Virus record (IMG/VR): IMGVR_UViG_2671180676_000004
Span: 2,122-66,121 of that record
From: a virus
Lineage: Duplodnaviria; Heunggongvirae; Uroviricota; Caudoviricetes
Length of the DNA: 64,000 nt
Direction: 5' to 3' (one strand)
Part shown: one piece after another, positions 1-64,000 of the stretch
Position numbering within the stretch: position 1 is the stretch's first letter
Layout of the letters: the number at the start of each line of letters is the position of its first letter
The notes under the pieces: generated by a model
Databases searched by the model: none
What the model saw: only the letters and a program-made list of their open reading frames with translations
What the model was told of the DNA's origin: nothing
Program-made: the position numbers and the translations under genes

Positions 1-252
1 ATGGAAAATTTTCAAAGAAAGAGGCTGAAACCAATGGCCTACGTTCTCATTATAGTTTCACTGGCGACGGTAGCCGTTCCAGCCGGCCAGAGCCTTTTGA
101 TGCCGGGTTCATCCATCACCACACCTCCGTCGACGACAATTACCACCACTCCAGTAGAGCGTCCTGTCACTCTGGATGGGATGACGGTGGATGCGATACC
201 TCAAGTTCATCCAGTTACTCAGGATCATGCTGTGACTAAGGCGGTTGTATGA
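1..252 (+). CDS. hypothetical protein with Thr/Pro-rich tail; possibly truncated by window edge
   Basis: ORF begins at window base 1; hydrophobic N-terminal segment followed by TTPPSTTITTTP low-complexity stretch; no family recognised. Confidence 0.2.
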   Translation: MENFQRKRLKPMAYVLIIVSLATVAVPAGQSLLMPGSSITTPPSTTITTTPVERPVTLDGMTVDAIPQVHPVTQDHAVTKAVV

Positions 253-501
253 ACTGGTTTTCAAATCACTTTGGAAAAACTTGGCTGGCGATTCTGGCTT
301 TCATAGCTCTCATGGCCGCCGGTTGGGTATCGAACATTGTAAAACTCGTTTGCTCTGGTGATCTCCAGTTTCAGGCTGGTATGACCTTGGCTCGTGTTGT
401 TGGGATTTTTGTTTTTCCAGTCGGTTCGGTACTTGGTTATTTCTGACGGTTGTTAGTGCATATGCATTGACCGTCTTTTCGTAAGCAATTCATGTAACTA
501 G

Positions 502-516
502 AAAACAACTTGTTTT
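502..516. promoter_or_regulatory. palindromic operator-like site AAAACAA-C-TTGTTTT
   Basis: perfect 7-1-7 inverted repeat 24 bp upstream of ATG 540. Confidence 0.5.
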
Positions 517-539
517 AACAAATAACAAAAGGAAAGCAC

Positions 540-965
540 ATGTTAGGTTTATTCAAAAAGAAAACTCGTAAAGCTGTTATCGAGGTCAAAAAAATGGAGA
601 ACCGAGATGCGGTTGAAGCCACCGTGTGGGGCGCGTACATGATCTCCTATGCCGATGGCACATGCGACGCAAAGGAAATTTCCATTCTTGAGAAAACAAT
701 TGCAGCTCTGCCTGCGTTTTCTCCGTTTGCTGGTGAGATTGCCCAAATGAGCGCCAATATCCGTGCTCAATACGAAGCCTCACCGCGCCGCGCTAATGCC
801 CAGGCTTTACGTGAGCTGGCTGATGTGGCCGGGACTAATGATGCAGTAGATGTACTGTGTCTGTGCCTTGATATTGCCGACCAAGACGGTATTGGCGAAC
901 AAGAAGAGCTGGCCCTGAAAAAGATCGCACAGGCGCTTCAGTTGTCACTGGATGCTTATCTCTAA
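540..965 (+). CDS. TerB-like small acidic protein (tentative)
   Basis: 141-aa ORF; helical acidic protein resembling TerB-domain proteins; preceded by palindrome 502-516 and AGGAAAGCAC immediately before ATG. Confidence 0.35.
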   Translation: MLGLFKKKTRKAVIEVKKMENRDAVEATVWGAYMISYADGTCDAKEISILEKTIAALPAFSPFAGEIAQMSANIRAQYEASPRRANAQALRELADVAGTNDAVDVLCLCLDIADQDGIGEQEELALKKIAQALQLSLDAYL

Positions 966-1123
966 TGCTTGAGAGATTCCGGCTTGTGACCGTCATTGCT
1001 CTTCTGGTGATGGCGGTGTTGGTGGATTTTACGGGAAAGATGATGTCTGTCATTTCTGATGGCGTCCTCATTGGTCTGGCGATCTACTTCGCTTATCCGC
1101 TAGTCCGTAAAGCAACGTGTTAA
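965..1123 (+). CDS. small membrane protein (52 aa)
   Basis: ATG overlaps previous stop (TAATG); one hydrophobic helix (VTVIALLVMAVLV); followed by hairpin at 1128-1145; below the ORF-track length cutoff. Confidence 0.25.
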   Translation: MLERFRLVTVIALLVMAVLVDFTGKMMSVISDGVLIGLAIYFAYPLVRKATC

Positions 1124-1230
1124 TGACAAGGGCCAAATGGCCCTTGTGTTTCGTTGACCGAAATAGAGAGTTTGCACCTTTACGTTTAGCTTGCTCCCCT
1201 TTTATGCCACATCACAATAAAGCCAATAAG

Positions 1231-1245
1231 AAAACAACTTGTTTA
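1231..1245. promoter_or_regulatory. palindromic operator-like site
   Basis: AAAACAA-C-TTGTTTA 18 bp upstream of ATG 1263. Confidence 0.5.
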
Positions 1246-1262
1246 AGCATTAGGAAAAACAC

Positions 1263-1832
1263 ATGTGCAAGAAATGCAAAGCGATAGCTGATGAACAAAA
1301 CGCCTTATTCGAAGAAATGGATGCTAATGAACTGGTCAAAATGTTAGCCATTCTTCGAGGAATAGAAGACGTTTCCATATTTGAGAGAGTGGTTACAGCA
1401 CTTAATTTTGAGTCCACCTTTGAAGAGCCAACTCAGGTTGTAGCTTTAGCACATCATTTCGGTGTTCATTATCTTGCTGAAAAAGAGCGCGCTGATAAGT
1501 TGCAGGCGACTTTGGATATGGTGAGCGAGACTCAACGAACTGATGACACTAACAAGAGTGAGGCGATTATTGCCAGCAAAGATCGTGAAATTGCTGGGCT
1601 TAAATCCTCTCTAACGATGTTGATGTCTGCGTTCAATCTTATATCTTCTCAGGCGGGTTATAAAATGCCATCACTAAACAGCGATGATCCGATGGCCGTT
1701 CGTCAGCTTTTGGGAGCAATGGCCGACCAACTCGACGACACAAAGAGTCGGCTTGAAGACATGATGCGTGAGTTAAGCCATCGACATAACCTCGCAACAC
1801 AGCCACACAAAGCCTTTCAAAGCTCTAATTGA
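1263..1832 (+). CDS. hypothetical protein
   Basis: 189-aa ORF; palindrome 1231-1245 and AGGAAAAACAC before ATG, the same upstream module as at 540 and 62395. Confidence 0.4.
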   Translation: MCKKCKAIADEQNALFEEMDANELVKMLAILRGIEDVSIFERVVTALNFESTFEEPTQVVALAHHFGVHYLAEKERADKLQATLDMVSETQRTDDTNKSEAIIASKDREIAGLKSSLTMLMSAFNLISSQAGYKMPSLNSDDPMAVRQLLGAMADQLDDTKSRLEDMMRELSHRHNLATQPHKAFQSSN

Positions 1833-1887
1833 TCTGATATGGCCGCATGATCGGCCATATTGTGTTGATAAAAAACAAGGATGAAAA

Positions 1888-2169
1888 ATGGCATACGGTA
1901 CAGGGATTTACAACAATAAAGGAATTAACGTTACTGGCTTCCTTACTCCTATTTTTTTTCTTGATCGATTTACTGCGTCATCAGGCTCTAAGACGTACTC
2001 CAATCCGCCACCGGGTAAATCGCTACATGCCGTGTGGTCATTGATGCCTCTTAACAACGACAACTACATTAATTTACCTGTTCCAACAGTTACTATTAAT
2101 GGAAATACGGTTAGTTGGTCAAATTTATATACGGGGCTTGGTTCTTACATATACACATACTGGGGATAA
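1888..2169 (+). CDS. hypothetical protein (low-GC cassette)
   Basis: 93-aa ORF in visibly AT-rich segment; Gly/Asn/Thr-rich, beta-type composition. Confidence 0.3.
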   Translation: MAYGTGIYNNKGINVTGFLTPIFFLDRFTASSGSKTYSNPPPGKSLHAVWSLMPLNNDNYINLPVPTVTINGNTVSWSNLYTGLGSYIYTYWG

Positions 2170-2171
2170 TT

Positions 2172-2786
2172 ATGTTCGGGATGTCAATTACTCAATCAGA
2201 TGGAAGTTTGTGGATGAGTCCAGAATTTACTCCGCAAAATCTGATTAATAAAGGGACAATGTCTACATCTAAAGGTTCTGTTTTTCAAACATCAATCCCA
2301 TCAAACAAATCATGCTTTTTCTTCATAAAAAGCAGTAATAAGGCGAACATGATGTTTATTCATGAGCATAGTAACGGATACAATGCTCTCAGATTGCATC
2401 AGGTAAATGGTAGCCCCGGAACAATAACAGTTTATGCTTTTTCTGATATGGTGTTACCACATTCTGGCTATGGCATTGCCATGTATAACAGCGCAGGCGC
2501 AATGGTGTATCACGGTGAGATGATGCCCCTTGATGCGAAACTTATCACTATTTCTGACCCTCAATTTACAATAGATATGGGGTATCCATGTGCGGTAATG
2601 CCTGCTATGGTTGGGGTATATAACTATAGACGAACCGATTACGACAGACCTGTCTATGTAACAATGACAGGTGCAACTGAAAACCAAGTATATAACGGTC
2701 AATGGTATTCCGGTAATGTCACATGGGATATTAAGAAGATTTATACAAACAAAATTCTGGTGATAAATACCTCCAAGTATGATTAG
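2172..2786 (+). CDS. hypothetical protein (low-GC cassette)
   Basis: ATG at 2172 two bases after preceding stop; 204 aa; Asn/Gly/Tyr-rich; followed by 14-bp-stem hairpin at 2856-2893. Confidence 0.35.
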   Translation: MFGMSITQSDGSLWMSPEFTPQNLINKGTMSTSKGSVFQTSIPSNKSCFFFIKSSNKANMMFIHEHSNGYNALRLHQVNGSPGTITVYAFSDMVLPHSGYGIAMYNSAGAMVYHGEMMPLDAKLITISDPQFTIDMGYPCAVMPAMVGVYNYRRTDYDRPVYVTMTGATENQVYNGQWYSGNVTWDIKKIYTNKILVINTSKYD

Positions 2787-2889
2787 CCAATGCCTTTATT
2801 TGAAGGATTGCCTGTTTATTTCTATTTAGTACCTTTTCATTTTTGAAATAATTGCACCATTAAACAAATCACTTCTTAATGGTGCAATT

Positions 2890-3366
2890 ATGAATACAGC
2901 CCTTTCCATCATCGACGATGCCAACTCAAACACTGCTATCGACTATCGGCAGGAAATGAACGTCATCCACGAAATTGTGGCCGAGTGCGAGAAAGAGATC
3001 GCCTTCATGTATCAGGTACACGACTTCGTTTATGGCGACGAACGCCACAACATGATTAATCGCCTGCTGAGACTAAACCATCGACCAGATGAAGATCGCT
3101 CGCGTTTAAATCGAGGTTGGTTGGATAAAGTCGATCTGGAATGGGTGAAACAGAATATTTGGGCCGAGTACTGGAGGAAGGTCACGGACATGACTAACGT
3201 TTTGCTGATCATGCCAGCTTCCCGTCGTGACGAGTGGTATGAGCAATTTATCGAGGGCAAGCAGGAAGTCATCAAAACTGACAGAACCGGCTATCAGATG
3301 AAGGTTAAAGAGTTCGTTGGTGTACCTGAGTTCAAAGTGGATACAGACATCCCTACGATGGCTTGA
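2890..3366 (+). CDS. hypothetical protein
   Basis: 158-aa ORF; convergent with hsdR, only about 58 bp between the stops. Confidence 0.4.
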   Translation: MNTALSIIDDANSNTAIDYRQEMNVIHEIVAECEKEIAFMYQVHDFVYGDERHNMINRLLRLNHRPDEDRSRLNRGWLDKVDLEWVKQNIWAEYWRKVTDMTNVLLIMPASRRDEWYEQFIEGKQEVIKTDRTGYQMKVKEFVGVPEFKVDTDIPTMA

Positions 3367-3424
3367 TCTGACAGCTATCTGCAAATTGCACAGATATCTG
3401 CCAGATCTGGTTCAGATTAATACA

Positions 3425-6400
3425 CTATATCTGCCCACCTACTCCTTTGAACTTTTCAATAAACGTGACGATTTTCTGGAAAACCGTCTGTTTTTTCGTT
3501 TTATATTGCGGGTTTAACGGACTAAGTTTTGGTAATGTCTCGTTTAATTCTGTGCCATTTTCGGTGGCGTATTCGCGTTTTAAAGACGTGCGAATATAGC
3601 GTTTCGCCGCCTCTTCATTGAGATTTTCTTCTTTAATCAACGCTTCTGCTTCACGTAGCTGTTCGTGTTGAGCAAAGGTAAAGAACGCGTCAATGATGCT
3701 GGCTTTGTCTGGTAAATCATCCAGGTTCGTTTGCTGAATAAAATCGACCACCAGGCCCTCTTTAGCACGGTTCCCTAGGCTTGAACGAATTAAGCGTTTG
3801 ACCTCTTCGATCATTTCGCCCTTGCCTTTATTTTGTCTGTTGTGTTCGAAAATCAGTCCAAGGATATAATCCAGGTTTATTTCCTGAGACTTCAGCAAAT
3901 CGACCTCAAAAACTACGTCATCCCAGTCAGTGGTTGATTTCTCTTTTTTCTCAGCTTCTTTCTCACGGCGCTGCCAGTCGCGAATATCGTTATAGGCAGA
4001 ACGATAATCCTGAATCTTGCGATCAGCAGGGAGACGAATTGTTTGCAATTCAGCGAACTTTTCATCATCCACATAATGTTCTGCTTTGAATTTTTCTACC
4101 GCAACAGGATCGCTAAGATCGATTTGTTGCAGGGCTTTTAGCGTGGCAAATTCATCATAGTTTTGCAGGATGTTCTCGGCACGCAGGTATTCGCCAAACA
4201 GTTTAACGAAGTCTTTCTTCTCTTTTTCACTTTCAATACTGGCAGGGTCAGGGAACCGTTGTTCCAGTTCTGAAACTACTGCCATAAAGCCGCGTTTAGC
4301 TTCACCTGTAGCAGCATCAGTAAAGCCTTCCATATACTCTGCATAACTCTTTTCTAACACTACATTTTTGGTGTTTTTGTCACCAAACAGCGTTATGGCA
4401 TCGATGGTTGAGCGTTCCAGATCGCGGAAAGTGACGATATTACCGAAGGTTTTAGTCGCGTCATAAATGCGGTTGGTACGGGAAAATGCCTGCATCAGGC
4501 CGTGAAAACGCAAGTTTTTATCGACGAATAGCGTGTTTAATGTTGGAGCATCGAAGCCGGTTAAAAACATCCCCACGACGATTAACAAGTCAACATCCTG
4601 ATTTTTAACCCGCTGAGCCAGGTCCCGATAGTAGTTCTGAAAACCCTTGCTATCAGTGCTGAAATTCATTTGAAAATGGTCGTTATACTCACGAATTGCA
4701 GCGTCCAGAAACTCTTTAGCACTGCTGTCCATTGCACTGGTATCAAAAGATTCATCGGATATTTCACCAATGGCATTTTGTTCTTCATTAGCGGCAAAGG
4801 AGAAGATTGTCGCAACACGCAGTGGTTTATAGGTAGCAGATTTATTAGCTGCTTCCTCTTGTAACCGTTTAAACGTCGCGTAATAGGCTTTCGCGGCATC
4901 CACGCTGCTCACTGCCAACATAGCATTAAAACCTTTTGAGCCAGGGAAGGTACGGTGGGTTTTCTGGCGGAAATTATTCAGAATATATTGCGTGATTTCC
5001 TGAATACGCATGGGATGAAGAAACGCCTGCTGATTTTCAGCCGCACTCAGTTTTTTCTCGTCAGTTTCTGTCTCTAAAGACTTAAACTGTGGCCGCACAT
5101 CGTTGTAGTCCACCTTGAATTTGAGCACTTTTTCGTCACGAATCGCATCGGTAATTACATACGAATGCAATTCACGACCAAATACGCTGGCGGTTGTTTC
5201 TGAGCCTAAGGCGTTTTCCGGGAAAATAGGGGTGCCGGTAAAACCAAACTGATAATAACGTTTGAATTTCTTCTTCAGGTTTTTCTGCGCTTCTCCAAAC
5301 TGGCTGCGGTGGCATTCATCAAATATAAACACCACTTGCTGATTATATACAGGCAGGTCGCTTTCTGCTTTCATCAGGTTATTGAGTTTCTGAATAGTAG
5401 TGACGATAATTTTGTTATCGTCCTTATCCAGATTTCGTTTAAGGCCTGCGGTATTTTCCGAGCCGTTGACGCTGTCTGGCGAAAAACGCTGATATTCCTT
5501 CATGGTCTGGTAATCGAGGTCTTTCCTGTCGACCACAAAGAAGACTTTATCAATAAAGTCCAGCTCTGTTGCCAGACGCGCGGCTTTAAAGCTGGTGAGG
5601 GTTTTACCAGAACCGGTAGTGTGCCAGATATACCCACCGCTTTCCGGTTTTGACCAGTTCTTCGCTGTAAAGGAACTCTTAATTTTCCACAGAATGCGCT
5701 CGGTGGCGGCAATCTGGTACGGTCGCATCACCAGTAGCGTCTGACTACTGTCAAAAACGCTGTAGTTCACCAGAACATTCAGCAGAGTATGTTTCTGGAA
5801 AAAGGTAGCGGTAAAGTCTTTGAGGTCTTTAATCAGCGTGTTGTCTGATTTCGCCCAATTCATGGTGAAGTCAAAACTGTTTTTATCGCGCTTTGTGGTG
5901 TTGGCAAAATAACGGGTATCAGTGCCGTTGGAAATGACGAACAGCTGCAGATACTTAAACAGGGAATTTTCGCTGTTAAAACTCTCTTTACTGTAACGAT
6001 GTATCTGGTTGAAAGCCTCACGAATCGCCACCCCGCGTTTTTTTAGTTCGATTTGCACCAGCGGTAAACCATTAACCAGGATCGTGACGTCATAACGGTT
6101 AGCATGAGAACCCGTCTGTTCAAACTGCTGGATAATCTGCACCTTATTGCGCATGAGATTCTTTTTATCTATCAAATAGATGTTCTCAAGTCGCCCGTCG
6201 TCAAAAATAAAGTCGCAGATATAGTCGATATGGATTTTACGGGTTTTATCCAGAATACCATCGCTGGGGTTGTCCAGATACTGCTCCGTGAAGCGCCGCC
6301 ACTCGCTGTCATTAAACATCACACCATTGAGGCTCTGAAGCTGTTCCCGAACATTGGACAGCATTGCCGACTGTGATTTTACGGAAATAAATTCATAACC

Positions 6401-6541
6401 CTGATTCCGCAGGTCCTGAATCAGTTCACGTTCCAGGTCCGATTCGCTCTGGTAGCTGTCGCTTGTTTGCTCAGCTTTGATGTACTTATCAAGGACGATA
6501 AAGTTATTGGATTCAGCAATGGTGTGTGTTTGATGAGTCAT
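3425..6541 (-). CDS. hsdR: type I restriction enzyme R subunit (type IC, EcoR124I-like)
   Basis: 1038-aa ORF; SF2 helicase motifs (TGSGKT Walker A, DECH box); last gene of minus-strand M-S-R order; length typical of type IC HsdR. Confidence 0.9.
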
Positions 6542-6663
6542 AGCGCATCCTTTGTGCCGCCTGGCAAGAGCCGGAAGGGCGTTAAGAGTGACTTCCGGCG
6601 CGTAAAAAAATAGTCTATATACTGACCGGGTGTTAAGGTGGCCCGATCGGTAGCAATGGTCAA

Positions 6664-7902
6664 TTAATTACTGACAGTTTCAGGTTTCGGGAAACTGAAC
6701 AGTAAATCACGGTAGTATTCGTATTGTTTCTGGCGCAACTCGATTTCACGCGGGAGACCTTCGGTGATGGAGTTGGTCAGGGTGTCGAATTTATCGAGCA
6801 GAGCAGATATTCGCTCTTGTTTCTGTTTATCAGGCAATGGCACTGGTAATGTTTTTATAATATCTGCATTCAAGTTACTGACCGACCCGCTATTGATTTT
6901 ACTTTCCCAATAATTTTTCACCTTTTTTGATGAAAGATAGTGATACAGATAATCAGCATTTAATTTTTCACCAAAATTGCTGATTGATGCCCATCCATCA
7001 TGGATAGCTCCGGTTATCCTTAAAATATATGGTCTGCCAAAGCTCATAGAGTTAGAAATGACGAAATCACCGGGGTTCAAGATTCGCGATTTTTGGGCAC
7101 CCTCTGCAGTTATTTTTTGTAAGGTTTTGTCAATGTATTTAGAGCCGGGGATAGTATCTCCGATTTTAATCCATGGGATACCATTTCCTTGTTCAGTAAG
7201 ATAATTAACAATTGGCCTGGGGGATGCCCCACGTTGTATTTTGGCTACTTCTCCCAATGCCTTCCACTCAACCTCACCCTCTTTAAAACTCAGCAACTGG
7301 TCGCGATAGTAGTTGTACTGTTTTTTACGCATGTTAAGCTCAGCGGTAAGCTCAGCGGTAAGTGCAGTAAACTTATCCAGAATCCGAACAATTTCAGACT
7401 GGATGGCAAGGGATTTTCCCGGGGCGCTGGGACAAGGGATGGGTATTTGATAGTTTAAAATTGCATCTTTACTGCCTCGAGGCATCTTTGCCCCTTTAGC
7501 GTGCTGCATACTGTAAGAAAAAAATGAATCCGACGATAATGCATAGTAGAGATATTCTGGACTAATAATTTTTTTACAGTCTGCTAAAATGCGTATAGCA
7601 AGGACATCACCACTGCACCCGCCATTATTCTCCGCCATCCAAACTTTCTTTAAATATGGGCGAATATTACCTAAAAGAATATCACCTGGCTCATAGGCAG
7701 TTAAACGTGCCGTATTAGGCTGATAGGTGGCGTCAATGCGACCGCCTTTATCAGCAAGGAGATTATCAACGCCAACGAATGAAGTGGCATCAAGTTTATC
7801 AGCATCAACTTTGGTTGTTGAATACCCGGCGATATCGCCCACTGCTTTCCACTCAACCTCAACCCCATCCAGCAATTTTTCCAGATAACTCAACTCGCTC
7901 AT
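6664..7902 (-). CDS. hsdS: type I restriction-modification specificity subunit (type IC)
   Basis: 412 aa; two target-recognition domains separated by conserved central region containing TAELTAEL and followed by conserved C-terminal region ending [13 protein letters not shown]; start overlaps hsdM stop. Confidence 0.85.
7337..7360. repeat. 12-bp tandem duplication (2 copies) encoding TAEL-TAEL in hsdS central region
   Basis: AGCTCAGCGGTA repeated at 7337-7348 and 7349-7360. Confidence 0.85.
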
Positions 7903-9461
7903 TTCTGCACCTCGCAGCCTTCAATTTCAGCCACAATCGCATCAATATCTTTACGCAACTGGTCGATTTTGCTGACCGTGGTTTTCAGCTCTGCATTCAA
8001 CTCAGCGATATCGATAATTTCGCGAGTATCTTTCACTTCAACATAGCTGCTCACCGACAGGTTATAGTCATTAGCAACAACAGTCTCAAACGCAACAGAT
8101 TTCGCCAGATGAGCAACATCTTCCTTGCTGGCAAATACCTGCATAATTTTTTCTATATGGGCATCGGTCAGAATGTTGTTGTTAGTCTCTTTTTTGAACA
8201 GTTCGCTGGCATCAATAAACTGAACTTTGGTATCCGTTTTATGTTTAGACAGCACCAGAATATTGACGGCAATGGTGGTGCCAAAGAACAGGTTCGGTGC
8301 CAGTGAAATCACGGTTTCGACATAGTTATTGTCAACCAGATACTGACGGATTTTCTGCTCCGCGCCGCCACGGTAAAAAATGCCCGGGAAGCAGACAATC
8401 GCAGCACGACCTTTGGCAGAAAGATAGTTCAGCGCATGTAATACAAACGCAAAGTCAGCTTTGGATTTGGGGGCCAGAACGCCAGCCGGGGCAAAACGTT
8501 CATCGTTAATCAGCGTCGGGTCATCGCTGCCAATCCATTTCACCGAATACGGCGGGTTAGAAACGATGGCATCAAACGGTTTTTCATCTCTGAAGTGCGG
8601 CTCAGTCAGCGTATTGCCCAGCTTGATATCAAACTTGTCGTAGTTGATGTTGTGCAAAAACATGTTCATACGCGCCAGGTTATAGGTCGTATGGTTGATC
8701 TCCTGACCGAAAAAGCCTTCTTCGATGATGTGGTCATCGAACTGCTTTTTCGCCTGCAACAACAGCGAACCGGAACCTGCTGCCGGGTCGTAGATTTTGT
8801 TAACGTGGGTCTGGCCGTGCATTGCCAATTGTGCAATCAGCTTAGAGACGTGCTGCGGTGTAAAGAACTCGCCGCCTGACTTACCAGCATTCGCGGCATA
8901 GTTAGAAATCAGGAACTCATAGGCATCGCCGAACAGGTCAATCTGATGTTCGTTGAAGTCACCAAGTTTTAACCCTTCAACCCCTTTCAGAACCGCAGCC
9001 AGGCGGGCATTTTTATCTTTAACGGTGTTACCCAGGCGGTTACTGGTGGTATCGAAATCAGCAAACAAACCTTTGATGTCAGCTTCTGAAGGATAACCGT
9101 AAGCAGAACTTTCGATAGCAACGAAGATGCTGTTTAAATCTGCGTTCAGTCTGTCATTGGTATTTGCTTTCGCCGCTACGTTGCAGAAAAGCTGACTGGG
9201 GTAGATGAAGTAGCCTTTAGTTTTGATGGCATCGTCTTTAATGTCATCAGTAATTACGCTGTCATCCAGTTTCGCATAACAGATACTGTCATCACCGGCT
9301 TCAATATAGCTGGAAAAATTTTCGCTGATAAAACGGTAGAAAAGTGCGCCCAGAACGTATTGCTTAAAATCCCATCCATCGACCGAACCCCTGACATCGT
9401 TAGCAATTTGCCAGATTTGACGATGAAGCTCTGCACGTTGTTGAATACTTGTCATTTTCAT
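7899..9461 (-). CDS. hsdM: type I restriction-modification DNA methyltransferase subunit
   Basis: 520 aa; N6-adenine methyltransferase motifs (NPPY at the catalytic site, AdoMet-binding DPAAGSGS); first gene of operon. Confidence 0.9.
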
Positions 9462-10587
9462 CCACTTATTTCAGGCTTATGTAATTGGCGGTGATTCTAC
9501 AGCAACTTGGATGCTTTAGCAGTTCGGACATTAGGCAACGAATGACCTAATTAGAGCTTTTTGGAAAAGCGGTATTGTCGGTGCGATGATAGCTATGTTT
9601 GGGTGCGCGATGGTGCAATACAATGACGGTGAAAAGGTAAGCATCCAGTCTGATGGCTGGTATGGGCTGGATAGCCTGCAAAAAACCGCAGATAAAGCCT
9701 GTCAGCAATATGGAAAGTCTAAAGCCGTATATCAGCATAGCGCGAACGCTAATCCACATCTCGCGCCCGGCACGGGCGTTCAGAACACTATTTGGAAATG
9801 CGAACCATAACGCAGGTTGGCTTTTTACATCTTGGGCCGAATACTGATTCCGCGCTAAGTTGTTTGTGCGGAAGTGACACTGTGGAGCTTAGAAATAGTA
9901 AATACTGGTGGGCAACAAATTGAGCCTTCACACGCTCACCAGCACACACAAAAAATGGTTAAACAGCAAGGGAATTAATATCTCATCGCGACATTAAATA
10001 AGCCAGCGCACGCCTCTGTTTATCACTGACTTGAAAAACCATATCAGAACCACGATGAAGACAATCGCCAGCACTTGGCTAAGAACAGGCGCATTTAAAA
10101 ATGCACTTAGAAACTGAAAAAATACAATCATCAGGGTAATCCTCGTCTAATGTAAAGCTGTGTGCTCTCACGTTGACGTAGAAACCCAACCTCTATATAG
10201 TTGGATTCGGTGAAAGAAAGTCGTTAACGTGAACTTACGGCACATGTTTTCGGTATAAAAATCAGGGAACTGTGAATTCCTTGATGTAGTTGGGGCCTGT
10301 AATGCAGGCCCTATCTATTAATGTCATGATTACATCTCAAATTTTCTCCTTATCATTATTATTTAATAAAATTCAATTAATATAATATCCATTTCCTGTG
10401 TGTGCAAACACAGTATGAGGAAAATGGCCCCGTTGCAAGTGCATAACTTTGTGGATAACTCTGAAGGCGAATTTACATTTCGGCGCACCGCAAGCCAGAT
10501 AAGCTGTGCGCAAAAAGCAATGGGGTGAGAAAAAAACTTTGAAGATATTGCGGCGACTAAATAATAGCCGTTATTCAATTATTCTGG

Positions 10588-10851
10588 ATGGGATTTAATA
10601 TGAACGAATGGAACATAGCAGCCAAAAGCCAGGAAGAAAGGAATAAAGTTAACGTTGACCTGGCTGCCAGGGGGGTTGCCTACAAAGAGCGATTGAACAT
10701 ACCCGTCATAGCGGAACAGGTAGCCCGTGAGCAACCTGAGAACCTGCGCACCTATTTCATGGAACGGCTACGGCACTACCGGCAGTTAAGCCTCCTGCTG
10801 CCAAAAGGAAACGATCCGGTATATCAGAAAGAAGATATAGCCAAAAAATAA
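10588..10851 (+). CDS. hypothetical small protein
   Basis: 87-aa ORF (alternative ATG at 10600) directly upstream of UmuD'-like gene; no family recognised. Confidence 0.3.
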
Positions 10852-10949
10852 CGCGCCACCAGGCGAGCGCAAAGCATCGCGCTATTGCACACTTCAAGCA
10901 TCTTTAATGTATACTGTATGGATAAACAGTACTCTGAGGTGAAAACGCT

Positions 10950-11339
10950 ATGGGCTTCCCTTCTCCTGCGGCGGATTATGCTGAGAGTCGTATTTCTCTT
11001 GATCAGCAGATAATTAGACATCCTTCAGCGACCTACTTCTTGAGGGCAGCTGATAGTCATCATCGTGAGGGAATATTACAGGGTGCATTGCTGGTGGTCG
11101 ATTCCTCACTTACCCCGGTTGATGGTTCTCTGCTTGTATGCGCTCTGGATGGGGAATATCGCGTAAAAAGATACCGGAAGTATCCACGTCAGCATCTGGA
11201 GGATTTGAGAACCGGTAAGAAGGAAGCATTGCCAAAGGATGACGATGGATGCACGGGCAGCAATGCCGTGTTTGGTGTGATCACTCACATTATCAACGAC
11301 GCAAGAAGTGGCGAGTTTGATGATTGTCCCGTGATGTAG
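10950..11339 (+). CDS. UmuD'-like S24-family peptidase, naturally lacking the N-terminal cleavable segment
   Basis: 129 aa beginning M-GFPSPAADY, the sequence that follows the Cys24-Gly25 self-cleavage site in E. coli UmuD; candidate Ser (ADSH) and Lys (RVKRY) dyad positions retained; no umuC partner adjacent. Confidence 0.6.
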   Translation: MGFPSPAADYAESRISLDQQIIRHPSATYFLRAADSHHREGILQGALLVVDSSLTPVDGSLLVCALDGEYRVKRYRKYPRQHLEDLRTGKKEALPKDDDGCTGSNAVFGVITHIINDARSGEFDDCPVM

Positions 11340-11375
11340 GAGAACTGATTAGGCGGTGCAATGCACCGCCTTTTA

Positions 11376-12476
11376 TCACACTGCGCGGAATGCGATCTCG
11401 CCAGGTATTACTTCGCCTTGCCAATACATTTGGGCAGCAACGCGATCTGCGAGGTCACGATAAATAGCCGTAAATTCGCTATCTGGACGACTAATAACGG
11501 TTGGTGTTCCGTTATCCAGATCTTCACGAAGAGAGATATGAAGTGGCATTTGGCCTAACAACTGCGTGTTGTATTTCTCGGCCAGTTTCTGTGCGCCACC
11601 GGTGCCAAAAATTGGCTCGTGATGACCGCAGTTACTGCAAATATGCACACTCATGTTTTCGACGATACCCAGTACCGGCACTTCGACTTTTTCGAACATC
11701 ACAATGCCTTTCTTCGCATCGATCAGCGCGATGTCTTGCGGCGTAGTTACCACAACCGCACCAGTTACAGGAATGTTCTGCGCCAGCGTCAACTGAATAT
11801 CACCAGTGCCCGGCGGCATATCGAGAACGAGATAGTCCAGATCAGGCCATAGAGTTTCCTGCAACATCTGCATCAGCGCCTTGCTGGCCATCGGTCCACG
11901 CCACACCATTGCATTGTCGTCGGTGACCAGATAACCAATAGAGTTGGTTGCCAGGCCATGAGACATGATAGGTGCCATGTGAGTACCGTCCGGTGAGGTT
12001 GGACGTTGGTTTTCCGCGCCCAGCATGGTTGGAATTGATGGACCATAGATATCGGCATCCAAAATACCAACTTTCGCACCTTCAGCAGCCAACGCCAGTG
12101 CCAGGTTTACCGCCGTGGAGGATTTACCCACGCCGCCCTTGCCTGAGCTGACGGCGATAATGTTCTTAACGCCATTAATGCCTGGTTGGTTTTTGACGCG
12201 CTTAAGCGTGGCAATGTTGTACGACAGCTTCCAGTCAATAGCCTTTGCGCCAGTGATACGGAGCAGATCACCACTACATTGCTCTTTCAGGTCTTCAAAA
12301 GGCTTATTCCACACGAAAGGCATGATTAGTTCGACATGCAGTGTGTCATCCATCAACGCAACATGGTGTAACGCTTTAAGCGTAGTCAGGTTGTGTTTCA
12401 GGGTTGGGTGCTGAAAATTAGCCAGCGTACCGGCTACCATTGCTCTCAGGGCATCCGGCGATTTGGACTCGCTCAT
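11376..12476 (-). CDS. apbC: Fe-S cluster carrier ATPase ApbC/Mrp
   Basis: 366 aa; P-loop GKGGVGKS; CxxC pair; divergent from metG as in Escherichia chromosomes. Confidence 0.9.
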   Translation of the reverse strand: MSESKSPDALRAMVAGTLANFQHPTLKHNLTTLKALHHVALMDDTLHVELIMPFVWNKPFEDLKEQCSGDLLRITGAKAIDWKLSYNIATLKRVKNQPGINGVKNIIAVSSGKGGVGKSSTAVNLALALAAEGAKVGILDADIYGPSIPTMLGAENQRPTSPDGTHMAPIMSHGLATNSIGYLVTDDNAMVWRGPMASKALMQMLQETLWPDLDYLVLDMPPGTGDIQLTLAQNIPVTGAVVVTTPQDIALIDAKKGIVMFEKVEVPVLGIVENMSVHICSNCGHHEPIFGTGGAQKLAEKYNTQLLGQMPLHISLREDLDNGTPTVISRPDSEFTAIYRDLADRVAAQMYWQGEVIPGEIAFRAV

Positions 12477-12633
12477 CCCGTCTCCTTTATTTTAATTTGC
12501 GCAATTGTCGCCTTGTAGTGTACTCCAGCTACGACATTTAATCATTTATGAGAAATGCTGTTATCACATGGCAGACATAAGGCCATTTTGTTACTATCAA
12601 GCCCCTTTTCACTACAAAGAAGTAATGCCTACT

Positions 12634-14667
12634 ATGACCCAAGTCGCGAAGAAAATTCTGGTGACGTGCGCGCTGCCGTACGCTAACGGCTCAATCCACC
12701 TCGGCCATATGCTGGAGCACATCCAGGCTGATGTCTGGGTTCGTTACCAGCGAATGCGCGGCCACGAGGTTAATTTCATCTGTGCCGACGATGCCCACGG
12801 TACGCCGATCATGCTGAAAGCACAGCAGCTTGGTATCACACCGGAGCAGATGATTGGCGAAATGAGTCAGGAACACCAGACTGATTTCGCAGGCTTTAAC
12901 ATCAGCTATGACAACTATCACTCGACGCACAGCGAAGAGAACCGTCAGTTGTCTGAGCTTATCTATACTCGCCTGAAAGAGAACGGTTTTATTAAAAACC
13001 GCACTATCTCTCAGTTGTACGACCCGGAAAAAGGCATGTTCCTGCCGGATCGTTTTGTAAAAGGCACCTGCCCGAAATGTAAAGCGCCAGATCAATACGG
13101 CGATAACTGTGAAGTCTGCGGCGCAACATATAGCCCGACTGAATTGATCGAGCCGAAATCGGTGGTTTCTGGCGCTACCCCGGTAATGCGTGATTCCGAA
13201 CACTTCTTCTTTGATCTACCTTCTTTCAGCGAAATGTTGCAGGCATGGACCCGCAGCGGCGCGTTGCAGGAGCAGGTGGCGAACAAAATGCAGGAATGGT
13301 TTGAATCCGGCCTGCAACAGTGGGATATATCCCGCGATGCGCCTTACTTCGGTTTTGAAATTCCGAACGCGCCGGGCAAATATTTCTACGTCTGGCTGGA
13401 CGCGCCGATTGGCTACATGGGTTCCTTCAAGAATCTGTGCGACAAGCGCGGCGATACCACCAGCTTCGATGAATACTGGAAGAAAGACTCCACCGCCGAG
13501 CTGTACCACTTCATCGGTAAAGATATTGTTTACTTCCACAGCCTGTTCTGGCCTGCCATGCTGGAAGGCAGCAACTTCCGCAAGCCGACCAACCTGTTTG
13601 TTCATGGCTATGTGACGGTGAACGGCGCGAAGATGTCCAAGTCTCGCGGCACCTTTATTAAAGCCAGCACCTGGCTGAATCATTTTGACGCTGACAGCCT
13701 GCGTTACTACTACACTGCGAAACTCTCTTCGCGTATTGATGATATCGATCTCAACCTGGAGGATTTCGTTCAGCGTGTGAATGCCGATATCGTTAACAAA
13801 GTGGTTAACCTGGCGTCCCGTAACGCTGGCTTTATCAATAAGCGTTTTGACGGTGTGCTGGCAGGCGAACTGGCTGACCCGCAACTGTATAAAACCTTCA
13901 CTGATGCTGCTGAAGTGATTGGTGAAGCATGGGAAAGCCGCGAATTTGGTAAAGCTATCCGTGAAATCATGGCATTGGCTGACCTGGCTAACCGCTATGT
14001 CGATGAACAGGCTCCGTGGGTGGTGGCGAAGCAGGAAGGACGCGATGCCGATCTGCAGGCGATTTGCTCTATGGGCATTAACCTGTTCCGCGTGCTGATG
14101 ACGTACCTGAAGCCGGTACTGCCGAAACTGACTGAACGTGCAGAAGCATTCCTGAATACAGAACTGACCTGGGATGGTATCCAGCAACCGCTGCTGGGCC
14201 ATAAAGTGAATCCGTTCAAGGCACTGTATAACCGCATCGATATGAAGCAGGTTGAAGCACTGGTGGAAGCATCCAAAGAAGAAGTGAAAGCCACAGCCGC
14301 ACCGGTAACTGGCCCACTGGCTGACGACCCGATTCAGGAAACTATCACCTTTGACGACTTCGCCAAAGTTGACCTGCGCGTGGCGCTGATTGAAAACGCA
14401 GAGTTTGTAGAAGGTTCTGACAAACTGCTTCGCCTGACGCTGGATCTCGGTGGTGAAAAGCGTAATGTCTTCTCAGGCATCCGTTCCGCTTATCCAGATC
14501 CACAGGCACTGATTGGTCGTCACACCATTATGGTGGCTAACCTGGCACCACGTAAAATGCGCTTCGGTATCTCTGAAGGCATGGTGATGGCTGCTGGCCC
14601 CGGCGGGAAAGATATCTTCCTGTTAAGCCCGGATGCTGGTGCTAAACCTGGCCACCAGGTTAAGTAA
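12634..14667 (+). CDS. metG: methionine--tRNA ligase
   Basis: 677 aa from ATG 12634 ([26 protein letters not shown]); HIGH-type and KMSKS motifs; zinc knuckle CPKC...CEVC; C-terminal tRNA-binding domain; intrinsic terminator at 14690-14713. Confidence 0.95.
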
Positions 14668-14689
14668 TTAAACAACCTCTCTTCGCAAT

Positions 14690-14713
14690 GCCCGGCAACA
14701 CGCCGGGCATTTT
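14690..14713 (+). terminator. intrinsic terminator of metG
   Basis: GCCCGGC-aacac-GCCGGGC followed by ATTTT. Confidence 0.7.
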
Positions 14714-14750
14714 CATATAGACACAATCCCTTCTGATTTACACAGTACCT

Positions 14751-14765
14751 AAAACAATTTGTTTT
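14751..14765. promoter_or_regulatory. palindromic operator-like site
   Basis: AAAACAA-T-TTGTTTT, first of a tandem pair after metG terminator. Confidence 0.5.
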
Positions 14766-14801
14766 CTACCTTTTGTTGATGGAGATAATAAACCACATAA
14801 G

Positions 14802-14816
14802 AAAACAACTTGTTTT
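14802..14816. promoter_or_regulatory. palindromic operator-like site
   Basis: AAAACAA-C-TTGTTTT, 13 bp upstream of ATG 14829. Confidence 0.5.
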
Positions 14817-14828
14817 GGAGTGGTTGAA

Positions 14829-15128
14829 ATGTTGAACATTACCCAAGCCTACCAGGTGGCATTGATCAGCTCATCTCATACATCAGAGGAAGATGCTCGC
14901 CGATTCATGATCGCAAGCAATGAGCTGGATTGGGTTTCACAAATTGAGTACGGTTGCATTGTCCACGCCGGGTTACAGGACGATGACTGGAAAGATGAGT
15001 TGCGTCGATATGGTATATCCGAGGGCGCGATTGCGAACATTCAGAAAGTACTTGATGTAGGCTTTGACTCTGTACATTTTGATTGTGGTGCACCGGTCGT
15101 TGAAGGGCTAGAGTGCTGGCAATGGTAA
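14829..15128 (+). CDS. hypothetical protein (first gene after metG)
   Basis: ATG 14829 with GGAG 8 bp upstream; two palindromes (14751-14765, 14802-14816) immediately upstream. Confidence 0.35.
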   Translation: MLNITQAYQVALISSSHTSEEDARRFMIASNELDWVSQIEYGCIVHAGLQDDDWKDELRRYGISEGAIANIQKVLDVGFDSVHFDCGAPVVEGLECWQW

Positions 15129-15164
15129 TCCGGCAATCGCTTCATACTAGACAACGGAGAATTT

Positions 15165-15350
15165 ATGCTTAAAGAAGACTCATATCTACTAAAGGCGCTT
15201 GAAATGCGTGGCGTTGAACCTACAGTGAAAAACGCTCACGATATCTACCTTCAGTTTTCACCGGAGCTGAAACGGTTCATAAATCAATACGGGGTTAATG
15301 ACTCAAGTGTTAAAGCAATGATAGATGATGAATTAGACCATCTCATCTAA
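15165..15350 (+). CDS. hypothetical small protein
   Basis: 61-aa ORF with GGAG upstream. Confidence 0.3.
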   Translation: MLKEDSYLLKALEMRGVEPTVKNAHDIYLQFSPELKRFINQYGVNDSSVKAMIDDELDHLI

Positions 15351-15502
15351 TCGTTTCCTATGATAATGGTTTTCACTTTGAGATTGTTATTTTTCATAGC
15401 TAAAGCTGATGTTTGTGGAAGGTGGATTGATAAACGGATGCGTATTTAGGTTATACAAGTGAGAAAATTGATAATATATAAACGCGATTTTTATGTGATG
15501 GA

Positions 15503-16072
15503 ATGGATGTGATGGAAACCCAGAACCAACAAACAAAACCTCTGAATAACATTTATGCGTGGATTCTAGCGTTCATGCCTTTCTTCTTTGGAGTATCGCC
15601 GGAAGAGTATACCAATTACGCTATTATAATTGGGGGTGTAACTACCATCGGTTTGTTAGTAGCTGACAGAATGGCTCTATCGGAGTCTGGCTGTGAACCA
15701 CCTTCAATTCTATGGGGGGTATTCCTCCTGCCTGTCTATCTCTGGAAGCGCGCGACTATTACAAAAGGCAGCAGAGTGCCATTTATCATAATCGTTGCGT
15801 CGCTGGCTTGGGTTATCTTCATCGGCATCCCACACAAGGACGAGGTTGCTCTTGAAGAAGCAGCCTGCCCTCTCGTGACAACTATTCTGAAAGAGAATAA
15901 CGGTTCGACTGCACCAAAATGTATGAAGGTGACAATAGAGGACAAGGTGACGGATAAGTTCTATAGAGCAACGGCTACACTAGACAATGGTAATGACATT
16001 AACATTACTCTGGAACTTACCGGCGACAGGAACTTCTACGTCCGTGTTCCAAATGTTTATCTGAACAACTAA
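15503..16072 (+). CDS. integral membrane protein
   Basis: 189 aa with 3-4 predicted hydrophobic helices. Confidence 0.4.
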   Translation: MDVMETQNQQTKPLNNIYAWILAFMPFFFGVSPEEYTNYAIIIGGVTTIGLLVADRMALSESGCEPPSILWGVFLLPVYLWKRATITKGSRVPFIIIVASLAWVIFIGIPHKDEVALEEAACPLVTTILKENNGSTAPKCMKVTIEDKVTDKFYRATATLDNGNDINITLELTGDRNFYVRVPNVYLNN

Positions 16073-16189
16073 CGGTTGCAACTCATTGATAATGGCGGTC
16101 ACAATTTGATTCTTTTCTATAAGAATCCGTTGATCGCCACTACTCCCCTTCCATACCCGCAATCACATCCTTAAATATCAATAAGTTAT

Positions 16190-16990
16190 AGTTGTTTATA
16201 CAATCAAGAAAACAACTGAATAACAGATCAACGAAACATCAACGCTTTCACCCGATTTGGTCTAAAAAATTGACGTTTTCACACATCACTGCTTATACCC
16301 GTAATTCTACGCAGCAGACAGCGCCACAGCGTCCAATTTTCACCACAGACGACCCAACACACTACCAACAAAAACACACGCTCAAAATCGTTCCCGTTGC
16401 GTTACATAACCATATAAACAACTTATTTCAGGCATAACAAAACAACTAAATAACACATATGCCATTCCCAAAACAACCAACCTCTTTATGGCAGGCTACC
16501 GAAAAGACCCACCTCTTCTTCCCAGGCTACCGGACAACCAACCTAACTTTCACAGGCAATCCGAAAACATTCATACGCGCGATACCCACGACACGCCATT
16601 ACCCAAACAGCGAAGAAACATCAGAATCACTGAAACCCCAACGAAGCCTGTAACCGCAAGGTTTCTCTCAATCCCAAAAGACACGAAACATAACAATCAC
16701 GGGAAACGCCATTACCCAATACACGAATAACTACAAAAGCCCTTCACGCACTCCAGACAAACAACTCAAACACAATAACGAAAGGAATCGCCCACCTGCC
16801 ATTACTCCATACACGGAGAAGAACAATCACCAAAACGACGAGAACACCCCATAGAAGAACCACCGCAAAACGAACGAAACCATTTACACCGACAGAGAGA
16901 ACAACACGCCCAATTCACCAACAGAAATAGTCGCCGTATAGAACGTTCTGGAAGGAGTGAGCATTAACGCCTATAGAGAGGTTGAGACAG
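16190..16990. repeat. strand-asymmetric A/C-rich non-coding region with degenerate repeats
   Basis: Plus strand almost devoid of G/T runs; recurring units (GCCATTACCCAA..ACA at about 16596, 16709, 16798; CAGGCTACCG at about 16490, 16525); only low-complexity ORFs. Confidence 0.5.
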
Positions 16991-17141
16991 ATAAAACACG
17001 AAGAAAACACAACATGTATAGCGAAGAAGCCAGGTATGTATAAGTGGGGAGGGAAGGAGGGGTGTCGCCTCCTTTTTCGTATTTATTCAACTCCTGATTT
17101 TATCCCCCGTAACACCCCTACGGTCAGCCTTCGGTCCATAC

Positions 17142-17285
17142 AGGGAAAAGGTTGCATCCCGCTACAGAAACGGCTGGGTTGCCTTCGGGGAACGGCTGGA
17201 GGTTTTCAGGGAAACGGTCGAGTTGCCTGTGTGGATTTCGGGAAAAGGCTCGATGCCGGTTCAGGAACGGCGGCGTACCGGTATA
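17142..17285. repeat. iteron-like direct repeat array (about six units of 21-23 bp, core GGGAAACGG)
   Basis: cagGGAAAAGGttgc / cagAAACGGctgg / cgGGGAACGGctgg / cagGGAAACGGtcg / cgGGAAAAGGctcg / cAGGAACGGcgg in head-to-tail arrangement. Confidence 0.55.
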
Positions 17286-17608
17286 GCGTGAGGGAGAGTT
17301 GCGGCTACCCACCTGTAATGTGCGGGAAGAAGAGAGGCGCTCACGTGCAGGCGAACTTACTTACCGCTGGATTCCCTCTGAATGCCCAGCTACAGCGTAA
17401 TTGTGCCAGACAGCCAACGGGTCACAATCGATTTCAGTAGGTTTTCGGGGAGAGGATTATTCTGCCCACCAGCCACCTTCGGCCACTAAATCAGAATAAT
17501 GTAAAAAGTGTACTCGATACTGAACCTGAAAACTCACTGCCAAAACAACATTCACCGGAATAAAATCCTTTTTCGCCTGTGCGTTATTGCGATAATAACA
17601 CCAACGAG

Positions 17609-17623
17609 AAAACAATTTGTTTA
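17609..17623. promoter_or_regulatory. palindromic operator-like site
   Basis: AAAACAA-T-TTGTTTA upstream of ATG 17635. Confidence 0.5.
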
Positions 17624-17634
17624 AGGATTGCTTT

Positions 17635-17964
17635 ATGTTTGCAAATATCGACATCAACCAAATCAAGAAATTAACTCAAAAAGAGTTTGATCAGTTTTAT
17701 GAGTTAGAAGGTTGGTCTTCCACTCTGATCAATTCGCGGTGGGTGCTTGAGCTGATGACTCGTGATGACGCACCTGCTTTGATGATTTGCGACATGGGTG
17801 AAGATGCTGACTTTATGGATATGAGCGAATTTTGTGTGGACACATACAACCGCAGCCAGAAGTACTACTTCACATGCGATAGCGAAAATGACGTGATTTC
17901 TAAGGTCTATCTTCACCTCGTCCAGCATTGGGACGTTCAGGAGTTTCTTGAAGTATTCGAGTAA
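17635..17964 (+). CDS. small acidic protein (candidate DNA-mimic / anti-restriction type, speculative)
   Basis: 110 aa from ATG 17635; strongly acidic (DMGEDADFMDMSEF); palindrome 17609-17623 upstream. Confidence 0.4.
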   Translation: MFANIDINQIKKLTQKEFDQFYELEGWSSTLINSRWVLELMTRDDAPALMICDMGEDADFMDMSEFCVDTYNRSQKYYFTCDSENDVISKVYLHLVQHWDVQEFLEVFE

Positions 17965-18092
17965 CCCCAACCAAAGCCAGCAATGCTGGCTTAATTTCTC
18001 TATAGCCGCAGGGAGGAACCTGCATATCGATCATGCACCTGATCATTATGCTTTGTAGCCGTTTTCTTACTGGTATTATTTACGCCATTGAG

Positions 18093-18107
18093 AAAACAAG
18101 TTGTTTA
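18093..18107. promoter_or_regulatory. palindromic operator-like site
   Basis: AAAACAA-G-TTGTTTA upstream of ATG 18118. Confidence 0.5.
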
Positions 18108-18117
18108 CGGAGTTGTG

Positions 18118-18429
18118 ATGAAAAAATCATTGGTTCTTGGTCTGGACAAAGACCAGAAGAGAAAAGAGAAGCCTGCACTGGTTGCTCAATTAACTTTGCT
18201 AGACATCGTTGCCAATGGAACTTCTATTCGTCTGTTCCGTGAAACAGCGGTGTCTTTCGATAAAAACACCTTTACTCGTTATGTAATGAATGTTCGTCGC
18301 CAGCGTGGAAAAGGATGGGTGGCATTTCAAAGAATGTGGCCGGAACATCAGCTCGAACTGGCCTTGATGGAAGTTAACCGCGTGGCCCAGCAAGAAATTC
18401 AGAGAGCATCAGTGATGGCAATAGCCTGA
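18118..18429 (+). CDS. hypothetical protein
   Basis: ATG 18118; palindrome 18093-18107 upstream; terminator 18464-18492 downstream. Confidence 0.4.
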   Translation: MKKSLVLGLDKDQKRKEKPALVAQLTLLDIVANGTSIRLFRETAVSFDKNTFTRYVMNVRRQRGKGWVAFQRMWPEHQLELALMEVNRVAQQEIQRASVMAIA

Positions 18430-18463
18430 TAATGTGCAAGTGGTAATTAGTCGACAGTACGAC

Positions 18464-18492
18464 AGCCCCGCCATCCTTACGGGGCTTTTTTG
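18464..18492 (+). terminator. intrinsic terminator
   Basis: AGCCCCG..CGGGGCT stem followed by TTTTTTG. Confidence 0.65.
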
Positions 18493-18555
18493 TATTGTAA
18501 GTACATACTTACGATCATAGAATATAAAAATAACCAATACACTACGGAGAGTGAA

Positions 18556-18951
18556 ATGACCGTTAAACGCGAAAAACTGACAGTTGATGTTTACTATGCC
18601 TCTGAAACCGCCGAAGGTAAGAATGTGGCAAAAATCACCGTTGTTACGTACAACACCGAAACTGGTGCCGAAGTCCAGGCCAGTACGATCGTGCGTAAAG
18701 GTGACGCCTCCGGCGGCGAGTACGCGACTCAATACCAGTCCATTCTCGATGCAACTGACCCGCTGCTGCTGAAAATCGAGAACTACTTCCGCCAGGTTGA
18801 TGAAGAGGTGTTTGAAACCATGATGAATATGGTTAACACCGTATTCGCCTCCAGCCTGAACACCAGCACCACCTGGATTGGCCAGTACGGTCTGCGCATT
18901 ACCTCTGGCATTCCTGCCGACACCTTAATCCCTGAAAGCGTATTCGCTTAA
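18556..18951 (+). CDS. hypothetical protein
   Basis: ATG 18556 with GGAG upstream; terminator hairpin 18961-18988 downstream. Confidence 0.4.
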   Translation: MTVKREKLTVDVYYASETAEGKNVAKITVVTYNTETGAEVQASTIVRKGDASGGEYATQYQSILDATDPLLLKIENYFRQVDEEVFETMMNMVNTVFASSLNTSTTWIGQYGLRITSGIPADTLIPESVFA

Positions 18952-18960
18952 TCCTCTTTA

Positions 18961-18988
18961 AATGGCGCGTAAACCGCGCCATTTTATT
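18961..18988 (+). terminator. intrinsic terminator
   Basis: AATGGCGCG-taaac-CGCGCCATT followed by TTATTAT. Confidence 0.6.
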
Positions 18989-18995
18989 ATGCCCG

Positions 18996-19010
18996 ATAAC
19001 AATTTGTTTT
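18996..19010. promoter_or_regulatory. palindromic operator-like site (variant half-site)
   Basis: ATAACAA-T-TTGTTTT upstream of ATG 19069. Confidence 0.4.
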
Positions 19011-19068
19011 CTGCCTTATCAGATTTGTGAAAATGATTTCACTGAAGCAACTTAATAAGGAAACCATC

Positions 19069-19443
19069 ATGGGACTTGATATCTATATCGAGACACAGCC
19101 TAAAAACGATCTGAATAACGAGGCATCCAGAAAGCAGGTTGCTTACTTCCGTAAGTTCAATGCGCTCGTTGGGTGGATGGAGCGCAACGTAGGTGAAGTC
19201 GAAAATTGTGAGCTTTTAGAATTAACGATGAATGACATTTGTCTTCTGAAAGCTCATTTGATGCACATAAACGAAAGCAATTGCGAAGAGTACTTGCCTA
19301 CTCGGGAAGGTTTTTTCTTCGGCAGTCAGGAGTACGACGAAGGTTACTGGCATGACGTGGATAAGCTGAAAAAACTTGTGGAAGACCTGATCAGGAACCA
19401 CGACTTTCACAATAACAGACTGACCTTCTGCGCCTGGTGGTAA
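19069..19443 (+). CDS. hypothetical protein
   Basis: ATG 19069 with AAGGA 7 bp upstream; palindrome 18996-19010 upstream. Confidence 0.4.
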   Translation: MGLDIYIETQPKNDLNNEASRKQVAYFRKFNALVGWMERNVGEVENCELLELTMNDICLLKAHLMHINESNCEEYLPTREGFFFGSQEYDEGYWHDVDKLKKLVEDLIRNHDFHNNRLTFCAWW

Positions 19444-19445
19444 AT

Positions 19446-19589
19446 ATGGGCGATTTCAAGAAACGCCTGAAGGAAAGAGCCGAGATGGTCAGAAAGCAAA
19501 ACGCCTCTTCTGTCATCAGATACGCAAGGCAGTTTAGTCGCAACAACAAATCAGTTGAGGAAAAGATCCTTAGCGTAATCGGTCGATAA
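19446..19589 (+). CDS. small basic protein (47 aa)
   Basis: ATG 3 bp after previous stop; Lys/Arg-rich; followed by hairpin 19595-19618; below ORF-track cutoff. Confidence 0.2.
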   Translation: MGDFKKRLKERAEMVRKQNASSVIRYARQFSRNNKSVEEKILSVIGR

Positions 19590-19625
19590 TTATTAAGGCC
19601 ATCAGCATTGATGGCCTTAAATGAC

Positions 19626-19700
19626 CATCCTGTTTCCCGCAGGCTAAAAACACCAACCTCTTACCTCCAGGCAACCGACAAACCCACCTGTTCCCGTCCG
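19626..19700. repeat. inverted-orientation copies of the GGGAAAC iteron core plus CAGGC-ACCGA element
   Basis: cctGTTTCCCgcagg and cctGTTCCCgtccgg (reverse complement of iteron core); segment AACCAACCTCTT..CAGGC.ACCGA..CCCACCT shared with 16470-16510. Confidence 0.4.
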
Positions 19701-19759
19701 GCTACCGCAACTTTCCACTTTGACGCCTTATTCGTACAACGATAATTAACACCAATAAG

Positions 19760-19774
19760 AAAACAATTTGTTAT
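19760..19774. promoter_or_regulatory. palindromic operator-like site
   Basis: AAAACAA-T-TTGTTAT upstream of ATG 19794. Confidence 0.45.
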
Positions 19775-19793
19775 TTACGATAAGGAATTAATC

Positions 19794-20276
19794 ATGAATT
19801 TTATCGCTACTGTAAACGCACCCGCACATGGCAATATCGCTGTAACGTTCTCTGACATTGAAAAACGAGTACTTGGTGCATGGCGCGACAATGAGACGGT
19901 AGAACTGTCAGCACAAGAAAAATGCATTATTGCACGCGACATCATTGGCAATCGTCGTTACTCGCGGGTATTTGAGAAAGCGTATGTGGTAAATTCTGGA
20001 TTCGGAACGTTCGTCTTTCCGGTGCGCTCCGGGCGATTCTGCCAGTCCAAGCTGATTGAGTTCGCTACGCAGATTTCTGTCTGGATTAAAACTCAATCGT
20101 CGTTCAAATTTTCCGACGATGAAGCAGTATCGCAGGGGATGCGGATCGCCAACAATGCGATTAAATGCAAAAACATTACGTATACCGCTGGCGTTGACAC
20201 ATGGAAACTGTTTTGCGCTAACTTTATGCTGAATGTATACGCAAGCAACCGCATCCACATCCTTGATGGCGTGTAA
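19794..20276 (+). CDS. hypothetical protein
   Basis: 160 aa; palindrome 19760-19774 upstream; hairpin 20285-20302 downstream. Confidence 0.45.
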   Translation: MNFIATVNAPAHGNIAVTFSDIEKRVLGAWRDNETVELSAQEKCIIARDIIGNRRYSRVFEKAYVVNSGFGTFVFPVRSGRFCQSKLIEFATQISVWIKTQSSFKFSDDEAVSQGMRIANNAIKCKNITYTAGVDTWKLFCANFMLNVYASNRIHILDGV

Positions 20277-20324
20277 CTGAGAAGAGGGCCAGAAACGGCC
20301 CTTTATCTATAGCCACCAGCTGCC

Positions 20325-20412
20325 GCAGGGAAATTTTCAGAAACGGCGAGGAACGTATTCATGAGCCGACGGGGAACGGCCAGGATTTTTTCGGGAAACG
20401 GCTGCATTCGCC
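20325..20412. repeat. second iteron-like array (three to four units, core GGGAAACGG)
   Basis: cagGGAAAtttt / cagAAACGGcgagg / cgGGGAACGGccagg / cGGGAAACGGctgc. Confidence 0.5.
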
Positions 20413-20863
20413 TTTATGTAGAAAAAACATCGGGAAGCTGGTGGAATCCAACCAGCGGTTGTCGGACAGGTGAGCGGGGAAAATTATGATGACTTTCGTC
20501 ACCTGAGACATCCAGATTTCTTTCGTAGCATAATTACATACGTGATTAAGTGGTGTGATTATGTGAAAAATCACGCGCACATAATACGCGAGCGGATACG
20601 GAACAAAACAAAATGCCGATCCGCGCCGACAAATAAACGCGGATCATAAAGCAAGACTAAAAGCCAATGATTAACCATACTCTATAGCGCAATATAACGC
20701 GTTTTAAGCGCGTTAATGTGTTAAGTAATGGGTATGTACTGGTAAGGATATAAAAGCGCGTCTATGGCGTTATTTTGGCGCTTATTTTTATGTTGTTGGA
20801 GTGAGTTAAAGACAATAAAAAACGCGCTAATGATGGCGCGTTATGGTGGGAGTATTGGAAACG

Positions 20864-20897
20864 AAAAAAGCGCCCATAGTGGGCGCTCGATTTTATT
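20864..20897. terminator. bidirectional terminator-like hairpin
   Basis: AAAAAA-GCGCCCA-tag-TGGGCGC-tcga-TTTTATTT; same stem reappears inverted at 21364-21382. Confidence 0.55.
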
Positions 20898-21123
20898 TGT
20901 GTAAACTGATTTTAAATCCCATTTCTACAAACGCTTTTAACATTAAAAATATATCAGCGTCGTTCACGTCTGCTTTTTTTCGCTCCTGGTCGCTCAATAA
21001 GTCAATTTTGCGCGTCGTTTCATCTATAAGCTCGACTGCGCGCCCAGCGTAACCAGCGATCCCAGCGATGCGATTAACATAATATTCATTATGGACGTTA
21101 ACGCCAGCGATAAGAACAAACAT
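20893..21123 (-). CDS. hypothetical protein (low-GC cassette)
   Basis: 76 aa; AAGGAG upstream on minus strand; bidirectional terminator-like hairpin 20864-20897 downstream. Confidence 0.35.
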   Translation of the reverse strand: MFVLIAGVNVHNEYYVNRIAGIAGYAGRAVELIDETTRKIDLLSDQERKKADVNDADIFLMLKAFVEMGFKISLHK

Positions 21124-21142
21124 GATTAAGCTCCTTAAAAAA

Positions 21143-21346
21143 TTAAATAGAATTTTGAAGTTTTCCGATTAATGCGCTTAAACGTAAGTATTCACGTTTA
21201 CGCTTGCAATCTCGCTTGCTGTTAAGCAAATCAGAAAACGTAAAATTTAATTGGTCGCGTTGCGCGATCAAATCATCGATTAATTCCAGTTTATAAGCGC
21301 GATACTTTGCGCGATATTCCGCGCGGATCTTGTCATAGCTGACCAT
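21143..21346 (-). CDS. hypothetical basic coiled-coil protein (low-GC cassette)
   Basis: Start taken at ATG 21346 (AAGGAG 8 bp upstream) rather than ORF-track start 21391, which would overlap hairpin 21364-21382. Confidence 0.35.
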   Translation of the reverse strand: MVSYDKIRAEYRAKYRAYKLELIDDLIAQRDQLNFTFSDLLNSKRDCKRKREYLRLSALIGKLQNSI

Positions 21347-21363
21347 TTTTAAAGCTCCTTTAA

Positions 21364-21382
21364 AGCGCCCACTATGGGCGCT
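21364..21382. terminator. hairpin with same stem as 20869-20887
   Basis: GCGCCCA-cta-TGGGCGC, downstream of minus-strand gene 21395-22045. Confidence 0.4.
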
Positions 21383-21394
21383 TGATTCCATTAA

Positions 21395-22045
21395 TTACGC
21401 TTTGAAAGCATCAGCTAAATAATTGTAGAAATCATTTTTAATGAAGCGATATTGCTGAGTACCAGCTTTCGCACTCCCAGCTCCTTTGACTTTTTCAACA
21501 AGTCCAAGACGTTCGCAAAGATTGATCAACTGGTTGGCTTGAGTATAGCCAGCGTCCAATTTAATTTCACACGCTTTTTTAGCTTCATTCATTAAATCGA
21601 AAACAGCGCCATTGGTGAACGTGTCGATCTCGTCGTTAATCATATCGATTAAAGCGAATACACGAGATCCAGACATATCAGCGATGGAATAAACGCATTT
21701 ACCAGATTTAATTGATTTAACCAGATAAACCAGTTTTTCCAGAGAATAACTATTAGTCATTGCATCACGAAAAAATACTTCTGGCGCTTGTTTGCTTGCT
21801 TTAATCGCATAGTAGAAAACAGAGCATAATTTTTCGTCTTCTACTGCGTTTACGACGTTGTTGATGAAGTAAGCAAGTTTAGTGGTCGCAGCTTGCATAT
21901 TTGCTTTGTCTGCTTTAGTGTGCGTACCATTTTTATAATGTTCGTTATATGTTTGAGTTGCCAGATCTGCTTTTTCGCGCAGTTCATCGGATACAATGGA
22001 AGCAGCTTCAATGATGGATTTTTTAGAAATGATAATGTTAGCCAT
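21395..22045 (-). CDS. hypothetical protein with C-terminal winged-helix-like segment (possible DNA-binding / replication-initiator-like)
   Basis: 216 aa; AAGGA upstream; C-terminal LINLCERLGLVEKVKG resembles a winged-helix recognition element; low-GC segment. Confidence 0.35.
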   Translation of the reverse strand: MANIIISKKSIIEAASIVSDELREKADLATQTYNEHYKNGTHTKADKANMQAATTKLAYFINNVVNAVEDEKLCSVFYYAIKASKQAPEVFFRDAMTNSYSLEKLVYLVKSIKSGKCVYSIADMSGSRVFALIDMINDEIDTFTNGAVFDLMNEAKKACEIKLDAGYTQANQLINLCERLGLVEKVKGAGSAKAGTQQYRFIKNDFYNYLADAFKA

Positions 22046-22328
22046 GATAATTTTTCCTTATGTAAATTTAAAATTTATTGTCGTTAGCGTCTTCGCTTTC
22101 GACGAGTTCAATTATCGATACGCGAAAAAAGATTGCAAGTGTTTTTTTAAAATTTTTTGCAGGGATGAAAGTCCTAGAAATAAAAGCGAGATCGTCGAAG
22201 GTGTTCCCTAAATAAATAATCGATTCCGGCTTTCGACCTTATATATATTTAGATTATTTGATTTATAGATATAAAGAAGTGATGTGAAAAATAATAACCG
22301 GACTTAGCCGGTTATTAACCTTATAGAT

Positions 22329-22637
22329 TTATTGAACAGACTCTACAGCCTTACGATTGGTGTCAAATAGCGCATCAACGAACTGTGCCGATGACTCGCT
22401 AGATTCGCAATCCAACATTGCCCGTTCTTCATTTGCCACTTTCTTACACAGTTCCACATTCTCACCTATCGCTTTTCCTGCTTTTACGGCTGCCGAAAAT
22501 TGATACATGCAAACTGATACATTCTGAGACGTTGAGCACACGTCATTCATCAGCGACTGAATGACAGGCTTATAGTCCATTGCATTTGCCGCAACTGAGC
22601 AAAGTAAAAATAATGGTGGTAACAATATCGATTTCAT
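22329..22637 (-). CDS. secreted Cys-containing small protein
   Basis: 102 aa; N-terminal signal peptide (MKSILLPPLFLLCSVAANA); hairpin 22296-22320 downstream. Confidence 0.45.
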   Translation of the reverse strand: MKSILLPPLFLLCSVAANAMDYKPVIQSLMNDVCSTSQNVSVCMYQFSAAVKAGKAIGENVELCKKVANEERAMLDCESSESSAQFVDALFDTNRKAVESVQ

Positions 22638-22640
22638 AAC

Positions 22641-23165
22641 TCAAAAAGGCAAAATTCGTTCAACCCAATCGAACAAAACAACTATTTTTCTACCGTTCTC
22701 GACACGTAGTGTAACCTGACAAGCATCTGCGCCTGCTGACACCCCCTCAATTTCACGGCCATCCGCCATGTACACCCTTATAGATTTGTTTGCTTTGTAG
22801 GCTTGGTTGCAAATTGCAAAAAAATCGCGGCGTGATGGCCGATTATCGACATAATCAGGGTGAACTGTTAGTCGACCTTTGAAATCGTGAGCGATACTGT
22901 CAACCACACCTGATTCAATTGTACTAATGCGTTCAAGTGGGAGCCTTATACGATTTTCTTTGTCAAAAGGGGCTGGGCAAAGGTCAACTTTGTTACGAGA
23001 TGGCATGAGGCCATAAACGTACATGCAAAACGCCTGGCCATCTTCGAGAGTGACCCTTACAGGAATTTGTTCTCTGCGCCAGAACATCAGTAGTTTTTCA
23101 ACGTTAGTGTAATCTCGCGGCCAGAGTTCAGCTTGGATACCGTAGGTAATATCTTTGGTTGTCAT
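22641..23165 (-). CDS. hypothetical protein
   Basis: Start taken at ATG 23165 (MTTKDITYG), 4 bp after lipoprotein gene stop; ORF-track start 23243 would overlap the upstream gene. Confidence 0.4.
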   Translation of the reverse strand: MTTKDITYGIQAELWPRDYTNVEKLLMFWRREQIPVRVTLEDGQAFCMYVYGLMPSRNKVDLCPAPFDKENRIRLPLERISTIESGVVDSIAHDFKGRLTVHPDYVDNRPSRRDFFAICNQAYKANKSIRVYMADGREIEGVSAGADACQVTLRVENGRKIVVLFDWVERILPF

Positions 23166-23169
23166 GTCA

Positions 23170-23592
23170 TCACAGAGTTGTTGGCAGAATGTCGATGTCA
23201 CCAGAATTGCTGGTGAACACCCTGAACGCTTTTGTGTCTCCATTCTTCAGAGTCGTTTCTCGCTCTTGACGAGCGGGGTTTAGAGCACATAAACCTGCAC
23301 CTTCAAGAGATGCACCCACAATTAATTCTCCGGCATTTAAATGGAAAGTCGCTTTTTCGCCTGTAGCCAGTTTTGCGACAGTTTCGCCGTTGATGAAAAT
23401 GGAAGCATCACATCCAGCTCCTACAAAACCTGTGTCTCTCATTACCACCAACGTAGCTGGCGCTGCGCTTTGATACTTGAACACTTTGGCCTGCGGTGCT
23501 GGTTTGGCGTCATGGATTGATATTGGGCGTGATTGGCACGCGGTAAGCATCAACACTGGTAACGTTAGTAGAGGGAGAAGCGAGTATTTCAT
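23170..23592 (-). CDS. lipoprotein
   Basis: Start at ATG 23592: MKYSLLPLLTLPVLMLTAC with lipobox LTAC; 140 aa. Confidence 0.5.
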   Translation of the reverse strand: MKYSLLPLLTLPVLMLTACQSRPISIHDAKPAPQAKVFKYQSAAPATLVVMRDTGFVGAGCDASIFINGETVAKLATGEKATFHLNAGELIVGASLEGAGLCALNPARQERETTLKNGDTKAFRVFTSNSGDIDILPTTL

Positions 23593-23660
23593 GATAGTTT
23601 TAGAACAGAAAGTGAACAGTATGGGAGACTTCATCTTTGTCTCCCTAATTGATAGCGTGA

Positions 23661-23939
23661 TTATTTTAATCTGCTTAATAGCGTTTCGAGATCTTCCTTT
23701 GTCATATTAGAGTTCTCATAGATACGCATGATTTTCTCACGAGTCTTAGCGGAAGCCCCGACAGAAGATATAACCTTGTCAAAGTCGGCCATTGTCAATT
23801 GTTCCAGAATGGTATTTATGACTTCAGCCTTAGACATTTTGATATTTTTTTCTTTTAGTTTCACTTGAAACTTTCCAAGTTTGTCATTGGCCTTATCAGA
23901 CAATGCTACCTGACAATAAGTTGTTTTCTTTTCGCTCAT
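23661..23939 (-). CDS. hypothetical small protein
   Basis: 92 aa, Lys-rich, directly downstream of helicase gene on the same strand. Confidence 0.4.
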   Translation of the reverse strand: MSEKKTTYCQVALSDKANDKLGKFQVKLKEKNIKMSKAEVINTILEQLTMADFDKVISSVGASAKTREKIMRIYENSNMTKEDLETLLSRLK

Positions 23940-23941
23940 AA

Positions 23942-25501
23942 CTAATCTCGTTTCAGAACTCCAAAATCGAATGCTCCATCAATAGGCAATACACCTTCTG
24001 CAAAGCCAGGTGTGGTGTCGATGATGTGTTTTCGCTCATAAGAGTGAGACAACAGGTATTTGTTGCTAATGTCAATGAAATCAGTGATAAAACACACGTT
24101 TGCCTGATTTTTTTTGGCTCGTAAGCCACGACCGACACGCTGCCTCATTTCAACTTCTGCTTTCCCACCACCAGCAAGAATGACCGCACCAACGCTTGGC
24201 ACATCAACACCGACATCCAGAATAGTCGAGCCTATTAAAACATCTATTTCTCCAGACGCTAAACTGTTCAGCTTTGCTTGCCTTGTCGCCTGGTTAGATT
24301 CCCCATAGATGAAGTCAACTCTAAGGCCGGACTCTTTCATCATTTCCATCAGGATTTGCCCGTGGCGTTTAAGACGAACCAGAGTCATACAATTGAGAGA
24401 ATGTTGCTTATAGAGCAATGCTTCGCGAACAATGGCCTCGTTACGTCCCAAATTATACACGATCCCCAACTGATAAGCCTTTTGGTAGGCGGTGCTCATA
24501 CCAACTCTAAAATTGAGGTGTTTGTTGGCAAGTTCGGCCTTGATTCTGGCCTCGTCTGGCTTGTAGGCAACTTTATGATAAAGGAAGTACGGCTTTGCCA
24601 GAATGCCTCGATCAATCAGGTACTTTTCTGTGACTTTAATTTCAATTCGCCCGGCCACCGCCATCAGGCGCATGTTGGCTTCCGTCGAATCCTTCATGAA
24701 CGGCGTGGCTGTAAGCGCCAGACGATAGTCTGCGTTCACACATAATCTGGCGATGTCATAGAAATTTGAGCCTGAAGACTCATGCGCCTCTTCCAGAATA
24801 AGAAGAGAGACACTTGAAAGGAAGCGTTTCACCAACTCCCGACGTTTGAGGTGGTAGCTTTTCTTATCTGGTGTTGCATCGCGTGGTGGTTCTTCGAGGA
24901 AACTTGCAAGAGTTTGAACTGTAGCGACGTTGATATGTCGTGATACCTGGAACTCACCCGAGCCAATGACTCCAACCTTTTGGTCTTTTAACCACGGTTC
25001 GCCATTTTCGGCGCGGTAGTCGATGGATCTCTGGAAGTTTTCGGCCATTTGAAACATCAGAACAGAGCGGGTTGTTAAAAATAATGTCATTCGACCGATA
25101 CGTGCAGCTGCTTTGCAGGCAACGTTAGATTTCCCGCCACCAGTAGCGATCTGCGCAATCATCATTCCCTCTCGAACCAGTGTTTCCACAGTCTGATCCT
25201 GATACGCATAATCAGGATTGTATGGGAATGGGTTAACCGCAGGATTTGGTTTACCAAGCGCCGGGGCTTTGTCTTTGCGGATATGAACACATTTGATGCC
25301 CGCCTTGTTCAAGTTCGCCGCTACAGGCTTGGCAAAGCCAGCAGGGAACGAGTTTTTACTCCAGTTGAACATCGTGCTTGTGCCCTTCCAGTCGCCAGTC
25401 TCGACTTCGTAGCTCAACATCTGTTGCACCATTTGCTTTACCTTGTCATCTGCGCCAGAAATAAGCGCATTAACTGCGTTAGATACAATCCGAACAGTCA
25501 T
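23942..25501 (-). CDS. superfamily-2 DEAD/DEAH-type helicase
   Basis: 519 aa; motif I ATGGGKS, motif II LILEEAH, motif III LTATP, motif VI VGRGLR. Confidence 0.75.
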   Translation of the reverse strand: MTVRIVSNAVNALISGADDKVKQMVQQMLSYEVETGDWKGTSTMFNWSKNSFPAGFAKPVAANLNKAGIKCVHIRKDKAPALGKPNPAVNPFPYNPDYAYQDQTVETLVREGMMIAQIATGGGKSNVACKAAARIGRMTLFLTTRSVLMFQMAENFQRSIDYRAENGEPWLKDQKVGVIGSGEFQVSRHINVATVQTLASFLEEPPRDATPDKKSYHLKRRELVKRFLSSVSLLILEEAHESSGSNFYDIARLCVNADYRLALTATPFMKDSTEANMRLMAVAGRIEIKVTEKYLIDRGILAKPYFLYHKVAYKPDEARIKAELANKHLNFRVGMSTAYQKAYQLGIVYNLGRNEAIVREALLYKQHSLNCMTLVRLKRHGQILMEMMKESGLRVDFIYGESNQATRQAKLNSLASGEIDVLIGSTILDVGVDVPSVGAVILAGGGKAEVEMRQRVGRGLRAKKNQANVCFITDFIDISNKYLLSHSYERKHIIDTTPGFAEGVLPIDGAFDFGVLKRD

Positions 25502-25583
25502 AAACCTCTTTCCTTAGTGCCTTTTGTATGTTATTTGGCTATTATAATAAGTAAGTGATTACTTAGTGGATTGTAGCAATAAA

Positions 25584-26264
25584 ATGGATGTAAAAATCAC
25601 GATTTTGCAGGTTGATGTTGCCAACCTTCGCCCGAATACCTGGAACACCAATTCGGTTGGTGCGCAGAATTTTGAAAAACTGAAAGGTTCTATCGAAAAA
25701 TTGGGCTTTTTTAAGCCAATTTTGGCTCGTGAACTTGAAGATGGATTTTTTGAAATCCTCGGCGGCGAACATCGCTGGCGTGCTGCTATTGAGCAAGGAA
25801 TTTCAACGGTTCCGGTGCTTTCTGTGGGCAAAATTAGCGATGTCGTAGCTAAACAGATGTCACTGGTGGACAACGAGCGATACGGTGAAGACGACCAAAT
25901 CGCATTGCAACGCTTCATTGAAGAAATTCAGTCAGAACTTGACTATCAACTGTCTGAAATCGCCCCGTATGACGACGAAATCTCGATGGTTTTAGCAAAA
26001 GAGGCGGCAATCGACCTTGAAGCACTGGAGGCGTTGTCTCGTGGTAGTGATGAGCCTGTCGATACCGACAAACGAGAGAAAACCGAACGTGTGGGTGCGG
26101 AACATCAGACCATGCGCTTCAAAGTAACTTTCGATGCGTCAGATCGTGTTGCAGAAACCATAAAAAACATCATCAAAGAGCAGGCTATTAACACCGGTAA
26201 TGAAATGGAGAACGCTGGTGAGGCTCTGGTGTGGCTGGTCGACTACTACAAGGAGCGTATGTAA
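25584..26264 (+). CDS. ParB-like nuclease-domain protein 1
   Basis: ATG 25584; ILGGEHRWRAA matches the ParB/Srx arginine-rich box; no obvious HTH domain. Confidence 0.6.
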   Translation: MDVKITILQVDVANLRPNTWNTNSVGAQNFEKLKGSIEKLGFFKPILARELEDGFFEILGGEHRWRAAIEQGISTVPVLSVGKISDVVAKQMSLVDNERYGEDDQIALQRFIEEIQSELDYQLSEIAPYDDEISMVLAKEAAIDLEALEALSRGSDEPVDTDKREKTERVGAEHQTMRFKVTFDASDRVAETIKNIIKEQAINTGNEMENAGEALVWLVDYYKERM

Positions 26265-26932
26265 TGACCAAAAAGTTTGAAATCGTATATCGCGACCCGG
26301 CAGATCTTATTCCCTATGAGATGAATGCCAAAAAGCATGATGAACAGCAGATCCGAGATCTGGCCGCAGCCATTAAAAAGCGCGGATTTGACCAGCCAAT
26401 TACGGTCGATAAGAACGACGTAATTATTACTGGCCACGGCCGCCGTGAGGCTGCAATTTTTGCTGGACTTGAGCGCGTACCGGTTATTGTTCGCGATGAT
26501 CTCAGTGATGACGAGGTTCGTGCGAAGCGCCTTGAAGATAACCGACTTGCCAGCATTGATTACGATGCAATTAAGCTACAGAAAGAGCTTGAGTCGCTTG
26601 TTCTGGACGATATCGAGGTTTTCGGCTTTGAAGAGCGTGAGTTGAATGTTCTCGTTGGCAGTATGACAGAAGAAATGGACACCGACTCGCTAGTTATCGA
26701 TCTTGGCGAAGAAACTAAACGACAGAAGGATGAACACACCGAGATCAGTCGTGAAGTTGCAGCGGAAGAAGTACGTGTTGTCGACGTATTGGGCTTTAAA
26801 ACGCTCCCTGCTGGCTCTGCCATTGTTGTTGGTGATTTGCTTGCCCATATGGAAGAAATGACGGGAGAAAGCGGGGTAGACGCATTTGTGGCATATGCGG
26901 AGAAGATCTCTTCCGGGGAGATGGCTGCATGA
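26264..26932 (+). CDS. ParB-like nuclease-domain protein 2
   Basis: ATG overlaps previous stop (TAATG); ITGHGRREAA ParB-type box; acidic C-terminal half. Confidence 0.6.
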   Translation: MTKKFEIVYRDPADLIPYEMNAKKHDEQQIRDLAAAIKKRGFDQPITVDKNDVIITGHGRREAAIFAGLERVPVIVRDDLSDDEVRAKRLEDNRLASIDYDAIKLQKELESLVLDDIEVFGFEERELNVLVGSMTEEMDTDSLVIDLGEETKRQKDEHTEISREVAAEEVRVVDVLGFKTLPAGSAIVVGDLLAHMEEMTGESGVDAFVAYAEKISSGEMAA

Positions 26933-27594
26933 GCAAATACATCATCAACATATCGTTTCAGACACGCGTAAATAAAACCACGCGCACGTTGGAAATCGCT
27001 GAGTCGTTCGGGCTTGGCCTGGACGAAAAAGAGTGGACGCTTTACGACAATCTGGAGCTGGAAGTGAAGCAGGGCGATGTGGTGTACATCACCGGCCAAT
27101 CCGGTTCCGGCAAATCCGTTGTGCTGCGCGAGTTGCAACGACAGATGAAGGATGAAGGGCTGTCTGTAGCCTCCATCGATGATTTTACCTTCGATAATGA
27201 GGTTAACGTCATCGATCAGTTGGGCAAAACGACCAGTGATGCGCTTGGGTTGTTATCTATGGCTGGTCTGAACGATGCATATCTGTTTGTTCGCAAGCCT
27301 TCTGAAATGTCAGACGGCCAGAAATATCGTCTCAAGATTGCCAAACTGATTGAGTCAGGCGCTAAAGTGTGGGCTGCTGACGAGTTCGGCGCTGTTCTCG
27401 ACCGTGTAACCGCTCAGGTTGTGGCGTCTAACCTCCAGCGTGCCGCGCGAAAGGTTGGTGCGACGGTAATGGTGGCGACGACTCACGAAGACCTGAAGAA
27501 CGCGCTGCGCCCGGATATGCAGATCACCAAGCACTACAAAGAACGCGTGAAGGTGGAATATCACAATGGTAGTCATGATGAGGTCCATTCATGA
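26929..27594 (+). CDS. ABC-type ATPase (nucleotide-binding domain only)
   Basis: 221 aa; Walker A GQSGSGKS, signature-like SDGQKYR, Walker B VWAADEFG, H-loop TTHE; start overlaps previous stop (ATGA). Confidence 0.65.
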   Translation: MSKYIINISFQTRVNKTTRTLEIAESFGLGLDEKEWTLYDNLELEVKQGDVVYITGQSGSGKSVVLRELQRQMKDEGLSVASIDDFTFDNEVNVIDQLGKTTSDALGLLSMAGLNDAYLFVRKPSEMSDGQKYRLKIAKLIESGAKVWAADEFGAVLDRVTAQVVASNLQRAARKVGATVMVATTHEDLKNALRPDMQITKHYKERVKVEYHNGSHDEVHS

Positions 27595-28481
27595 CGGACA
27601 TCATCATTAAACGCTACCGCCCTGAAGAGTTTCCGCGTCATCTGGACTTTCTGGAGCGAATGACTGTTACAAAGGGAACTGTAGAGGACTGGCACGCTCT
27701 TAAGTCGCTTCACTACAAAACAGACGGCAAACCTTTCGCGCCAACTTACTATCGCTGCGAACTTGATGACCGTCTGGTGGGCGTCGTGGTTATGGCTTAC
27801 CCGAAACTACTGTTGGCACCTCGCCACCGCATGTTTCCTAAGTTGAAACCAACCACTAATACCACCGTGGCTAACCAGTACTGGGGTCGGTACGTGAATA
27901 ACAACTTTGCGGTGATCAGTCGCTCAGTTGTGGATACTCAGTATCGTGGCGTAGGCGTCTCTTATCGAATGATTAACCTGGTTAGCAGGATGCATGACCG
28001 GCCAATCATTGAGATCCAGTCCTCGATGAGCAAATACAATCCCTTCGCCATGAAAGCAGGGTTTAAGTTCATCCGCCCTGAGCGACCGAAGAGCTATGAA
28101 AGTGCACTGCGTGTATTCCAGCGCCATTTTCGTTCCGACCCGGGTGATAACGAGGCGATCGTCAAAGAGTTGTTCGCAATGAGCGAGTCTCGTCGTCGCC
28201 GTGCACTGCGTGATCTGGTGGCGGACTACCATAAGAACAGTTCCCTGGCAAAAGCTGGGCGGAATCGTGGCACGACGATTCAGGACATTGCCGACAGTCT
28301 GGTGGACGAGGCCAGCATTGTGAAGTTGCTCAAGGACATTCACAACCTGAGCTTTACGTCTCCGTTGTATGGGGTGTATCGAAACCCTGACTTTGGTCGT
28401 CGACTGCCTGACACGCTGCCACTGCTGGCATTCGACAAACAACCTTTGGATAAACCGTTAGAAATTGCTTTACCGGCATAA
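27591..28481 (+). CDS. GNAT-like acetyltransferase-domain protein with C-terminal extension
   Basis: 296 aa; start overlaps previous stop; QYRGVGVSYRMIN resembles the GNAT acetyl-CoA-binding Q/RxxGxG/A motif. Confidence 0.4.
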   Translation: MTDIIIKRYRPEEFPRHLDFLERMTVTKGTVEDWHALKSLHYKTDGKPFAPTYYRCELDDRLVGVVVMAYPKLLLAPRHRMFPKLKPTTNTTVANQYWGRYVNNNFAVISRSVVDTQYRGVGVSYRMINLVSRMHDRPIIEIQSSMSKYNPFAMKAGFKFIRPERPKSYESALRVFQRHFRSDPGDNEAIVKELFAMSESRRRRALRDLVADYHKNSSLAKAGRNRGTTIQDIADSLVDEASIVKLLKDIHNLSFTSPLYGVYRNPDFGRRLPDTLPLLAFDKQPLDKPLEIALPA

Positions 28482-28490
28482 GGATTTGCC

Positions 28491-28757
28491 ATGACGTTAA
28501 CCGATAAACAAAAGGACATCATCAAAACGCTCAATCTCGGTTATGAGCGAGGTCATCTACTTGATCTGGACGAATTGCTTGAAGTTTTGCCGTACAAGAC
28601 AACCAAGCAAAGTATCCAGTTCTCAATTCGCGCTCTGATAAAAAAGGGGCTTGTGGAGAAAGGGCATACGCGCCAACGCAGTGACAATCGCTATCACCGC
28701 CGAACTCTTGGGTTAACCACTTTAGGTCGAGCCAAAGCGAAGTTACTGGTGATGTAA
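28491..28757 (+). CDS. small putative DNA-binding protein
   Basis: 88 aa, basic C-terminus; followed by about 100-bp inverted repeat 28760-28858. Confidence 0.3.
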   Translation: MTLTDKQKDIIKTLNLGYERGHLLDLDELLEVLPYKTTKQSIQFSIRALIKKGLVEKGHTRQRSDNRYHRRTLGLTTLGRAKAKLLVM

Positions 28758-28759
28758 TC

Positions 28760-28858
28760 GGTCTGGGAGCTTATTTAAAGACCTGCTTCTGTATATATAA
28801 ATAATAAGTAACTTATTAAATATATACGGAAGCAGGCTTAATAAGACATGCCCAGACC
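28760..28858. repeat. about 100-bp imperfect palindrome (long hairpin element, copy 1)
   Basis: outer arms GGTCTGGG / CCCAGACC, inner arms CCTGCTTCTGTATATAT / ATATATACGGAAGCAGG, centre ATAAGTAACTTAT. Confidence 0.6.
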
Positions 28859-28874
28859 TAATTAAACAACCCAG

Positions 28875-28889
28875 AAAACAAGTTGGTTA
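28875..28889. promoter_or_regulatory. palindromic operator-like site (variant)
   Basis: AAAACAA-G-TTGGTTA, first of a tandem pair upstream of terminase genes. Confidence 0.4.
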
Positions 28890-28899
28890 GAAAATGCAG

Positions 28900-28914
28900 T
28901 AAACAAGTTGTTTT
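28900..28914. promoter_or_regulatory. palindromic operator-like site
   Basis: TAAACAA-G-TTGTTTT upstream of ATG 28954. Confidence 0.45.
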
Positions 28915-28953
28915 AGAGCGCATGGACGCGCTCTGTGTGTTTTAGAGGGATCT

Positions 28954-29586
28954 ATGACGGTCGAAAAAGACGAGGTAAAAACTCGCCTGACACCAGCGGA
29001 GTGGGCCGAAGCTGAAGCCAAATGGACGTCAGGCGAATATACACTCTCAAAGCTGGAGGAAGAGTACGGCATTCGTCGTGAAACACTCTCCAGACATTTC
29101 AAAAAGCGAGGATTAGAGAAAGGCGCGGACTCTGTTGGGAAGATGGTTCGTGAGTCTCTTAAATCTGACGCAGAGCTTCGCGCTAAAGCCCGTGCGGAAA
29201 AGATAGAAGAACGTCGTACACGTTATGACGGCTGGGCGTATGCGTTGGGGCAGATGGTGATGGTCGAAGTCACTACGGCCAAACGTGAGGGTAAGCCTTT
29301 AGGGGCGATTGAGGATTCTCTCAAGAGCTTACAGAGAGCCAGTAATACCCTTGCAAAATGCTTTGAAGTTTCGTCCAAAGCATTGGGCATGGATCATGCG
29401 GAAAATGACGAGGAAGAAATTCCGAACCTGGTATTTGGTGAGCTTACGCCTTCCCAGGTGGCGAAATTACGTCAGGAAGACGACGAGCCTGAAATCATCG
29501 ATGACGAATTGCTTGAGACGTTGGAAGAAGAAGCTCTAAGCGAATTTGATGCGACAGATGATGGAAGTGAAGGGGAGGACGAATAA
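28954..29586 (+). CDS. terminase small subunit (putative)
   Basis: 210 aa directly upstream of and overlapping terminase large subunit; acidic C-terminus; two palindromes (28875-28889, 28900-28914) upstream. Confidence 0.5.
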   Translation: MTVEKDEVKTRLTPAEWAEAEAKWTSGEYTLSKLEEEYGIRRETLSRHFKKRGLEKGADSVGKMVRESLKSDAELRAKARAEKIEERRTRYDGWAYALGQMVMVEVTTAKREGKPLGAIEDSLKSLQRASNTLAKCFEVSSKALGMDHAENDEEEIPNLVFGELTPSQVAKLRQEDDEPEIIDDELLETLEEEALSEFDATDDGSEGEDE

Positions 29587-30842
29587 TGGCAATCCCGTCC
29601 TCGCTCAGTCTTGTGCAACTGCATTCTGGACAGATGAAAGTCTTCCAGTCTCCGCATCGATTTAAAGTTGTTTGTGCTGGTCGACGCTGGGGAAAATCCC
29701 GGTTGTCGATCTCCACTATTATTCGTGCGGCGGCAAAGGAAAAAAAGCAAAGGGTCTGGTATGTCGCTCCTACTTACCAGATGGCTCGCCAGATTTTGTG
29801 GGACGATCTACAGGAAGTTCTGCCTCGTAAGTGGGTTAGGAAAAAGAACGACACCACGATGACAATCGTGTTGAAGAACGGTTCGGAGATCGCCCTCAAA
29901 GGTGCTGATAAGCCTGACACTCTGCGCGGCGTAGCGTTGCATTTTGTAGTGCTTGATGAATTTCAGGATATGAAGGCTGACACCTGGTACAAGGTGTTAC
30001 GACCTACTCTTTCATCGACACGCGGCGGTGCACTGATCATTGGTACGCCAAAAGGTTTCTCGGAATTTCACAAACTGTGGACTATAGGCCAGAACGTAGA
30101 GCTGCAAAGAAAGGGACAGTGGAAGAGCTGGCAGTTTGTAACTGCCGATTCTCCGTTTGTGCCTACGGCGGAAATTGAAGCTGCTAAGAACGATATGGAC
30201 CCGAAATCGTTCGCTCAGGAGTACCTGGCGAGCTTTGAGAACATGTCCGGGCGCGTTTACTACCCGTTCGATCGTAACGTGCATGTAAAACCGCTTCAGT
30301 TCAACCCTCGGTTGCCTATATGGGTAGGGCAGGACTTCAACATTGACCCGATGTCTTCAGTAATTTTGCAACCTCAGCCAAATGGTGAGCTATGGGCAAT
30401 TGATGAATTGGTGCTCTTTTCCTCTAACACGGCAGAGGTTTGTGATGAGCTTGAGAGACGCTTCTGGCGCTGGAAATCACAGATAACGGTATTTCCAGAT
30501 CCGGCAGGTGCTTATCGCCAACATGCTCGCGGGGAGTCTGACGTCGACATATTCAAAGAGAAGGGATTCTTACGTGTCGATTATTCGAAAAAGCACCCGC
30601 CAATTGCGGATCGTGTTAATGCTGTTAACCGAATGCTGATGACCGCATCTGGAGATATCCGGTTGTATATCGATCCGAAGTGCAAGCATTTGATTGATTC
30701 ACTGGAAAAAGTCATCTACAAGCCTGGAACACGAGATATGGATAAGACAGGTGGCATTGAGCATAGTGCAGACGCATTGGGCTATCCAGTACATCGTAGG
30801 TATCCAGTCAAAAACCGTGTTATTCTTGGTGGTTCTCGATAG
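29586..30842 (+). CDS. terminase large subunit
   Basis: 418 aa; Walker A-like CAGRRWGKS; Walker B-like VVLDEF; position before portal. Confidence 0.85.
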   Translation: MAIPSSLSLVQLHSGQMKVFQSPHRFKVVCAGRRWGKSRLSISTIIRAAAKEKKQRVWYVAPTYQMARQILWDDLQEVLPRKWVRKKNDTTMTIVLKNGSEIALKGADKPDTLRGVALHFVVLDEFQDMKADTWYKVLRPTLSSTRGGALIIGTPKGFSEFHKLWTIGQNVELQRKGQWKSWQFVTADSPFVPTAEIEAAKNDMDPKSFAQEYLASFENMSGRVYYPFDRNVHVKPLQFNPRLPIWVGQDFNIDPMSSVILQPQPNGELWAIDELVLFSSNTAEVCDELERRFWRWKSQITVFPDPAGAYRQHARGESDVDIFKEKGFLRVDYSKKHPPIADRVNAVNRMLMTASGDIRLYIDPKCKHLIDSLEKVIYKPGTRDMDKTGGIEHSADALGYPVHRRYPVKNRVILGGSR

Positions 30843-30868
30843 GTAAGTAATTATCTAAGGTTATTCAA

Positions 30869-32443
30869 ATGGAATTGAACGACAAACAAATTAAGGATCT
30901 GGTGGCGCGACGCCACCCGGAATACGAAAAGAAAAAAGAACATTGGGACTTCCTCGCCAGCACTTACGCTGGCGGGCGTGGTTGGTTTACAGACAATATC
31001 TTTCGTTACTTTAAAGAGGGAGATCAGGAGTTTAAGGAGCGAGTTGAACGTGCTTATCGCTTCAACCACACTCGTGAGGTGGTAAACCTCATCAACAAAT
31101 ATCTCTTTAAAGAAGACATTCATAGAAATATCGAAGAGGCACCAGAGCAGATCCGCAATTTCTGGAAACGTGCGACTCGCCAGAATGCCTCTATTGACTC
31201 ATTTATGGCCGCTATTGATTTGCAGTCGTCTATTTACGGTCGCATATGGGTTGTTGTCGATAGCACGATGAGTGGTGATGTTGAGTCAGTAGCTGACGAG
31301 AAAAAGAAAGATGCTCGCGCCTACGCCTACTGGATTTCACCTCAGCAAATGCTGGATGTGGCATGGGACGACGACGGGAATATGTTGTGGGCGTTAATTG
31401 TGGAAGTCGCTCGTGATGACGCAGATCCTTTTACTTCTACAGGTCAGGAATACCAACGTTATCGTCTGTGGACACAAAACGAGTGGTATCTGTTCCGTGA
31501 GGAAGTGAAGAAGGGCGCTGGTGGAGCAGGTCGCCGTCAGGCAAAAGTTATTTTAGAGGATAGCGGTGAGCATAATCTCGGCGTAGTTCCTGTGTTTCCT
31601 GTTGATTGTATTGGAGAAAGTGAATCACCGTATTTCAGCCCATCGTTGATCGATGATATCGCTTATCTTGATCGTGCGGTTGCAAACTATCTGTCAAACC
31701 TTGATGCCATTATTCAGGATCAGACATTTAGCCAGTTGGCTATACCGGTACAGTCGCTTTTACCTGGTGATGAAAACCACACTAAAGTGCTTGAAATGGG
31801 CACAAAGCGAGTCTTCACCTACGATTCTGAAGGTGGAAACCAGCCGTTTTATCTGTCACCAGACCCGAAACAAGCTCAGATGATCATCACTACGATTAAG
31901 ACGGTGATTAACGAAATCTACCATTCAGTTGGTGTAGCTGGTGAGCGAACGAAGCAGGACAACGCACAGGGAATCGATAATTCATCTGGTGCCGCAAAAA
32001 TGTATGACTTCCAGCGTGTAAATAGCTTGCTTGTCACAAAAGCAGAGCGTCTGGAAAGGGCTGAACGCCAAATCATGCTACTGGTTGCGAAATGGATGGG
32101 GGTAGATCTGGACGAAGACCACTCTTTAATTGCGTATCCAGAAAGTTTCGATATTCGTGGCCTTACTGATGAATTTTCTGTTGCCGAGAAACTGTCATTA
32201 CTTCAGGCACCGGACTCTGTACGTCGTCACCAGATGGAAATGCTTATTGAGAAGATTTTCCCGAACATTACTGAGGCGATGAAAAAGGAATTTGATAAAG
32301 ATCTCTTGAATTTTCCTCCAAAAAATGATCTAAATACCCTTGAAAATAAGTCAGTACTTACTTATGATCGTGGTGCAGCCCAAGAAAGCGGGCAAGATCA
32401 ACCCCGAGGGAATGGGGACTCATCTACTCAAGAGAACGAGTGA
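30869..32443 (+). CDS. portal protein
   Basis: 524 aa following terminase; size and position typical of siphovirus portal. Confidence 0.7.
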   Translation: MELNDKQIKDLVARRHPEYEKKKEHWDFLASTYAGGRGWFTDNIFRYFKEGDQEFKERVERAYRFNHTREVVNLINKYLFKEDIHRNIEEAPEQIRNFWKRATRQNASIDSFMAAIDLQSSIYGRIWVVVDSTMSGDVESVADEKKKDARAYAYWISPQQMLDVAWDDDGNMLWALIVEVARDDADPFTSTGQEYQRYRLWTQNEWYLFREEVKKGAGGAGRRQAKVILEDSGEHNLGVVPVFPVDCIGESESPYFSPSLIDDIAYLDRAVANYLSNLDAIIQDQTFSQLAIPVQSLLPGDENHTKVLEMGTKRVFTYDSEGGNQPFYLSPDPKQAQMIITTIKTVINEIYHSVGVAGERTKQDNAQGIDNSSGAAKMYDFQRVNSLLVTKAERLERAERQIMLLVAKWMGVDLDEDHSLIAYPESFDIRGLTDEFSVAEKLSLLQAPDSVRRHQMEMLIEKIFPNITEAMKKEFDKDLLNFPPKNDLNTLENKSVLTYDRGAAQESGQDQPRGNGDSSTQENE

Positions 32444-32464
32444 TAAGTAACAAAGGGAATTTTT

Positions 32465-33352
32465 ATGAAACTGTGGCAAATGCTTTTGGCCCGTCGTGGT
32501 CTGATGGATGTTGCTGAAGCGCATGAGCGTGGGGGCGCTGGCGGTGTAGCTGCTGATAATGAGCAGAGTACACAAGATCCTGACAAGCAGGGTGAACAAA
32601 AAGAGCAGCCGAAGGGTGATGACGAATACGCTGGCATGACTCATGAAGAGTTACTGGCCGAACTTCGCAAAACCAAGAAAGCTGGTGCTGAACTGCTGAA
32701 AGAGAACATGAAGCGCAAAGAGAAAGAGCGCACATTGGCCGATCAGCTTGCTCAGTACGGTGAAATCGACCCGGCGCGTGCTCGCCAGCTTTTAGAAGCT
32801 GAACAGGCCGCAGAAAACGCACGTCGTGAGGCGGAGCAAGCTGAACTGGAGCGTCGTGGTGAGTTCGATGCTGTTAAAAAACAGATGATCGAAGCACACC
32901 AGGCAGAGCTGGCACAGCGTGACGAACGTTATGCAGCACTGGAAAGTGAAAACGCATCACTGAAATCTCAATTAGTCGAGATGACCGTGGGCGCTTCCTT
33001 CAGTAACTCTCTCTTCCTACGTGACAAAGTTCTGATGACTCCGGCAAAAGCCCGCGTGATCTACGGTTCTCATTTTGAAGTGGGTGAAGACGGTAGCGTA
33101 GTGGGTTATGACAAACCGGCAGGTCATAAAGAACGAGCTGTTCTGGTTGACGGTGAAGGTAAGCCGTTGCCGTTTGAATCCGCGATTGAACGCATTGTGC
33201 GGGCAGATCCGGAAGCTGACGCATTGATGCGTAGCGAAGCCAAGCAGGGTGTAGGCTCACATTCCAAATCGACCTACACAATATCCCAACCGAAGAACAA
33301 GTCGACTATGGATAAGTTGGCCTCCGGTCTGGGGAAAATTGGACTTAAGTAA
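32465..33352 (+). CDS. scaffolding protein (putative)
   Basis: 295 aa, highly charged Ala/Glu/Lys/Arg-rich predicted coiled coil between portal and capsid genes. Confidence 0.5.
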   Translation: MKLWQMLLARRGLMDVAEAHERGGAGGVAADNEQSTQDPDKQGEQKEQPKGDDEYAGMTHEELLAELRKTKKAGAELLKENMKRKEKERTLADQLAQYGEIDPARARQLLEAEQAAENARREAEQAELERRGEFDAVKKQMIEAHQAELAQRDERYAALESENASLKSQLVEMTVGASFSNSLFLRDKVLMTPAKARVIYGSHFEVGEDGSVVGYDKPAGHKERAVLVDGEGKPLPFESAIERIVRADPEADALMRSEAKQGVGSHSKSTYTISQPKNKSTMDKLASGLGKIGLK

Positions 33353-33377
33353 CATCTAAATCAAAGGGAATTGATAG

Positions 33378-34253
33378 ATGCCATTACTGCGTGAAGAAGC
33401 TGAAAAGCTGTCTAACAACGAACTTGAACAGGGCGTGATTGAAACCATCATCGATCGCGATGACCTGTTTGCCATCCTGCCTTTTATGAAAATTACTTCA
33501 AAGGCATATCTGTACAACCGTGAAAAAACGCTGAGTGAAGCTACCTTCATCGACGTTAACGACACCATCCCGGAAGGTGCAGCAACCTTCGAAGAATGCG
33601 TTGCGAAACTGCGTATTCTGGCTGGTGACGTAGACGTTGATAAATTCCTGGCAACCACTATGGCCGACACCAATAACCAGTTGGCTATTCAGGTTCGTCA
33701 GAAAGTTAAAGGTCTGGCTCGTGCGTTCCGTCGCAATCTGATTTTGGGTGACTCCAGCACCAACAACAAAGCGTTTGACGGCATTCCACGCCTGATGCAC
33801 GCAGATCAGAAGATCGATATCGCCGGTGCATCTATGACTTTCTCTATGTTCGACGAACTGGTCGATGCGGTGAAAGATCTTGGTGCTGACTGCATCATGA
33901 TGCGTTCAGAGCACCTTCGTGCTTACCGTGCGCTGCTGCGTACAGTAAACGTAGGTCCGTCTGAAATCATGATGGAGAACTTCGGTCGTCCGATGCTGTG
34001 TCATAACGGCGTTCCGTTCATCATCAACGACTTCATCCCGACTGATTCTGGCAAAGCAAGCATCTACTGCTTGCATCTGTCAGAAGAGAACGGCGTTACT
34101 GGTCTGTATGGCGGCGATAACGCAGGTATCGTTGTTGAAAACATTGGTACTGTACAGAACAAAGACGCAGTACGTACCCGTGTGAAGTGGTACTGCTCTC
34201 TGGCGAATAAGCACGATAAGGCTATCGCTGCACTGACCAATGTAAAAATTTAA
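33378..34253 (+). CDS. major capsid protein
   Basis: 291 aa after scaffold; strong intrinsic terminator 34285-34313 downstream, as expected for a highly expressed capsid gene. Confidence 0.65.
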   Translation: MPLLREEAEKLSNNELEQGVIETIIDRDDLFAILPFMKITSKAYLYNREKTLSEATFIDVNDTIPEGAATFEECVAKLRILAGDVDVDKFLATTMADTNNQLAIQVRQKVKGLARAFRRNLILGDSSTNNKAFDGIPRLMHADQKIDIAGASMTFSMFDELVDAVKDLGADCIMMRSEHLRAYRALLRTVNVGPSEIMMENFGRPMLCHNGVPFIINDFIPTDSGKASIYCLHLSEENGVTGLYGGDNAGIVVENIGTVQNKDAVRTRVKWYCSLANKHDKAIAALTNVKI

Positions 34254-34284
34254 TCAGTGTAGTAGATAAGTAGTTATCTATGTT

Positions 34285-34313
34285 AAAGGGTGGGCTATAC
34301 GCCCACCCTTTTT
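34285..34313 (+). terminator. intrinsic terminator after major capsid gene
   Basis: AAAGGGTGGGC-tatac-GCCCACCCTTT followed by TTG. Confidence 0.7.
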
Positions 34314-34326
34314 GTAGGAGCGAGAA

Positions 34327-35247
34327 ATGCCAGAACAAAAGATGAAGATTACGGAAGAGGCATTTTCGGATTTTACGGGGCATATGTGCCGTGCCGGATT
34401 TACCAATTCTATCTCCGATGAACCTTTAACCGAGCGGCAACAAAGTCAGCTATCTGCTTGTTTGCAGGCGGTTCCCCTCTCCCAATCCGTAAACATAACC
34501 CCGGCTTCACCGTCAGTTTTGGTTGGGAAAACTGTTCAACTTAGTGCAGGTATTAGTATGGGTAAGAGTGCCAGTTCATTCACCTGGAAGTCAGCCAATG
34601 ACCAAATTGCAACCGTTAACGGCACTGGATTAGTAACTGGCGTAGCACCAGGCAAAGTAAAAATTACTGCAACTGATCAGGAAACCCAGCTTTCCGCTTC
34701 AGTGGAAGTCACCGTAAATCCGGTAGCCGTTCAATCCGTAACGGTAACGCCAGAATCAACGTCTGTTGAGAAAGGGAAATCAGTCAGTCTGAAAGCGAAT
34801 GTTCAGCCGTCAAATGCGACGAATAAGGCTGTTACCTGGTCTTCCAAAAATGAAGATAAGGCAACGGTAGACCAGAGCGGGAACGTTACTGGTGTAGAAG
34901 TTGGCACTGCGACGATTGAGATCGTTTCCCAAGATGGCAGCAAAAAGGCAACTGCAACGGTGGAAGTAACTGCGCCTGTTGTGGCTGTTACCGGCGTCGA
35001 AATCGACCCAAATAGCACAACCGTTGAGGCAAACAAAACTGTTCAGCTGACAGCAAATGTCGAGCCGGCAGGAGCCACAAATAAAACCGTTACTTGGGAA
35101 TCCAAAAATACCGAGTTTGCAACGGTTGACAGCGAAACCGGTGTTGTAACTGGTGTTGCGGCTGGTACTGCCACAATCGAGGTTACTACCCAAGATGGTA
35201 GCCACAAAGCGACAGCAACTGTAGAAGTTACTGCCGCACAGGAATAA
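34327..35247 (+). CDS. Ig-like (Big_2-type) domain protein, likely capsid decoration
   Basis: 306 aa with four tandem repeats of about 80 aa carrying the pattern VTGV..GTATIEV. Confidence 0.6.
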   Translation: MPEQKMKITEEAFSDFTGHMCRAGFTNSISDEPLTERQQSQLSACLQAVPLSQSVNITPASPSVLVGKTVQLSAGISMGKSASSFTWKSANDQIATVNGTGLVTGVAPGKVKITATDQETQLSASVEVTVNPVAVQSVTVTPESTSVEKGKSVSLKANVQPSNATNKAVTWSSKNEDKATVDQSGNVTGVEVGTATIEIVSQDGSKKATATVEVTAPVVAVTGVEIDPNSTTVEANKTVQLTANVEPAGATNKTVTWESKNTEFATVDSETGVVTGVAAGTATIEVTTQDGSHKATATVEVTAAQE

Positions 35248-35291
35248 CCGATATTGGGCGGCTTTCGCCGCCCAAGTGGAGAGAAAGCGTT

Positions 35292-35726
35292 ATGAAACCA
35301 GCAAAAATTGTTTTATTAGAACCGCAATTTTCCGGTTATTCGGGAATGCTGTGTGGCGTTCAGTTCGAGAACGGGGTATCCGTAGCGGAGTTGCCTTTTA
35401 TCGATCAGCAGAGGATTTGTGCTTCAATGCGAGCGTCAACAGTAGAGGGCAAAAATGTTTCTCCGTCTGCCGCATACAGTGATCGTGGTGAATTGACAGC
35501 AGACCTGATTACCGAGCCAGCAGCGCCTGACATTGTGCCAATGAAACGTGGGACACCAGATGAACCGGCCAAACAGATCCAGACTTTCACACGAGAAGAG
35601 CTGGAGTCAATTGCAGACAACGAAGGTATTGCCGGTCTACGAGTTATTGGTAATCAGGTTGGTGTCAAAGCGAAAGGAATTGTCGAAATGATTGACGGCA
35701 TCCTGAAAGCACAAGGCGGTGAGTAA
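35292..35726 (+). CDS. head-tail connector-region protein (hypothetical)
   Basis: position in morphogenesis operon only. Confidence 0.3.
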   Translation: MKPAKIVLLEPQFSGYSGMLCGVQFENGVSVAELPFIDQQRICASMRASTVEGKNVSPSAAYSDRGELTADLITEPAAPDIVPMKRGTPDEPAKQIQTFTREELESIADNEGIAGLRVIGNQVGVKAKGIVEMIDGILKAQGGE

Positions 35727-36559
35727 TGGCGCAGATCGACTCGTATCGTAGCGGTGAAGCTGTTTCTCTTTCATTTGCCTTCAACGTGCTGGATATCGAA
35801 TCTGCCACCTACACAGTAAAGGACAGCACCGGGGCTATTCTCGTTGATGGCGAGCCGCTAGAAATTACCATCGGTCAAATGTCGATTCCGGTTGTCGTGT
35901 CGGCTGAATATAACCAGCTCTCTGAGAAAGAGCGAGATCTGCGGTACGTCATTGTGAAGGCTGTTGCATCGGGTCTGACGCATGAAGAGCGGCAAATGTA
36001 TGTTCTGCTGAATAGTTTTGAACTGTCGATACCAGAACAGTCGTTTGCAACTGTCGCTGATGCTCAAATGCAGGCGATCGATATGCTGAATGGGGACACT
36101 TTGCTGTCGGATGGTGAAGGCTTAATGCGCAAGCGTCTCATTGAGGCTACCAGACGAATTAAAACTTTACCGTTCTCAATCCGCAAAATTCTACGTATCG
36201 ACTTTGACCGATACGATCGCCCTCAAAATATGCTGAATGTGTATGACATTCCGTGGGGAGCAGATGGAGCGTACCGGCATGATTTAGTCGATTGGGAAAA
36301 GATGACGCAGGAGAAGTTTGAAGAGTTCCCTGACTACTTCAAAGAAGCGTTGATGCTTGCCGTTGTCAACGAAGCGTGTGAGATCGCAAATGGCAATGAT
36401 GTAGCCGCAGCACGAGAGGATGGCATTTTGTCAGAGTCCATCGGTGAAACAACCAACATGTACCGTACCGGTAAAGCTGCAAACGTGCATGTGGCTCGTA
36501 GTACCTGGCGCTTGCTGGTCAGTTACATCAACAACCGTATGATTGTTCGCCGTGCGTAA
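35726..36559 (+). CDS. hypothetical structural protein
   Basis: 277 aa, start overlaps previous stop; position only. Confidence 0.3.
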   Translation: MAQIDSYRSGEAVSLSFAFNVLDIESATYTVKDSTGAILVDGEPLEITIGQMSIPVVVSAEYNQLSEKERDLRYVIVKAVASGLTHEERQMYVLLNSFELSIPEQSFATVADAQMQAIDMLNGDTLLSDGEGLMRKRLIEATRRIKTLPFSIRKILRIDFDRYDRPQNMLNVYDIPWGADGAYRHDLVDWEKMTQEKFEEFPDYFKEALMLAVVNEACEIANGNDVAAAREDGILSESIGETTNMYRTGKAANVHVARSTWRLLVSYINNRMIVRRA

Positions 36560-36638
36560 CGCCAGTCGCATTATTTACTTTTGGTCGAAAGGTTTTTTGG
36601 CCAGTAATGAGAGCGACCGACAACAACAGGGAGAGAGC

Positions 36639-36983
36639 ATGAATATTTCATGGCAAACAGAAATTGCGATCTACCGCTTTGGCGCAAAGAACGTTTACGG
36701 TGAGGCGCAATTACAATTCGTCAGGAAGACGAATGTCGGCGTGGTTAAGTTCGAACAGAGTAATGAGAAATCGTCAGTTCGTGCTGATAGCTCTGGTAGT
36801 CGTGGTAAGGCGAGTCTGGAGCTGTTTGATGCTGTGTTAGTTGTCCCTTTAGAAGCGGCTGTACAACTTGATGATGTACTGATCCTTGAAGGTCAAAAAT
36901 TAAAGGTGTCCAGTGTTCATCGCCGCTGGGGGCTACGAGGAAGACCTGGGCATCTTGAAGTAGGGGCGAATATATGGGTCTGA
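36639..36983 (+). CDS. head-tail joining protein (hypothetical)
   Basis: ATG 36639 with AGGGAGAG upstream; position only. Confidence 0.3.
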   Translation: MNISWQTEIAIYRFGAKNVYGEAQLQFVRKTNVGVVKFEQSNEKSSVRADSSGSRGKASLELFDAVLVVPLEAAVQLDDVLILEGQKLKVSSVHRRWGLRGRPGHLEVGANIWV

Positions 36984-37447
36984 AATACGATGCGCATCAG
37001 TTCAAACGTGCGGGGAATAGACTCAACAACAGCCAGAAAGCATTTAAGCGATATCTTATTCGGGACATGGAAAAGCTGGCGCGTTTGGTTGAGCGCCTCA
37101 GCCGTGCAATGGCCCCGCTGGAAACCGGATCTCTGGAGACAGCCATCTTTGCCAGGGTGATTAAAGAAGGTTATTCAGGGCTGCGTATTGAGCTTTCTGT
37201 GTCTGGAGCAAAACCACGTCAGGGGCATCCGGGCGTAGAAGTAGGTGACTATGCTAAGTACATGGAGCTGGGTAAATACCGACTCGGTTATCTTTCTCGA
37301 ATGAAGAACGTGACAAACCCACCAATTGCCGGTGTTAAACCCCGTGTTGGGCCACACTTTCTGGAAAGAGCGGTGGAAATTAGCGAGAAGCAGTTCTCAG
37401 AAGCGATTCTTGAGGCTGCCAGAAAAGCCGGATTTACGAGAGGTTAA
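36974..37447 (+). CDS. head-tail / tail completion protein (hypothetical)
   Basis: 157 aa, overlapping starts typical of the late operon. Confidence 0.3.
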   Translation: MGLKYDAHQFKRAGNRLNNSQKAFKRYLIRDMEKLARLVERLSRAMAPLETGSLETAIFARVIKEGYSGLRIELSVSGAKPRQGHPGVEVGDYAKYMELGKYRLGYLSRMKNVTNPPIAGVKPRVGPHFLERAVEISEKQFSEAILEAARKAGFTRG

Positions 37448-37448
37448 T

Positions 37449-37832
37449 GTGTTTATTGAAGCGTTTGCAAGTTTGATGCAGAAGGCAAAGATTGGCACGG
37501 TCGGGACTGACATTTTCTGTCACTACTTGCCTGCCAATGTGAAATCTGGCGTCCTGCTTATTAACCCAAATACCGGTATCAGCATCGATCATGAGCTACA
37601 GGGCTTTTATCACGAATCATTCACAATCATTGTGCGTGGTTCGTCAATTACTACGACGGTTGAGAAAGCCAATAAAATCATTGAGATGTTTCCAGTAGAG
37701 GAAACGGAATCTGGTGGTGTTTATTTTCGACTTGTACGACCGATGGCGATGCCAATCATTTATCCCAAAAATGATGGGGCATTAATAGAAGCAGGCATTC
37801 CTGTTGAATTTGCTGGCTATTTATTGAATTAA
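37449..37832 (+). CDS. tail completion-type protein (hypothetical)
   Basis: GTG 37449 directly after previous stop; position only. Confidence 0.25.
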   Translation: MFIEAFASLMQKAKIGTVGTDIFCHYLPANVKSGVLLINPNTGISIDHELQGFYHESFTIIVRGSSITTTVEKANKIIEMFPVEETESGGVYFRLVRPMAMPIIYPKNDGALIEAGIPVEFAGYLLN

Positions 37833-37906
37833 CTCAATTGGTAAGTATATACTTACTATTAGCGCAATGAATGCGTAGAATTAACGGAAAAAGGAGTTTT
37901 CCATCA

Positions 37907-38653
37907 ATGTCTAATACCCATGTAAAAAACATCAAACTTGGTGCCTGTAAGGTGTCGTTTGGTGGTGTGGATTTGGGTTACACCAAAGGTGGTGTTCAGG
38001 TTGAAGTAGCCACTGAAACGCTGAAAGTCACCGTCGATCAGTTGGGGCAGACCGTAATTTCCGAATTAGTTCAGGGGCGCAACATTACCATCACCGCGCC
38101 TCTGGCTGAGTCTGTACTCCAAAACATGGTTGACCTGATGCCTGGTTCTACTCTGAGCGAAGATGACAACTCTGTCACGATCACATCTGCACAGGGCGTT
38201 AACCTGATTGATGTGGCGAAGGAGCTGGTTCTGACTCCGCAGGACACCACCGACTATGTGTTGACCATCCCGAAAGCGGCAACCGCGGGCAACTTCACTA
38301 TGACCTACCAGTCTGATGATGTTCGTGTGTTCTCTGTTCAGTTCAGCGCATACCCGGATGATGAAGGCGTTCTGGGCAAAATGAGCGGTCCTAAACCGGT
38401 AAAAACTGTGTCGATCTCACCGGAATCTCCAACCGTAAAAGCTGGAGAAACTGTGCAACTGACAGCCGAAATCACTCCAGCTGATGCCGCAGACAAAACC
38501 GGTGTTTGGGAATCCGAAGACCAGGAAAAGGCCACGGTAGATCAAACGGGTCTTGTGCGCGGTGTGGCGCAGGGTACTGCAAACATCTCCTTCACCAGCA
38601 ATAGCGGTTCTAAGAAGGCTACTAAGTCAGTAACGATTAACTCCGCAGATTAA
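37907..38653 (+). CDS. major tail protein with C-terminal Ig-like domain
   Basis: ATG 37907 with AAGGAG 9 bp upstream; C-terminal Big_2-like repeat (VTGV..GTA.I); terminator 38666-38693 downstream. Confidence 0.65.
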   Translation: MSNTHVKNIKLGACKVSFGGVDLGYTKGGVQVEVATETLKVTVDQLGQTVISELVQGRNITITAPLAESVLQNMVDLMPGSTLSEDDNSVTITSAQGVNLIDVAKELVLTPQDTTDYVLTIPKAATAGNFTMTYQSDDVRVFSVQFSAYPDDEGVLGKMSGPKPVKTVSISPESPTVKAGETVQLTAEITPADAADKTGVWESEDQEKATVDQTGLVRGVAQGTANISFTSNSGSKKATKSVTINSAD

Positions 38654-38665
38654 TCAGTAATTAAG

Positions 38666-38693
38666 CAGAGGCTCAGGATGAGCCTCTCTTTTA
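38666..38693 (+). terminator. intrinsic terminator after major tail gene
   Basis: AGAGGCTCA-gga-TGAGCCTCT followed by CTTTT. Confidence 0.6.
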
Positions 38694-38708
38694 AAAGGAT
38701 TTTAACCA

Positions 38709-39026
38709 ATGACCAAATTACTCGATCTCGATTCCATTCTGCCTCCGAAGAAAAGCATCAAATTTGGCGGTCAGGAATATCCCATCGTTGAAATGACGGT
38801 AGGTCTGTTCGTTTCCATCAAGCAGATGGAAGGCAAAGATCTCATGAACATGTCTCCTGTTGAGCAAGTGACAGCTTATGCAGATCTGGTTCGTAAGGTT
38901 ATCCCTTCAGTACCTGACGAAGTTCTTGAAAAACTGACTGTTCCGCAACTCCAGCAGATCTTCACCTTCGCTATGGAAGTGATTGATGAAGAAAACGAAA
39001 AAGCGGCTGGCGAAGGGGCAAAGTAA
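38709..39026 (+). CDS. tail assembly chaperone (gpG-like)
   Basis: 105-aa acidic protein immediately upstream of tape measure gene. Confidence 0.55.
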   Translation: MTKLLDLDSILPPKKSIKFGGQEYPIVEMTVGLFVSIKQMEGKDLMNMSPVEQVTAYADLVRKVIPSVPDEVLEKLTVPQLQQIFTFAMEVIDEENEKAAGEGAK

Positions 39027-39106
39027 TTTCCCGCGATGAATCCGGGACAAGGACCGTCTCAATAGATCTCGGATTCTATTTCAGTCGTGTAGTTGCTCAC
39101 TACGCC

Positions 39107-39376
39107 GTGTCGCCATTAGAGCTACTGAACGTTCCTCTCACGATGTTCTGGATGCTCAGTCGCAATATAGACCGTCTGCGTGCGGAAGAGGATGTCCGCA
39201 ACTTACAAGTCGCTCGTGCGTCCCAGGCGGATGGCGAGGCTGTGAAGGCGTTCATGGAGGGTTTGCAACTCAGGATTGGAAGACCAGTCGTAACAGATAA
39301 AGTCTACGATCCAAGCCAGGATAAGGCAGACCCTGACGCCAAAGAGCAACTGATGCAAATATTTGGCAGAGGATGA
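39107..39376 (+). CDS. tail assembly chaperone extension (gpT-like; probable frameshift product with 38709-39026)
   Basis: -1 frame relative to upstream ORF; this frame is open from 38990; likely expressed as a G-T fusion rather than from its own start. Confidence 0.35.
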   Translation: MSPLELLNVPLTMFWMLSRNIDRLRAEEDVRNLQVARASQADGEAVKAFMEGLQLRIGRPVVTDKVYDPSQDKADPDAKEQLMQIFGRG

Positions 39377-42300
39377 CAAGGGAATGTCACAAAACGTAGA
39401 GTTTATCCTGTCGCTGGAAGACAAACAGTTTACAGCGTCAATCGATCGTGCGGGGAAACTGCTTACTCGATTTGGTGAGCAGGTAACAAAGCCTGCTCAA
39501 AAAATCCAAACCTTTGAACGCTCTTTGGGTTCGGTCGCCCGTATCATGGGCGTTCTGGAAAGCAAGCTCGATTCTACGGCAGATAAACTACAGGATGTAG
39601 CTGCCGGTTTTGAGCTTGCTTCAGATGCTACGCGTAAAATGCGTGGCAACATCACCAGCCTCAATTCTGGTCTTAAAGCCCTGATTGAGCGCGTCGATAC
39701 GACAACTTCTTCAGTAGATAAACTCACCGCGTCATTACGTAAAGTGCAATCAGAGCTAAATGATTTCTCTGATTGGGCGACCTATGCAAGCAAAAGCGCA
39801 AGCCGCTTTGGTACGGAGGTCAAAGAAGCCTCTGCGTCCGTGAGTGGCATGAATACGCGCCTTAATACCACGACGAAGCGACTCAGTAATTGGGGTGTCA
39901 CAACGAGTCAGGCTGCCGAGGGACTGAAAAAGGTTCGTGAGCAGATGGACGAAGTTATCGGACGTCAGCAACTGATTAGCAAGCCGGTACGCGTTCGTAC
40001 ATCTGGAAGTGGCGATGGTGGTAGCGGGCGGCGTAGCGGCGCTTCTGGCCATAGCGGTAAAAGTAACGAAGGAGGTATGTTCTCTGGCCTTCGTGGCAAC
40101 ATTTTCCTGCTTGGCGAGATCGGAGATGCAGCCAGAACGGTTACTGACATAATGTTTGGGTGGCAGAAGCCTATTGTTGAAGCTGCGGCCGAAATGGAAC
40201 GTATGCGGGTGATGCTTCGAGGGTTGAATAAGGAGAAGTCCAACCCGGGCCAGGCTGCCGCTGATGATATGAAGTACATCGTAGACATGGCGCAAAATGC
40301 GCCGTTCGCGATGCAGGCGTTAACAGATTCCTTCGTGAAGTTTCGTTCTGCTGGCTTAGATCCAACCGATGGTTCTCTGAAGGCGCTGGTGGACTCCGTT
40401 GCTCGTTTTGGTGGTGATAGTGAGCTGTTGAAACGTGCGGCTGTGGCCGTTCAGCAGATGTCCGGTAAGGGCGTTGTGTCAATGGAAGAGCTACGTCAGC
40501 AATTAGGTGAAGCCGTTCCTAACGCGATGCAGGCAATGGCAGACGCCGCAGGCATCACTATGGGGGAACTGACTAAAGCCGTTGCCAGCGGTACGGTTGA
40601 GGCAAAACAGGCGTTGTCTCTGATGTTTGTTGGTCTGCGTGCGGAGAATGAGAACGCAGCGAAAGACATGATGCAAACCTACACAGGTGCGCTGGCACAA
40701 CTTCAGACCTCATTTACGCTATTTGCAGATCGTGTTGGTCAGGCCGGATATCTGGATTCTCTATCAAAGGGGATGAAAGAACTGGCTTCAATCATGAATA
40801 GCGCGGAAGGGATTTCGTTTGCCAATTCTTTAGGTTCGGGGTTAACGACGGCAATCGATGGGTTGCGTCAGCTTGCTCAATGGTTAGCAAAGAACCAAGA
40901 GTTGGTAATTAATCTCGGTAAGGTTGTGGCCGCGATGGTTGCGTTCAAACTGATGCGAGCAGGGGTCATGGGGGTAGTTGGCGCTGGCAGCCAGATGGTT
41001 AGCACCTTTGCCACGATGGCGACCGCTATACAGACTCCATTTAACCTCGGCGCTACAGCAGTAACTCGATTCAATCGTGCGGCACGTATGGGGCTGGCTC
41101 CGATCCCCTCTCTTATTTTCGCCATCCGTGGGGCGATTACGGGGCTTAAAGGCGCTTTTGCAGGATTAACGGCGTTCATTGCGGCAAACCCTATAGGGGC
41201 AGCATTTACAGTCGCCACTGTAGCTGTTGCTGGCCTAATCACGTACATGACCATGCTCCGCAGCGAAACTTCAAAGGTCGTTGACGAGATTAGGAAAATA
41301 CCAGAGGCGATGACGGCGGCCAAACGTGCACAAATGGCCGACCGCGCAGAAAAGCTCGAAAAGCAGATTCTTGCTGATCAACGAGCATTAAAAACTGGTG
41401 AGGGTGTTAATTACGTATCTAACTCTGCCGGTGTTATTACTCACAAAGAGTCGAAGGCTGACATCGAAGCACGCCTGAAAAAAAATCAGGAGGAGTATCA
41501 AAAGATAACCGGCACGATAGCTCTTGGTGACGGCGCTGTAGCAAAGCGTTTGGCTAAAGAGGCTGCCGAATCTCAGATTGAGAAAATTCGAGCGGAAAAC
41601 CAGATTTTCGCGGCAACATTCGTGAAAGCCCGGCAAGAGGCTCTGGATAAGATCCAGAAAATCAATGATGACGGTTCACTTTCAGATGACGAAAAGAACA
41701 AGCTATTGGCACCGTTACGTGAAACGGTAAACAAAAGCTATCTGGAGCCTGCGCAAAAACTGGTTGATTCACTTTCTTCTCGTAAGAATGCGACCGAGAA
41801 GCAAATTGCGACTCTTAATGATCAGCTTGAAAAAGCCAAAAAGGATGGAAATACCGAGCAGATCCAGAAACTGCAAGGCAGTATTCGTGGTTATCAGGAG
41901 CATTTGGAAGCCGTTGCTCAGGAGCTGACTCAGGCAGAGTTCGAGAGAGATAACGCGGCCAAAACTGGTAAGGGCGTAATGTCAAACCAGGGGACTGTTC
42001 TTGGGTTAGGTACAACTGATAAAGCTGCTCAGAAGGCGCTGGCGCAATATATGCGAAACCAGATGGATTCTGCGACTTATCAACGTACTTTGCCTGACGG
42101 CACTCCGATGATGGACTTCGAAGGTAAGCCGATTATTGGGCCTAAACAACTCAAGACGCAGCTTAATTTGCAGAAAGCATCCAGTGCCAGCTCTCTGGAG
42201 AAAATGAGCGATGAAGAGCGTGCCGCAGCCATTGCCGCACTTACTAAAGCTCGTGAACAGGATGCCGCAGCCGCCGAGAAAGCAGCCCAACGATCAGCTA

Positions 42301-43955
42301 ATGCCTCGCAGCGTGCGGCCAAGAAAGAACAGGCAGCGCAACAGAAACTGGCGGCCGGATATCAGAAGGCTCTGGATAAAGCCGATCAGCTTATGGGGCA
42401 AATGGGTGAAAGCTCTAAGGCTACGGTATCGTTTGATCAGTCTCTTCGCGATACAACAAAATCGCTAACTGATTTGGCTAATGCGATTCCTAACGAGTTC
42501 ATCACTCAAGAGATGATCGACAAGGCGAAAAAACGTCTTGAAGACCTCAAAAATGCGACACCTGAATATCGCGAGATGTTTAATCGCCGCAATGTTGAGC
42601 AGATGATCTCCACTTGGGCACCGGAGGCGGATTCCATTATTAGTGCTGGCTATACGCCATCTCGCGAAGAGAAAGTTGCTGATTTCGAAGACACCTACAA
42701 CCGCAATCTCAAAGCGTTGATAGAACTTCGTGATAAGGCGTCTGATCCTAAAGTTGTGGCGCTTTATACAAAGAAAATCAATCAACTGATTGCTGCTGGC
42801 AATACCGCGCTTATTAAAGAGACGGGGACTGCGACGCAGAAGTTGGCACTGGAATACGAAAACCTGGCAGAGCAGGTCGAAAGCACCTGGACTGATTTGT
42901 TTAGTGGCTTAACTGATGTCCTGACTGATTTCGTTATTAACGGGAAGATGAGCTTCTCCAGCCTATCTCAGTCCATTTTGAAAGATATCACCAATATGGT
43001 CGTGAAGTCGCAGATCACGCTGCCTCTAATGAACATGTTGGGGATGGGAACCACCGCAGCTGGTAGTTCACAGAGTGGCAATTTGCTGACCGGGGTTGCT
43101 TCTGCCGTTGCCAATCAAGGTGTACGAATGGGCAACACTGTTAATGGCGACAAGTCGGTAGGAGAAGCCACGAAGGAGACGTCCAGTTCGGTAACTGGAT
43201 TGGGGCAAACAACACAGCAGACCACCAGCGCAATTGGCACAGCAACAAATGCGATTGGTAGCTGGGTATCGGGGCTATTTGATAGCACCGAAGCCAAAGA
43301 TGCTGAGACAAAAGCAGTGAAGGACTCCATCTTCTCGATGCAGAATCTCAGCTCTGTTACCGGCGCTCTGTCAGCCGCGTTTGCAATGCTTGGAGCTAAT
43401 GCTTCCGGCTCTGGTAATAAGTGGTTGAATTTCGGCGCGACAGTTGCATCTGGTTTGGTTTCAGTATGGGCTGGTGGTGGATTCGATGGATTGATGTCCG
43501 GTTCTTCTGGCTCAACTTCCGGGTTCAACAATCTGACCAGTTCTGCTGCCGATGGCACGAATGGTATTCCTGCAATTCCGAAGTTTGCAAATGGTGGCAT
43601 ATTCGGAAAAGACGGCGTGATCCCGCTCCGGGCATACCAGAAAGGCGGTATCGCCAACTCACCTCAATTGGCGTTGTTTGGGGAAGGCGATATGAATGAG
43701 GCGTATGTTCCATTGCCTGATGGTCGAACAATCCCTGTAACGCTCAGTACCGATGGTATGAGTGGAGGAGGAAATGTTCTTTCTCCGGTATCAATTGAGA
43801 TCAACGTCCATAGTGACGGTAGCACAACTGAATCCGGCGATACAGAAAGCATATGGAACAATGCCGCTCAACGGATGAAAGCAATCGCGCTTGAGACTAT
43901 CGCTCAAGAGAAACGCCCTGGCGGATCACTCAACCCAAACACTCAACGTAACTAA
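39363..43955 (+). CDS. tape measure protein
   Basis: 1530 aa, helical N-terminal half, Gly/Ser-rich C-terminal region; position after G/T chaperones. Confidence 0.85.
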   Translation: MAEDDKGMSQNVEFILSLEDKQFTASIDRAGKLLTRFGEQVTKPAQKIQTFERSLGSVARIMGVLESKLDSTADKLQDVAAGFELASDATRKMRGNITSLNSGLKALIERVDTTTSSVDKLTASLRKVQSELNDFSDWATYASKSASRFGTEVKEASASVSGMNTRLNTTTKRLSNWGVTTSQAAEGLKKVREQMDEVIGRQQLISKPVRVRTSGSGDGGSGRRSGASGHSGKSNEGGMFSGLRGNIFLLGEIGDAARTVTDIMFGWQKPIVEAAAEMERMRVMLRGLNKEKSNPGQAAADDMKYIVDMAQNAPFAMQALTDSFVKFRSAGLDPTDGSLKALVDSVARFGGDSELLKRAAVAVQQMSGKGVVSMEELRQQLGEAVPNAMQAMADAAGITMGELTKAVASGTVEAKQALSLMFVGLRAENENAAKDMMQTYTGALAQLQTSFTLFADRVGQAGYLDSLSKGMKELASIMNSAEGISFANSLGSGLTTAIDGLRQLAQWLAKNQELVINLGKVVAAMVAFKLMRAGVMGVVGAGSQMVSTFATMATAIQTPFNLGATAVTRFNRAARMGLAPIPSLIFAIRGAITGLKGAFAGLTAFIAANPIGAAFTVATVAVAGLITYMTMLRSETSKVVDEIRKIPEAMTAAKRAQMADRAEKLEKQILADQRALKTGEGVNYVSNSAGVITHKESKADIEARLKKNQEEYQKITGTIALGDGAVAKRLAKEAAESQIEKIRAENQIFAATFVKARQEALDKIQKINDDGSLSDDEKNKLLAPLRETVNKSYLEPAQKLVDSLSSRKNATEKQIATLNDQLEKAKKDGNTEQIQKLQGSIRGYQEHLEAVAQELTQAEFERDNAAKTGKGVMSNQGTVLGLGTTDKAAQKALAQYMRNQMDSATYQRTLPDGTPMMDFEGKPIIGPKQLKTQLNLQKASSASSLEKMSDEERAAAIAALTKAREQDAAAAEKAAQRSANASQRAAKKEQAAQQKLAAGYQKALDKADQLMGQMGESSKATVSFDQSLRDTTKSLTDLANAIPNEFITQEMIDKAKKRLEDLKNATPEYREMFNRRNVEQMISTWAPEADSIISAGYTPSREEKVADFEDTYNRNLKALIELRDKASDPKVVALYTKKINQLIAAGNTALIKETGTATQKLALEYENLAEQVESTWTDLFSGLTDVLTDFVINGKMSFSSLSQSILKDITNMVVKSQITLPLMNMLGMGTTAAGSSQSGNLLTGVASAVANQGVRMGNTVNGDKSVGEATKETSSSVTGLGQTTQQTTSAIGTATNAIGSWVSGLFDSTEAKDAETKAVKDSIFSMQNLSSVTGALSAAFAMLGANASGSGNKWLNFGATVASGLVSVWAGGGFDGLMSGSSGSTSGFNNLTSSAADGTNGIPAIPKFANGGIFGKDGVIPLRAYQKGGIANSPQLALFGEGDMNEAYVPLPDGRTIPVTLSTDGMSGGGNVLSPVSIEINVHSDGSTTESGDTESIWNNAAQRMKAIALETIAQEKRPGGSLNPNTQRN

Positions 43956-43997
43956 CTATCGACTGCCCCGACCGGGGCAGTCTCACAAGGATGTGAG

Positions 43998-44333
43998 ATG
44001 GAAAGACAAACGTTTAATTGGTATCCAGATTACGAATCTGAAAAAAGCGTAAAACCGAATGTAACGGTACTTAATTTTGGTGATGACTACGAGCAGCGAC
44101 AGGCTCAAGGTCTTAATCGTATTAAAGAAGAATGGTCGTTAACCTTTACCAGATCATACAACGAAATTAATGCAATCGATGACTTCCTGACTGAGCGATC
44201 AGGCGTTGAATCGTTCTATTGGGTTAATCCAAGAGGCAAGCAGATTGTAGTTGTATGTGACAGTCATACGGTCAAGCGATATCAGGGGCACTGTGTCTTA
44301 ACTGCTACATTCAGACAAGTATTTGAGGCTTAA
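43998..44333 (+). CDS. minor tail protein (gpM-like)
   Basis: 111 aa; position and size in lambda-like M-L-K-I-J order. Confidence 0.65.
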   Translation: MERQTFNWYPDYESEKSVKPNVTVLNFGDDYEQRQAQGLNRIKEEWSLTFTRSYNEINAIDDFLTERSGVESFYWVNPRGKQIVVVCDSHTVKRYQGHCVLTATFRQVFEA

Positions 44334-44415
44334 GTATCTGGATAAGTAAGTACTAATCTACTATCATTGTGGCGCTGACAGGATGTTAGCGCCTACTTAT
44401 TTCAAGGATGAAACA

Positions 44416-45114
44416 ATGGGAATTAAAGCTGATATTCAGAGCTTATCTCCCTCTGCACTCATTGAGTTGTTCGTACTGGATATGTCGAACACAACTTCAG
44501 GGGGGAAGCTATTCTTCCACGCCGGAACAAACGAACTGATGCAACCGGTCGTCTGGCAAGGGGTGACATACGAGCCGTGGCCAATCAAAGCATCAGGCTT
44601 TGACAAAACGGGCCAGGGAACGTTGCCACGTCCAAAAATTCAGGTATCGAACTTTGCCGGAACCGTCTCTGCGGAAGTTCAGGCGAACGACGATCTTGTT
44701 GGCTGCCGCATTATTCGCAAGATGACGCTGGCTCGCTTCCTCGATGCCGTTAATTTTAAAGACGGCAACCCAACAGCAGATCCAAACCAACATTTCCCGG
44801 ATGAAATGTGGTTTATCGAACAGAAAACTCTCGAAACTCATCAGGTTGTCGAGTTTGAATTGTCCAGTGTGTTCGATTTGATGGGGGTGCAACTGCCGTA
44901 TCGTCAGATCATTAAAAACACCTGCCCGTGGAAATACCGAGGGCCAGAATGCGGCTATACCGGTCCATATTTCGACAAAAATAACCAGCAGACGTCTATG
45001 TCTGGTGCGGATTACTGCACAAAACGTTATGACGCCTGTAATGCGCGTCGGAATTATTTTGCCGACGGTGTGATCCATTTTGGCGGATTTATTGGAGCTA
45101 CGCGGTATGGGTAA
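44416..45114 (+). CDS. minor tail protein (gpL-like)
   Basis: ATG 44416 with AAGGA upstream; conserved Cys cluster near C-terminus. Confidence 0.65.
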   Translation: MGIKADIQSLSPSALIELFVLDMSNTTSGGKLFFHAGTNELMQPVVWQGVTYEPWPIKASGFDKTGQGTLPRPKIQVSNFAGTVSAEVQANDDLVGCRIIRKMTLARFLDAVNFKDGNPTADPNQHFPDEMWFIEQKTLETHQVVEFELSSVFDLMGVQLPYRQIIKNTCPWKYRGPECGYTGPYFDKNNQQTSMSGADYCTKRYDACNARRNYFADGVIHFGGFIGATRYG

Positions 45115-45904
45115 TAAAGCAATCCCTGAGCTTGGCTCTGACGTTATGCAGCAAATCTATCTCTGCGCCATAAATCGCTACCCTAATGAAGCGTGTGGCT
45201 TTCTGGTTAGAACTAATGGCGACAAATATCGCTTTATGGAAGCGCGGAATGTTTCGGAGAACCCGCAGAACACTTTTGTAATGCACGTTGACGACATTAT
45301 GGCGGCAGAGGATGCGGGTGATGTTATCGCAATCTGGCATTCACATACTGATGAATCAGCAGAAGCATCTGATGCCGATCGTGCAGGCTGCGAAGCGACG
45401 GAAGTTCCGTGGATGATTCTGGCTATTCGCAAGAATGTTGAGGGAGATGCCCCTTTCCATTTTAGCGAGATGAATGTGATCACACCTGATGGTTTCGAAA
45501 TGCCATACCTGGGTAGACCGTATGTATTTGGCGTATTCGATTGCTGGATGTTGTGTCGGGACTATTTGAAGCGTGAGTTTAACGTCGAGCTTAACCCGAA
45601 CGCACACCTGCATATTCCATCGTGGTACACCGGCGATAACGACATTCTCGACCAGAACTACCGAAACGAAGGGTTGGTACGGCTTGCGCCTGGAACAGAG
45701 CCTCAACGTGGGGACGTCTTCTTTATTCAATACGGGAAAATGCCAGATCACTGCGCGGTTTATATCGGTGATGGAATGATTCTTCATCACCAGATCGACC
45801 GTCTTAGTTGTCGTGCTTATTACGGCGGAATGTATCAGAAACATACGACGCATCACTTGCGTCACAGAGACTTGCTCAAGGGAGATGAGACGTGTCTGAG
45901 TTAG
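45107..45904 (+). CDS. tail assembly protein (gpK-like; MPN/JAMM plus NlpC/P60-type domains)
   Basis: ATG 45107 overlapping previous stop; HSHTDESAEASDADR JAMM-like motif; Cys/His pair (FDCW...HH) in C-terminal half. Confidence 0.65.
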   Translation: MGNKAIPELGSDVMQQIYLCAINRYPNEACGFLVRTNGDKYRFMEARNVSENPQNTFVMHVDDIMAAEDAGDVIAIWHSHTDESAEASDADRAGCEATEVPWMILAIRKNVEGDAPFHFSEMNVITPDGFEMPYLGRPYVFGVFDCWMLCRDYLKREFNVELNPNAHLHIPSWYTGDNDILDQNYRNEGLVRLAPGTEPQRGDVFFIQYGKMPDHCAVYIGDGMILHHQIDRLSCRAYYGGMYQKHTTHHLRHRDLLKGDETCLS

Positions 45905-46485
45905 TTCATGTGCAGCTTGGCGGACCTATGGCTAAACATTTTGGTCGCCACTGGCATCTAAAGGTGCGCAATACAAAACAGGCTCTGGATTTAATTGAAG
46001 CCAACAAGCCTGGGTTTAAAGCATGGATGAAGCGCAATATCAAAACCTATGACAGTTACCACATCCAGATCACCAATAAACAGGGCCACAAGTGGTCTGT
46101 TGACGAAAGTGAATATCAGATGATGGGGCAGTCTGACAACATTGCCAAAATCCGCATTACACCTGTTCCGCGAGGAAGCGGTGGATCTGCTTTTGGGTGG
46201 TTTCAGACGGTAGTAGGGGCCGCTTTGTTGGTTGTATCGGCGGTAGTGATGCCTGCTTTAGCACCTCTCGGTTTGTCACTGATGATGGGCGGCATATCAC
46301 AAATCATATCGCCGCAAGCCACTAACGAAAGTGTGAGACAGGCAGATAACTCGAACTCTTATTATTTCGACGGCCCTCAAAATACAGAAAACCAGGGCAA
46401 CCCAGTACAACTTATCTATGGCGAGGAAATTCTGGTTGGCTCACAGGTTGTGAGTTCTTCAATCACGATTGACCAGCTAATGTAA
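45892..46485 (+). CDS. tail assembly protein (gpI-like)
   Basis: 197 aa with hydrophobic C-terminal half; position before J. Confidence 0.6.
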   Translation: MSELVHVQLGGPMAKHFGRHWHLKVRNTKQALDLIEANKPGFKAWMKRNIKTYDSYHIQITNKQGHKWSVDESEYQMMGQSDNIAKIRITPVPRGSGGSAFGWFQTVVGAALLVVSAVVMPALAPLGLSLMMGGISQIISPQATNESVRQADNSNSYYFDGPQNTENQGNPVQLIYGEEILVGSQVVSSSITIDQLM

Positions 46486-46496
46486 ACAAGGATTTT

Positions 46497-49400
46497 TTGA
46501 ACATGGAACAGTTCAAGAAGAAAAAGCTACCGCTGTTTATTGCCGGTGCGGGTGGTAAAAAAAGCAGCAAAAGCTCCAGCCGTACACCGGTTGAAGCCGA
46601 CGATACCGTAAATTCTCGTGCAATGGCCGCTATCCTCGATCTTCTTGGGGAAGGGGTAATTGGCGGCTTAGTAAATGGCGCAAGATCTATTTTTATCGAC
46701 GATCTGCCGATTGTAAATGAAGACGGTTCCTCCAACTTCAGCGGAATCACATGGGATTTTCGCGACGGTTCACAAGACCAGACTCCAATGTCTGGCTTTG
46801 ATTTCGTTGAAACGCCTAAATCCGTCAATATCCAGTTAAAAAAAACACATTATGTAACGGTTTCAATCGATAACGATGAAGCTGATCGGGTTCGTGTCAT
46901 CATGAAGTTTCCTTCTTTGCGAAGCATAGATAAAAAAACTGGTGACACGAACGGTACGACTGTTGAGTACAAGTTCCAGATAGCAAATGGCGACTCAACA
47001 TTTGTAGATGTGGTCGCGGAAGGTGAAAAAAGCGTTGGCATTAAGCTAACAGCAAAGAAGACCGGCGTTTATTACCGTAGCTACGAGCTGAAGCTGCCTA
47101 AGCCTGGACGCGCATACAAGGTTCGTGTAGTCCGTATTACCGATGATAACAGTAGCCAGTATCTCTATAACGATACATGGGTGGATTCAATCGGGGAAAT
47201 TGTCGATACACCGATGAACTATCCAAACTCTGTTTTGGTTGGATTGAAGGTAAACTCTGAGCAATTCGGCAGCACCATGCCATCTCGCTCTTATCTGGTG
47301 CGTGGCCTAAAAATTCGAGTACCTTCAAACTATAACGAGTCCAGTAACACTTACGCTGGGGTATGGGATGGTACTTTTAAGCTGTTGTCTTCTTCGAACC
47401 CCGCGTGGATTCTCTTTGATTTGCTGACCAATGCTCGATATGGCCTTGGTCAGTATGTGTCGGAATCTATGATTGACCTTGGCCAGTTGTACCAGATTGG
47501 TCGATATTGTGACGAAGAGGTCGATGATGGCTTTGGTGGCAAAGAGAAACGCTTTGCAATCAATACGCAGATCACCAGTCGACAGGACGCATACCGGCTA
47601 ATTCAGGATATTGCTGGAGCATTCCGCGGCATGGTGTTTTGGGCTGGTGGGATGGTTAACATCATGCAGGATAGCCCATCAGATCCGGTAATGATGTTTA
47701 CCAACTCCAACGTCAAAGATGGATTGTTTACCTATAAAGGTTCTGCGCGTAAAGATCGCCCATCCGTTGCGCTCGTAACCTACAACAACAAGGAGGACGG
47801 TTATAAGCAAAACATCGAGTACGTCGAAGATCAGGACGCAATGCGCCGTTATGGTGAGCGTAAAACAGAAGTCGTAGCATTTGGCTGTACAAGCCGAGGG
47901 CAGGCTCACCGAGTTGGTTTGTGGCTTTTATATACCGCCAGAATGGAGTCGGATGTAATTACATTTACTGCCGGCTTAGACGCGTCATTTCTGATGCCTG
48001 GTGAAACCGTTCTGATTCAGAACAAATATCGCGCAGGCAAACGTAACTCAGGTCGAATTGTGGCGTTTACCAAAAACAGCGTCACACTCGATGCGCCTGT
48101 GTCGTTAGCCAAAGGCGGCTGCTTTATTCGAATACTGAATAAGGAAGGCAAAATCGTTGAACGCGATGTTCTTGAAACTGGCGAAAATATAACAAAAGTT
48201 ACGTTTTCAAAAGCCCTGTCTTCGGCTGAAACGCCTGTTTTGAACGGCGTCTGGACTATTACAGAACCAGACCTCGAACCTATGCGCGTTCGCATCGTTA
48301 ACATCGCGCAGGGGGAAACGCCGGGTAGCTTTGACATCACCGCTGTTGAGAACAATCCGTCTAAATATGAGGCGATCGACAATGGTGCAACGCTTATCCC
48401 TCAAAATACGACGGTATTGGACCCGACTTACTCCAAGCCGTCTAATTTGCAAATCACCGAAGGGACTTATCTCTCAAGCCCTGGCAACCTGTCAGTAAAA
48501 CTGACTGCAACATGGGAAGGGAAATCTCCAGAGTATTGGATCAGTTGGCGACGTTCTGATGAAAACAATGTATCGAACTGGCAATCGGCGCGTGTAACCG
48601 AAGAGCAATACGAAATCGTTAATGTTGCGGAGAATGGACGCTACGACTTCCAGCTGTATGCGGTTTCATTCAACGGTAAAAAAACAGAGATTATCAGTAC
48701 CGTTTATCAGGTGCTGGGCACAATGACACCGCCAGATGCCCCAACGTCATTAACGGCCGTTGGAGACTATCGTAATGTGATACTGAATTGGGTTAATCCA
48801 GATTCGGTAGACCTTGATCACATTAATGTTTACGCATCCCAGACCAACAATCTGGATACGGCGAAACTGATCGCAGAGTCTGCAAGCACCACCTTTACAC
48901 ATGCTGGTCTTGGGGATAGCGAAACGTGGTATTACTGGGTTCGAGCATCGAACAAGCGAGGTATGTTAAGTCCTCCGAACTCAAACTTGGGTACAGAGGC
49001 GACAACTCGCGATGTACTGTCGTTCCTGACTGGCAAAATTACATCTTCCGAGCTTGGTCAGGCTCTGCTTGAGGACATCAACAGCAAAGTCTCTCAAGAA
49101 GCAGTTGACGAGTTAAATGAGCATATCAACCAGAGCGTCGAATCTTTGGAGGGGTCGGTAAACGACGTTAAGGAAGATATAGCTGAATTAGATAAGCAGT
49201 TCAGCGATAACCTCGCGGATTTTGAAATAAAATTCAACGAGCGTAGCGATGCTTTGGAGAACGCACAAACCGAGCTTAAAGGTGAGGTTTCGGCAACGAT
49301 CGACAAGGTCAATGAAGCGTTTGAAAAAATTGATGCTACTGATGCTGCAATTGTTGAAATCGAAAACACCGTATCTGAACACGATAAAGCTCTCGCTAAT

Positions 49401-51230
49401 ACAGTCGAGGCAATAAAGGCTGCAAGAGATGAAGCGGCGGCTCTTATTGCTAAGGAAAGCGAGGCTCGTGTTGAAGGCGATGCTGCAAACGCTAAACAAT
49501 TGGAAGTGTTGCAGTCAACGGTAGAGGAAAGCTCCGCTGCCGTTGAAGAAATGAAAAAGACGGTTGCAGAGGTCGATCGTGCAAGTGCAGAACTGACTAC
49601 GAACATTGAGGCTTTGGCCAAAACAAATATTGACCTGGCTCTTCGTCAAGATGAAGACCAGCACAAGCAGATGGTCAATAACGCGAAGATCGCAACAACA
49701 CAGAAAACCTTTGCTGATGATATGTCTGCAATGGCCACGAAGGTTGAGGAAATTCGCGTAGAAATTGGCGAAGACATTAAGGCCAGTATTCTGGAAGAGT
49801 CCACCGCTCGTGCCGATGGCGATGAAGCGTTGGCAAAGCGTGTCACTCAGCTGCAATCTAAGTTTGAAGGAGATATCAGCGCGGCGATTAGTACAGAGCA
49901 GGAGGCTCGTACATCTGCCGATGAAGCTCTGACGACACAGATCACTCAGCTTGAGTCGAAAGTAAGCAACGATATCGTCGCAGCTATTAAGGAAGAGCAA
50001 GAAGCCCGAGCAACGGAAGATTCGGCTCTGGCAAGCCAGATCACCCAACTTCAGGCAAAGGTTGATGATGATATTTCTGCTGCAATACGTAGTGAGCAGG
50101 AGGCCCGAGCAAGCGGGGACTCTGCGTTAGCCAAACAAATAAACCAGCTTCAGTCAAAGGTTGACGGTGATATATCCGCGGCCATCACTCAGGAGCAGGA
50201 GGCCAGAGCAAGTGCTGACCAGGCGCTCTCACGAGAAATTAACAGCCTGCGAGCACAAACCGGAACTGATATTGCCGCAGCGGTTGCTGTAGAGACAAAA
50301 GCAAGGACTGATGCCGATAGTGCATTGTCTACCCAGATTACGTCTCTTACAGCAAAAGCTAATGATCTCGAGGCGTCTCTTGCCAGAGAAACAACGGCTC
50401 GTGCAGATGGTGATACCGCTTTAACAAAAGAGGTTTCAAGTTTAAAAGCACAGACAGCGAAAGATATTAGTGCGGCCGTTGCAGTTGAAACGCAGGCTCG
50501 AACTGATGCTGACTCGGCGTTGTCGTCTCAGATCACCAAGCTGACCTCTCAATACAAAGAGGATATTAAAGCGGCTGTAGCAACCGAAACGAAAACGCGT
50601 ACAGAGCAAGATGCTGCATTGGCGACTCAAATCACAAACTTAGAGTCTCAAACGGCAGCCAACATTTCCGCGGCGGTCACAACTGAAACGACAGCGAGAA
50701 CGCAGGCAGATAATGCTCTGAGTGGGCGAATCGATACTCTGAAAGCAGAGGTGAATGGAAATACCGCGACAATTCAACAGCAGGCAACAGCTATTGCTGA
50801 TACCAACAAAAAAGTGTCAACCGCGTGGACGTTGAAAATGGAGACTTCAACGAGCGGAGGGCAGAAGTATATTGCCGGTATTGCGCTTGGTATTGACACC
50901 ACTGGGCTATCTCAGTTTTTGGTTCAGGCGGACAGGTTTGGTTTGGTCAACTCTGTTAACGGGAAGATCACAACGCCATTTGTTATCGAAAACAGTATCG
51001 CCTATATGAATGGAGCGTATATCAAGGATGGCACAATCACCAATGCAAAAGTAGGCGATCTGCAATCTACCAATTTTGTTAGCGGTAGATCTGGATGGCG
51101 GTTCGGCAAAAATGGAACGCTTGAGATCAACGGTAATAGCGGCGGCAATGGGCGATTGGTTATAAATGGTCAGCGGATTGACGTTTATGACGATAACAAC
51201 GTCCTACGAGTAAGAATTGGCCGTCTGTGA
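46497..51230 (+). CDS. host specificity / central tail fibre protein (gpJ-like)
   Basis: 1577 aa; position after I; internal array of about ten 33-aa repeats; C-terminal distal domain. Confidence 0.85.
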   Translation: MNMEQFKKKKLPLFIAGAGGKKSSKSSSRTPVEADDTVNSRAMAAILDLLGEGVIGGLVNGARSIFIDDLPIVNEDGSSNFSGITWDFRDGSQDQTPMSGFDFVETPKSVNIQLKKTHYVTVSIDNDEADRVRVIMKFPSLRSIDKKTGDTNGTTVEYKFQIANGDSTFVDVVAEGEKSVGIKLTAKKTGVYYRSYELKLPKPGRAYKVRVVRITDDNSSQYLYNDTWVDSIGEIVDTPMNYPNSVLVGLKVNSEQFGSTMPSRSYLVRGLKIRVPSNYNESSNTYAGVWDGTFKLLSSSNPAWILFDLLTNARYGLGQYVSESMIDLGQLYQIGRYCDEEVDDGFGGKEKRFAINTQITSRQDAYRLIQDIAGAFRGMVFWAGGMVNIMQDSPSDPVMMFTNSNVKDGLFTYKGSARKDRPSVALVTYNNKEDGYKQNIEYVEDQDAMRRYGERKTEVVAFGCTSRGQAHRVGLWLLYTARMESDVITFTAGLDASFLMPGETVLIQNKYRAGKRNSGRIVAFTKNSVTLDAPVSLAKGGCFIRILNKEGKIVERDVLETGENITKVTFSKALSSAETPVLNGVWTITEPDLEPMRVRIVNIAQGETPGSFDITAVENNPSKYEAIDNGATLIPQNTTVLDPTYSKPSNLQITEGTYLSSPGNLSVKLTATWEGKSPEYWISWRRSDENNVSNWQSARVTEEQYEIVNVAENGRYDFQLYAVSFNGKKTEIISTVYQVLGTMTPPDAPTSLTAVGDYRNVILNWVNPDSVDLDHINVYASQTNNLDTAKLIAESASTTFTHAGLGDSETWYYWVRASNKRGMLSPPNSNLGTEATTRDVLSFLTGKITSSELGQALLEDINSKVSQEAVDELNEHINQSVESLEGSVNDVKEDIAELDKQFSDNLADFEIKFNERSDALENAQTELKGEVSATIDKVNEAFEKIDATDAAIVEIENTVSEHDKALANTVEAIKAARDEAAALIAKESEARVEGDAANAKQLEVLQSTVEESSAAVEEMKKTVAEVDRASAELTTNIEALAKTNIDLALRQDEDQHKQMVNNAKIATTQKTFADDMSAMATKVEEIRVEIGEDIKASILEESTARADGDEALAKRVTQLQSKFEGDISAAISTEQEARTSADEALTTQITQLESKVSNDIVAAIKEEQEARATEDSALASQITQLQAKVDDDISAAIRSEQEARASGDSALAKQINQLQSKVDGDISAAITQEQEARASADQALSREINSLRAQTGTDIAAAVAVETKARTDADSALSTQITSLTAKANDLEASLARETTARADGDTALTKEVSSLKAQTAKDISAAVAVETQARTDADSALSSQITKLTSQYKEDIKAAVATETKTRTEQDAALATQITNLESQTAANISAAVTTETTARTQADNALSGRIDTLKAEVNGNTATIQQQATAIADTNKKVSTAWTLKMETSTSGGQKYIAGIALGIDTTGLSQFLVQADRFGLVNSVNGKITTPFVIENSIAYMNGAYIKDGTITNAKVGDLQSTNFVSGRSGWRFGKNGTLEINGNSGGNGRLVINGQRIDVYDDNNVLRVRIGRL
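49780..50750. repeat. tandem 99-bp (33-aa) coding repeats inside gpJ-like gene
   Basis: about ten units of the form E(Q/T)(E/K)AR(A/T)..D.AL..QIT.L..K...DI.AA(I/V), mostly exactly 33 aa long. Confidence 0.75.
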
Positions 51231-51323
51231 TGGTGGAAAAAAAATTTTATATCGGTAAAAATAGGTAAGTATTTACTTAATGGCGGACAAGGATAACCCG
51301 CCAAATCAAGGAGCATATTCAAC

Positions 51324-54300
51324 ATGTGGTACAGGGAAGGTACTATCACATTTACACAGGGTAGCAATACTCTGGTTGGGGCAGGGACAGCCTGGAACGT
51401 AACAGCTAATGGTGTGTTGCCGGGGATGATCGTCATTGGCCCCGACAATAAGCTGTATGAGATCAAGCGCGTAATAAGCGATACGAATATTGTTCTCTCA
51501 GAACCTTATACCGGCGAAACTCAGTCTGAGGTTCCGTGCCGAATCATTACGACCTATGAAGGCGACTTAACACAGTTTAGCGCGCGCTTTACAGCACTAA
51601 TGTCGCGTATGTCGGCTGATTCCAAGTCTATGCGCAGTTGGTTGACTGCTCTGGATGAGGTGACAATCGAGCGTGAAGACGGTACAGAAGTAACCGTTAA
51701 GCCGCTAATGCAGATCGTCAACGAGCACAACGAAAACGTTGAGTGGTATAAAAATAACACTGACGCGATTGATGCTGCTGGCGACAAAGCTCGTGAGGCG
51801 GCGGCCAGTGCTGCCGCAGCAGCAGAAAGCGCCAATACCGCTGGAGAAAAAGCCTCTCAAGCGTCTCAAAGTGCATCCGCTGCGGCATCCTCACAAAGTG
51901 CCGCAAGTGCGAGTGCAACTGCTGCGAAAAAATCTGAAACGAATGCCGCAGCGTCACAACAATCAGCAGCCACTTCTGCATCCACCGCGACCACGAAAGC
52001 GTCAGAAGCTGCCACCTCAGCCCGGGATGCGGCGGCCTCAAAAGAGGCAGCGAAATCATCAGAAACGAGCGCAGCCTCGAGCGCCAGTAATGCCGCTTCC
52101 TCGGCAACGGCGGCAGGAAATTCCGCGAAGGCGGCAAAAACGTCCGAGACGAACGCCAGGTCTTCTGAAACGGCAGCGGGACAGAGCGCCTCGGCTGCGG
52201 CAGGCTCAAAAACAGCGGCTGCGTCGTCTGCCAGTGCCGCGTCAACAAGTGCCGGGCAGGCCTCAGCCAGTGCCACCGCCGCCGGAAAATCGGCAGAAAG
52301 TGCCGCATCGTCTGCTTCAACAGCCACAACGAAGGCTGGCGAAGCCACTGAACAGGCCAGCGCAGCAGCGAGGTCTGCTTCCGCAGCGAAGACATCCGAA
52401 ACGAACGCGAAAGCGTCGGAAACCCGTGCAGAATCCTCAAAAACGGCAGCCGCATCGTCCGCCAGTTCGGCAGCGTCATCGGCATCATCGGCGTCTGCTT
52501 CAAAAGATGAGGCGACCAGACAAGCGTCCGCAGCGAAGGGCAGCGCCACGACAGCATCCACGAAAGCAACAGAGGCGGCAGGCAGTGCGACGGCAGCATC
52601 TCAGAGCAAAACTGCTGCTGAATCCGCTGCGACCCGTGCGGAAGCTGCTGCTGATCGTGCTGAAGAGATTGCCGGTGCAGTTGCGATGGAAGATGCAAGC
52701 CTTACCACCAAAGGTGTTGTGAAACTTAGCAGTGCTGTCGACAGCACCAGTGAATCTTTAGCCGCGACACCAAAAGCAGTTAAGACCGCATATGATAATG
52801 CTGAAAAACGACTACAGAAGGATCAGAATGGTGCTGATATCCCCGACAAGGGCCGCTTCCTGAATAACATTAATGTTTACAGCAAAGGTGAAGTGGATCA
52901 GAAAAAGGGGATGCGATACGTTGTGGTCAATGCCCCGGCGGGTGTCCAGGAAGGTAAATATTATCCGTTAGTGATAAAAAGGAATGACAGCCATCGGGCA
53001 TCCCGCGTTGTCATTTCAACGCCAAGTCGCACAGCTAATCACAGAATGAATAACTGTGAGTTTAATGGTTTTGTTTGCGCAGGCGGCTGGACGGACCGGG
53101 GTAGCTATGCCTGTGGTATGTTCTGGGCTTATTCATCATCGGAACGCGCTATTCATTCCATTCTGATGAGTAATAAAGGCGATACCGTAGACAGCGTATT
53201 CTATATAGAAGGTGGGGCATTTCCCGTAGAGGTCTTTTTAGAAGAAGGACTTTCTGTTACTGCTCCTGCTTCTGATTATGTTGTTGCTGAAACGACTTAT
53301 AAATTTGGCGCAACTGATCCTTATTCTGAATCAGTTGCGGTAAATTTAATTTTAGATTTTAAACAAGGTAATGGATTTTATAGTTCGTATCCTGTTTTGA
53401 GTAAGTCAGACATTAGCGGTAATAAGGTTTACGCTAATGATGAAGTTATTGTCCGTAGTCAGAATGCGTTAAGGATGATTGCTGGCGATTACGGTGTCAT
53501 ATGGCGAAATGATGGAGCAAATACTTACTTGCTCATGACTGATAAAGGCGACCAGTACGGTGGCTGGAACGGTCTTCGACCATTTGCAGTAAATAACGCA
53601 ACAGGTGAAGTGACGATCAATACACCACTTAATTCTCCAAAAGGGGTTAAGGGGAACTCTGATACAGCTACGAAACTTCAGACTGCAAGAAAAATATCCG
53701 GTGTTCCATTTGATGGCTCTACTGATATCACTTTAACCGCCGCGCATGTTGCCGCTTTCGCAAGAAGAGCAACAGGGTCATATGCTGATGCTGATGGCGG
53801 CGTGCCGTGGAATGCTGAATCTGGTGCTTATAATGTAACTAGAACGGGCGACAGTTATATTCTTGCCAACTTTTATACTGGTGTAGGTAGTTGCCGTACG
53901 CTTCAAATTAAGGCTCACTATAAAAATGGTGGGTTGTTTTATCGTTCATCTCGCGATGGAAGTGGTTTTGAAAGTGGTTGGGAGCAGGTTTACACGACTG
54001 GATTTAGACCTCAGCCGGCTGATATAAACGCACCAACCGCTGCCGCCGGATGGTTAAATAGTGGTAACGGAACAGCATTTACGACTGCTCAGTTTATAAC
54101 GTGGCTAAATAATCAGGGTGCATTTTCAAACAAATATTGGATTGCACGGTGCTCATGGACTTACGCCAACAATAATTATATAGACGACACTGGATGTGGC
54201 AGGATCGATCTATCTGGTTCCGTGATTGAGGTGTTTAGTAATAAGTCAACAAGCCACTACACTATTCGTGTTACAACGACAACAACATCGGGCCATGGTG

Positions 54301-55613
54301 GTGTTAATAATGCGGAGTTTATTTATGTGTACAATGGCAGTGATTACTCGCCAGGCTGGCGTCGTTCTTATAATACTAGAAACAAACCAACAGCTTCTGA
54401 TGTAGGAGCATTATCGCTTTCTGGAGGAGCGTTAACTGGCGGATTAACTGCTGCTGGCGAGATTATTTCAAAATCGGCGAATGGTCTGCGCATTGCCTAC
54501 GGAAACTACGGATTCTTTATCCGAAACGATGGTTCAAGCACATACTTCATGTTGACCGATTCGGGTAACAGCCTGGGAACCTATAATAGTTTAAGGCCGC
54601 TTATCATTAACAATGCCAATGGTGCTGTTAGGATCGGTAATGGACTCAATGTTACTGGCGGCATCAATGGTAGTTTGGACGGTAATGCTTCAACAGCTAC
54701 GAAGTTGCAAACAGCGAGAAACATCAATGGTGTTAAGTTTGATGGTTCAGGCGATATCAATATTAATACATTGGTATCTCGTGGCCGAGTTACGGCGTTA
54801 AGCGGCTCTACTCAAGGCACTGCTGGCATTCAAATGTATGAGGCGTACAACAATAGCTACCCGACCATGTATGGCAACGTATTGCACATGAAAGGTGCGA
54901 GTGCTGCTGGTGAGGGAGAGTTGCTTATTGGCTGGAGTGGTACGAGCGGTGCACATGCGCCAGTTTTCATTCGCTCACGAAGAGATAACACAGGTGCGGC
55001 ATGGTCAGCGTGGGCGCAGGTATATACCGCTAAGGATTCAATCCCTGGTGTGAATACAACTGGTAATCAGAACACTACTGGTAATGCCGCAACCGCCACA
55101 AAATTGCAGACAGCAAGGAAAATTGCTGGTGTGGCATTTGATGGCTCTGCCGATATAACTTTGACTGCGGCTAACCTTAATGCTTACACGAAAACAGAGG
55201 TAACAAACCTTCTAAGTTCCTATGTGAAGAGCAGTGCTCTTCCAAGCATGACTGTGCGAACTTCCTCTGTTTCAGGTGGGGATATGGGCATGAGCTTGTC
55301 CGCATTCATTAGCCACCTAAAATCAAATGGGGCGTTTAGCAAAAGTTATTGGATTGGCTTTGGCGATGCTATGGGATTCAATGCTGGCAGTATCAACAAT
55401 ATAACGGGATTTGGTGCTGTAGAATTAGCAGAATCTATAATCGAAGTTTTTAATCTACCTAACGGTGATTATACAATTCGTTTAACAACGTCACATAAAG
55501 CTGACTACGGTGGAGTTACAAACGCAATCCTCGTTTATCACTACCGTAGTAATAGAAGTCCGTCAGGTCAATGGCTGAAATTTGCAGGTACTGTTGGGGC
55601 AACAAGTAACTGA
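51324..55613 (+). CDS. side tail fibre protein
   Basis: 1429 aa; 300-aa Ala/Ser-rich low-complexity region; three copies of ATKLQTARxIxGVxFDGSxDI motif in C-terminal half. Confidence 0.8.
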   Translation: MWYREGTITFTQGSNTLVGAGTAWNVTANGVLPGMIVIGPDNKLYEIKRVISDTNIVLSEPYTGETQSEVPCRIITTYEGDLTQFSARFTALMSRMSADSKSMRSWLTALDEVTIEREDGTEVTVKPLMQIVNEHNENVEWYKNNTDAIDAAGDKAREAAASAAAAAESANTAGEKASQASQSASAAASSQSAASASATAAKKSETNAAASQQSAATSASTATTKASEAATSARDAAASKEAAKSSETSAASSASNAASSATAAGNSAKAAKTSETNARSSETAAGQSASAAAGSKTAAASSASAASTSAGQASASATAAGKSAESAASSASTATTKAGEATEQASAAARSASAAKTSETNAKASETRAESSKTAAASSASSAASSASSASASKDEATRQASAAKGSATTASTKATEAAGSATAASQSKTAAESAATRAEAAADRAEEIAGAVAMEDASLTTKGVVKLSSAVDSTSESLAATPKAVKTAYDNAEKRLQKDQNGADIPDKGRFLNNINVYSKGEVDQKKGMRYVVVNAPAGVQEGKYYPLVIKRNDSHRASRVVISTPSRTANHRMNNCEFNGFVCAGGWTDRGSYACGMFWAYSSSERAIHSILMSNKGDTVDSVFYIEGGAFPVEVFLEEGLSVTAPASDYVVAETTYKFGATDPYSESVAVNLILDFKQGNGFYSSYPVLSKSDISGNKVYANDEVIVRSQNALRMIAGDYGVIWRNDGANTYLLMTDKGDQYGGWNGLRPFAVNNATGEVTINTPLNSPKGVKGNSDTATKLQTARKISGVPFDGSTDITLTAAHVAAFARRATGSYADADGGVPWNAESGAYNVTRTGDSYILANFYTGVGSCRTLQIKAHYKNGGLFYRSSRDGSGFESGWEQVYTTGFRPQPADINAPTAAAGWLNSGNGTAFTTAQFITWLNNQGAFSNKYWIARCSWTYANNNYIDDTGCGRIDLSGSVIEVFSNKSTSHYTIRVTTTTTSGHGGVNNAEFIYVYNGSDYSPGWRRSYNTRNKPTASDVGALSLSGGALTGGLTAAGEIISKSANGLRIAYGNYGFFIRNDGSSTYFMLTDSGNSLGTYNSLRPLIINNANGAVRIGNGLNVTGGINGSLDGNASTATKLQTARNINGVKFDGSGDININTLVSRGRVTALSGSTQGTAGIQMYEAYNNSYPTMYGNVLHMKGASAAGEGELLIGWSGTSGAHAPVFIRSRRDNTGAAWSAWAQVYTAKDSIPGVNTTGNQNTTGNAATATKLQTARKIAGVAFDGSADITLTAANLNAYTKTEVTNLLSSYVKSSALPSMTVRTSSVSGGDMGMSLSAFISHLKSNGAFSKSYWIGFGDAMGFNAGSINNITGFGAVELAESIIEVFNLPNGDYTIRLTTSHKADYGGVTNAILVYHYRSNRSPSGQWLKFAGTVGATSN
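51780..52700. repeat. Ala/Ser-rich low-complexity coding region of side tail fibre
   Basis: recurrent KTSETNA / SASAAA units; generates spurious long ORFs in other frames and on the opposite strand. Confidence 0.7.
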
Positions 55614-55803
55614 TTTAGACATTATTTATATGGCTGTGAGGTTTAAAATGCGATCTCACAGCCGCAATCATAGGGATATATTAGTGAGTTACTAGATACG
55701 AATTTGAACAGCCGTTAAACGGTATATACATAGATAGGTAAGTATATACCTATAATTGAAAGGAGAAGTGTGATATAAATCCGCCATCCCGATTTGACTT
55801 TTC

Positions 55804-56139
55804 ATGGAGGAAAACATGTCGAACGAGATGGCGGGCGTTACAACAGAGCAAGTTGAGCGTATAGCCGCGATCGTTGCTCGGGAGGTTGTTGGCAAATTAG
55901 GTAAAGAGCTACGTGAAGAAATTGGCCAGGAGGTCAATGATCAGCTGAAAACCTACTTTGGTGATATGACCCCGGCGCAACATAGTATTCAACACTCCAA
56001 TCTGGACAAACTCCTTAACCGGTTAGATTCCATCTCAAGTGGGTTCTTTGGCGGCATTGTTTCTAAAATAACGTCGTTCATTATTACCGCACTGCTTTTG
56101 GGGTTAGCCGCGTATGGCGTAAAAAGTGGACTGCAATAA
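55804..56139 (+). CDS. membrane protein, holin candidate
   Basis: 111 aa with single C-terminal transmembrane helix; first gene of lysis-type cassette. Confidence 0.3.
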   Translation: MEENMSNEMAGVTTEQVERIAAIVAREVVGKLGKELREEIGQEVNDQLKTYFGDMTPAQHSIQHSNLDKLLNRLDSISSGFFGGIVSKITSFIITALLLGLAAYGVKSGLQ

Positions 56140-56152
56140 CAGGAGATCAAGG

Positions 56153-56845
56153 ATGAAGACTCCGAGAGGCATTCGTAATAATAACCCCGGTAATCTTGAT
56201 AAAGGATCACCGTGGCAAGGTCTGGTTGCGAATCCAGACGAACCGCGCTTTTGCACGTTTAAAGACCCTGTTTGGGGGATTCGTGCGCTGGCGGTGACTC
56301 TAATTACCTACCACGATAAACGTCGCGCAAAAGACGGCACAAGTATCGATACCATTCGTGAAGTTATTGAACGCTGGGCACCGCCGAATGAAAACAATAC
56401 TGACGCCTACATTAATGAGGTGTCTAAAGCCGTTGGTGTAACCGCAGACATGATCATCGATCTGCATGATTACGACATCCTTCGACCTTTGGTTGAGGCA
56501 ATCATTCGCCACGAGAATGGCCGAGGCCCGCTAAAAACGCTGAACACCTGGTATGCGGCAGAAGTTATTGAGGAAGGTCTGCGTCGAGCTGGCGTTGTTA
56601 AGCCGGTGAAAACCGTGAAGGCTGTTCCTGTAACTAAAGAAACCGCAGGCGCAACTGTTACAGCAGGTATTGGTCTGGCGCAGCTGGCCGATGTTATGCC
56701 GCAGGTTTCCGCTGCTATGGATAAAGCACAAGGTCATATCTCTAGCGGGGATACAGTACGCATCATCTTCGGTATTGCCACTATTGTTGTGGCAGGATTC
56801 ATTGCCTGGTCGCAGGTAAGAAAACATCAGAAAGGGATGGTCTAA
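56153..56845 (+). CDS. putative endolysin / cell-wall-active protein with C-terminal membrane anchor
   Basis: ATG 56153 with AGGAG upstream; conserved-looking N-terminal motif GIRNNNPGNL; C-terminal hydrophobic helix; sits between holin candidate and spanins. Confidence 0.35.
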   Translation: MKTPRGIRNNNPGNLDKGSPWQGLVANPDEPRFCTFKDPVWGIRALAVTLITYHDKRRAKDGTSIDTIREVIERWAPPNENNTDAYINEVSKAVGVTADMIIDLHDYDILRPLVEAIIRHENGRGPLKTLNTWYAAEVIEEGLRRAGVVKPVKTVKAVPVTKETAGATVTAGIGLAQLADVMPQVSAAMDKAQGHISSGDTVRIIFGIATIVVAGFIAWSQVRKHQKGMV

Positions 56846-56846
56846 T

Positions 56847-57098
56847 ATGCTAGGCAGCCTGATGACAAAGCTAAAAGTTGCTTTGATTACGCTGGCTGCC
56901 GTTCTTTTCGTTCTTGTCGGCGCTTACACGATGGGCGGGAATGCGGCGCGACGAGCAATGGAAGAGAAGGCAAAACAGGAAGACAGAAAACGACTTCAAA
57001 GCACAGTGGAAGTGGTGAATGAGACGAGCAATAAAATACGTCAGAAAGATGCTTCTGCCGTTCATCGTGAGTTGTATGATAAGTGGGTGCGTCATTAA
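56847..57098 (+). CDS. i-spanin (Rz-like)
   Basis: 83 aa, N-terminal transmembrane helix then charged helical region; overlaps lipoprotein gene in another frame. Confidence 0.5.
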   Translation: MLGSLMTKLKVALITLAAVLFVLVGAYTMGGNAARRAMEEKAKQEDRKRLQSTVEVVNETSNKIRQKDASAVHRELYDKWVRH

Positions 57099-57234
57099 AC
57101 CACAAACCGCCAGCGTATTGTTCTGCGATGGAGCTGGGCCTATCTATATCAGCAATAATGATGTGATGACCGAAGAAACCGAACGCCAAATCCTTTTTCA
57201 CAATACGATGGGAGAGAGAGTTTGCGGTTGGTGA
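57019..57234 (+). CDS. o-spanin (Rz1-like lipoprotein)
   Basis: 71 aa in a different frame overlapping Rz-like gene; signal peptide with lipobox ISGC. Confidence 0.5.
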   Translation: MRRAIKYVRKMLLPFIVSCMISGCVIKPQTASVLFCDGAGPIYISNNDVMTEETERQILFHNTMGERVCGW

Positions 57235-57265
57235 TGCGAAGTTCCCCTCACTTGAGGGGAGTACA

Positions 57266-57787
57266 TTATTCTTCGAACAATTTTTCGATAGATTTTGTAG
57301 GATAGAACAAAGAACGCTCGTTGTTACCAACCAGCTGGATAAAGCCTAAACTTTTATAAAACGCCTTGGCTTTGTCATTTAACGCCTCAACGAAAAGTCC
57401 ATGAATGCCTACAGCAAGAGATGCATTGTACACAACGCGCATTGCATGTGTTACAAGCATTGAGCCAAATCCTTGACCTTGAAGGGACTTGTCCAAAGCC
57501 AGCCTACCCAAAGTAACACTTGGAACATTCCGATAAGGTACCTTCTTTTGCTGGCTTCTTGAAGGTAAGGACTCCTTTTCAAAGCAGCTGCCTGACAAAG
57601 TGTAATACCCTAACACTTTTGGTCTGTCTTCTTTCGTGAAAAGCACATAAGCGCGAAGAATTTTTCCCTCATGCTGCCTTTTTAAGTGGTTGGTTAAAAA
57701 GGCATTTAGTGATTCTTCACCGCAATCAAAACCATTCAAATCATAATCTTTCTCTCCAGAGAAAATTTCTATCTTTATATTATCCAC
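57266..57787 (-). CDS. GNAT-family toxin (TacT/AtaT-type aminoacyl-tRNA acetyltransferase)
   Basis: 173 aa; GNAT motif QGQGFGSMLV; immediately downstream of DUF1778-type antitoxin gene. Confidence 0.75.
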   Translation of the reverse strand: MDNIKIEIFSGEKDYDLNGFDCGEESLNAFLTNHLKRQHEGKILRAYVLFTKEDRPKVLGYYTLSGSCFEKESLPSRSQQKKVPYRNVPSVTLGRLALDKSLQGQGFGSMLVTHAMRVVYNASLAVGIHGLFVEALNDKAKAFYKSLGFIQLVGNNERSLFYPTKSIEKLFEE

Positions 57788-57794
57788 GAGTAAA

Positions 57795-58103
57795 CTACTC
57801 CATGCTTTTCAGACGATCAGCAGCTCGTTTCAGCTTGTCGTTCGGTGCCGGAGGATTGCTTATAGCGTCCATAACCAGATTCCAGGATTCTTCATTCAGA
57901 ACTAGTCTACGGTGTTGCTCTATAACTTTCACGGCACGTTCAGATGCACTGCTAACCATAAACTGAGTAATGCTCTGGTTAGACATTGCGGCAGCTTCCT
58001 CGATGATGCTTTTATCGTCATCGGTTAATCTCAAATCGATGCGCTGCTTTTTTAGTGCTGACATGTATTCCTCCTGATGGCCGTGATGTAGGAAGGCCAT
58101 CAA
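57795..58103 (-). CDS. DUF1778-type (TacA-like) antitoxin
   Basis: About 90-100 aa (real start may be internal ATG at 58064); RHH-like N-terminus KKQRIDLRLTDDDK; classic partner of GNAT toxins. Confidence 0.7.
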   Translation of the reverse strand: MMAFLHHGHQEEYMSALKKQRIDLRLTDDDKSIIEEAAAMSNQSITQFMVSSASERAVKVIEQHRRLVLNEESWNLVMDAISNPPAPNDKLKRAADRLKSME

Positions 58104-58333
58104 TCTCCTCTGTTCAAACTGAGTTTTCGACTCAAAAATTACTTTAAAAGGCTATAGCCCATTACGTGTGCATTATCAAATTGTGTACGGCATATCACCG
58201 TACTTGTAATATAGAGGTCATTGTTACTTTTTTCAACAGACAAATACAAGCTATGATTGCCAATTGTTAATCACAACCTACCATTTAACCTTTACACCGC
58301 AGCCGTAGGCATTTAGGCTATATCACATATAAG

Positions 58334-58348
58334 AAAACAAGTTGTTTC
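58334..58348. promoter_or_regulatory. palindromic operator-like site
   Basis: AAAACAA-G-TTGTTTC upstream of parA ATG 58383. Confidence 0.5.
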
Positions 58349-58382
58349 AGACGATAATTATATACGCAAAGGGAACTCTCCA

Positions 58383-59051
58383 ATGACCAAGATCTTTGTG
58401 GTTGGCGGCACAAAGGGCGGGCCTGGCAAATCCACCGTTGCCCAGCAAATTGCCGTTTGCCTGAAAGTCAAAAAGAAGAAGAAGGTTTATATTACCGATA
58501 TAGATATTCAGCGCACGACAACGAGCTGGTGTGAAGACCGTCGACAGAACGAAGACCTTGAGCTGATTCCTTTTGCATACGTTCAGGATGACATCATTAA
58601 GCACCTAAAATCGCTTCAGGGTAGAGCTGAGTTTGTAGTGGTAGATGCTGGTGGCTTCGACTCCGAAATTCAGCGACAAGCGATGCTGATGGCTGACGTT
58701 ATCATTATCCCGCTGCGTCCTAAGCGTCGTGATTTGAAATCTTTACGTGACATCGATCCTATTATCGACAATGTTCGCAATGTAAACGATAAAGTGAAGG
58801 TCCGCGCGGTCATGAACCAGTGCCCGGCTTTGCCATCACAAGTGTCTCGCATTCTGGCGGCTAAAGAGATTGTCGAGACGTTTGGCATCGAGTCTGCGCC
58901 AGTCAATCTATATAACCGCAACGTCTACGATGATGCGGAAGAGTCTGGTCGTTCTATCTTCGAAATGACCGGTAGCGAGCGCGACAAAAAGGCGGAAGCC
59001 GAGTTTGAAGAATTTGTAGATTATCTGTTGAGTCTGGAGGAAGAAGAATAA
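58383..59051 (+). CDS. parA: ParA-family partition ATPase (small, type Ib)
   Basis: 222 aa; deviant Walker A GGTKGGPGKST; palindrome 58334-58348 upstream. Confidence 0.8.
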   Translation: MTKIFVVGGTKGGPGKSTVAQQIAVCLKVKKKKKVYITDIDIQRTTTSWCEDRRQNEDLELIPFAYVQDDIIKHLKSLQGRAEFVVVDAGGFDSEIQRQAMLMADVIIIPLRPKRRDLKSLRDIDPIIDNVRNVNDKVKVRAVMNQCPALPSQVSRILAAKEIVETFGIESAPVNLYNRNVYDDAEESGRSIFEMTGSERDKKAEAEFEEFVDYLLSLEEEE

Positions 59052-59410
59052 TGTCCATGAAAATGGGTGACCTAGCAAAGCGCAAAGAGCCTGATGCACC
59101 GGCTAAGAACACAACTCCTTTGCGCCAACCAGTCAGACCACAAGGACGCCCGACTCGTGGCAAAGAGAAAATTAAAAGCCGCACCATGTCACTGGAAGAC
59201 GAATACTTCGAGCTTCTGGAAATGATGAAGTTTATCCCTCGTTTCGAGAAGTTCACCCGCTCTGATGTGATTCGTGCTGCTATTTTCCATCTGGCAGAGA
59301 AGTCGCCGCAGGAAATCGAGGATATCGTGAAACTTAACGAGGCGATCACTGCTGCCGACGTCACGATGCGTACCGATGAAATCAAACGCGAGTTGATGAA
59401 GAAAGGTTAA
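59051..59410 (+). CDS. small partition partner protein (ParG/RHH-like, tentative)
   Basis: 119 aa, basic disordered N-terminus, start overlaps parA stop; terminator 59418-59442 downstream. Confidence 0.45.
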   Translation: MSMKMGDLAKRKEPDAPAKNTTPLRQPVRPQGRPTRGKEKIKSRTMSLEDEYFELLEMMKFIPRFEKFTRSDVIRAAIFHLAEKSPQEIEDIVKLNEAITAADVTMRTDEIKRELMKKG

Positions 59411-59417
59411 TTTTATT

Positions 59418-59442
59418 GAGGTGCTGCTTGGCACCTCTTTCT
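59418..59442 (+). terminator. intrinsic terminator after partition operon
   Basis: GAGGTGC-tgcttg-GCACCTC followed by TTTCT. Confidence 0.5.
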
Positions 59443-59454
59443 ATAGGTTCCCTA

Positions 59455-60174
59455 ATGCTCTACAAATATATTGGAAGTGAAGATTCGCAAAAAGTGTTAC
59501 GTAACCTCAAACGGTTTGTAGAGGACGGCACTATCTCTGCTAGCGCACCTTCTTCATTCAACGACCCATCAGAGTTCAAAGTTTCGATAACGATGGGAGG
59601 TACAGAAGTGGAGCGCCGGAAACACTTTGAAGACAATGGATGTAAGGATTTTTCCTTTGAAGACTGGGATGCTGTAGCTCCTGAAGCTGCAAAATCGTTG
59701 GCTGTGGATTTGCGGAAAGAATCATTAGGGGCTTTTGGTGTGGTGTGCTTGTCACCAAACGAAGATAACATCTTGATGTGGTCACATTACTCAGTGTCGC
59801 ATAAAGGTTTCTGCATAGGCTTTGATGATGATTTTGTTACCTCTATTGAGGGGTATCACAGCTTTGATAATGTGAAATATATACCTTCTGTTCCCGTGTT
59901 CGATGAAGTTACAGATGAGTTTAAGGTACTTTTTGATAAGCTCTTTTTCTACAAGCACGAATGCTGGAAATATGAGGAAGAACAAAGGGTTATTACTAAA
60001 AAAATAGGCGCTCAGGCATTTGATAAGAAATATATTAGAGAGATCATTCTTGGACATAACGTTTCTCCTGAAGTAGAAGAATATGCCCGGACACAGCTAG
60101 ACACGAGCATCGAGGTTTACAAAATGAGTACACCTGATGATGGTTATCTTCTTGTCAAAGAAAAGCTGAAGTAG
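59455..60174 (+). CDS. hypothetical protein (low-GC cargo gene 1)
   Basis: ATG 59455 after terminator hairpin; motifs FNDPSEF and MWSHYSVSHKGFCIGF; family not confidently recognised (possibly DUF2971-like). Confidence 0.4.
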   Translation: MLYKYIGSEDSQKVLRNLKRFVEDGTISASAPSSFNDPSEFKVSITMGGTEVERRKHFEDNGCKDFSFEDWDAVAPEAAKSLAVDLRKESLGAFGVVCLSPNEDNILMWSHYSVSHKGFCIGFDDDFVTSIEGYHSFDNVKYIPSVPVFDEVTDEFKVLFDKLFFYKHECWKYEEEQRVITKKIGAQAFDKKYIREIILGHNVSPEVEEYARTQLDTSIEVYKMSTPDDGYLLVKEKLK

Positions 60175-60240
60175 CTCCAGACTTTCCTCAAATGATTATG
60201 TTGGGCGCTTTTCTTATTGAACTGGTTAGTGAGGCTAATA

Positions 60241-61413
60241 ATGGATTTGTTCTCAACCAAAATAGCAAAAAACAAGCTGCACGAATCTTTTAAACAGATT
60301 TATCAAGATAATACATATGCTCCAGTAAGAGAAGTGATACAGTCGTGGGGGCGTGGGTTACTGGAGCGTAGCGGTGAGCAGACTAAATTCGTTAAAGAGT
60401 TTCAGACAACCTTCAATTCCGCCTTATGGGAATTGTATCTGAACGAAATGTTTATTCGTCTCGATTATTCTGTCGACTACACAAAAGACAGTCCCGATTT
60501 CTGTGTTACTACACCGTCAGGCTACCAGTTTAACGTCGAAGCTGTGATATCAGATCGGCCACATAATCCACCTGCAGGTGCTCTTTTTAGCGAATTAAAA
60601 TTCAAACATCAATCAACGCTAAAATTAATCGGAAAAATCAAAGACAAACATGATCTTTTTACAGGAGTTAATGGCAAAAAATTCCCGTACTCTACGATGT
60701 CTCATGTAGTTAATAAGCCGTTTGTTCTGGCGCTTGCACCCTTTGACTCCGATTTATCATTGTCTCAAAATAACACAATCATCAATCGAGTGTTGTTTGG
60801 CATTGAGGAACCTACCACCAGAAATTTGGTGACTGGCAGCCAAACTAAAGTTACCTCAATCAAAAAGAATGAAGACGTTGAAATTCCATTAGGTATATTT
60901 ACTAACGACTCATATAAAGAAATAAGTGCGGTTATTTTCTCCACCACCGGCACTTTTGGAAAAGCCGTGGTTCAAAGCGGTATCGGTAGATATGTAAGGT
61001 CAACACGATATCGAGCCATTGATGTGAATGATTTCATCGCCAATGAAGGGATGAAAAACGAGGGAAAGCACACACAAAGGATAGGACCTGATCATTTCAT
61101 CACTACATATCGGCATTTTTTAAATAACGAAGTCACTGGTGCGGATATTGTAGTTTGTCATTCCACTGCTCATGAAGAGACGCACTTTGACGGCCTTCAT
61201 ATTTACTACAATCCTTTTGCGACAGTGCCACTGGACAGAAATATTTTCTTCCCCCCAGAGATAACTCATAATTTTTACGATATGGAAAAAGAACAGTCTG
61301 TTCAGAATCATCCTGATGGAGCGCTGGTATCTAGACAGGTTTTTGAACCAACTAGAGCACATTTTAGGTATATCATGAAACATTGGTTTCCAGGCTTTCT
61401 AAAAGATGTTTAA
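60241..61413 (+). CDS. hypothetical protein (low-GC cargo gene 2)
   Basis: ATG 60241 with GAGG upstream; 390 aa; followed by long hairpin 61439-61492 plus T-run. Confidence 0.4.
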   Translation: MDLFSTKIAKNKLHESFKQIYQDNTYAPVREVIQSWGRGLLERSGEQTKFVKEFQTTFNSALWELYLNEMFIRLDYSVDYTKDSPDFCVTTPSGYQFNVEAVISDRPHNPPAGALFSELKFKHQSTLKLIGKIKDKHDLFTGVNGKKFPYSTMSHVVNKPFVLALAPFDSDLSLSQNNTIINRVLFGIEEPTTRNLVTGSQTKVTSIKKNEDVEIPLGIFTNDSYKEISAVIFSTTGTFGKAVVQSGIGRYVRSTRYRAIDVNDFIANEGMKNEGKHTQRIGPDHFITTYRHFLNNEVTGADIVVCHSTAHEETHFDGLHIYYNPFATVPLDRNIFFPPEITHNFYDMEKEQSVQNHPDGALVSRQVFEPTRAHFRYIMKHWFPGFLKDV

Positions 61414-61438
61414 GCATCCTGCTGGTTGAATTTGGAAC

Positions 61439-61492
61439 CTGCTTCTGTATATAAATACTAAGTTACTTATTATTATTTATACGGAAGCAGGT
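61439..61492. repeat. long hairpin element, copy 2 (same arms as 28782-28836)
   Basis: CCTGCTTCTGTATATA ... TATACGGAAGCAGG with centre TAAGTTACTTA, followed by TCTTTTTCT. Confidence 0.6.
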
Positions 61493-61601
61493 CTTTTTCT
61501 ATGCCAACTTCCCAGACACATTCCCTTCCGTTTCCACTTCCAAAAACTGCCACCAGTCGCTATCATCCGCTCATTGCAATAAGTAAGTAACTACCTATCT
61601 G

Positions 61602-62351
61602 GTGAGCCACATGAGCCAAATCTTTTTTGATACCATTGACAACGACCAGTACGACTTCATGACAGAGTGGAATACCGCTGTTATGGACAAGTGGGTCGCT
61701 GAAAACATTGGTTTGTCGCGCTGCAAAGACGAGGCTGAACTCTTCGAGACGAAGTGGTTTGATTACCGCGATATGCATCCTCTCATGGCCACCTGTCTGT
61801 TTACGGAGGCGTACAAACGTCAGTACTCAAATATCATGCTGACGCACGGTCGCGAACACTTTGAAACAGCTCCGTTCACCACCGGGTTAAAACGCCTGCC
61901 TTATCAGGAGTTGTCGACTGCCAATAAAACGTCGCTATGGAAAGCACGCCAGTTTGCTGATCGCTATTGCTGTTCATACGACTACTTTATCTCCACGGTT
62001 CTTTCCGCAGCTGCACGGCGTCTGTGGGACAAGTTGCCGCGCCCACAGCATTTATGGCAGCCAGAACTGATTGAGATATTCGAAGAGAAATTATCCAGAC
62101 GCGCAACAACCCGTCTGGATGACTCTCTGGTTAGCTTTAAGCATATGGGAGACATGCAGTTCAACCCGATTCAGGAAAGCTATTTTGAGTGGATTCTGGA
62201 GCGTTTGCGCATCATCCCCCGCAGCAAGCGCATACGCGCAATTTTCTCTGCTATCTGGCTAATGGAAATCGTTCCAGAGCGCCTTATTTCCGCCCACTTT
62301 CCAGAAGAACTGGAAGAAGCACGGCGGTTTATTGATCCCCTATCTAATTAA
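61602..62351 (+). CDS. hypothetical protein (replication-region)
   Basis: 249 aa directly upstream of DnaB-like helicase. Confidence 0.4.
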   Translation: MSHMSQIFFDTIDNDQYDFMTEWNTAVMDKWVAENIGLSRCKDEAELFETKWFDYRDMHPLMATCLFTEAYKRQYSNIMLTHGREHFETAPFTTGLKRLPYQELSTANKTSLWKARQFADRYCCSYDYFISTVLSAAARRLWDKLPRPQHLWQPELIEIFEEKLSRRATTRLDDSLVSFKHMGDMQFNPIQESYFEWILERLRIIPRSKRIRAIFSAIWLMEIVPERLISAHFPEELEEARRFIDPLSN

Positions 62352-62361
62352 CTAATACTAG

Positions 62362-62376
62362 AAAACAATTTGTTTA
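62362..62376. promoter_or_regulatory. palindromic operator-like site
   Basis: AAAACAA-T-TTGTTTA; the surrounding 40 bp is near-identical to the region upstream of ATG 540. Confidence 0.5.
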
Positions 62377-62394
62377 AAAAACAAAGGAAAGCAC

Positions 62395-63735
62395 ATGACC
62401 GAACTTTGCCATACAGGACGCGGGCTGTCCGAAGAGTTTGATGAAGATTTCCAGAACAGACTGACGGCATATTTTTGTCGTGATCACGAGTTTCTTACTC
62501 GTGCGGGAGATCTGGTTGTGCCTAGCCAATTTGCCAATGCGGCCAATGCCATATTGGTTAATATGGTTTCGGGCTATTACCGTATGTACAAGAGCGCGCC
62601 TTCTTCATCTGCGATTCTGGATATGCTTAAGCGCGCGAAACGCGATAAGACCATCCGTGAGGAACTCTTCCCGGATGTTGTTGCTGCGTTTAAGCGCATC
62701 CTTGCAGAAAAATTGTCTGATACCTCGTACATGGTTGACCAGGTATCCACATTCGCAAAAAGTGTAGCGTTTGATGATGCTCTGATTAAAGCTGCTGAAC
62801 TGAAAGAGAAGGGCGACTTTCAGGGGGCGATGGCAATCATGGCCAAGGTTCAGCAGATAGGCTCGAACGAAGCGACCGGAATCTATGACTACTACACCTC
62901 CGCAAGTGAGCGATTGAAAGCGCGTGAATATGAGGCTTCAGAGGAGTATGTGCCAAACAGCATTACAACTGGACTCCCTCTGCTCGATAGGTTGCTGTAC
63001 CAAAAAGGCTGGGCGAAGCGTGAAATGGTGCTCTTCATGGGGTTCGCTAAATCCGGCAAATCGACCGCAATGGGTGAGTTTTCCATAAACGCAACGCTTG
63101 CTGGCTACAATGTTCTGTATCTCTCGCTGGAGGTTCACACCACCATTTTATCCGACCGTTTTGATGCAAGATTGTCGGAGACAGAAATGTCCAAGCTGGT
63201 GGAACGGCGCGATGAGGTTCATCGTAAGTTGGCAGAGTTGGGAGCCACGAAGGGGATTGGTAGTTTGTGGGTGGTTGAGCGTCCGTCAGGAAGTATGTCA
63301 CCGGCAGATCTGGACCGTATGCTTAACAGCATGAAAGCCAACGGCATGGTGCCTGACATGGTTGTTGTCGACTACGCAGATTTGATGCGTGCCAGTTATG
63401 ACCTTCGTGATGATCGCGCCAACATTCGTAGTATCTACACCGATTTACGTGCTCTTTATGACAAGCATAACGTTGCTGGGATCACGGCATCGCAGACAAA
63501 CCGTGAAGGTGGCGCGTCAGAAGTTGCCACAATGATGCACGCTGCCGACAACATCGAAAAAGTACGTATTGCTGACCTGGTAATAACGATCAACAAAACC
63601 GAAGAAGAAGAAGCGAAAGGAGAGGCTCGTCTCTACTTTGCTGGTTCACGTAACCAGCAGGGAGGGATCAGCATTCGCGTTAAACAAAACCTCGAACAAA
63701 TGCGCTTCATTGAGCGAATCTTAGACGTTACCTAA
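62395..63735 (+). CDS. DnaB-like replicative helicase
   Basis: 446 aa; Walker A GFAKSGKST, Walker B VVVDYADLM; palindrome 62362-62376 and AGGAAAGCAC before ATG; terminator 63742-63764 downstream. Confidence 0.6.
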   Translation: MTELCHTGRGLSEEFDEDFQNRLTAYFCRDHEFLTRAGDLVVPSQFANAANAILVNMVSGYYRMYKSAPSSSAILDMLKRAKRDKTIREELFPDVVAAFKRILAEKLSDTSYMVDQVSTFAKSVAFDDALIKAAELKEKGDFQGAMAIMAKVQQIGSNEATGIYDYYTSASERLKAREYEASEEYVPNSITTGLPLLDRLLYQKGWAKREMVLFMGFAKSGKSTAMGEFSINATLAGYNVLYLSLEVHTTILSDRFDARLSETEMSKLVERRDEVHRKLAELGATKGIGSLWVVERPSGSMSPADLDRMLNSMKANGMVPDMVVVDYADLMRASYDLRDDRANIRSIYTDLRALYDKHNVAGITASQTNREGGASEVATMMHAADNIEKVRIADLVITINKTEEEEAKGEARLYFAGSRNQQGGISIRVKQNLEQMRFIERILDVT

Positions 63736-63741
63736 AAAATA

Positions 63742-63764
63742 AGCGTGGAGAACGCCTCCACGCT
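63742..63764 (+). terminator. terminator-like hairpin after DnaB-like gene
   Basis: AGCGTGGAG-aacg-CCTCCACGCT. Confidence 0.45.
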
Positions 63765-64000
63765 TGATTCATTGGTGAAACAACTTTTCTTTTGCCAAAC
63801 CACAAAAGAAAACACATGAGCCTTTATGTTATATCAACATTTAGGTTGGTCACAATATTGCCTGTTAAAAGTGGAATTATCGTGAGCGAGCTGAAAGAGC
63901 TAATTACCGAATTAGATTTTGAACAATGGTTGGACACTGAAGGTATCATTTATCGGCGCGGAGGCGTGAGTGCTCGCGGTTGTCACGAACGGTGCAATAG

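Follow-up and report, generated by a model that had tools for sequence, protein, structure and literature searches.

A three-gene operon between helicase and replication genes

We analyzed a window of 64,000 nt, the whole stretch of phage DNA under study, which judging from its sequence is a phage-plasmid of the SSU5/pHCM2/pMT1 family: it shows 98.5% identity to Escherichia phage CMS-2020a and ~80% to SSU5. Clinical isolates of E. coli, Klebsiella, Enterobacter and Salmonella often carry phage-plasmids of the SSU5 type, whose members include pMT1 from Y. pestis and pHCM2 from S. Typhi and whose accessory genes have hardly been studied. Downstream of a DEAD/DEAH helicase gene (519 aa, 23942..25501) and a 92-aa gene we observed three consecutive minus-strand genes at 22329..23592, the arrangement that had been described in an earlier reading made from the sequence only. 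They follow each other in the order lipoprotein gene, FljA-like gene and 102-aa gene with junctions of 3–4 nt (Table 1), and the site lies between the helicase and the replication/partition genes, away from the tail fibre genes. A terminator-like hairpin, which begins 12 nt past the stop of the 102-aa gene, sets the 3' end of the operon; this hairpin is kept in eight elements, and in the divergent element L011 both sides of the stem are changed. A candidate promoter precedes the lipoprotein gene; it is situated where the 92-aa gene ends and coincides with the cassette's left recombination boundary (~23690). All three genes are conserved or under purifying selection, which places them far beyond chance open reading frames. 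A search of NCBIfam returned nothing.

Table 1. Features of the operon and its surroundings, in window coordinates
Feature	Position	Strand	Basis
Lipoprotein gene, predicted outer-membrane type, 140 aa	23170..23592	-	ORF, lipobox, phrog_890
Orphan FljA-family gene, 174 aa	22641..23165	-	PF03614, phrog_1444
Secreted (predicted periplasmic) protein gene, 102 aa	22329..22637	-	Signal peptide, 4 Cys, phrog_9536
Intrinsic-terminator-like hairpin	22292..22317	-	TAATAACCGG-CTAAGT-CCGGTTATTA then TTTTT
Sigma-70-like promoter match, weak	23660..23689	-	TCGAAA-18-AATAAT, 9/12, consensus match only
Conserved non-coding region, 283 nt	22046..22328	-	Between cassette and 216-aa backbone gene

Two of the three products look exported, as indicated by motif, hydropathy and conservation. 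The lipoprotein begins with MKYSLLPLLTLPVLMLTAC and has the signal layout MK-YSLLPLLTLPVLM-LTAC (top 10-residue hydropathy 2.31), in which the lipobox L-T-A-C includes Cys19 and is followed by Gln at position +2. We defined a lipobox signal, as expected of an Lgt/LspA substrate, by a positive n-region, a hydrophobic h-region and the pattern [LVI][ASTVI][GAS]C within ~35 residues; all of these are found here, and the lipoprotein was the sole protein to pass a strict lipobox filter over the open reading frames of the window. The lipobox is retained in the close homologues (42 clusters, on contigs of ~105–115 kb). Among the distant relatives, which form a large and general bacterial family (932 cluster representatives), it is typically present together with three Cys (132 of 147). 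At position +2 the relatives mostly carry Ala, Ser or Thr and never Asp. According to the Lol sorting rule of E. coli, a residue other than Asp at this position directs a lipoprotein to the outer membrane, so that the protein is predicted to be targeted there. The mature lipoprotein of 121 aa contains two further conserved Cys, and its AF2 model is a beta-sandwich of low confidence (pLDDT 59). An alternative start at an upstream ATG (23634), with a strong Shine–Dalgarno sequence AGGGAG at 23646..23641, would give a protein of 154 aa. The 102-aa protein shows a signal peptide of n/h/c pattern at residues 1–19 (MKSILLPPLFLLCSVAANA followed by MD, i.e. …AANA-MD); in its homologues the sequence of this peptide varies, with hydrophobicity and AxA site kept. 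Three of its cysteines (Cys34, Cys43, Cys64) never vary among the homologues and a fourth, Cys77, is kept in at least 90% of them; all four belong to a mature product of 83 aa with a confident helical model. Sec signal peptide and four conserved Cys would fit a disulfide-bonded periplasmic helical protein.

The sequence-only reading had taken the locus for a cluster of exported proteins, composed of a lipoprotein with lipobox LTAC, an unknown 174-aa protein and a secreted Cys-containing 102-aa protein. For the lipoprotein and the 102-aa protein this description holds. The 174-aa protein has no signal peptide, its N-terminus is not hydrophobic (0.43), and instead of being unknown it is a full-length member of the FljA family (PF03614). 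The cluster is thus better described as a cytoplasmic regulator between two exported products, and the orphan FljA-family regulator in the locus is what the earlier reading missed.

An FljA-family gene and its exported neighbours

The 174-aa protein matches the PF03614 model (‘repressor of phase-1 flagellin’) at positions 1–170 of 170 with an E-value of 1.5e-84 and 282.4 bits (cutoff 24), and a genuine FljA reaches 311.5 bits on the same model. As reference for genuine FljA we used L012:3001-3540, which is annotated as fljA and adjoins a flagellin gene and hin in the hin-fljB-fljA cassette of an IncHI2 plasmid. The FljA-like protein and this reference share 34% identity and 54% positives over residues 1–171 (E = 2e-37), and motifs common to both are located at the N-terminus (YG.xAExWPRDY) and at the C-terminus (PSRRDFFxIC…DWVxRI). 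The FljA-like protein is predicted to act as an mRNA-binding translational repressor. A search by sequence found no homologue in the PDB. A weak Pfam Hfq match at aa 120–162 (E = 6.8e-4) prompted us to look for a tandem Sm/Hfq-like duplication, which we rejected, as hhalign aligned only 14 columns of the N half with the C half at a probability of 4%.

In Salmonella, FljA represses by binding the 5' leader of the fliC mRNA; fljA is co-transcribed behind the exported flagellin gene fljB and silences the competitor flagellin. The FljA-like protein of the window resembles FljA of the Salmonella hin-fljB-fljA cassette and its homologues from plasmids and E. coli, such as FljA(z66) of pBSSB1, in matching PF03614 over its whole length, in its similar size (174 versus 179 aa for FljA), in being encoded by the second gene of an operon after an exported-protein gene and in its carriage by a mobile element. 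It differs in that no flagellin gene is linked to it (none was found next to the gene in 14 elements inspected), in being a phage-plasmid backbone gene that also occurs in hosts without flagella, and in forming a separate clade, with a word-based protein search and a genome pattern scan yielding almost only phage-plasmid copies. A profile scan of genome contigs likewise returned five phage-plasmid-type loci only and did not reach chromosomal fljA.

Full-length homology with shared motifs at both termini raises the question whether host fliC is repressed by the FljA-like protein. Carriers would then lose their flagella and would gain protection from flagellotropic phages, energy saving or TLR5 evasion, the exported proteins being accessory. 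Proteins of the FljA family block fliC translation and are able to silence a foreign fliC, and a plasmid with fljA(z66) turned motile E. coli non-motile (PMC2652032). However, the identity to FljA is only 34%, and in a literature search we found no link of SSU5, pHCM2 or pMT1 carriage with loss of motility. When the window was searched for a mimic of the fliC 5' leader, only 9–12-mers at chance level were obtained (best blastn-short E = 0.28). We found the FljA-like gene in 835 PLSDB plasmids (826 at ≥80% coverage), among them 345 plasmids of Klebsiella and 62 of Y. pestis, in which the gene is intact. Klebsiella and Y. pestis are without flagella, so that host fliC cannot be the universal target. 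The dN/dS values of 0.08–0.16 show no relaxation in the Klebsiella lineages. Furthermore, S. Typhi strains bearing pHCM2 still make H:d flagella, and pHCM2 has been described as cryptic. Taking both sides together, we regard a shut-off of flagellin as the role of the locus as unlikely.

The neighbouring 216-aa backbone gene is present in 815 plasmids compared to 835 for the FljA-like gene, with matching genus counts, and all 12 of 12 SSU5-like phage records contain the latter. The FljA-like gene therefore occurs in essentially every plasmid of the SSU5/pHCM2/pMT1 family. As flagellin is impossible as a target in many of these hosts, its universal presence points to another RNA or DNA target, and finding this target could reveal how phage-plasmids reprogramme their hosts or control themselves. 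In each of the 14 elements inspected an exported-protein gene directly adjoins the FljA-like gene, and these neighbours come from three or more unrelated families. A phrog_890 lipoprotein gene, coupled 4 nt upstream, is the neighbour in the window, SSU5, pHCM2, pMT1 and L006–L009, and the Klebsiella element L004 carries an inverted gene of the phrog_890 family (hhalign 99.8%; phrog_890 profile E = 1.2e-41). A secreted protein of 196–199 aa whose gene overlaps the FljA-like start is found in L027 and L010, a secreted protein of 118 aa in L025, a lipoprotein of 266 aa in Cyrano and, downstream of the FljA-like gene, a four-Cys secreted protein of 100 aa in L011. The lipoprotein gene lies on the opposite strand from the FljA-like gene in two elements (L004 and Cyrano). 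The FljA-like gene anchors the cassette as its conserved part; that it is always paired with exported proteins which are themselves exchangeable suggests a surface-conversion system of modular build.

Cassette exchange and relatives of the lipoprotein

Comparison with sister phages by blastn placed the recombination boundaries of the cassette at ~23690 (left) and ~22328 (right). The flanks are 96–97% identical to the sister phages and the FljA-like allele is only 75.5% identical, from which we conclude that the cassette is swapped by recombination between backbones of 96–97% identity.

The lipoprotein itself clearly belongs to phrog_890 (E = 9e-52, positions 6–136 of 136) and has the lipobox, the three Cys and the invariant R-D…G…C…R positions of this family. 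Its score against DUF2846 (PF11008) is 18.1 bits, below the gathering cutoff of 34.3, and 16 of 71 relatives give sub-threshold matches as well (best E = 1.5e-5), so that with respect to DUF2846 it is a distant relative at best. Unrelated temperate phages repeatedly carry a phrog_890 gene as an insertion (moron), also inside lambdoid tail-tip clusters. The mEp390 gene and that of a linear, N15-like Klebsiella plasmid-prophage lie between gpK-like and gpI-like genes and directly precede the central tail fibre gene, and the HK639 gene follows the tape-measure gene.

Llp of T5 and Cor of phi80/N15/mEp167 are superinfection-exclusion lipoproteins, and Llp binds FhuA, the receptor of its own phage, and inactivates it. 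The sequence-only reading had compared the lipoprotein with these two, and some likeness exists: Llp and Cor are small phage lipoproteins with an outer-membrane-type signal, and relatives of the window protein occupy moron positions in lambdoid tail clusters. However, mature Llp and Cor have ~60 aa, and the window lipoprotein with its 121 aa is about twice as long and is a predicted beta-sandwich with one disulfide; its gene lies in the replication/partition region and not, as would be expected for Cor, beside tail-fibre genes. When the family profile was compared to all PDB sequences, 8a60_B (labelled ‘Lytic conversion lipoprotein’, T5 Llp) was matched over residues 1–19 only (E = 0.47), and hhalign of the profile with N15 gp24 aligned 17 signal-peptide columns only (probability 35%). 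By tblastn no Cor homologue was obtained in the window (E > 1). We therefore rejected the lipoprotein as a relative of Llp or Cor, since the profile similarity is confined to the signal peptide. In addition, mEp390 encodes Cor as well as a phrog_890 lipoprotein, so that the two are not interchangeable. Of the earlier interpretation, the accessory, host-directed envelope cassette is borne out by the recurrence of the family as a moron, by the other exported proteins that occupy this slot in sister phage-plasmids and by the swapping of the cassette; the specific parallel to Llp and Cor is not.

By analogy, the lipoprotein, perhaps together with the periplasmic protein, might still cause superinfection exclusion by acting from the periplasm to inactivate a receptor in the outer membrane. 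The outer-membrane-type signal and the positions of relatives near tail-tip, central-fibre or tape-measure genes would agree with this, and the slot diversifies through cassette exchange as conflict loci do, the lipoproteins sharing 26% identity where the FljA-like proteins of the elements share 79%. Besides the restricted similarity to Llp and Cor and the presence of Cor in mEp390, several observations speak against it: the lipoprotein belongs to a large chromosomal bacterial family, its dN/dS values of 0.02–0.14 do not indicate positive selection, and PADLOC gave no match for any of the three proteins at E ≤ 0.01. Blocking of a protein receptor would also be at odds with the receptor of SSU5, which reportedly is the LPS core and not a protein. 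The linked FljA-like gene would be left unexplained, and we consider exclusion as the primary role of the operon rather improbable.

Conserved intergenic region and proposed role of the cassette

We further examined the 283-nt region that separates the cassette from the 216-aa backbone gene. Besides the terminator, this region harbours repeated ATATAAGG motifs, an invariant TTTATTTAGGnAACACCTTC at 22197..22216 and a promoter-like CTTGCA-N16-GATAAT at 22111..22138. The mean column identity of the alignment is 77%, although the alignment takes in an element with an FljA-like protein of 36% and a 100-aa secreted protein of ~25% identity to those of the window, and the conserved motif is unique within the window. 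Outside the terminator, RNAalifold found neither covariation nor a structured leader in this region, and Rfam gave no match. The region is a possible regulatory target.

Alternatively, the FljA-like protein could be an element-intrinsic regulator, acting for example on the 216-aa gene via the intergenic region or on the cassette's own mRNA, with the exported proteins as unrelated morons in a permissive slot. The universal and syntenic occurrence of the gene with or without host flagella, the purifying selection on it in all lineages and the unusual conservation of the 283-nt region directly downstream, with its promoter and invariant motifs, kept even where the FljA-like and secreted proteins are ~25–36% identical to those of the window, favour this explanation, and neighbours from unrelated families, sometimes on the opposite strand, are what one finds in a cargo hot spot. 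On the other hand, the FljA-like allele is exchanged along with the exported cargo (75.5% versus 96% in the flanks), unlike a fixed backbone regulator, the intergenic motifs stay the same whichever FljA-like allele is present, and a structured leader was not seen. Moreover, known FljA proteins target host mRNA (PMC2652032), and the adjacency to an exported gene in 14 of 14 elements is hard to ascribe to chance. An intrinsic regulator is thus possible, if doubtful.

The reading we consider most likely, with a probability of roughly 0.4, is that the locus is a self-contained accessory operon delimited by recombination which serves as a lysogenic-conversion cassette and couples envelope proteins to an RNA-binding repressor. 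As FljA does in Salmonella, the FljA-like protein would block translation of a target mRNA while the exported envelope proteins of the element are produced. In motile hosts (E. coli, Salmonella) fliC is a candidate target; as the gene is conserved to the same degree where flagella are lacking, some other mRNA of the host or the element is a more probable target, or an additional one. The net outcome would be an altered surface of the carrier cell, with exclusion of other phages as one possible consequence. We infer the functional coupling of the FljA-like and exported proteins from adjacency alone; the operon probably alters the host cell surface, and its FljA-family anchor speaks for control at the post-transcriptional level and not for mere masking of a receptor. 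A literature search found no study of the FljA-like or lipoprotein genes of SSU5, pHCM2 or pMT1. If the cassette excludes other phages, the host range in phage therapy would be affected; if it is inert cargo, the outcome would merely be a corrected annotation.

A more speculative and quite unlikely extension of the conversion cassette is that the FljA family as a whole acts as ‘co-expressed silencers’ of mobile elements. The orphan FljA-like protein, translationally coupled to interchangeable exported proteins in the SSU5/pHCM2/pMT1 phage-plasmids, would then replace a host surface component with one encoded by the element by binding a host mRNA leader, that of fliC in motile hosts and that of another surface-structure mRNA in Klebsiella and Yersinia. 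If true, lysogenic conversion and phage exclusion would have a post-transcriptional route not recognised before, and plasmids of clinical importance in S. Typhi, Y. pestis and K. pneumoniae would carry it.

In its organization the cassette resembles the lambdoid morons lom, bor and cor, as it is a small autonomous unit ended by a terminator, encodes envelope proteins and varies among near-identical phages. It differs from them in adding a linked cytoplasmic regulator, in occupying a fixed slot bounded by conserved sequence and in its GC content, which at 42–48% shows no departure from the window mean of 46%.

Organization of the cassette and its exported products

Over positions 21000-26000 the window shares 98.5% identity with Escherichia phage CMS-2020a; with Salmonella phage SSU5 the figure is about 80%. 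The annotated SSU5, pHCM2 (S. Typhi) and pMT1 (Y. pestis) share this local gene order: a pair of ParB-like genes, then genes for a DEAD/DEAH helicase, a 92-aa protein, a 140-aa lipoprotein, a 'transcriptional regulator' and a 216-aa protein. The cassette therefore sits on the replication/partition side of an SSU5-family phage-plasmid. Family-wide conservation of the 216-aa protein is mostly 80-100%, much above that of the FljA-like protein (mostly 60-80%).

All three consecutive minus-strand genes proposed by the sequence-only reading were found as open reading frames with 4 and 3 nt between them, and this spacing, together with the hairpin and T-run, is on sequence grounds the anatomy of one operon. 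Translation from the ATG at 23634 would give a lipoprotein precursor of 154 aa whose signal spans 33 residues. Homologues keep the ATG at 23592, which has no obvious Shine-Dalgarno sequence in the window element. In pHCM2 a GC hairpin lies between the 92-aa and lipoprotein genes (locus L005, ~3005-3025).

Features of the cassette, its flanks and lipoprotein homologues in other elements
Feature	Position	Strand	Remark
92-aa gene	23661..23939		phrog_1466; conserved backbone gene bracketing the cassette
Candidate promoter	23689..23660	minus	weak match (9/12)
Shine-Dalgarno AGGGAG	23632..23646 region		strong; 6 nt ahead of alternative upstream ATG at 23634
Lipoprotein gene	23170..23592	minus	ORF
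FljA-like gene	22641..23165	minus	ORF
102-aa protein gene	22329..22637	minus	ORF
Terminator-like hairpin and T-run	22317..22292	minus	12 nt past last cassette stop codon
283-nt non-coding region	22046..22328	minus-strand sense	between cassette and 216-aa gene
216-aa gene	21395..22045		phrog_1513; conserved backbone gene bracketing the cassette
Homologue, lambdoid phage mEp390	L023 4420..4866		between gpK-like and gpI-like tail genes
Homologue, N15-like linear Klebsiella plasmid-prophage	L021 3956..4378		between gpK-like and gpI-like genes
Homologue, phage HK639	L024 4459..4872		after tape-measure gene

The lipoprotein begins with MKYSLLPLLTLPVLMLTAC, in which lipobox LTAC carries Cys19 with Gln at +2 and hydropathy favours a signal. 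The lipobox is retained in close homologues and in 132 of 147 distant relatives, and these 132 share exactly two more cysteines. In the 102-aa protein the signal peptide closes with ANA; among homologues the signal is divergent in sequence with the hydrophobic core and AxA site kept, and in the mature part Cys34, Cys43, Cys64 and Cys77 are retained. Within the reach of motif, hydropathy and conservation evidence, export of these two products, as previously claimed, is confirmed. The cluster of exported proteins does not extend to the middle product, for which hydropathy gave no hydrophobic N-terminus.

The 102-aa protein is confined to SSU5-family plasmids (12 clusters, 259 plasmids), including an unlisted gene immediately after the FljA-like gene of pHCM2, and a divergent Klebsiella element encodes a 100-aa counterpart in which the C-x8-C-x20-C spacing recurs. 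Its predicted structure is helical and confident (pLDDT above 90 in the mature part), and a search with this model found no structural relative.

An FljA homologue throughout the family

The middle gene, previously labelled as encoding an unknown 174-aa protein, is by sequence an FljA homologue: its product matches Pfam PF03614 (repressor of phase-1 flagellin) over the full length (E 1.5e-84), and residues 1-171 are 34% identical and 54% similar (E 2e-37) to a reference FljA from the IS26-borne hin-fljB-fljA cassette of an IncHI2 Salmonella plasmid. A test for internal duplication was negative. Residues 120-162 show a weak, sub-threshold match to Pfam Hfq (Sm-like; E 6.8e-4), a hint that the FljA family may bind RNA through an Sm-like fold.

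With tblastn we found the FljA-like gene in 835 PLSDB plasmids, a count that takes in about sixteen true fljA-flagellin plasmids; 826 matches were full-length, 797 of the 835 plasmids are non-mobilizable, and the hosts include Klebsiella (345), Escherichia (229), Enterobacter (92), Yersinia (62) and Salmonella (60). Because the adjoining 216-aa gene occurs in 815 plasmids with almost equal genus counts, the FljA-like gene is essentially universal in SSU5-family plasmids. It was present in all 12 SSU5-like phage records and in no other phage type. Even in a highly divergent Klebsiella lineage the syntenic place is occupied by a copy of 36% identity (92.7 bits on PF03614), and dN/dS was 0.08-0.16 in all measurable comparisons, Klebsiella lineages included.

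K. pneumoniae and Y. pestis lack flagella, and conservation of the gene in such hosts means that host flagellin cannot be its universal target and argues for another or additional one. FljA-type proteins keep fliC mRNA from being translated, and a plasmid carrying fljA(z66) turned motile E. coli non-motile (PMC2652032). A cassette serving purely to shut off flagellin is nevertheless improbable, being at odds with the host distribution.

Exchange of the exported neighbours

Against the sister phage CMS-2020a of strain SCU-175, the flanks of the window cassette were 96-97% identical up to ~22328 and from ~23690, and between them only the FljA-like gene aligned (75.5%). There a 199-aa secreted protein, whose stop codon overlaps the FljA-like start, and two cytoplasmic proteins replace the lipoprotein and 102-aa gene. 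Taking the sister phages CP054387 and Cyrano (loci L027 and L001) together, the recombination boundaries at these two positions are sharp, with flanks 95-98% identical, the cassette replaced and the retained FljA-like allele only 75-78% identical. In Cyrano the slot holds a 266-aa lipoprotein gene divergent from the FljA-like gene. In one Klebsiella lineage a gene for a 118-aa secreted protein stands just ahead of the FljA-like gene, and in another the slot carries an inverted gene of the window lipoprotein's family at 26% identity (hhalign 99.8%). In five more elements (Buttiauxella, two Kluyvera, a Y. pestis contig and a metagenome bin) a lipoprotein or 196-aa secreted protein precedes the FljA-like gene. 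An exported-protein gene directly adjoins the FljA-like gene in 14 of 14 elements, and the exported proteins belong to at least three unrelated families; in fljB-fljA the repressor gene likewise lies behind an exported-protein gene.

The lipoprotein belongs to phrog_890, with a sub-threshold match to DUF2846. Exhaustive phmmer found 932 related cluster representatives (266 at E <= 1e-10), nearly all lipoproteins of ~140 aa, and thus a general bacterial family. It recurs as an inserted gene across temperate phages, Pseudomonas and Vibrio phages among them, and the mEp390 annotators remarked on the similarity of their copy to the pMT1 lipoprotein. A chromosomal copy (L016-L020, 5001..5465), 61% identical, occurs in enterobacterial genomes and gut metagenomes; the small islet around it contains integrase remnants and a PIN-domain gene and adjoins CobU/CobS-family and YkuD-type L,D-transpeptidase genes.

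This moron behaviour and the diversity of the slot lend some support to the receptor-blocking exclusion proposed by the sequence-only reading. However, sequence comparison gave no backing to the parallel with T5 Llp and N15 Cor on which it drew: alignment of the family profile with both was confined to the signal peptide, and no Cor homologue was found in the window. mEp390 encodes Cor besides its copy of this family. With homology support lacking and the linked regulator left unexplained, we consider receptor-blocking exclusion doubtful. We favour, at a probability of roughly 40%, a lysogenic-conversion cassette, from which envelope proteins would be made together with an FljA-type post-transcriptional repressor that could act on fliC in motile hosts. 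The three genes are already deposited in hundreds of sequences as 'hypothetical', 'lipoprotein' or 'repressor of phase-1 flagellin', and a literature search found no functional study of them. An orphan, universally conserved FljA-like gene invariably paired with exchangeable exported proteins makes a pattern worth experiment.

The conserved region downstream

In the main alternative to lysogenic conversion, which is somewhat unlikely, the FljA-like protein would regulate the element itself and the exported genes would travel as unrelated cargo. The unusually conserved 283-nt region just downstream would be its natural target, but shows no RNA covariation, nor does it change with the FljA-like allele. 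The four readings overlap and are not mutually exclusive.

In an alignment of eight elements, one of them with FljA-like and secreted proteins only ~25-36% identical to those of the window, mean column identity across this region is 77% and over 100 columns are invariant. The region holds the terminator, ATATAAGG repeats, a promoter-like CTTGCA-N16-GATAAT and an invariant TTTATTTAGGnAACACCTTC, unique within the window. Since neither an Rfam match nor covariation was found, it probably consists of DNA-level operators. The 12-mer ATMTATAAGGKT occurs three times (0.74 expected; three reached in 3 of 100 shuffles, marginal and possibly chance), all on the minus strand: two copies lie in the conserved intergenic region (22317..22328 and 22235..22246) and one within the FljA-like gene, inside its conserved KSIRVYM codons (22774..22785).

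Follow-up and report, generated by a model that had tools for sequence, protein, structure and literature searches.

Palindromes of the window

The window, a 64,000-nt stretch of DNA, corresponds to the E. coli plasmid NZ_CP157149, an SSU5-type phage-plasmid; its closest comparison phage is Cyrano (98% identical). Beside its uvsW and parB, terminase, portal, capsid, tail, lysis and helicase-primase genes lie repeated copies of a palindrome centred on TAAGTA, which the original prediction had taken for late promoters or sites of a late activator. The family is real: RTAAGTA occurs 24 times against 9.1 +/- 2.7 expected, and the full element ATARGTAAGTNNTTAYYTAT, at <=3 mismatches, is matched 20 times, at 11 loci, where 0.20 would be expected. 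After re-alignment, the unit is a 20-bp palindrome, ATArGTAAGT/ACTTAyyTAT, with a TA step each 4 bp, a symmetric logo, information limited to the 20 bp, and tolerated variation of T/C at position 10 and A/G at position 11. The left core half-site is perfect in 8/10 window sites, with the right half at only 4-6 of 6. Features are as follows, with strand given for oriented ones.

18493-18512 (core 18497-18512): spacing variant, GTAAGTAC and ATACTTAC, in the accessory/early region, preceded by a terminator, with a gene 43 nt downstream
25547-25566: palindrome ATAAGTAAGTGATTACTTAG in the divergent uvsW-parB region, at distances of 17 nt from parB and 45 nt from uvsW
30839-30858: palindrome ATAGGTAAGTAATTATCTAA between terL and portal, with the terL stop codon TAG inside it
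32340-32368, plus strand: putative sigma-70-like promoter TTGAAA-17-TATGAT, its spacer being the palindrome at 32346-32365
32346-32365: palindrome ATAAGTCAGTACTTACTTAT within the 3' end of the portal gene, the next gene 99 nt on
34262-34281: palindrome GTAGATAAGTAGTTATCTAT, 8 nt past the stop of the major capsid gene
34288-34309, plus strand: intrinsic terminator hairpin GGGTGGGC..GCCCACCC plus T run, its 5' arm starting at the predicted +1 of the palindrome promoter
37837-37856 (core 37841-37856): spacing variant, GTAAGTAT and ATACTTAC, with the major tail gene 50 nt downstream
44342-44361: palindrome ATAAGTAAGTACTAATCTAC between the gpM-like and gpL-like genes
51261-51280: palindrome ATAGGTAAGTATTTACTTAA between the gpJ-like and tail fibre genes
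55734-55753: palindrome ATAGGTAAGTATATACCTAT, holin gene 62 nt downstream; its last three bases open a perfect TATAAT
61579-61598: palindrome ATAAGTAAGTAACTACCTAT, with the leading gene of the helicase-primase operon 12 nt downstream

Among the ten sites originally listed, five are true members (25547-25566, 30839-30858, 34262-34281, 55734-55753 and 61579-61598), two are members with shifted coordinates (44342-44361, not 44351-44364; 51261-51280, not 51273-51289), and 37841-37856 is a spacing variant, with half-sites GTAAGT and ACTTAC 4 bp apart. The remaining two, 28804-28816 and 61458-61470, are rejected as members, being the loops of two copies of a different, ~58-nt hairpin (dG -34 and -25 kcal/mol). 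That list had also missed 32346-32365, inside the portal gene, and 18497-18512.

SSU5, Klebsiella pJN2-26 and distant relatives all have the palindrome at orthologous junctions, the distant relatives at protein identities of 53-58% (TerL) and 40-51% (MCP). Site 25547-25566 (left core half-site 6/6, right 5/6) has orthologs in Klebsiella and in the 60% GC relatives L065, L080 and L027; site 32346-32365 is identical in SSU5 and Klebsiella; the Klebsiella ortholog of 34262-34281 is the perfect ATAGGTAAGTACTTACCTAT; and that of 61579-61598 precedes a hyp31 homolog in the distant relative L072. Density in phage-plasmids is about 1 per 4-8 kb, and Cyrano carries ~27 palindromes per 108 kb against 1-3 in shuffles. 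Since ~16 of these ~27 lie between replication, recombination and nucleotide-metabolism genes, the proposed confinement to late operons is a window artefact; even the operon after 61579-61598 is a replication operon, not late. Placement in intergenic gaps does hold for most sites, but one lies inside portal, and it is partly automatic because the element, as read from its sequence, has stop codons in all three frames of both strands. The proposed contrast with the AAACAAnTTGTTT family, as one marking early, replication and partition genes, fails, as the AAACAAnTTGTTT family also precedes terS.

Putative promoters and expression in Cyrano

The palindromes appear to lie inside promoters. They span -29 to -10 of sigma-70-like candidates, i.e., the spacer and first half of the -10 box, with the centre at -19.5 and T-12 and A-11 covered. 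In the 60% GC relatives, TTGCCA, TTGCAA, TGGACA or TTGAAA stands exactly 17 bp before TATGAT, TACAAT or TATAGT, always in gene direction; TTGACA-like hexamers peak at this 17-bp offset, and the distant orthologs of 30839-30858 read as complete promoters (e.g., TTGCAA-17-TACAAT). As consensus -35 boxes are already present in these distant relatives, no activator would be required there. At most enteric sites the -35 box is weak, with a mean of 2.8/6. The putative promoter at 32340-32368 is the top promoter-like match in 25-45 kb (10/12), and a promoter-like TTGAAT-18-TATACT is found at variant 37837-37856. In several cases no more than 1-12 nt separate the site from the next start codon, and a ribosome-binding site follows directly; thus, not every copy can be the promoter of its adjacent gene. 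Intrinsic terminators upstream of sites give a terminator-then-promoter layout, the promoter-then-terminator overlap of the 34262/34288 region is kept in SSU5, Klebsiella, L065, L027 and L089, and a GC hairpin (44371-44393) begins at the predicted +1 of site 44342-44361.

A protein covering -29 to -10 would be expected to repress. In published RNA-seq data, Cyrano units preceded by the palindrome are silent in the lysogen, as are promoters matching 10/12, and leaky expression is seen at the degenerate site 34730. Several sites coincide exactly with steps in expression. In partly induced Cyrano, jumps of 2.5 to 3.7 log2 occur across sites 9018, 57446 and 59399, with a rise of 2.5 log2 across the equivalent of variant 37837-37856 and of 1.2 log2 for genes downstream of the equivalent of 32346-32365. 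From sequence and these transcripts, we infer that the promoter-associated, protein-binding part of the original prediction stands; its "late" and "late activator" parts do not.

SlmA as the candidate binding protein

The sequence GTAAGTAAGTNNTTACTTAC turns up at 120 or more loci from diverse bacteria and archaea. For at least 88 of these loci, in unrelated prokaryotic genomes, the start of a TetR-family gene (PF00440) is 1-12 nt away from the palindrome, which typically lies between TTGACA and TACAAT; two of the regulators give their top score against the NCBIfam SlmA model. The consensus of the SlmA-binding site (SBS), GTGAGTACTCAC, requires G, T, A and G at positions 1, 2, 4 and 5, with any purine at position 3 and any pyrimidine at position 6 (PMC3020112), and the phage core GTAAGT/ACTTAC obeys this rule, GTRAGY/RCTYAC. 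SBScons is AAGTAAGTGAGCGCTCACTTACGT, and native SBS17, which is chromosomal, has the half ATTTACTTAC (PMC4423959); by these extended sequences, the flanks GTAA..TTAC match the phage motif too. Moreover, the right half of site 51261-51280, ATTTACTTAA, is nearly that of SBS17 in E. coli, and the phage tolerance at positions 10 and 11 mirrors that of SlmA. Judged by its letters, then, the palindrome matches the SBS, a TetR-family operator type.

Cores with <=1 mismatch to the SBS exceed expectation in the window (7 v 1.6), Cyrano (14 v 3.0), SSU5 (17 v 2.8), 50 kb of Klebsiella (11 v 1.5) and L080 (7 v 0.3); phage P1, as control, gave 1 v 1.4. Perfect 12-bp cores number 0 in the window, and the SSU5 and Klebsiella orthologs of the terL/portal site have perfect ones. 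SlmA binds the SBS as a dimer of dimers (PMC4117426), and such binding would account for both the 4-bp periodicity and the 4-bp-spaced variants 37841 and 18497. A tblastn search of the window, Cyrano and SSU5, together with the first 50 kb of pJN2-26 and fragments from four distant relatives, with 17 TetR neighbours and an approximate SlmA sequence as queries, returned no TetR/SlmA homolog; a very divergent regulator could escape such a search. With no TetR-family gene detected in these phage-plasmid sequences, host SlmA is the most likely binder, in the distant relatives provided that their hosts carry slmA.

Our preferred reading, to which we give a probability of about 0.55, is that the palindromes are promoter-embedded SlmA-type operators bound by host SlmA. 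Each site would be a 20-bp TetR-family-type operator at -29 to -10 of a sigma-70-type promoter, where a SlmA dimer of dimers would occupy four half-sites at 4-bp offsets. In the plasmid-prophage state, SlmA would occupy the sites, block RNA polymerase and silence even consensus-like promoters; upon over-replication, sites would outnumber SlmA and the promoters would fire. SBS-rich DNA may also change SlmA control of FtsZ. The SSU5-type phage-plasmids are thus best read as carrying ~25-35 putative promoter-operator modules, heading structural, lysis, replication and nucleotide-metabolism units alike, whereby the phage-plasmid probably couples its gene expression to SlmA, the host's cell-division regulator, and perhaps host division as well. 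Counting against repression by SlmA, the region that includes site 25547 gives rise to uvsW and hyp117 transcripts in the lysogen. Chromosomal SBSs avoid promoters in E. coli (PMC3020112). SlmA antagonises FtsZ when bound to an SBS; as a regulator it is known only from V. cholerae, where it activates from 167 bp upstream. We know of no case in which SlmA represses transcription.

Alternative explanations and known systems

The sites might instead be operators of a repressor other than SlmA, either a different TetR-family protein of the host or a DNA-binding protein that the phage encodes but that has escaped recognition, forming a scattered-operator regulon like that of P1 C1 or the mycobacteriophage L5 stoperators; we regard this as rather unlikely. 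Three phage-encoded candidates come into question.

22641-23243: FljA-like protein
23661-23939: hyp117, 92 aa, expressed in the lysogen
28491-28757: 88-aa winged-helix-like protein upstream of terS

Temperate phages usually have their own repressor, the operator type is common to many different TetR proteins, the Cyrano repressor gene has a core-like site upstream, and hyp117, with an invariant N-terminal segment, is among the best-expressed conserved genes of the Cyrano lysogen. Against this, the searches of phage-plasmid sequence turned up no TetR domain; hyp117 matched neither RHH nor HTH and yielded only a low-confidence model; the lysogen expresses neither ParB nor the 88-aa protein; and the sole annotated repressor, CYRAN_45, is absent from SSU5, where all sites are kept. 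Moreover, the candidates are only 28-57% identical or undetectable where the 20-bp site is unchanged, which would be unusual for a phage repressor and its operator.

More doubtful is the view that SlmA binds, with cell-division control as the selected function and promoter location incidental: (i) an SBS-rich plasmid would activate SlmA around plasmid copies, aiding segregation or preventing guillotining, or (ii) amplification of the SBSs during the lytic cycle would prevent Z-ring formation or upset its control. The antagonism of FtsZ by SBS-bound SlmA would fit, as would the exclusion of the element from genes by its all-frame stop codons and its density: sites occur about every 4-8 kb, as opposed to about every 90-190 kb on the chromosome (from 24-52 sites and the genome size). 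Incidental placement, however, would not conserve promoter register, and even very distant relatives keep the palindrome at exactly the same base-pair distance from -35 and -10, a register shared with autoregulated TetR promoters.

The original prediction's own view, a box for a phage-encoded activator of activator-dependent (late) promoters like the P1 Lpa box AAGTnACTT at -22, now seems improbable. Poor -35 boxes with a decent -10 at most enteric sites would suit it, as would the rise in expression across some sites in partial induction and the similar half-site and geometry of P1 late promoters (AAGTnACTT-N4-TAnnnT, as read from the P1 record). Yet the sites precede early, replication and lysis genes alike, no Lpa homolog was detected in the elements searched, and consensus -35/-10 boxes surround the same palindrome in distant relatives and TetR loci. 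A dimer centred at -19.5 over T-12 and A-11 should, moreover, compete with sigma, and promoters that match at 10/12 stay silent in the lysogen.

An RNA-level element, i.e., an intergenic hairpin with a processing, stabilising or translational-operator role in polycistronic transcripts, is very improbable. Many copies do begin -4 to +18 nt from the upstream stop codon, some lie directly 5' of a ribosome-binding site, and the phage encodes a FljA-like protein, FljA being known to act on mRNA. Nonetheless, sense and antisense folds are equally weak (mean hairpin -4.2 kcal/mol), the antisense strand gives the better match at some sites, Rfam returned no match for the element, and one-sided changes far exceed compensated ones (e.g., 117 v 4, 69 v 5 and 58 v 2). 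Both halves are thus conserved in base identity and not in pairing, which points to recognition of double-stranded DNA and to an element acting as DNA, not as an RNA hairpin. Least credible of all is a selfish or structural repeat (REP- or MITE-like, or a cruciform former) with no specific trans factor, for although the element is multicopy, palindromic, intergenic and AT-rich, the same junctions are filled in relatives down to 30-55% protein identity, conservation is limited to 20 bp with no flanking repeat unit, many imperfect palindromes still keep consensus bases, and the identical sequence is a TetR operator in other genomes.

Promoter-embedded SlmA-type operators would share features with four known systems. 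Like P1 late promoters, they belong to a phage-plasmid and comprise many copies of a palindromic AAGT/ACTT box in the spacer, with the -10 a few bp on and the -35 often absent; unlike these, the box is 20 bp and centred at -19.5 (P1 Lpa, 9 bp and -22), is not confined to late genes, comes without an Lpa homolog, and has a consensus -35 in relatives. As with P1 C1 operators and L5 stoperators, one short site is repeated ~20-30 times in the short intergenic gaps of a temperate phage, in early and late operons, and is linked to silence in the lysogen. L5 stoperators are dispersed, asymmetric 13-bp sites bound by a phage-encoded repressor; P1 C1 operators are likewise asymmetric (17 bp) and served by a phage-encoded repressor, whereas the phage site is a palindrome with a host protein as its likely binder, and neither a C1 homolog nor a C1 operator was found in the elements searched.

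E. coli chromosomal SBSs (Tonthat 2011, PMC3020112) share the core GTRAGY/RCTYAC and are also multicopy and dispersed; their extended 20-bp consensus, GTAAGTGAGCGCTCACTTAC, differs from the phage GTAAGTAAGTACTTACTTAC only at two R/Y-tolerant positions per half. They number 24-52 per genome, mostly in genes and none in a promoter, whereas the Cyrano sites (~27 per 108 kb) are intergenic in all but one case, with promoter register fixed; most window copies have one degenerate half, and SlmA binding to them is predicted from sequence. The autoregulated TetR modules (TTGACA, palindrome, TACAAT, leaderless tetR-like gene) have the same palindrome in the same -35/-10 register, as in TTGACAA-GTAAGTAAGTACTTACTTAC-AAT of the TetR module L192 and TTGCAA-GTAAGTAAGTCCTTACTTAC-AAT of the phage relative L080; the phage modules differ in having no TetR gene adjacent or detected in the sequences searched, and in being reiterated ~30 times before unrelated genes.

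The palindrome and its genomic setting

The window matches the E. coli plasmid NZ_CP157149.1 at 100% identity, Escherichia phage Cyrano (pLF82) at 98% in the parts that the two share, and Salmonella phage SSU5 at ~81%, which identifies it as an SSU5-type phage-plasmid; its gene coordinates were carried across from the Cyrano annotation. Such elements occur commonly across Escherichia, Klebsiella, Salmonella, Enterobacter, and Yersinia, and 2,228 plasmid records match part of the window.

The TAAGTA-centred motif reported earlier does exist, with 24 copies of RTAAGTA in the window versus 9.1 expected. Alignment of the sites reveals a unit longer than originally described, i.e., the 20-bp palindrome ATArGTAAGT/ACTTAyyTAT (slash, centre) with a TA step each 4 bp, found at 11 window loci (≤3 mismatches) versus 0.20 expected from shuffled sequence. 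Seven of the ten sites in the original prediction are regular members, two of which had been mislocated, and an eighth is a variant; those at 28804 and 61458 belong to a different hairpin, and two sites were missing from the list:

44342-44361, regular member, true position
51261-51280, regular member, true position
37841, variant, two perfect half-sites separated by 4 bp
32346-32365, additional site, within the portal gene
18497-18512, additional site

The sites at 28804 and 61458 are the loops, ATAAGTAACTTAT and CTAAGTTACTTAT, of a ~58-nt near-perfect hairpin that occurs twice, each copy being followed by a T-rich tail:

28781-28838, closes the ParB..DBD operon just ahead of terS; dG -33.9 kcal/mol, z -10.8
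61437-61492, closes the parA operon; dG -25.2 kcal/mol, z -5.7

These hairpins are probably strong terminators, possibly bidirectional, and both loops contain an exact likeness of AAGTnACTT, the box of the P1 late-promoter activator Lpa.

Restriction of the palindrome to late operons, as first proposed, was contradicted by a whole-genome scan of Cyrano, in which ~16 of ~27 palindromes (1-3 in shuffled sequence) lie between replication, recombination, and nucleotide-metabolism genes (e.g., UvsY/SSB, after RecA, RuvC/RNR, MazG/ThyX, before Dam). The apparent late specificity arises because the window comprises the late region plus an accessory region poor in sites, and exclusion of the palindrome from coding sequence is partly automatic since, on either strand, each of its three reading frames contains a stop codon. 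A second palindrome family, AAACAAnTTGTTT, has 19 matches (≤2 mismatches) versus 6.2 expected, 12-41 nt upstream of start codons:

503, 1232, 14752, 14803, 17610, 18094, 18997, 19761, 28876, 28901, 58335, 62363, AAACAAnTTGTTT family

This family is not a mark of early genes only, being found ahead of parA, the helicase gene, and (twice) terS, along with accessory genes. The accessory content of the window includes the following:

3425-9461 (- strand) and 2890-3366, complete type I restriction-modification system (hsdR 1038 aa, hsdS 412 aa, hsdM 520 aa), inserted beside a truncated DUF4942 (methylase-like) gene and missing from Cyrano at this position
11376-12476 (- strand), MinD/ApbC-like ATPase, expressed in the lysogen and absent from SSU5
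12634-14667, full methionyl-tRNA synthetase gene, absent from SSU5

Promoter context, expression, and the level of action

In SSU5 and the Klebsiella phage pJN2-26, the palindrome occupies the same junctions, with perfect copies ATAGGTAAGTACTTACCTAT among these. An IMG/VR scan extended this to relatives of 58-63% GC and others of ~43% GC, the proteins of which are 30-58% identical to those of the window element; these keep rTAAGTAAG-nn-CTTACTTAy at orthologous junctions, namely UvsW<->ParB, TerL/portal, downstream of the capsid gene and of RuvC, and ahead of the tail tube gene and of hyp31. In the GC-rich relatives, against whose composition promoter hexamers are conspicuous, a -35 of TTGCCA, TTGCAA, TGGACA, TTGAAA, or TTGACT is followed at a spacing of exactly 17 bp by a -10 of TATGAT, TACAAT, TATAGT, or TATGTT, always oriented along the genes and with the -10 beginning at palindrome position 18. 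TTGACA-like hexamers peak at this 17-bp offset, a count inflated by orthologs. The best sigma-70-like match in the 25-45 kb part of the window, TTGAAA-17-TATGAT at 32340-32368, has a spacer that is exactly the portal-internal palindrome. Enteric copies mostly have weak -35 boxes and a few are only 1-12 nt from the next start codon, hence some copies probably do not drive the adjacent gene. Of the late-promoter function originally suggested, the association with promoters, predicted to be sigma-70-like, stands, while late specificity and an Lpa-type activator do not; tblastn of P1 Lpa yielded no homolog in the window, with the best Cyrano hit at E 0.29.

After the capsid gene, in all six lineages examined, the 5' arm of a strong terminator hairpin starts at the predicted +1 of the palindrome promoter:

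34262-34309, palindrome-promoter/terminator overlap; orthologs in L006, L129, and the distant relatives L065, L027, and L089

Upstream transcripts would terminate here, and transcripts from the palindrome promoter, being without the 5' arm, would read on.

Expression was taken from the supplementary RNA-seq table for Cyrano in strain LF82 (PMC9928086). In the lysogen, all palindrome-preceded units are at background, 10/12 promoters included. In macrophages at 6 h (partly induced, with the UmuD-like gene up), changes of +2.5, +3.6, and +3.7 log2 fall exactly across Cyrano sites 9018, 57446, and 59399, and the gene associated with degenerate site 34730 is leaky in all conditions. Counting against the operator model set out below, uvsW and hyp117 (a 92-aa phage protein) are expressed in the lysogen beside site 25547.

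Action of the palindromes as terminators or roadblocks was rejected, as the expression drops across these junctions are accounted for by intrinsic terminators upstream of the palindromes, the layout being stop, terminator, palindrome/promoter, and gene. An RNA hairpin was rejected as well. Sense and antisense folds of the palindrome are equally weak, Rfam returned no match at gathering threshold across the whole window, and among 201 distinct 20-mers, one-sided changes vastly exceed compensated ones, with Watson-Crick pairing for 8/10 pairs no commoner than column independence predicts. The logo of 41 sites is symmetric, with information limited to the 20 bp. The conserved property is thus base identity in both halves, which is the signature of a symmetric protein on double-stranded DNA.

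Probable SlmA-type operators in phage promoters

The best-supported reading, to which we assign a probability of roughly 0.55, is that the palindromes constitute a genome-wide set of SlmA-type TetR operators built into promoters, the most probable reader being host SlmA, the TetR-family nucleoid-occlusion factor. E. coli SlmA binds GTGAGTACTCAC, for which G, T, A, and G are obligatory at core positions 1, 2, 4, and 5, while position 3 may be any purine (G to A: Kd ~50 to ~60 nM) and position 6 any pyrimidine (PMC3020112). The phage core GTAAGT/ACTTAC satisfies this SlmA-binding-site (SBS) rule, GTRAGY/RCTYAC; across the 41-site logo, positions 1-6 have G 88%, T 100%, R 90%, A 80%, G 73%, and Y 98%, frequencies in the opposite half being comparable, and the variable positions of the phage motif (T/C at 10, A/G at 11) are those that SlmA tolerates. 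The flanks match too, as the extended consensus oligonucleotide SBScons is AAGTAAGTGAGCGCTCACTTACGT and native SBS17 includes ATTTACTTAC (PMC4423959); phage positions 1-4 are (A/G)TA(A/G) and 17-20 are (C/T)TA(T/C), in keeping with the SBS flanks GTAA...TTAC. In 5,182/5,426 E. coli genomes, SBS17 occurs once, on the chromosome.

SBS cores with ≤1 mismatch are 4- to 23-fold enriched in the window, Cyrano, SSU5, Klebsiella, and the distant relatives, an enrichment absent in the P1 control. Perfect cores number three in SSU5 and four in the Klebsiella 50 kb, and are present in each distant relative. The window has no perfect core and seven with ≤1 mismatch (1.6 expected); its sites mostly combine one perfect and one degenerate half (left half 6/6 in 8/10 sites, right half 4-6/6), and native SBS12 and SBS17 are likewise imperfect (PMC4423959). 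SlmA binds the SBS as a dimer of dimers (PMC4117426), a mode with which the extended flanks of the phage motif are consistent. By TetR/QacR-type geometry, this would place four half-sites offset by 4 bp, which would account for the 4-bp periodicity as well as for the variants at 37841 and 18497 with their 4-bp spacing. A conserved host factor would also explain site constancy despite phage proteins at 30-55% identity; E. coli, Salmonella, and Klebsiella all encode SlmA. The SBSs of E. coli itself avoid promoters (PMC3020112), and SlmA is without a known repressor role, its sole known regulatory action in the literature being activation in V. cholerae from 167 bp upstream. A perfect core in Cyrano, outside the window, lies near a repressor gene:

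Cyrano 42603-42622 (record L002), perfect SBS core GTAAGTGCTTAC, 28 nt upstream of CYRAN_45, within the divergent promoter region of CYRAN_45 (Cyrano-specific repressor) and the strongly inducible CYRAN_46

A link to TetR-family operators comes from a search of one genome per prokaryotic species, in which GTAAGTAAGTNNTTACTTAC occurs at no fewer than 120 loci versus ~17 expected overall, and far fewer expected in high-GC genomes; the matches listed include seven Nocardia species, Acidobacteriota, Bifidobacterium, and Methanosarcina. At 88 or more loci, a ~200-aa gene begins 1-12 nt from the palindrome, and 7/7 such genes tested are TetR-family (PF00440), two of them scoring best against the NCBIfam SlmA model. 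The typical layout, TTGACA - palindrome - (TAC)AAT - ATG, has a promoter-operator register equal to that of the phage, which makes the palindrome a TetR-family operator. Across loci L130-L249, i.e., the prokaryotic matches, GTAAGTAAGTnnTTACTTAC serves as a TetR-family operator that is widespread among very diverse Bacteria and Archaea. It is usually flanked by TTGACA and TACAAT, and the leaderless TetR gene begins 6-7 nt past the -10; at ~12 loci among the matches listed, a YtfE/RIC-like di-iron gene, on one strand or the other, lies at a distance of ~620-670 nt.

A more speculative joint reading, which we consider doubtful, is that the SSU5 lineage has no dedicated master repressor and borrows SlmA, with a titration-gated lytic switch and a Z-ring block or uncoupling as its consequences. 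At ~5 copies per cell, ~30 SlmA sites inside promoters would hold the 100-kb lytic programme silent. Upon runaway replication, the sites would titrate SlmA and all promoters would fire, making the switch copy-number gated. The flood of SBS-bearing DNA would also redistribute active SlmA cell-wide, such that Z-ring formation might be stopped or uncoupled.

The searchable literature contains nothing on the motif or on control of SSU5-type lysogeny and the lytic programme; the palindrome provides the entire SSU5-type family with its first candidate for a cis-regulatory code, and comes with a specific candidate trans factor. Should SlmA bind these sites, this would be the first mobile element found, within that literature, with nucleoid-occlusion-protein sites in its promoters; phage gene control would be linked to the host division machinery, and SlmA would gain a repressor role not known in E. 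coli. Two results may be useful independent of SlmA, i.e., (i) the conserved capsid-gene terminator overlapped by the start of the next promoter, and (ii) a single 20-bp palindrome serving as a TetR operator in very diverse bacteria and archaea.

Phage-encoded candidates and known systems

For a binder encoded by the phage itself, tblastn with an approximate SlmA sequence and 17 TetR neighbours gave no hit at E ≤ 0.01 in the window, Cyrano, SSU5, the first 50 kb of pJN2-26, or four distant-relative fragments. PF00440 had no hit among the window proteins scanned, and Pfam, PHROG, and NCBIfam searches of ~35 window proteins limited the candidates to an FljA-like protein, the N-terminal domains of ParB, and one weak match to a winged helix. 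Three genes are of note:

23661-23939, - strand, hyp117 (CYRAN_117 ortholog), 92 aa, among the best-expressed conserved genes in the Cyrano lysogen
22641-23243, - strand, FljA family protein (PF03614, 'repressor of phase-1 flagellin', E 2.5e-84), conserved in SSU5 and Klebsiella relatives
Cyrano 78657-78791 (record L003 28657-28791), outside the window, CYRAN_81, 44-codon ORF, 98% identical in SSU5 (neighbours ~84%)

The invariant N-terminus of hyp117, TxCQVxL..KAN..L, resembles a ribbon-helix-helix strand-helix motif; its candidacy as a repressor of this type is unconfirmed by structure prediction (low-confidence model, pLDDT 55) or PDB profile search (spurious hits). For the FljA-like protein, no usable information on its target sequence was found. 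KorB/Noc-like binding by the ParB-like proteins is unsupported, as the N-terminal ParB domain alone is detectable, the AlphaFold model is unusable (pLDDT 39), and the lysogen does not express the gene. Upstream of terS, the 88-aa protein has only weak Lrs14/Sta1-like winged-helix hits and is likewise unexpressed in the lysogen. CYRAN_45 was rejected because the whole integrase-repressor module is missing from SSU5, where the sites persist, and a P1 C1 regulon because neither a homolog of the C1 repressor nor its 17-bp operator ATTGCTCTAATAAATTT was found. CYRAN_81 is strongly expressed in the lysogen (~117 units versus a background of 10) and may act in the immunity system, either as a small regulatory RNA or as a micro-protein.

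Six late promoters extracted from P1 have a half-site similar to that of the palindrome; membership of this class is ruled out by the length of the box, its spacing, the kinds of gene it precedes, and the lack of an Lpa homolog. The P1 box is the 9-bp AAGTnACTT centred at -22, 4 bp upstream of TAnnnT, whereas the window element is a 20-bp repeat centred at -19.5 that overlaps the -10. Moreover, Lpa promoters are confined to late (morphogenesis, lysis) genes, whereas most Cyrano sites lie elsewhere. L5-type stoperators are asymmetric 13-bp sites in one orientation relative to transcription, bound by a phage repressor; the palindromes resemble these in being short-intergenic and in both early and late operons, but are symmetric, with some copies scoring better on the opposite strand. 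With respect to TetR autoregulatory operators, no cognate TetR gene was detected in the elements searched, whether adjacent to the palindrome or elsewhere; the palindrome itself lies between the -35 and -10 in the phage promoters, just as it does at the TetR loci.

Follow-up and report, generated by a model that had tools for sequence, protein, structure and literature searches.

A paralogous family of long hairpins, probably transcription terminators and insulators, at three module boundaries of SSU5-like phage-plasmids

Two long palindromes of related sequence are located at operon ends in a 64,000-nucleotide stretch of viral DNA (hereafter the window, meaning the whole stretch that was analyzed), and their occurrence raises the question of what such an element does at more than one place in the same replicon. 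An earlier note on the window had read the two palindromes as unusually long terminators that possibly double as a protein-binding or recombination site and mark cassette boundaries. Both palindromes were confirmed in the sequence, with the arms and centers that had been described. They are referred to here as copies A and B, and a third one as copy C. The explanation that fits best, and that we consider probable, is a family of terminators and insulators located at three module boundaries of SSU5-like phage-plasmids.

The replicon and its relatives

Sequence comparison identified the 64-kb window as an SSU5/pHCM2/pLF82 (Cyrano)-like phage-plasmid of Escherichia coli. The best overall match was plasmid pUTAK-6-1 (NZ_CP157149.1; 111,466 bp), which contains the window in reverse orientation with few indels. 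The annotation of pUTAK-6-1 lists as cargo the chromosomal-type genes metG and apbC as well as hsdM, hsdS, and hsdR, which make up a complete type I restriction-modification system; these genes are located at positions 91793–95084 and 97005–103035 of the record, which correspond to about 3400–14700 of the window. The 3-kb stretch around copy A was matched by 791 plasmids, most of them non-mobilizable, 95–115 kb in size, and from the genera Escherichia, Klebsiella, Enterobacter, Yersinia, and Salmonella; genes for terminase, portal, and capsid proteins are among the features annotated there. Phage-plasmids of the SSU5 type are frequent in E. coli, Klebsiella, Salmonella, Enterobacter, and Yersinia pestis (pMT1).

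Structure and surroundings of copies A and B

Copy A is a nested palindrome of 99 nt on the plus strand (28760–28858), composed of outer arms, partly paired spacers, and a core hairpin of 55 nt (28782–28836, plus strand) that scored 86.3 bits with a covariance model. The inner arms CCTGCTTCTGTATATAT (28782–28798) and ATATATACGGAAGCAGG (28820–28836) enclose an AT-only apex with the center TAAGTAACTTA, and the outer arms are GGTCTGGG (28760–28767) and CCCAGACC (28851–28858). When the outer arms are included, the inverted repeat has a length of 39 nt and is 72% complementary. The core hairpin of copy B also comprises 55 nt (61438–61492, plus strand; 74.4 bits) and is formed by the arms ACCTGCTTCTGTATA (61437–61451) and TATACGGAAGCAGGT (61478–61492), whose AT-only apex, TAAGTTACTTA, is unlike that of copy A. 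The lower stem is common to both copies, and a U·G wobble is found at stem position 9 in A and B alike. The calculation of folding energies that had been proposed in the earlier note yielded predicted values of −50.6 kcal/mol for the 99 nt of copy A (z = −11.2) and −24.2 kcal/mol for copy B (z = −6.3), and no shuffled sequence equaled either of them.

As described earlier, copy A follows a ParB-like operon: it begins 3 nt past the stop codon of an 88-aa ORF, which is the last gene of a ParB–ParB–ABC ATPase operon, and the terS and terL genes are located 95 nt downstream. In the window, this copy has no T-tract and is followed by CTTAATAAG, with T at three of nine positions. A small GC hairpin (GAGCGC-ATGGAC-GCGCTC; 28914–28935), which together with the adjoining TGTGTGTTTT occupies positions 28914–28945 on the plus strand, is located 80 nt beyond copy A and directly before the ribosome-binding site of terS. 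It has the shape of a canonical terminator and is kept in every lineage, and the stem variant GAGCAC/GTGCTC is compensatory. Judged from its sequence and location, it may be a second terminator, or may serve the late operon as a leader terminator or attenuator.

The interval between copy A and terS also contains two copies of a 13-bp palindrome, AAACAAnTTGTTT (28876–28913, plus strand). In the window this palindrome has 20 strand matches at about 11 sites (503–515, 1232–1244, 14752–14764, 14803–14815, 16416–16428, 17610–17622, 18094–18106, 28876–28888, 28901–28913, 58335–58347, and 62363–62375), compared to 0.23 matches expected. Several of the sites are located 20–50 nt upstream of start codons, namely those of terS (twice), parA, and a dnaB-like helicase gene. 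From this distribution, AAACAAnTTGTTT looks like a putative operator of a global regulator such as a prophage repressor, which at terS would be the operator of the late operon.

Copy B was likewise found where it had been reported, behind a low-GC cargo pair and in front of a T-run. It begins 24 nt past the stop codon of a 398-aa ORF, the second gene of the pair, and is directly followed by the T-tract TCTTTTTCT (61493–61501, plus strand; 7/9 T), which corresponds to the U-tract that intrinsic terminators have. Copy B has CCCAGAC as its outer right arm (61511–61517, plus strand). The outer left arm is degenerate in the window (CTGG at 61422–61425) because different cargo abuts there. CCCAGAC was also considered as a general motif, but with six occurrences in the window and 4.4 expected it is not enriched, and it is meaningful only beside the hairpins. 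Conserved blocks were observed 3′ of hairpin B (window positions 61523–61598), which are CCCTTCCGTTTCCACTTCCAAAA and the 20-nt motif ATAAGTAAGTAACTACCTAT. The latter recurs about five times on pUTAK-6-1 on either strand, and blocks of these types are located at 2387–2402, 75366–75386, 96096–96116, and 99603–99622 of that plasmid in the orientation of the window; they are possible candidates for a promoter or operator.

Copy number and distribution

Copy C is located on the same plasmid outside the window (NZ_CP157149.1, 108378–108432), between a gene for a Dam-like methyltransferase and a small ORF. Its fold has a predicted energy of −27.8 kcal/mol, and with the T-tract CTGTTTTGT its anatomy is that of copy B. 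In the window, the 16-mer arm occurred five times when up to three mismatches were allowed, compared to 0.38 occurrences expected, and none of 100 shuffled sequences reached five. When the covariance model was applied to the window, to the plasmid as a whole, to SSU5, and to 20 distant relatives, it retrieved copies A, B, and C alone, and SSU5 itself contains all three. Lone arms were never found in the window, the plasmid, SSU5, and the relatives searched. Two weak matches from the arm search with mismatches and the covariance model, at 22227–22282 of the window and 43649–43731 of SSU5, were rejected as copies. A scan for gapless palindromes returned nothing and a window-based RNAfold scan far too many candidates, and both were uninformative.

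The recurrence in related genomes on which the earlier reading had been made to depend was readily observed. An exact-pattern scan of IMG/VR yielded more than 117 matches, each of which is located, according to its flanks, at one of the three orthologous positions A, B, and C. In an unbiased sample of loci collected via TerS, the hairpin was present at position A in all 73. All copies are intergenic between co-directional genes, begin 3–25 nt after a stop codon, and have one orientation relative to transcription. Of the complete E. coli genomes searched (n = 5,426), 258 contained the element, at one to three places each; these add up to 403 places, every one of which is plasmid-borne, and no chromosomal place was found.

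About 5% of the complete E. coli genomes thus carry the hairpin element, yet it is unannotated: no annotated feature was found beneath it among the matches listed for these genomes. Rfam 15 contains no family that reached its gathering score, and hits were limited to generic models of miRNA precursors with long hairpins, whose scores were far below the threshold. A literature search found no paper describing the element. Most likely, the hairpins represent an undescribed, recurrent, paralogous three-copy family of insulating terminators, a kind of element that is itself known.

Stem conservation and covariation

All copies have the lower stem CCTGCTTCYGTATA/TATACRGAAGCAGG, whose sequence is nearly invariant across genera, including the CCT/AGG part that the search pattern had left free. 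The apex consists of A and T only and differs between copies and lineages, and slippage of TA places the arms 24–31 nt apart. This variable spacing, together with the compensatory changes, argues for a folded hairpin and against a bipartite recognition site in duplex DNA. Stem pair 9 in the relatives is CG (n = 12), UG (n = 11), UA (n = 6), or CA (n = 2), and the first pair of the extension is AU or GC (n = 7 each). An outer inverted repeat, (G)GTCTGGGAG ... CTCCCAGAC(C), is located 12–24 nt on either side of the core in all three classes and in most lineages; its stem shows a compensatory change from GC to AU in one lineage, and the outer arms compensate each other in A and C.

On the sense strand, G·U variants were more frequent than A·C variants (21 vs. 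5 cells, at 7 vs. 4 positions), which from the alignment would mildly favor sense-strand RNA as the folding species. The folding energies of the sense and antisense strands differed little and inconsistently and gave no strand signal. RNA is the probable folding species. Uncompensated arm changes were present in 30 of the 73 A copies of the unbiased TerS sample, including those of large clades; judged from these sequences, the hairpin appears to be constrained strongly, but not absolutely.

In three genomes, copy B matches copy A at each of the 55 nt, although its apex is a different one in other genomes, and in a Klebsiella-type lineage a distinctive apex is common to A and C. These identities indicate that the copies homogenize by gene conversion, which explains much of their similarity without a sequence-specific factor. 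Gene conversion and selection for pairing can account for part of the invariance of the lower stem.

The same invariance, with CCT/AGG included, would also be expected of a site that functions at the DNA level, as an extruded cruciform or as a duplex bound by a plasmid-encoded protein. Candidates are a dispersed centromere like that of N15, a recognition site for TerS or a winged-helix protein, and an unwinding element for T4-like lytic origins. The AT-only center would favor extrusion, and the gene neighborhoods are suggestive, as B follows the parA/parG-like operon and A precedes terS beside a gene for a small DNA-binding-like protein. However, the spacing of the arms varies by up to 7 nt, which argues against duplex half-sites of the parS type, and the arms never occur singly. 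The uncompensated changes tolerated in large clades, the excess of G·U over A·C on the sense strand, and the constant orientation relative to transcription also count against a DNA site. The center TAAGTNACTTA was considered as a stand-alone operator and rejected, as it occurs only inside A and B and is missing from C.

Sequence records that break at the palindrome bear on the same question. The linear GenBank records of SSU5 (NC_018843.1, positions 1 and 103299) and Cyrano (OV696614.1, position 1) begin or end inside the loop of hairpin A, and a Photobacterium WGS contig ends (position 1) in the AT center of a similar palindrome, ..ATATATTGGAAGCAAGG. At least two database records or contigs thus break at the palindrome. 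The opening of the two phage-plasmid records inside this loop could be taken to favor a DNA-level site, but assemblers that break at palindromes explain it equally well, and assembly breakage is a simpler reading than physical DNA ends. The record of PhiR41_1 is circular, starts at a gene, and is uninformative on termini. A packaging site in particular would fit poorly with three copies per genome and with the TerL of the window phage-plasmid, which is of the T4-like Terminase_6N/6C type. Terminases of this type usually package by a headful mechanism without fixed cos ends. Taken together, a function at the DNA level appears distinctly unlikely.

Transcription termination

Each of the three hairpins has the features of the stem-loop of an intrinsic terminator: it is stable, has a G + C-containing base, and lies on the sense strand downstream of a gene. 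The mean number of T in the 9 nt 3′ of the hairpin was 3.1 for class A, 5.95 for class B (19 distinct contexts), and 5.0 for class C. Because copy A lacks a T-tract in the window, it alone cannot serve as a canonical intrinsic terminator. Its outer stem is followed by a TTTT tract in the SSU5 lineage. Copy A probably acts jointly with the small terminator 80 nt downstream.

Relatives whose TerL is 58–65% identical have short ordinary terminators or unrelated AT-centered long palindromes at the position of copy A, so that the site before terS is a terminator position across the wider family. Very long, unrelated palindromes with AT-rich centers were observed at this position upstream of terS in the relatives from Faunimonas (locus positions 3212–3321; −68 kcal/mol) and Methylocystis (about 3200–3295; −49 kcal/mol), whose TerL proteins are 58–59% identical. 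A further palindrome upstream of terS (about 38712) is present on a distant relative, the Acinetobacter baumannii plasmid p37662RM2 (NZ_CP116802.1). It has a similar build, but only its center recurs, and it was rejected as a different motif. This center, TTAGTAAGCGCTTACTA, occurs in about 25 intergenic copies on p37662RM2, often followed by TAAT (for example at 33862–33880, 39177–39194, 41186–41208, 48831–48848, and 107754–107773). As the plasmid encodes a sigma-70 family protein (record positions 90228–90893), TTAGTAAGCGCTTACTA may be a phage-specific promoter or operator.

Published RNA-seq data are available for Cyrano, a plasmid nearly identical to the window, as gene-level counts (PMC9928086, S1 Table). 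Hairpin B of Cyrano (31159–31212) is located between CYRAN_30 and CYRAN_31. The upstream genes CYRAN_28–30, which encode ParA, the ParG-like protein, and cargo, had 50, 89, and 55 normalized counts, and CYRAN_31, the first gene past the hairpin, had 6.2, which is background (PMC9928086). At the gene level, each of the ten samples showed a drop across hairpin B, which was 2.9–7.9 log2 units and thus between 8-fold and over 200-fold (PMC9928086, S1 Table). The genes beside A and C were near background on both sides, and since those upstream were nearly silent, the RNA data are uninformative there; CYRAN_123 exceeded terS by only 1–1.9 log2 units in some samples. The term “unusually long terminators” used in the earlier note therefore fits copy B, with its strong hairpin, T-tract, and RNA drop, but not copy A alone, with three T in nine positions.

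According to the mechanism proposed here, A, B, and C would be paralogous, very stable hairpins in sense-strand RNA that act as factor-independent terminators or insulators at three fixed module boundaries. These boundaries are located in front of terS and the structural genes (A), in front of the replication module (B), and behind the gene for the Dam-like methylase (C). Copy B would end the transcripts of the parA/parG-like operon, which is expressed in lysogeny, and of any cargo behind it. A stop at this point would leave the downstream lytic replication genes silent and would create an insulated expression slot for accessory (defense) genes. Selection on all three copies, we infer, acts mainly on termination. 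The three hairpins would provide a transcription-unit map of the 100-kb SSU5-like elements and explain how genes for plasmid maintenance and defense are expressed in lysogeny without leakage into the lytic modules, and copy B is a candidate for a strong portable terminator.

A plain terminator, however, needs neither an outer right arm beyond the T-tract nor a nearly invariant lower stem, and this counts against termination alone. In B and C, the inner hairpin is followed first by the T-tract and then by the conserved outer right arm, CC(C)AGAC. Such an arrangement would suit a retroregulator like lambda sib, in which RNA that stops at the T-tract contains the inner hairpin only and is stable, and read-through RNA folds into a helix of 35–40 bp that is cut by RNase III. 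Cleavage would separate or destabilize the upstream message when read-through takes place, for example in lytic growth or upon antitermination, and would add to termination rather than replace it. The conservation of the outer arms and their compensatory changes in A and C are consistent with this possibility, as is the motif TCTGG, which is kept 17–30 nt upstream of copy B in about 9 of 16 contexts whose cargo is otherwise unrelated. The number of flank-to-flank pairs was above the shuffled control for A (27.4 vs. 14.9) and C (20.2 vs. 14.6), but barely so for B (15.1 vs. 12.5), whose copy in the window also has no good outer left arm. The predicted helices contain 20–40 pairs, a length that fits a substrate of RNase III (about 20 bp or more of near-continuous double-stranded RNA). 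No antiterminator was identified, and on balance this additional role seems rather unlikely. An extension of it, in which the nested palindrome is a two-state RNA switch and the three sites coordinate plasmid-mode and phage-mode transcription of the 100-kb genome, we regard as unlikely. Under such a switch, the stop at the inner hairpin would yield stable par and defense mRNAs in lysogeny, and in lytic growth the extended helix would be processed by RNase III or recognized by a plasmid-encoded factor.

The cargo slot closed by copy B

The genes upstream of copy B, all on the plus strand, are parA (58383–59051; 222 aa), a gene for a 119-aa ParG-like protein (59051–59410), and the cargo pair, which consists of a DUF2971/PDC-S31-like gene (59416–60174; E = 4.2e-38 to PDC-S31) and the anti-phage defense gene PD-T7-5 (60217–61413; E = 4.5e-139). 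The 119-aa protein has a basic disordered N-terminus and, as judged by eye, a ribbon-helix-helix-like core, as in ParG of type Ib partition systems. The annotation of its Cyrano homolog as a RelE/ParE toxin looks wrong from the sequence. The G + C content of the cargo pair is 0.38–0.42, compared to 0.47–0.51 in the flanks.

In relatives, hairpin B is separated from the ParG-like gene by 36 nt when the slot is empty and by up to 2045 nt otherwise, and at least eight different gene contents were found, including PD-T7-5 alone, membrane-protein pairs, a SEL1-like protein, and reverse-oriented genes. The Cyrano homologs of parA and the ParG-like gene (CYRAN_28 and CYRAN_29) are expressed in lysogeny, and the cargo gene is co-expressed with parA. 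Owing to this variability and co-expression, hairpin B is interpreted as the fixed right edge of an expressed and insulated slot for accessory genes. Copies A and C are each flanked left and right by conserved genes, and variable DNA abuts B only, on its left side. The earlier suggestion that the palindromes mark cassette boundaries thus stands for B and fails for A and C. The arrangement of parA, the parG-like gene, cargo, and hairpin B is a place where defense genes such as PD-T7-5 are exchanged.

The diversity of this slot and the exchange of sequence between the copies by gene conversion could be taken as signs that the hairpin is itself a site at which gene cassettes are captured or exchanged by recombination, comparable to attC sites or the PeSL elements of T4. 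This is very improbable. The variability begins upstream of the element and not inside it, only one of the three copies adjoins variable DNA, and the flank identities revealed no systematic mosaic breakpoint at A or C. No attC-type R′/R″ core was seen by eye in the arms, no integron integrase was identified, and the architecture of PeSL elements is absent, with no sigma-70-like promoter on the sense strand beside hairpins A or B. Moreover, three direct copies of an active target would delete essential segments of 30–45 kb.

Comparison with known systems

The terminator and insulator family proposed here recalls the intrinsic terminators that insulate operons and morons of temperate phages. It shares with them the stem-loop, the position after a stop codon between co-directional genes, the T-tract at copies B and C, and the drop in RNA at copy B, and like these insulators it would keep transcription that runs in lysogeny from reaching the repressed lytic genes. 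The hairpins differ in their dimensions, as a lower stem of 14–17 bp is continued by an AU-rich extension and an outer stem to a total of 55–99 nt, whereas 5–14 bp are usual for the stems of intrinsic terminators. They also differ by the presence of three paralogous copies of one sequence and by the missing U-tract of A.

In the sib/tI region of phage lambda, a terminator hairpin becomes an RNase III site in read-through RNA. As in lambda, a hairpin with its T-tract is enclosed by a larger inverted repeat, and only read-through RNA would include the 3′ arm of that repeat. This likeness is known here from sequence, there are three copies instead of one, and the two systems have no sequence similarity. 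REP/BIME elements and inverted pairs of the uptake sequences DUS and USS (Neisseria and Haemophilus) are comparable as inverted pairs at gene ends with copies that are alike within a genome. Such elements double as terminators or as stabilizers of mRNA 3′ ends. They are present in hundreds of chromosomal copies, whereas the hairpins described here occur three times per replicon at fixed orthologous positions and on none of the E. coli chromosomes.

The PeSL cassettes of T4 and the RNase III sites of T7 are likewise families of phage-borne intergenic stem-loops, and the hairpins resemble them also in that one member is located beside a hyperplastic region of accessory genes. A PeSL of the T4 type consists of an early sigma-70 promoter fused to a stem-loop and is repeated on both sides of variable ORFs; the slot described here has a hairpin only on its right, and A and B lack such a promoter. 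Integron attC sites are defined by R″-L″/L′-R′ cores (RYYYAAC/GTTRRRY), are recombined by the IntI integrase, and accompany each cassette as a single site. The arms CCTGCTTCYGTATA and GTCTGGG differ from these sites in having no GTTRRRY core recognizable by eye, and a single copy, hairpin B, borders variable DNA.

Follow-up and report, generated by a model that had tools for sequence, protein, structure and literature searches.

A Probable Programmed -1 Frameshift at an A_AAG Abutting the Stop Codon Joins Two Small Tail Genes of SSU5-like Phage-Plasmids

Results

Gene Order at the Locus

The window (i.e., the whole 64,000-nt stretch of DNA that was analyzed) is that of an SSU5/Cyrano-type phage-plasmid: its segment 37800–39500 is 99% identical to Escherichia phage Cyrano and 86–89% identical to Salmonella phage SSU5 and other SSU5-like phage-plasmids. 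The region is also found in elements from Salmonella, Klebsiella, Yersinia, Kluyvera, and Photorhabdus. Among 5426 complete E. coli genomes, 232 carry the ~700-nt segment 38700–39400, on plasmids only and never on a chromosome. Within the window, the tail terminator gene is followed by the major tail protein gene, two small open reading frames (ORF1 and ORF2), and the tape measure protein gene, and all relatives keep the ORF1/ORF2 pair in this order between the major tail protein and tape measure genes. The genes and coding segments are as follows:

37449–37832: tail terminator gene (Pfam PF12691), just upstream of the major tail protein gene
37907–38653, + strand: major tail protein gene including, in the same frame, a C-terminal Ig-like Big_2 domain (Pfam Big_2, E = 4e-26; named "tail protein" in phage Cyrano); upstream synteny marker
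38709–39026, + strand: ORF1, 105 aa by standard decoding, candidate tail assembly chaperone (counterpart of lambda gpG); Shine-Dalgarno (SD) duplex of -5.4 kcal/mol
39107–39376, + strand: ORF2 as annotated, 89 aa, GTG start, in the -1 frame of ORF1
39023–39376, + strand: -1-frame coding part (T-like), 117 codons plus TGA, equal to the "intergenic" 81 nt plus the annotated ORF2
39384–43955, + strand: tape measure protein gene (Pfam TMP_3, E = 4e-27; Tape_meas_lam_C, E = 2e-13); downstream synteny marker

The ATG at 39384 is preceded by an SD sequence (AAGGGA) and is the tape measure start annotated in Cyrano; a mechanical ORF list starts the same gene at TTG 39363, overlapping the end of ORF2, and the ATG is the better supported of the two. 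Every database record examined calls both small ORFs "hypothetical protein," none of these records annotates ribosomal slippage for them, and we found no report in the literature of a frameshift in SSU5-like elements. ORF1 corresponds to phrog_893 and the annotated part of ORF2 to phrog_1131, each listed in PHROGs as of unknown function. Searches of Pfam and NCBIfam with ORF1, ORF2, or their fusion gave no match, including none to the Pfam families TAC and Phage_tail_T.

An earlier note on this DNA had proposed that the two ORFs are tail assembly chaperone genes joined by a programmed -1 frameshift of the G/GT type. The geometry on which it relied is confirmed: the ORF at 39107–39376 lies in the -1 frame of ORF1 (38709–39026), and that frame is open from position 38990, just after a TGA at 38987–38989, to the TGA at 39374–39376. 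In the window, the -1 frame thus overlaps ORF1 by 34 nt before the stop codon, or 37 nt if the stop is included, and the 3′ end of ORF1 reads ...GAA AAC GAA AAA GCG GCT GGC GAA GGG GCA AAG TAA. The note had taken GAA-AAA-G (38997–39003) to be the only candidate slip site. It was right that this is not a canonical X_XXY_YYZ heptamer, and indeed no such heptamer occurs anywhere in the overlap (where the window has only G_GCA_AAG and A_AAA), but the overlap also contains an A_AAG at 39020–39023, directly 5′ of the TAA.

An Invariant A_AAG against the ORF1 Stop Codon

Three short features at the end of ORF1 bear on the position of the shift:

39020–39023, + strand: putative A_AAG shift tetramer (hexamer GCA_AAG, 39018–39023), present in 102/102 loci
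39024–39026, + strand: ORF1 stop codon TAA, immediately 3′ of the shift codon; TAA or TAG in 102/102 loci
38997–39003, + strand: GAA-AAA-G of the earlier note, which includes the weak A_AAA tetramer; discarded as the conserved site of the shift

We compared a set of 102 related loci, including that of the window, drawn from viral contigs, genomes, and metagenome assemblies, with ORF1 identities between about 55% and 100%. In each of the 102, the -1 frame stays open from a point ahead of the ORF1 stop as far as the ORF2 stop, with an overlap of 34 nt (i.e., open from 38990) in 53 loci, 10 nt in 46, 25 nt in 2, and 7 nt in 1 (L102), for an overall range of 7–34 nt. Because a -1-frame TGA leaves an overlap of only 7–25 nt in 49 of the 102 loci, SSU5 itself among these, GAA-AAA-G is excluded as the conserved site. 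The 10-nt class, to which SSU5 belongs, has GGT in place of GGC at Gly codon 101, a change that creates the -1-frame TGA downstream of GAA-AAA-G. A single synonymous difference between the window (GGC GAA, 39009–39014) and SSU5 (L002; GGT GAA) is thus enough to open or close the -1 frame at this point. The TGA in the GGT GAA loci sits within a GGUGA able to pair with the anti-SD sequence, and its candidate roles are those of a guard stop, a stimulator, or a neutral feature.

The end of ORF1 itself is invariant in form, reading [GCA or GTA] AAG TA[A or G] in 102/102 loci. All 60 distinct coding sequences of ORF1 have AAG as codon 105, whereas both AAA and AAG occur at the other conserved Lys positions; codon 104 likewise ends in A in 60/60, with either Ala or Val as the residue, compared with only 17% of GCN/GTN codons elsewhere in ORF1. 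A terminal A_AAG followed by a stop is found in just 1 of the 146 open frames of at least 90 codons on the two strands of the window, namely, ORF1. Within overlaps of 7–10 nt, the final AAG (re-pairing as AAA) is the only codon at which a tRNA could pair again in the -1 frame, and at L102, where the overlap is 7 nt, A_AAG is the only re-pairing site left. The register is that of a Z_ZZN tetramer: AAG occupies the zero frame at 39021–39023 and AAA lies at 39020–39022, so that re-pairing of the cognate tRNA-Lys is possible, and the P-site tRNA-Ala on GCA cannot re-pair with GGC. Judged from these comparisons, the best model would have the ribosome slip at A_AAG (39020–39023), abutting the stop codon, as the conserved site. 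The earlier proposal of a G/GT-type frameshift joining the two ORFs is thereby strongly supported as regards the -1 frameshift, with a site other than the one it had put forward.

It should be noted that the invariance of A_AAG partly reflects shared ancestry because all of the relatives come from one fairly narrow family; a scan of genome contigs for relatives returned only 7 loci. Among the collected loci, none was found to be arranged differently, for instance with G and T fused in frame or with a canonical heptamer.

Some other candidates were discarded. Transcriptional slippage is rejected, as runs of A reach 5 nt at most and only 3 nt at the conserved site, and so is a +1 shift on the GGGG run at 39015–39018, which gives the wrong frame. 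A 139-aa protein from an ENA metagenome (P0003) reads ...EENEKSGWRRGKVISRDESG..., in which ORF1 passes into the -1 frame at the A5 run; it was considered as a natural fusion and set aside, as a second frame error follows and the join is most likely a homopolymer assembly error.

Coding in the -1 Frame Upstream of the Annotated ORF2

The 81 nt between the two annotated ORFs (39027–39106) vary among relatives in the manner of a coding sequence. Across 25 distinct sequences, compared from the ORF1 stop to the window's GTG at 39107, the variable columns number 12, 3, and 23 of 29 at -1-frame codon positions 1, 2, and 3, respectively, and the stretch contains a one-codon (3-nt) in-frame indel. The encoded peptide, V[IV][ST]R[DEG]E[SAD]G..[TS][IV]SID[LF]GFYFSRV[VI]A[HY]Y, is conserved despite many synonymous changes, and the motif V[IV][ST]R[DEG]E..G..SID[LF]GFYFSRV is retained even where ORF1 identity is only ~60%. 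By the pattern of its substitutions, the stretch is under protein-coding constraint in the -1 frame. A feature of another kind is seen in the GFYFSR codons (GGA TTC TAT TTC AGT CGT, 39070–39090 in the window), where synonymous positions are almost invariant at ORF1 identities of ~55–60%; besides the protein constraint, this may reflect a superimposed RNA element, the 3′ arm of the long stem described below.

Initiation signals for the annotated ORF2 are poorly conserved. The first ATG, GTG, or TTG of the -1 frame in the window is the GTG at 39107, and relatives replace it with GTA, ATT, GTC, GTT, or TTG. No canonical start (ATG, GTG, or TTG) precedes the conserved GFYFSR motif in 91 of the 102 loci, and the position of the first one varies from +26 to +128 after the ORF1 stop. 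Gene callers accordingly assign ORF2 inconsistent lengths, from 74 to 131 aa, because the first canonical start wanders among loci. Neither GTG 39107 nor ATG 39143 has an SD sequence (the anti-SD duplex energy is 0 kcal/mol or higher), compared with duplexes of -5 to -8 kcal/mol at the starts of ORF1, the tape measure gene, and neighboring genes. An AF2 model of the T-like part, of low confidence (pLDDT 64), places a predicted β-hairpin and first helix in the segment encoded upstream of the annotated ORF2 start. It follows from the frameshift model that the annotated ORF2 would lack the N-terminal quarter of the -1-frame part and would not be made on its own.

Candidate Stimulators around the Shift Site

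Programmed frameshift sites may be flanked by elements that raise their efficiency, and the candidates here are one upstream element and two downstream structures:

39012–39018, + strand: SD-like GAAGGGG, putative upstream stimulator; anti-SD duplex of -7.1 kcal/mol
39029–39047, + strand: local hairpin UCCCG.GA-UGAA-UC.CGGGA, candidate stimulator; -8.0 kcal/mol, 5 nt after the shift codon
39038–39076, + strand: long stem-loop (39038–39047 pairs with 39067–39076), candidate stimulator; RNAalifold consensus

In place of GAAGGGG, most relatives have GGUGA 6 nt upstream of the AAG, with anti-SD duplexes of -7.4 to -10.8 kcal/mol, and the L100 lineage has neither (-3.3 kcal/mol); 11% of background windows match the anti-SD score of the SD-like element. 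The local hairpin is paired in 90% of cells across 19 relatives, an agreement that is uninformative since the sequence is invariant and shows no covariation, and its stability falls to -3.8 kcal/mol in some lineages. Its 5-nt spacer is the spacing used with tetramers in published constructs. The long stem is paired in 96% of cells (19 sequences) and includes 3 pairs with compensatory changes, values reached by 2–6 of 500 shuffles; its spacer to the shift codon is 14 nt, and in the window itself the z-score is -0.07, i.e., the sequence folds no better than when shuffled. The local hairpin and the long stem are mutually exclusive because the CCGGG segment is common to both. A search of Rfam gave no match in 38800–39300. 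The SD-like element and the hairpins are thus candidates, and no stimulator is firmly established at the A_AAG site.

Likeness to Lambda G/GT and Other Recoding Sites

For the class of G/GT-type tail assembly chaperones, we follow the definition of Xu, Hendrix, and Duda (2004; cited in PMC5009743). The pair shares its layout with lambda gpG/gpGT: it is flanked by the major tail protein gene on one side and the tape measure gene on the other, its downstream ORF occupies the -1 frame, reaches into the 3′ end of the upstream ORF, and lacks a start or SD sequence of its own, and the proposed shift codon is an AAG read by tRNA-Lys (G_GGA_AAG in lambda). The output expected is also the same, namely, a short abundant product and a rare C-terminally extended fusion (PMC5009743). 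The site differs from that of lambda in two respects: it is a tetramer or hexamer (G_GCA_AAG) without P-site re-pairing, and it abuts the stop codon, whereas lambda's G_GGA_AAG lies 5 sense codons before its stop.

At the level of sequence there is no such likeness, an hhalign comparison of ORF1 with lambda gpG giving a probability of 0.1% (i.e., no detectable homology). The AF2 model of ORF1 (pLDDT 72) has as its best match in BFVD a protein named tail assembly chaperone (E = 3.6e-4, probability 1.0, TM 0.64), and several more proteins so named appear among the top 20 BFVD matches with E values of 0.005–0.1; a Foldseek search of the same model against the PDB gave no matches, and the only good BFVD match of the T-part model (pLDDT 64) is an unnamed homologue. 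The description of ORF1 as gpG-like in the earlier note thus holds only by gene position and predicted fold, in a protein without sequence homology to gpG. We assign ORF1/ORF2 as a putative G/GT pair by position and layout and not by sequence, to which the predicted fold lends modest support. We describe the pair, which is almost certainly joined by a programmed -1 frameshift, as an unannotated addition to a well-known functional kind, with a site that is not a heptamer and that abuts the stop.

The shift site has closer parallels elsewhere. Both B. subtilis cdd and IS1222 shift at an NNA_AAG site (Atkins et al., 2016; PMC5009743). As in cdd (A_CGA_AAG) and the IS1222 transposase gene (G_CGA_AAG), only tRNA-Lys would re-pair at the present site (AAG to AAA) and the 5′ codon ends in A, but that codon is GCA or GUA rather than CGA, and the gene context is that of a phage tail chaperone. 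Both GCA and GUA are read by cmo5U34 tRNAs in E. coli. The efficiency of NNA_AAG sites depends on the wobble behavior of the tRNA that reads the 5′ codon (PMC5009743; PMC4066793). The A-site codon and tRNA-Lys are also those of E. coli dnaX (A_AAA_AAG), and a three-part cassette like that of dnaX may be present here too, with GGUGA or GAAGGGG as the upstream SD-like element and a hairpin downstream. Unlike the site described here, dnaX has a full heptamer and shifts with high efficiency, whereas the stimulators at A_AAG are only candidates and differ in their spacing.

A Second Stop-Abutting Site in Some Relatives

A similar layout is seen in the major tail protein gene of six relatives (L092, L094, L095, L097, L098, and L102), where the ORF ends in C_CCA_AAG followed by a stop (TAA, TAG, or TGA) and the -1 frame runs on into a Big_2 domain of ~84 aa. 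At L092:2170–2450, for instance, the major tail protein ORF is 163 aa long with Big_2 in the -1 frame; the equivalent region of the window is at about 38351–38440. The window itself has the Ig domain fused in frame (GPKPVKTVSISP), and no shift is needed. In the six relatives, C_CCA_AAG plus stop probably constitutes a second site of programmed frameshifting, likewise placed directly against the stop. It resembles the frameshift-appended Ig-like domains known on major tail proteins, shares with the chaperone site the arrangement "XXA_AAG then stop," and lies about 300–600 nt upstream of that site, depending on the relative; it differs from it in being a canonical heptamer.

Discussion

Our main reading, to which we give a probability of roughly 78%, is that ORF1 serves an SSU5-like phage-plasmid, a siphovirus, as its tail assembly chaperone and is joined to the -1-frame part by a programmed frameshift at A_AAG. 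Most ribosomes would stop at the TAA (39024–39026), yielding the 105-aa ORF1 product. A minority would shift by -1 at A_AAG, where the single E. coli tRNA-Lys would move from AAG (39021–39023) to AAA (39020–39022); G39023 would be read twice, the next codon would be GUA (Val, 39023–39025), and translation would continue through 117 further codons to the TGA at 39374–39376. The resulting fusion of 222 aa would read ...AAGEGAK-VISRDESGTRTVSIDLGFYFSR...GRG (with the junction AAGEGAK-VISRDESG) and would be analogous to lambda gpGT. We infer that tRNA-Lys would slip while AAG is in either the A site or the P site, the A site being occupied by the stop codon in the latter case, and that the stop codon, the SD-like element, and/or a downstream hairpin may tune the efficiency of the shift. 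By analogy with lambda, the two products would act like gpG and gpGT in tail assembly.

Published work on such sites is consistent with a shift of this kind. In E. coli, -1 frameshifting can take place at Z_ZZN tetramers (Sharma et al., 2014; PMC4066793), in the order A_AAG >> U_UUC > U_UUU > C_CCU = C_CCC > A_AAA, with A_AAG reaching up to 5.6% when followed by a pseudoknot and the tetramers staying near background in the absence of a stimulator (PMC4066793). Shifting by a few percent would suffice because the G:GT ratio in lambda is itself only about 30:1 (PMC5009743).

Other accounts of the locus fare less well. A frameshift may be real but take place, in the window, at GAA_AAA_G, with tRNA-Lys slipping on A_AAA (38999–39002) and a fusion that reads ...EENEK-SGWRRGKVISRDE...; the window and 53/102 loci have a -1 frame that is open from 38990, and A_AAA is among the six tetramers that rise above background in E. 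coli (PMC4066793). It is, however, the weakest of the six and far weaker than A_AAG (PMC4066793); a slip there would meet the TGA after 4 codons in 46/102 loci, SSU5 included, distant relatives that retain the T frame have GAA GCC in place of the A-run, and neither a slow codon nor a suitably spaced structure follows the site. We allow this account a very slim chance, and A_AAA could at most be a minor, lineage-specific extra shift site beside A_AAG. Somewhat less remote, if still quite improbable, is the absence of any frameshift, with ORF2 translated independently from GTG 39107 or ATG 39143 and the conservation upstream due to some other cause. This is how all database records (GenBank and RefSeq) annotate the gene, and GTG 39107 is present in many close relatives, yet the codon is not conserved beyond these, neither start has an SD sequence, the 81 nt upstream show their codon-position pattern and in-frame indel in exactly the -1 frame, and the predicted β-hairpin and first helix of the T-like part are encoded before the annotated start.

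Separate synthesis of the T-like part could also come about by termination-reinitiation or non-canonical initiation close to the ORF1 stop (e.g., at the ATT at 39026–39028, which overlaps the TAA), giving a free T protein of 116–117 aa. Phage operons often couple translation where stop and start signals overlap, and the conserved -1-frame coding begins right at the stop codon, in keeping with such a mechanism; the codon at that point, however, is ATT, GTT, ATC, ATA, GTA, or GAA depending on the relative, with no conserved initiator, an AUG, GUG, or UUG is out of reach in 91/102 loci, and the invariant A_AAG would be left without a role. Of all the accounts considered, we rate this one lowest.

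The probable second site in the major tail protein gene of some relatives raises the broader idea that SSU5-like phage-plasmids use a distinct, reusable -1 cassette, in which NNA_AAG set against a stop, often preceded by a -1-frame TGA within an SD-like GGUGA, is followed by two mutually exclusive hairpins, and which would be deployed twice in the tail operon (for the chaperone and, in some lineages, for the Ig extension). We regard this idea as speculative and rather unlikely. If the rate of shifting were governed by the abutting stop and by competition with release factor, the G:GT ratio would vary with the termination efficiency of the host, and release-factor tuning would, if true, be a principle other than that of lambda's heptamer.

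The frameshift proposed here is an ordinary case of a well-known phage recoding event at a somewhat unusual site, and the current understanding of tail assembly is unchanged by it. What it would change is the description of the genes: the gene model is corrected from two hypothetical proteins to one product of 105 aa and one fusion of 222 aa, and a probable function is assigned to two PHROG families of unknown function, 893 and 1131. The A_AAG at the end of ORF1 would also be a natural example of a shift site that is not a heptamer and that abuts the stop codon, of a kind that predictors searching for X_XXY_YYZ will miss.
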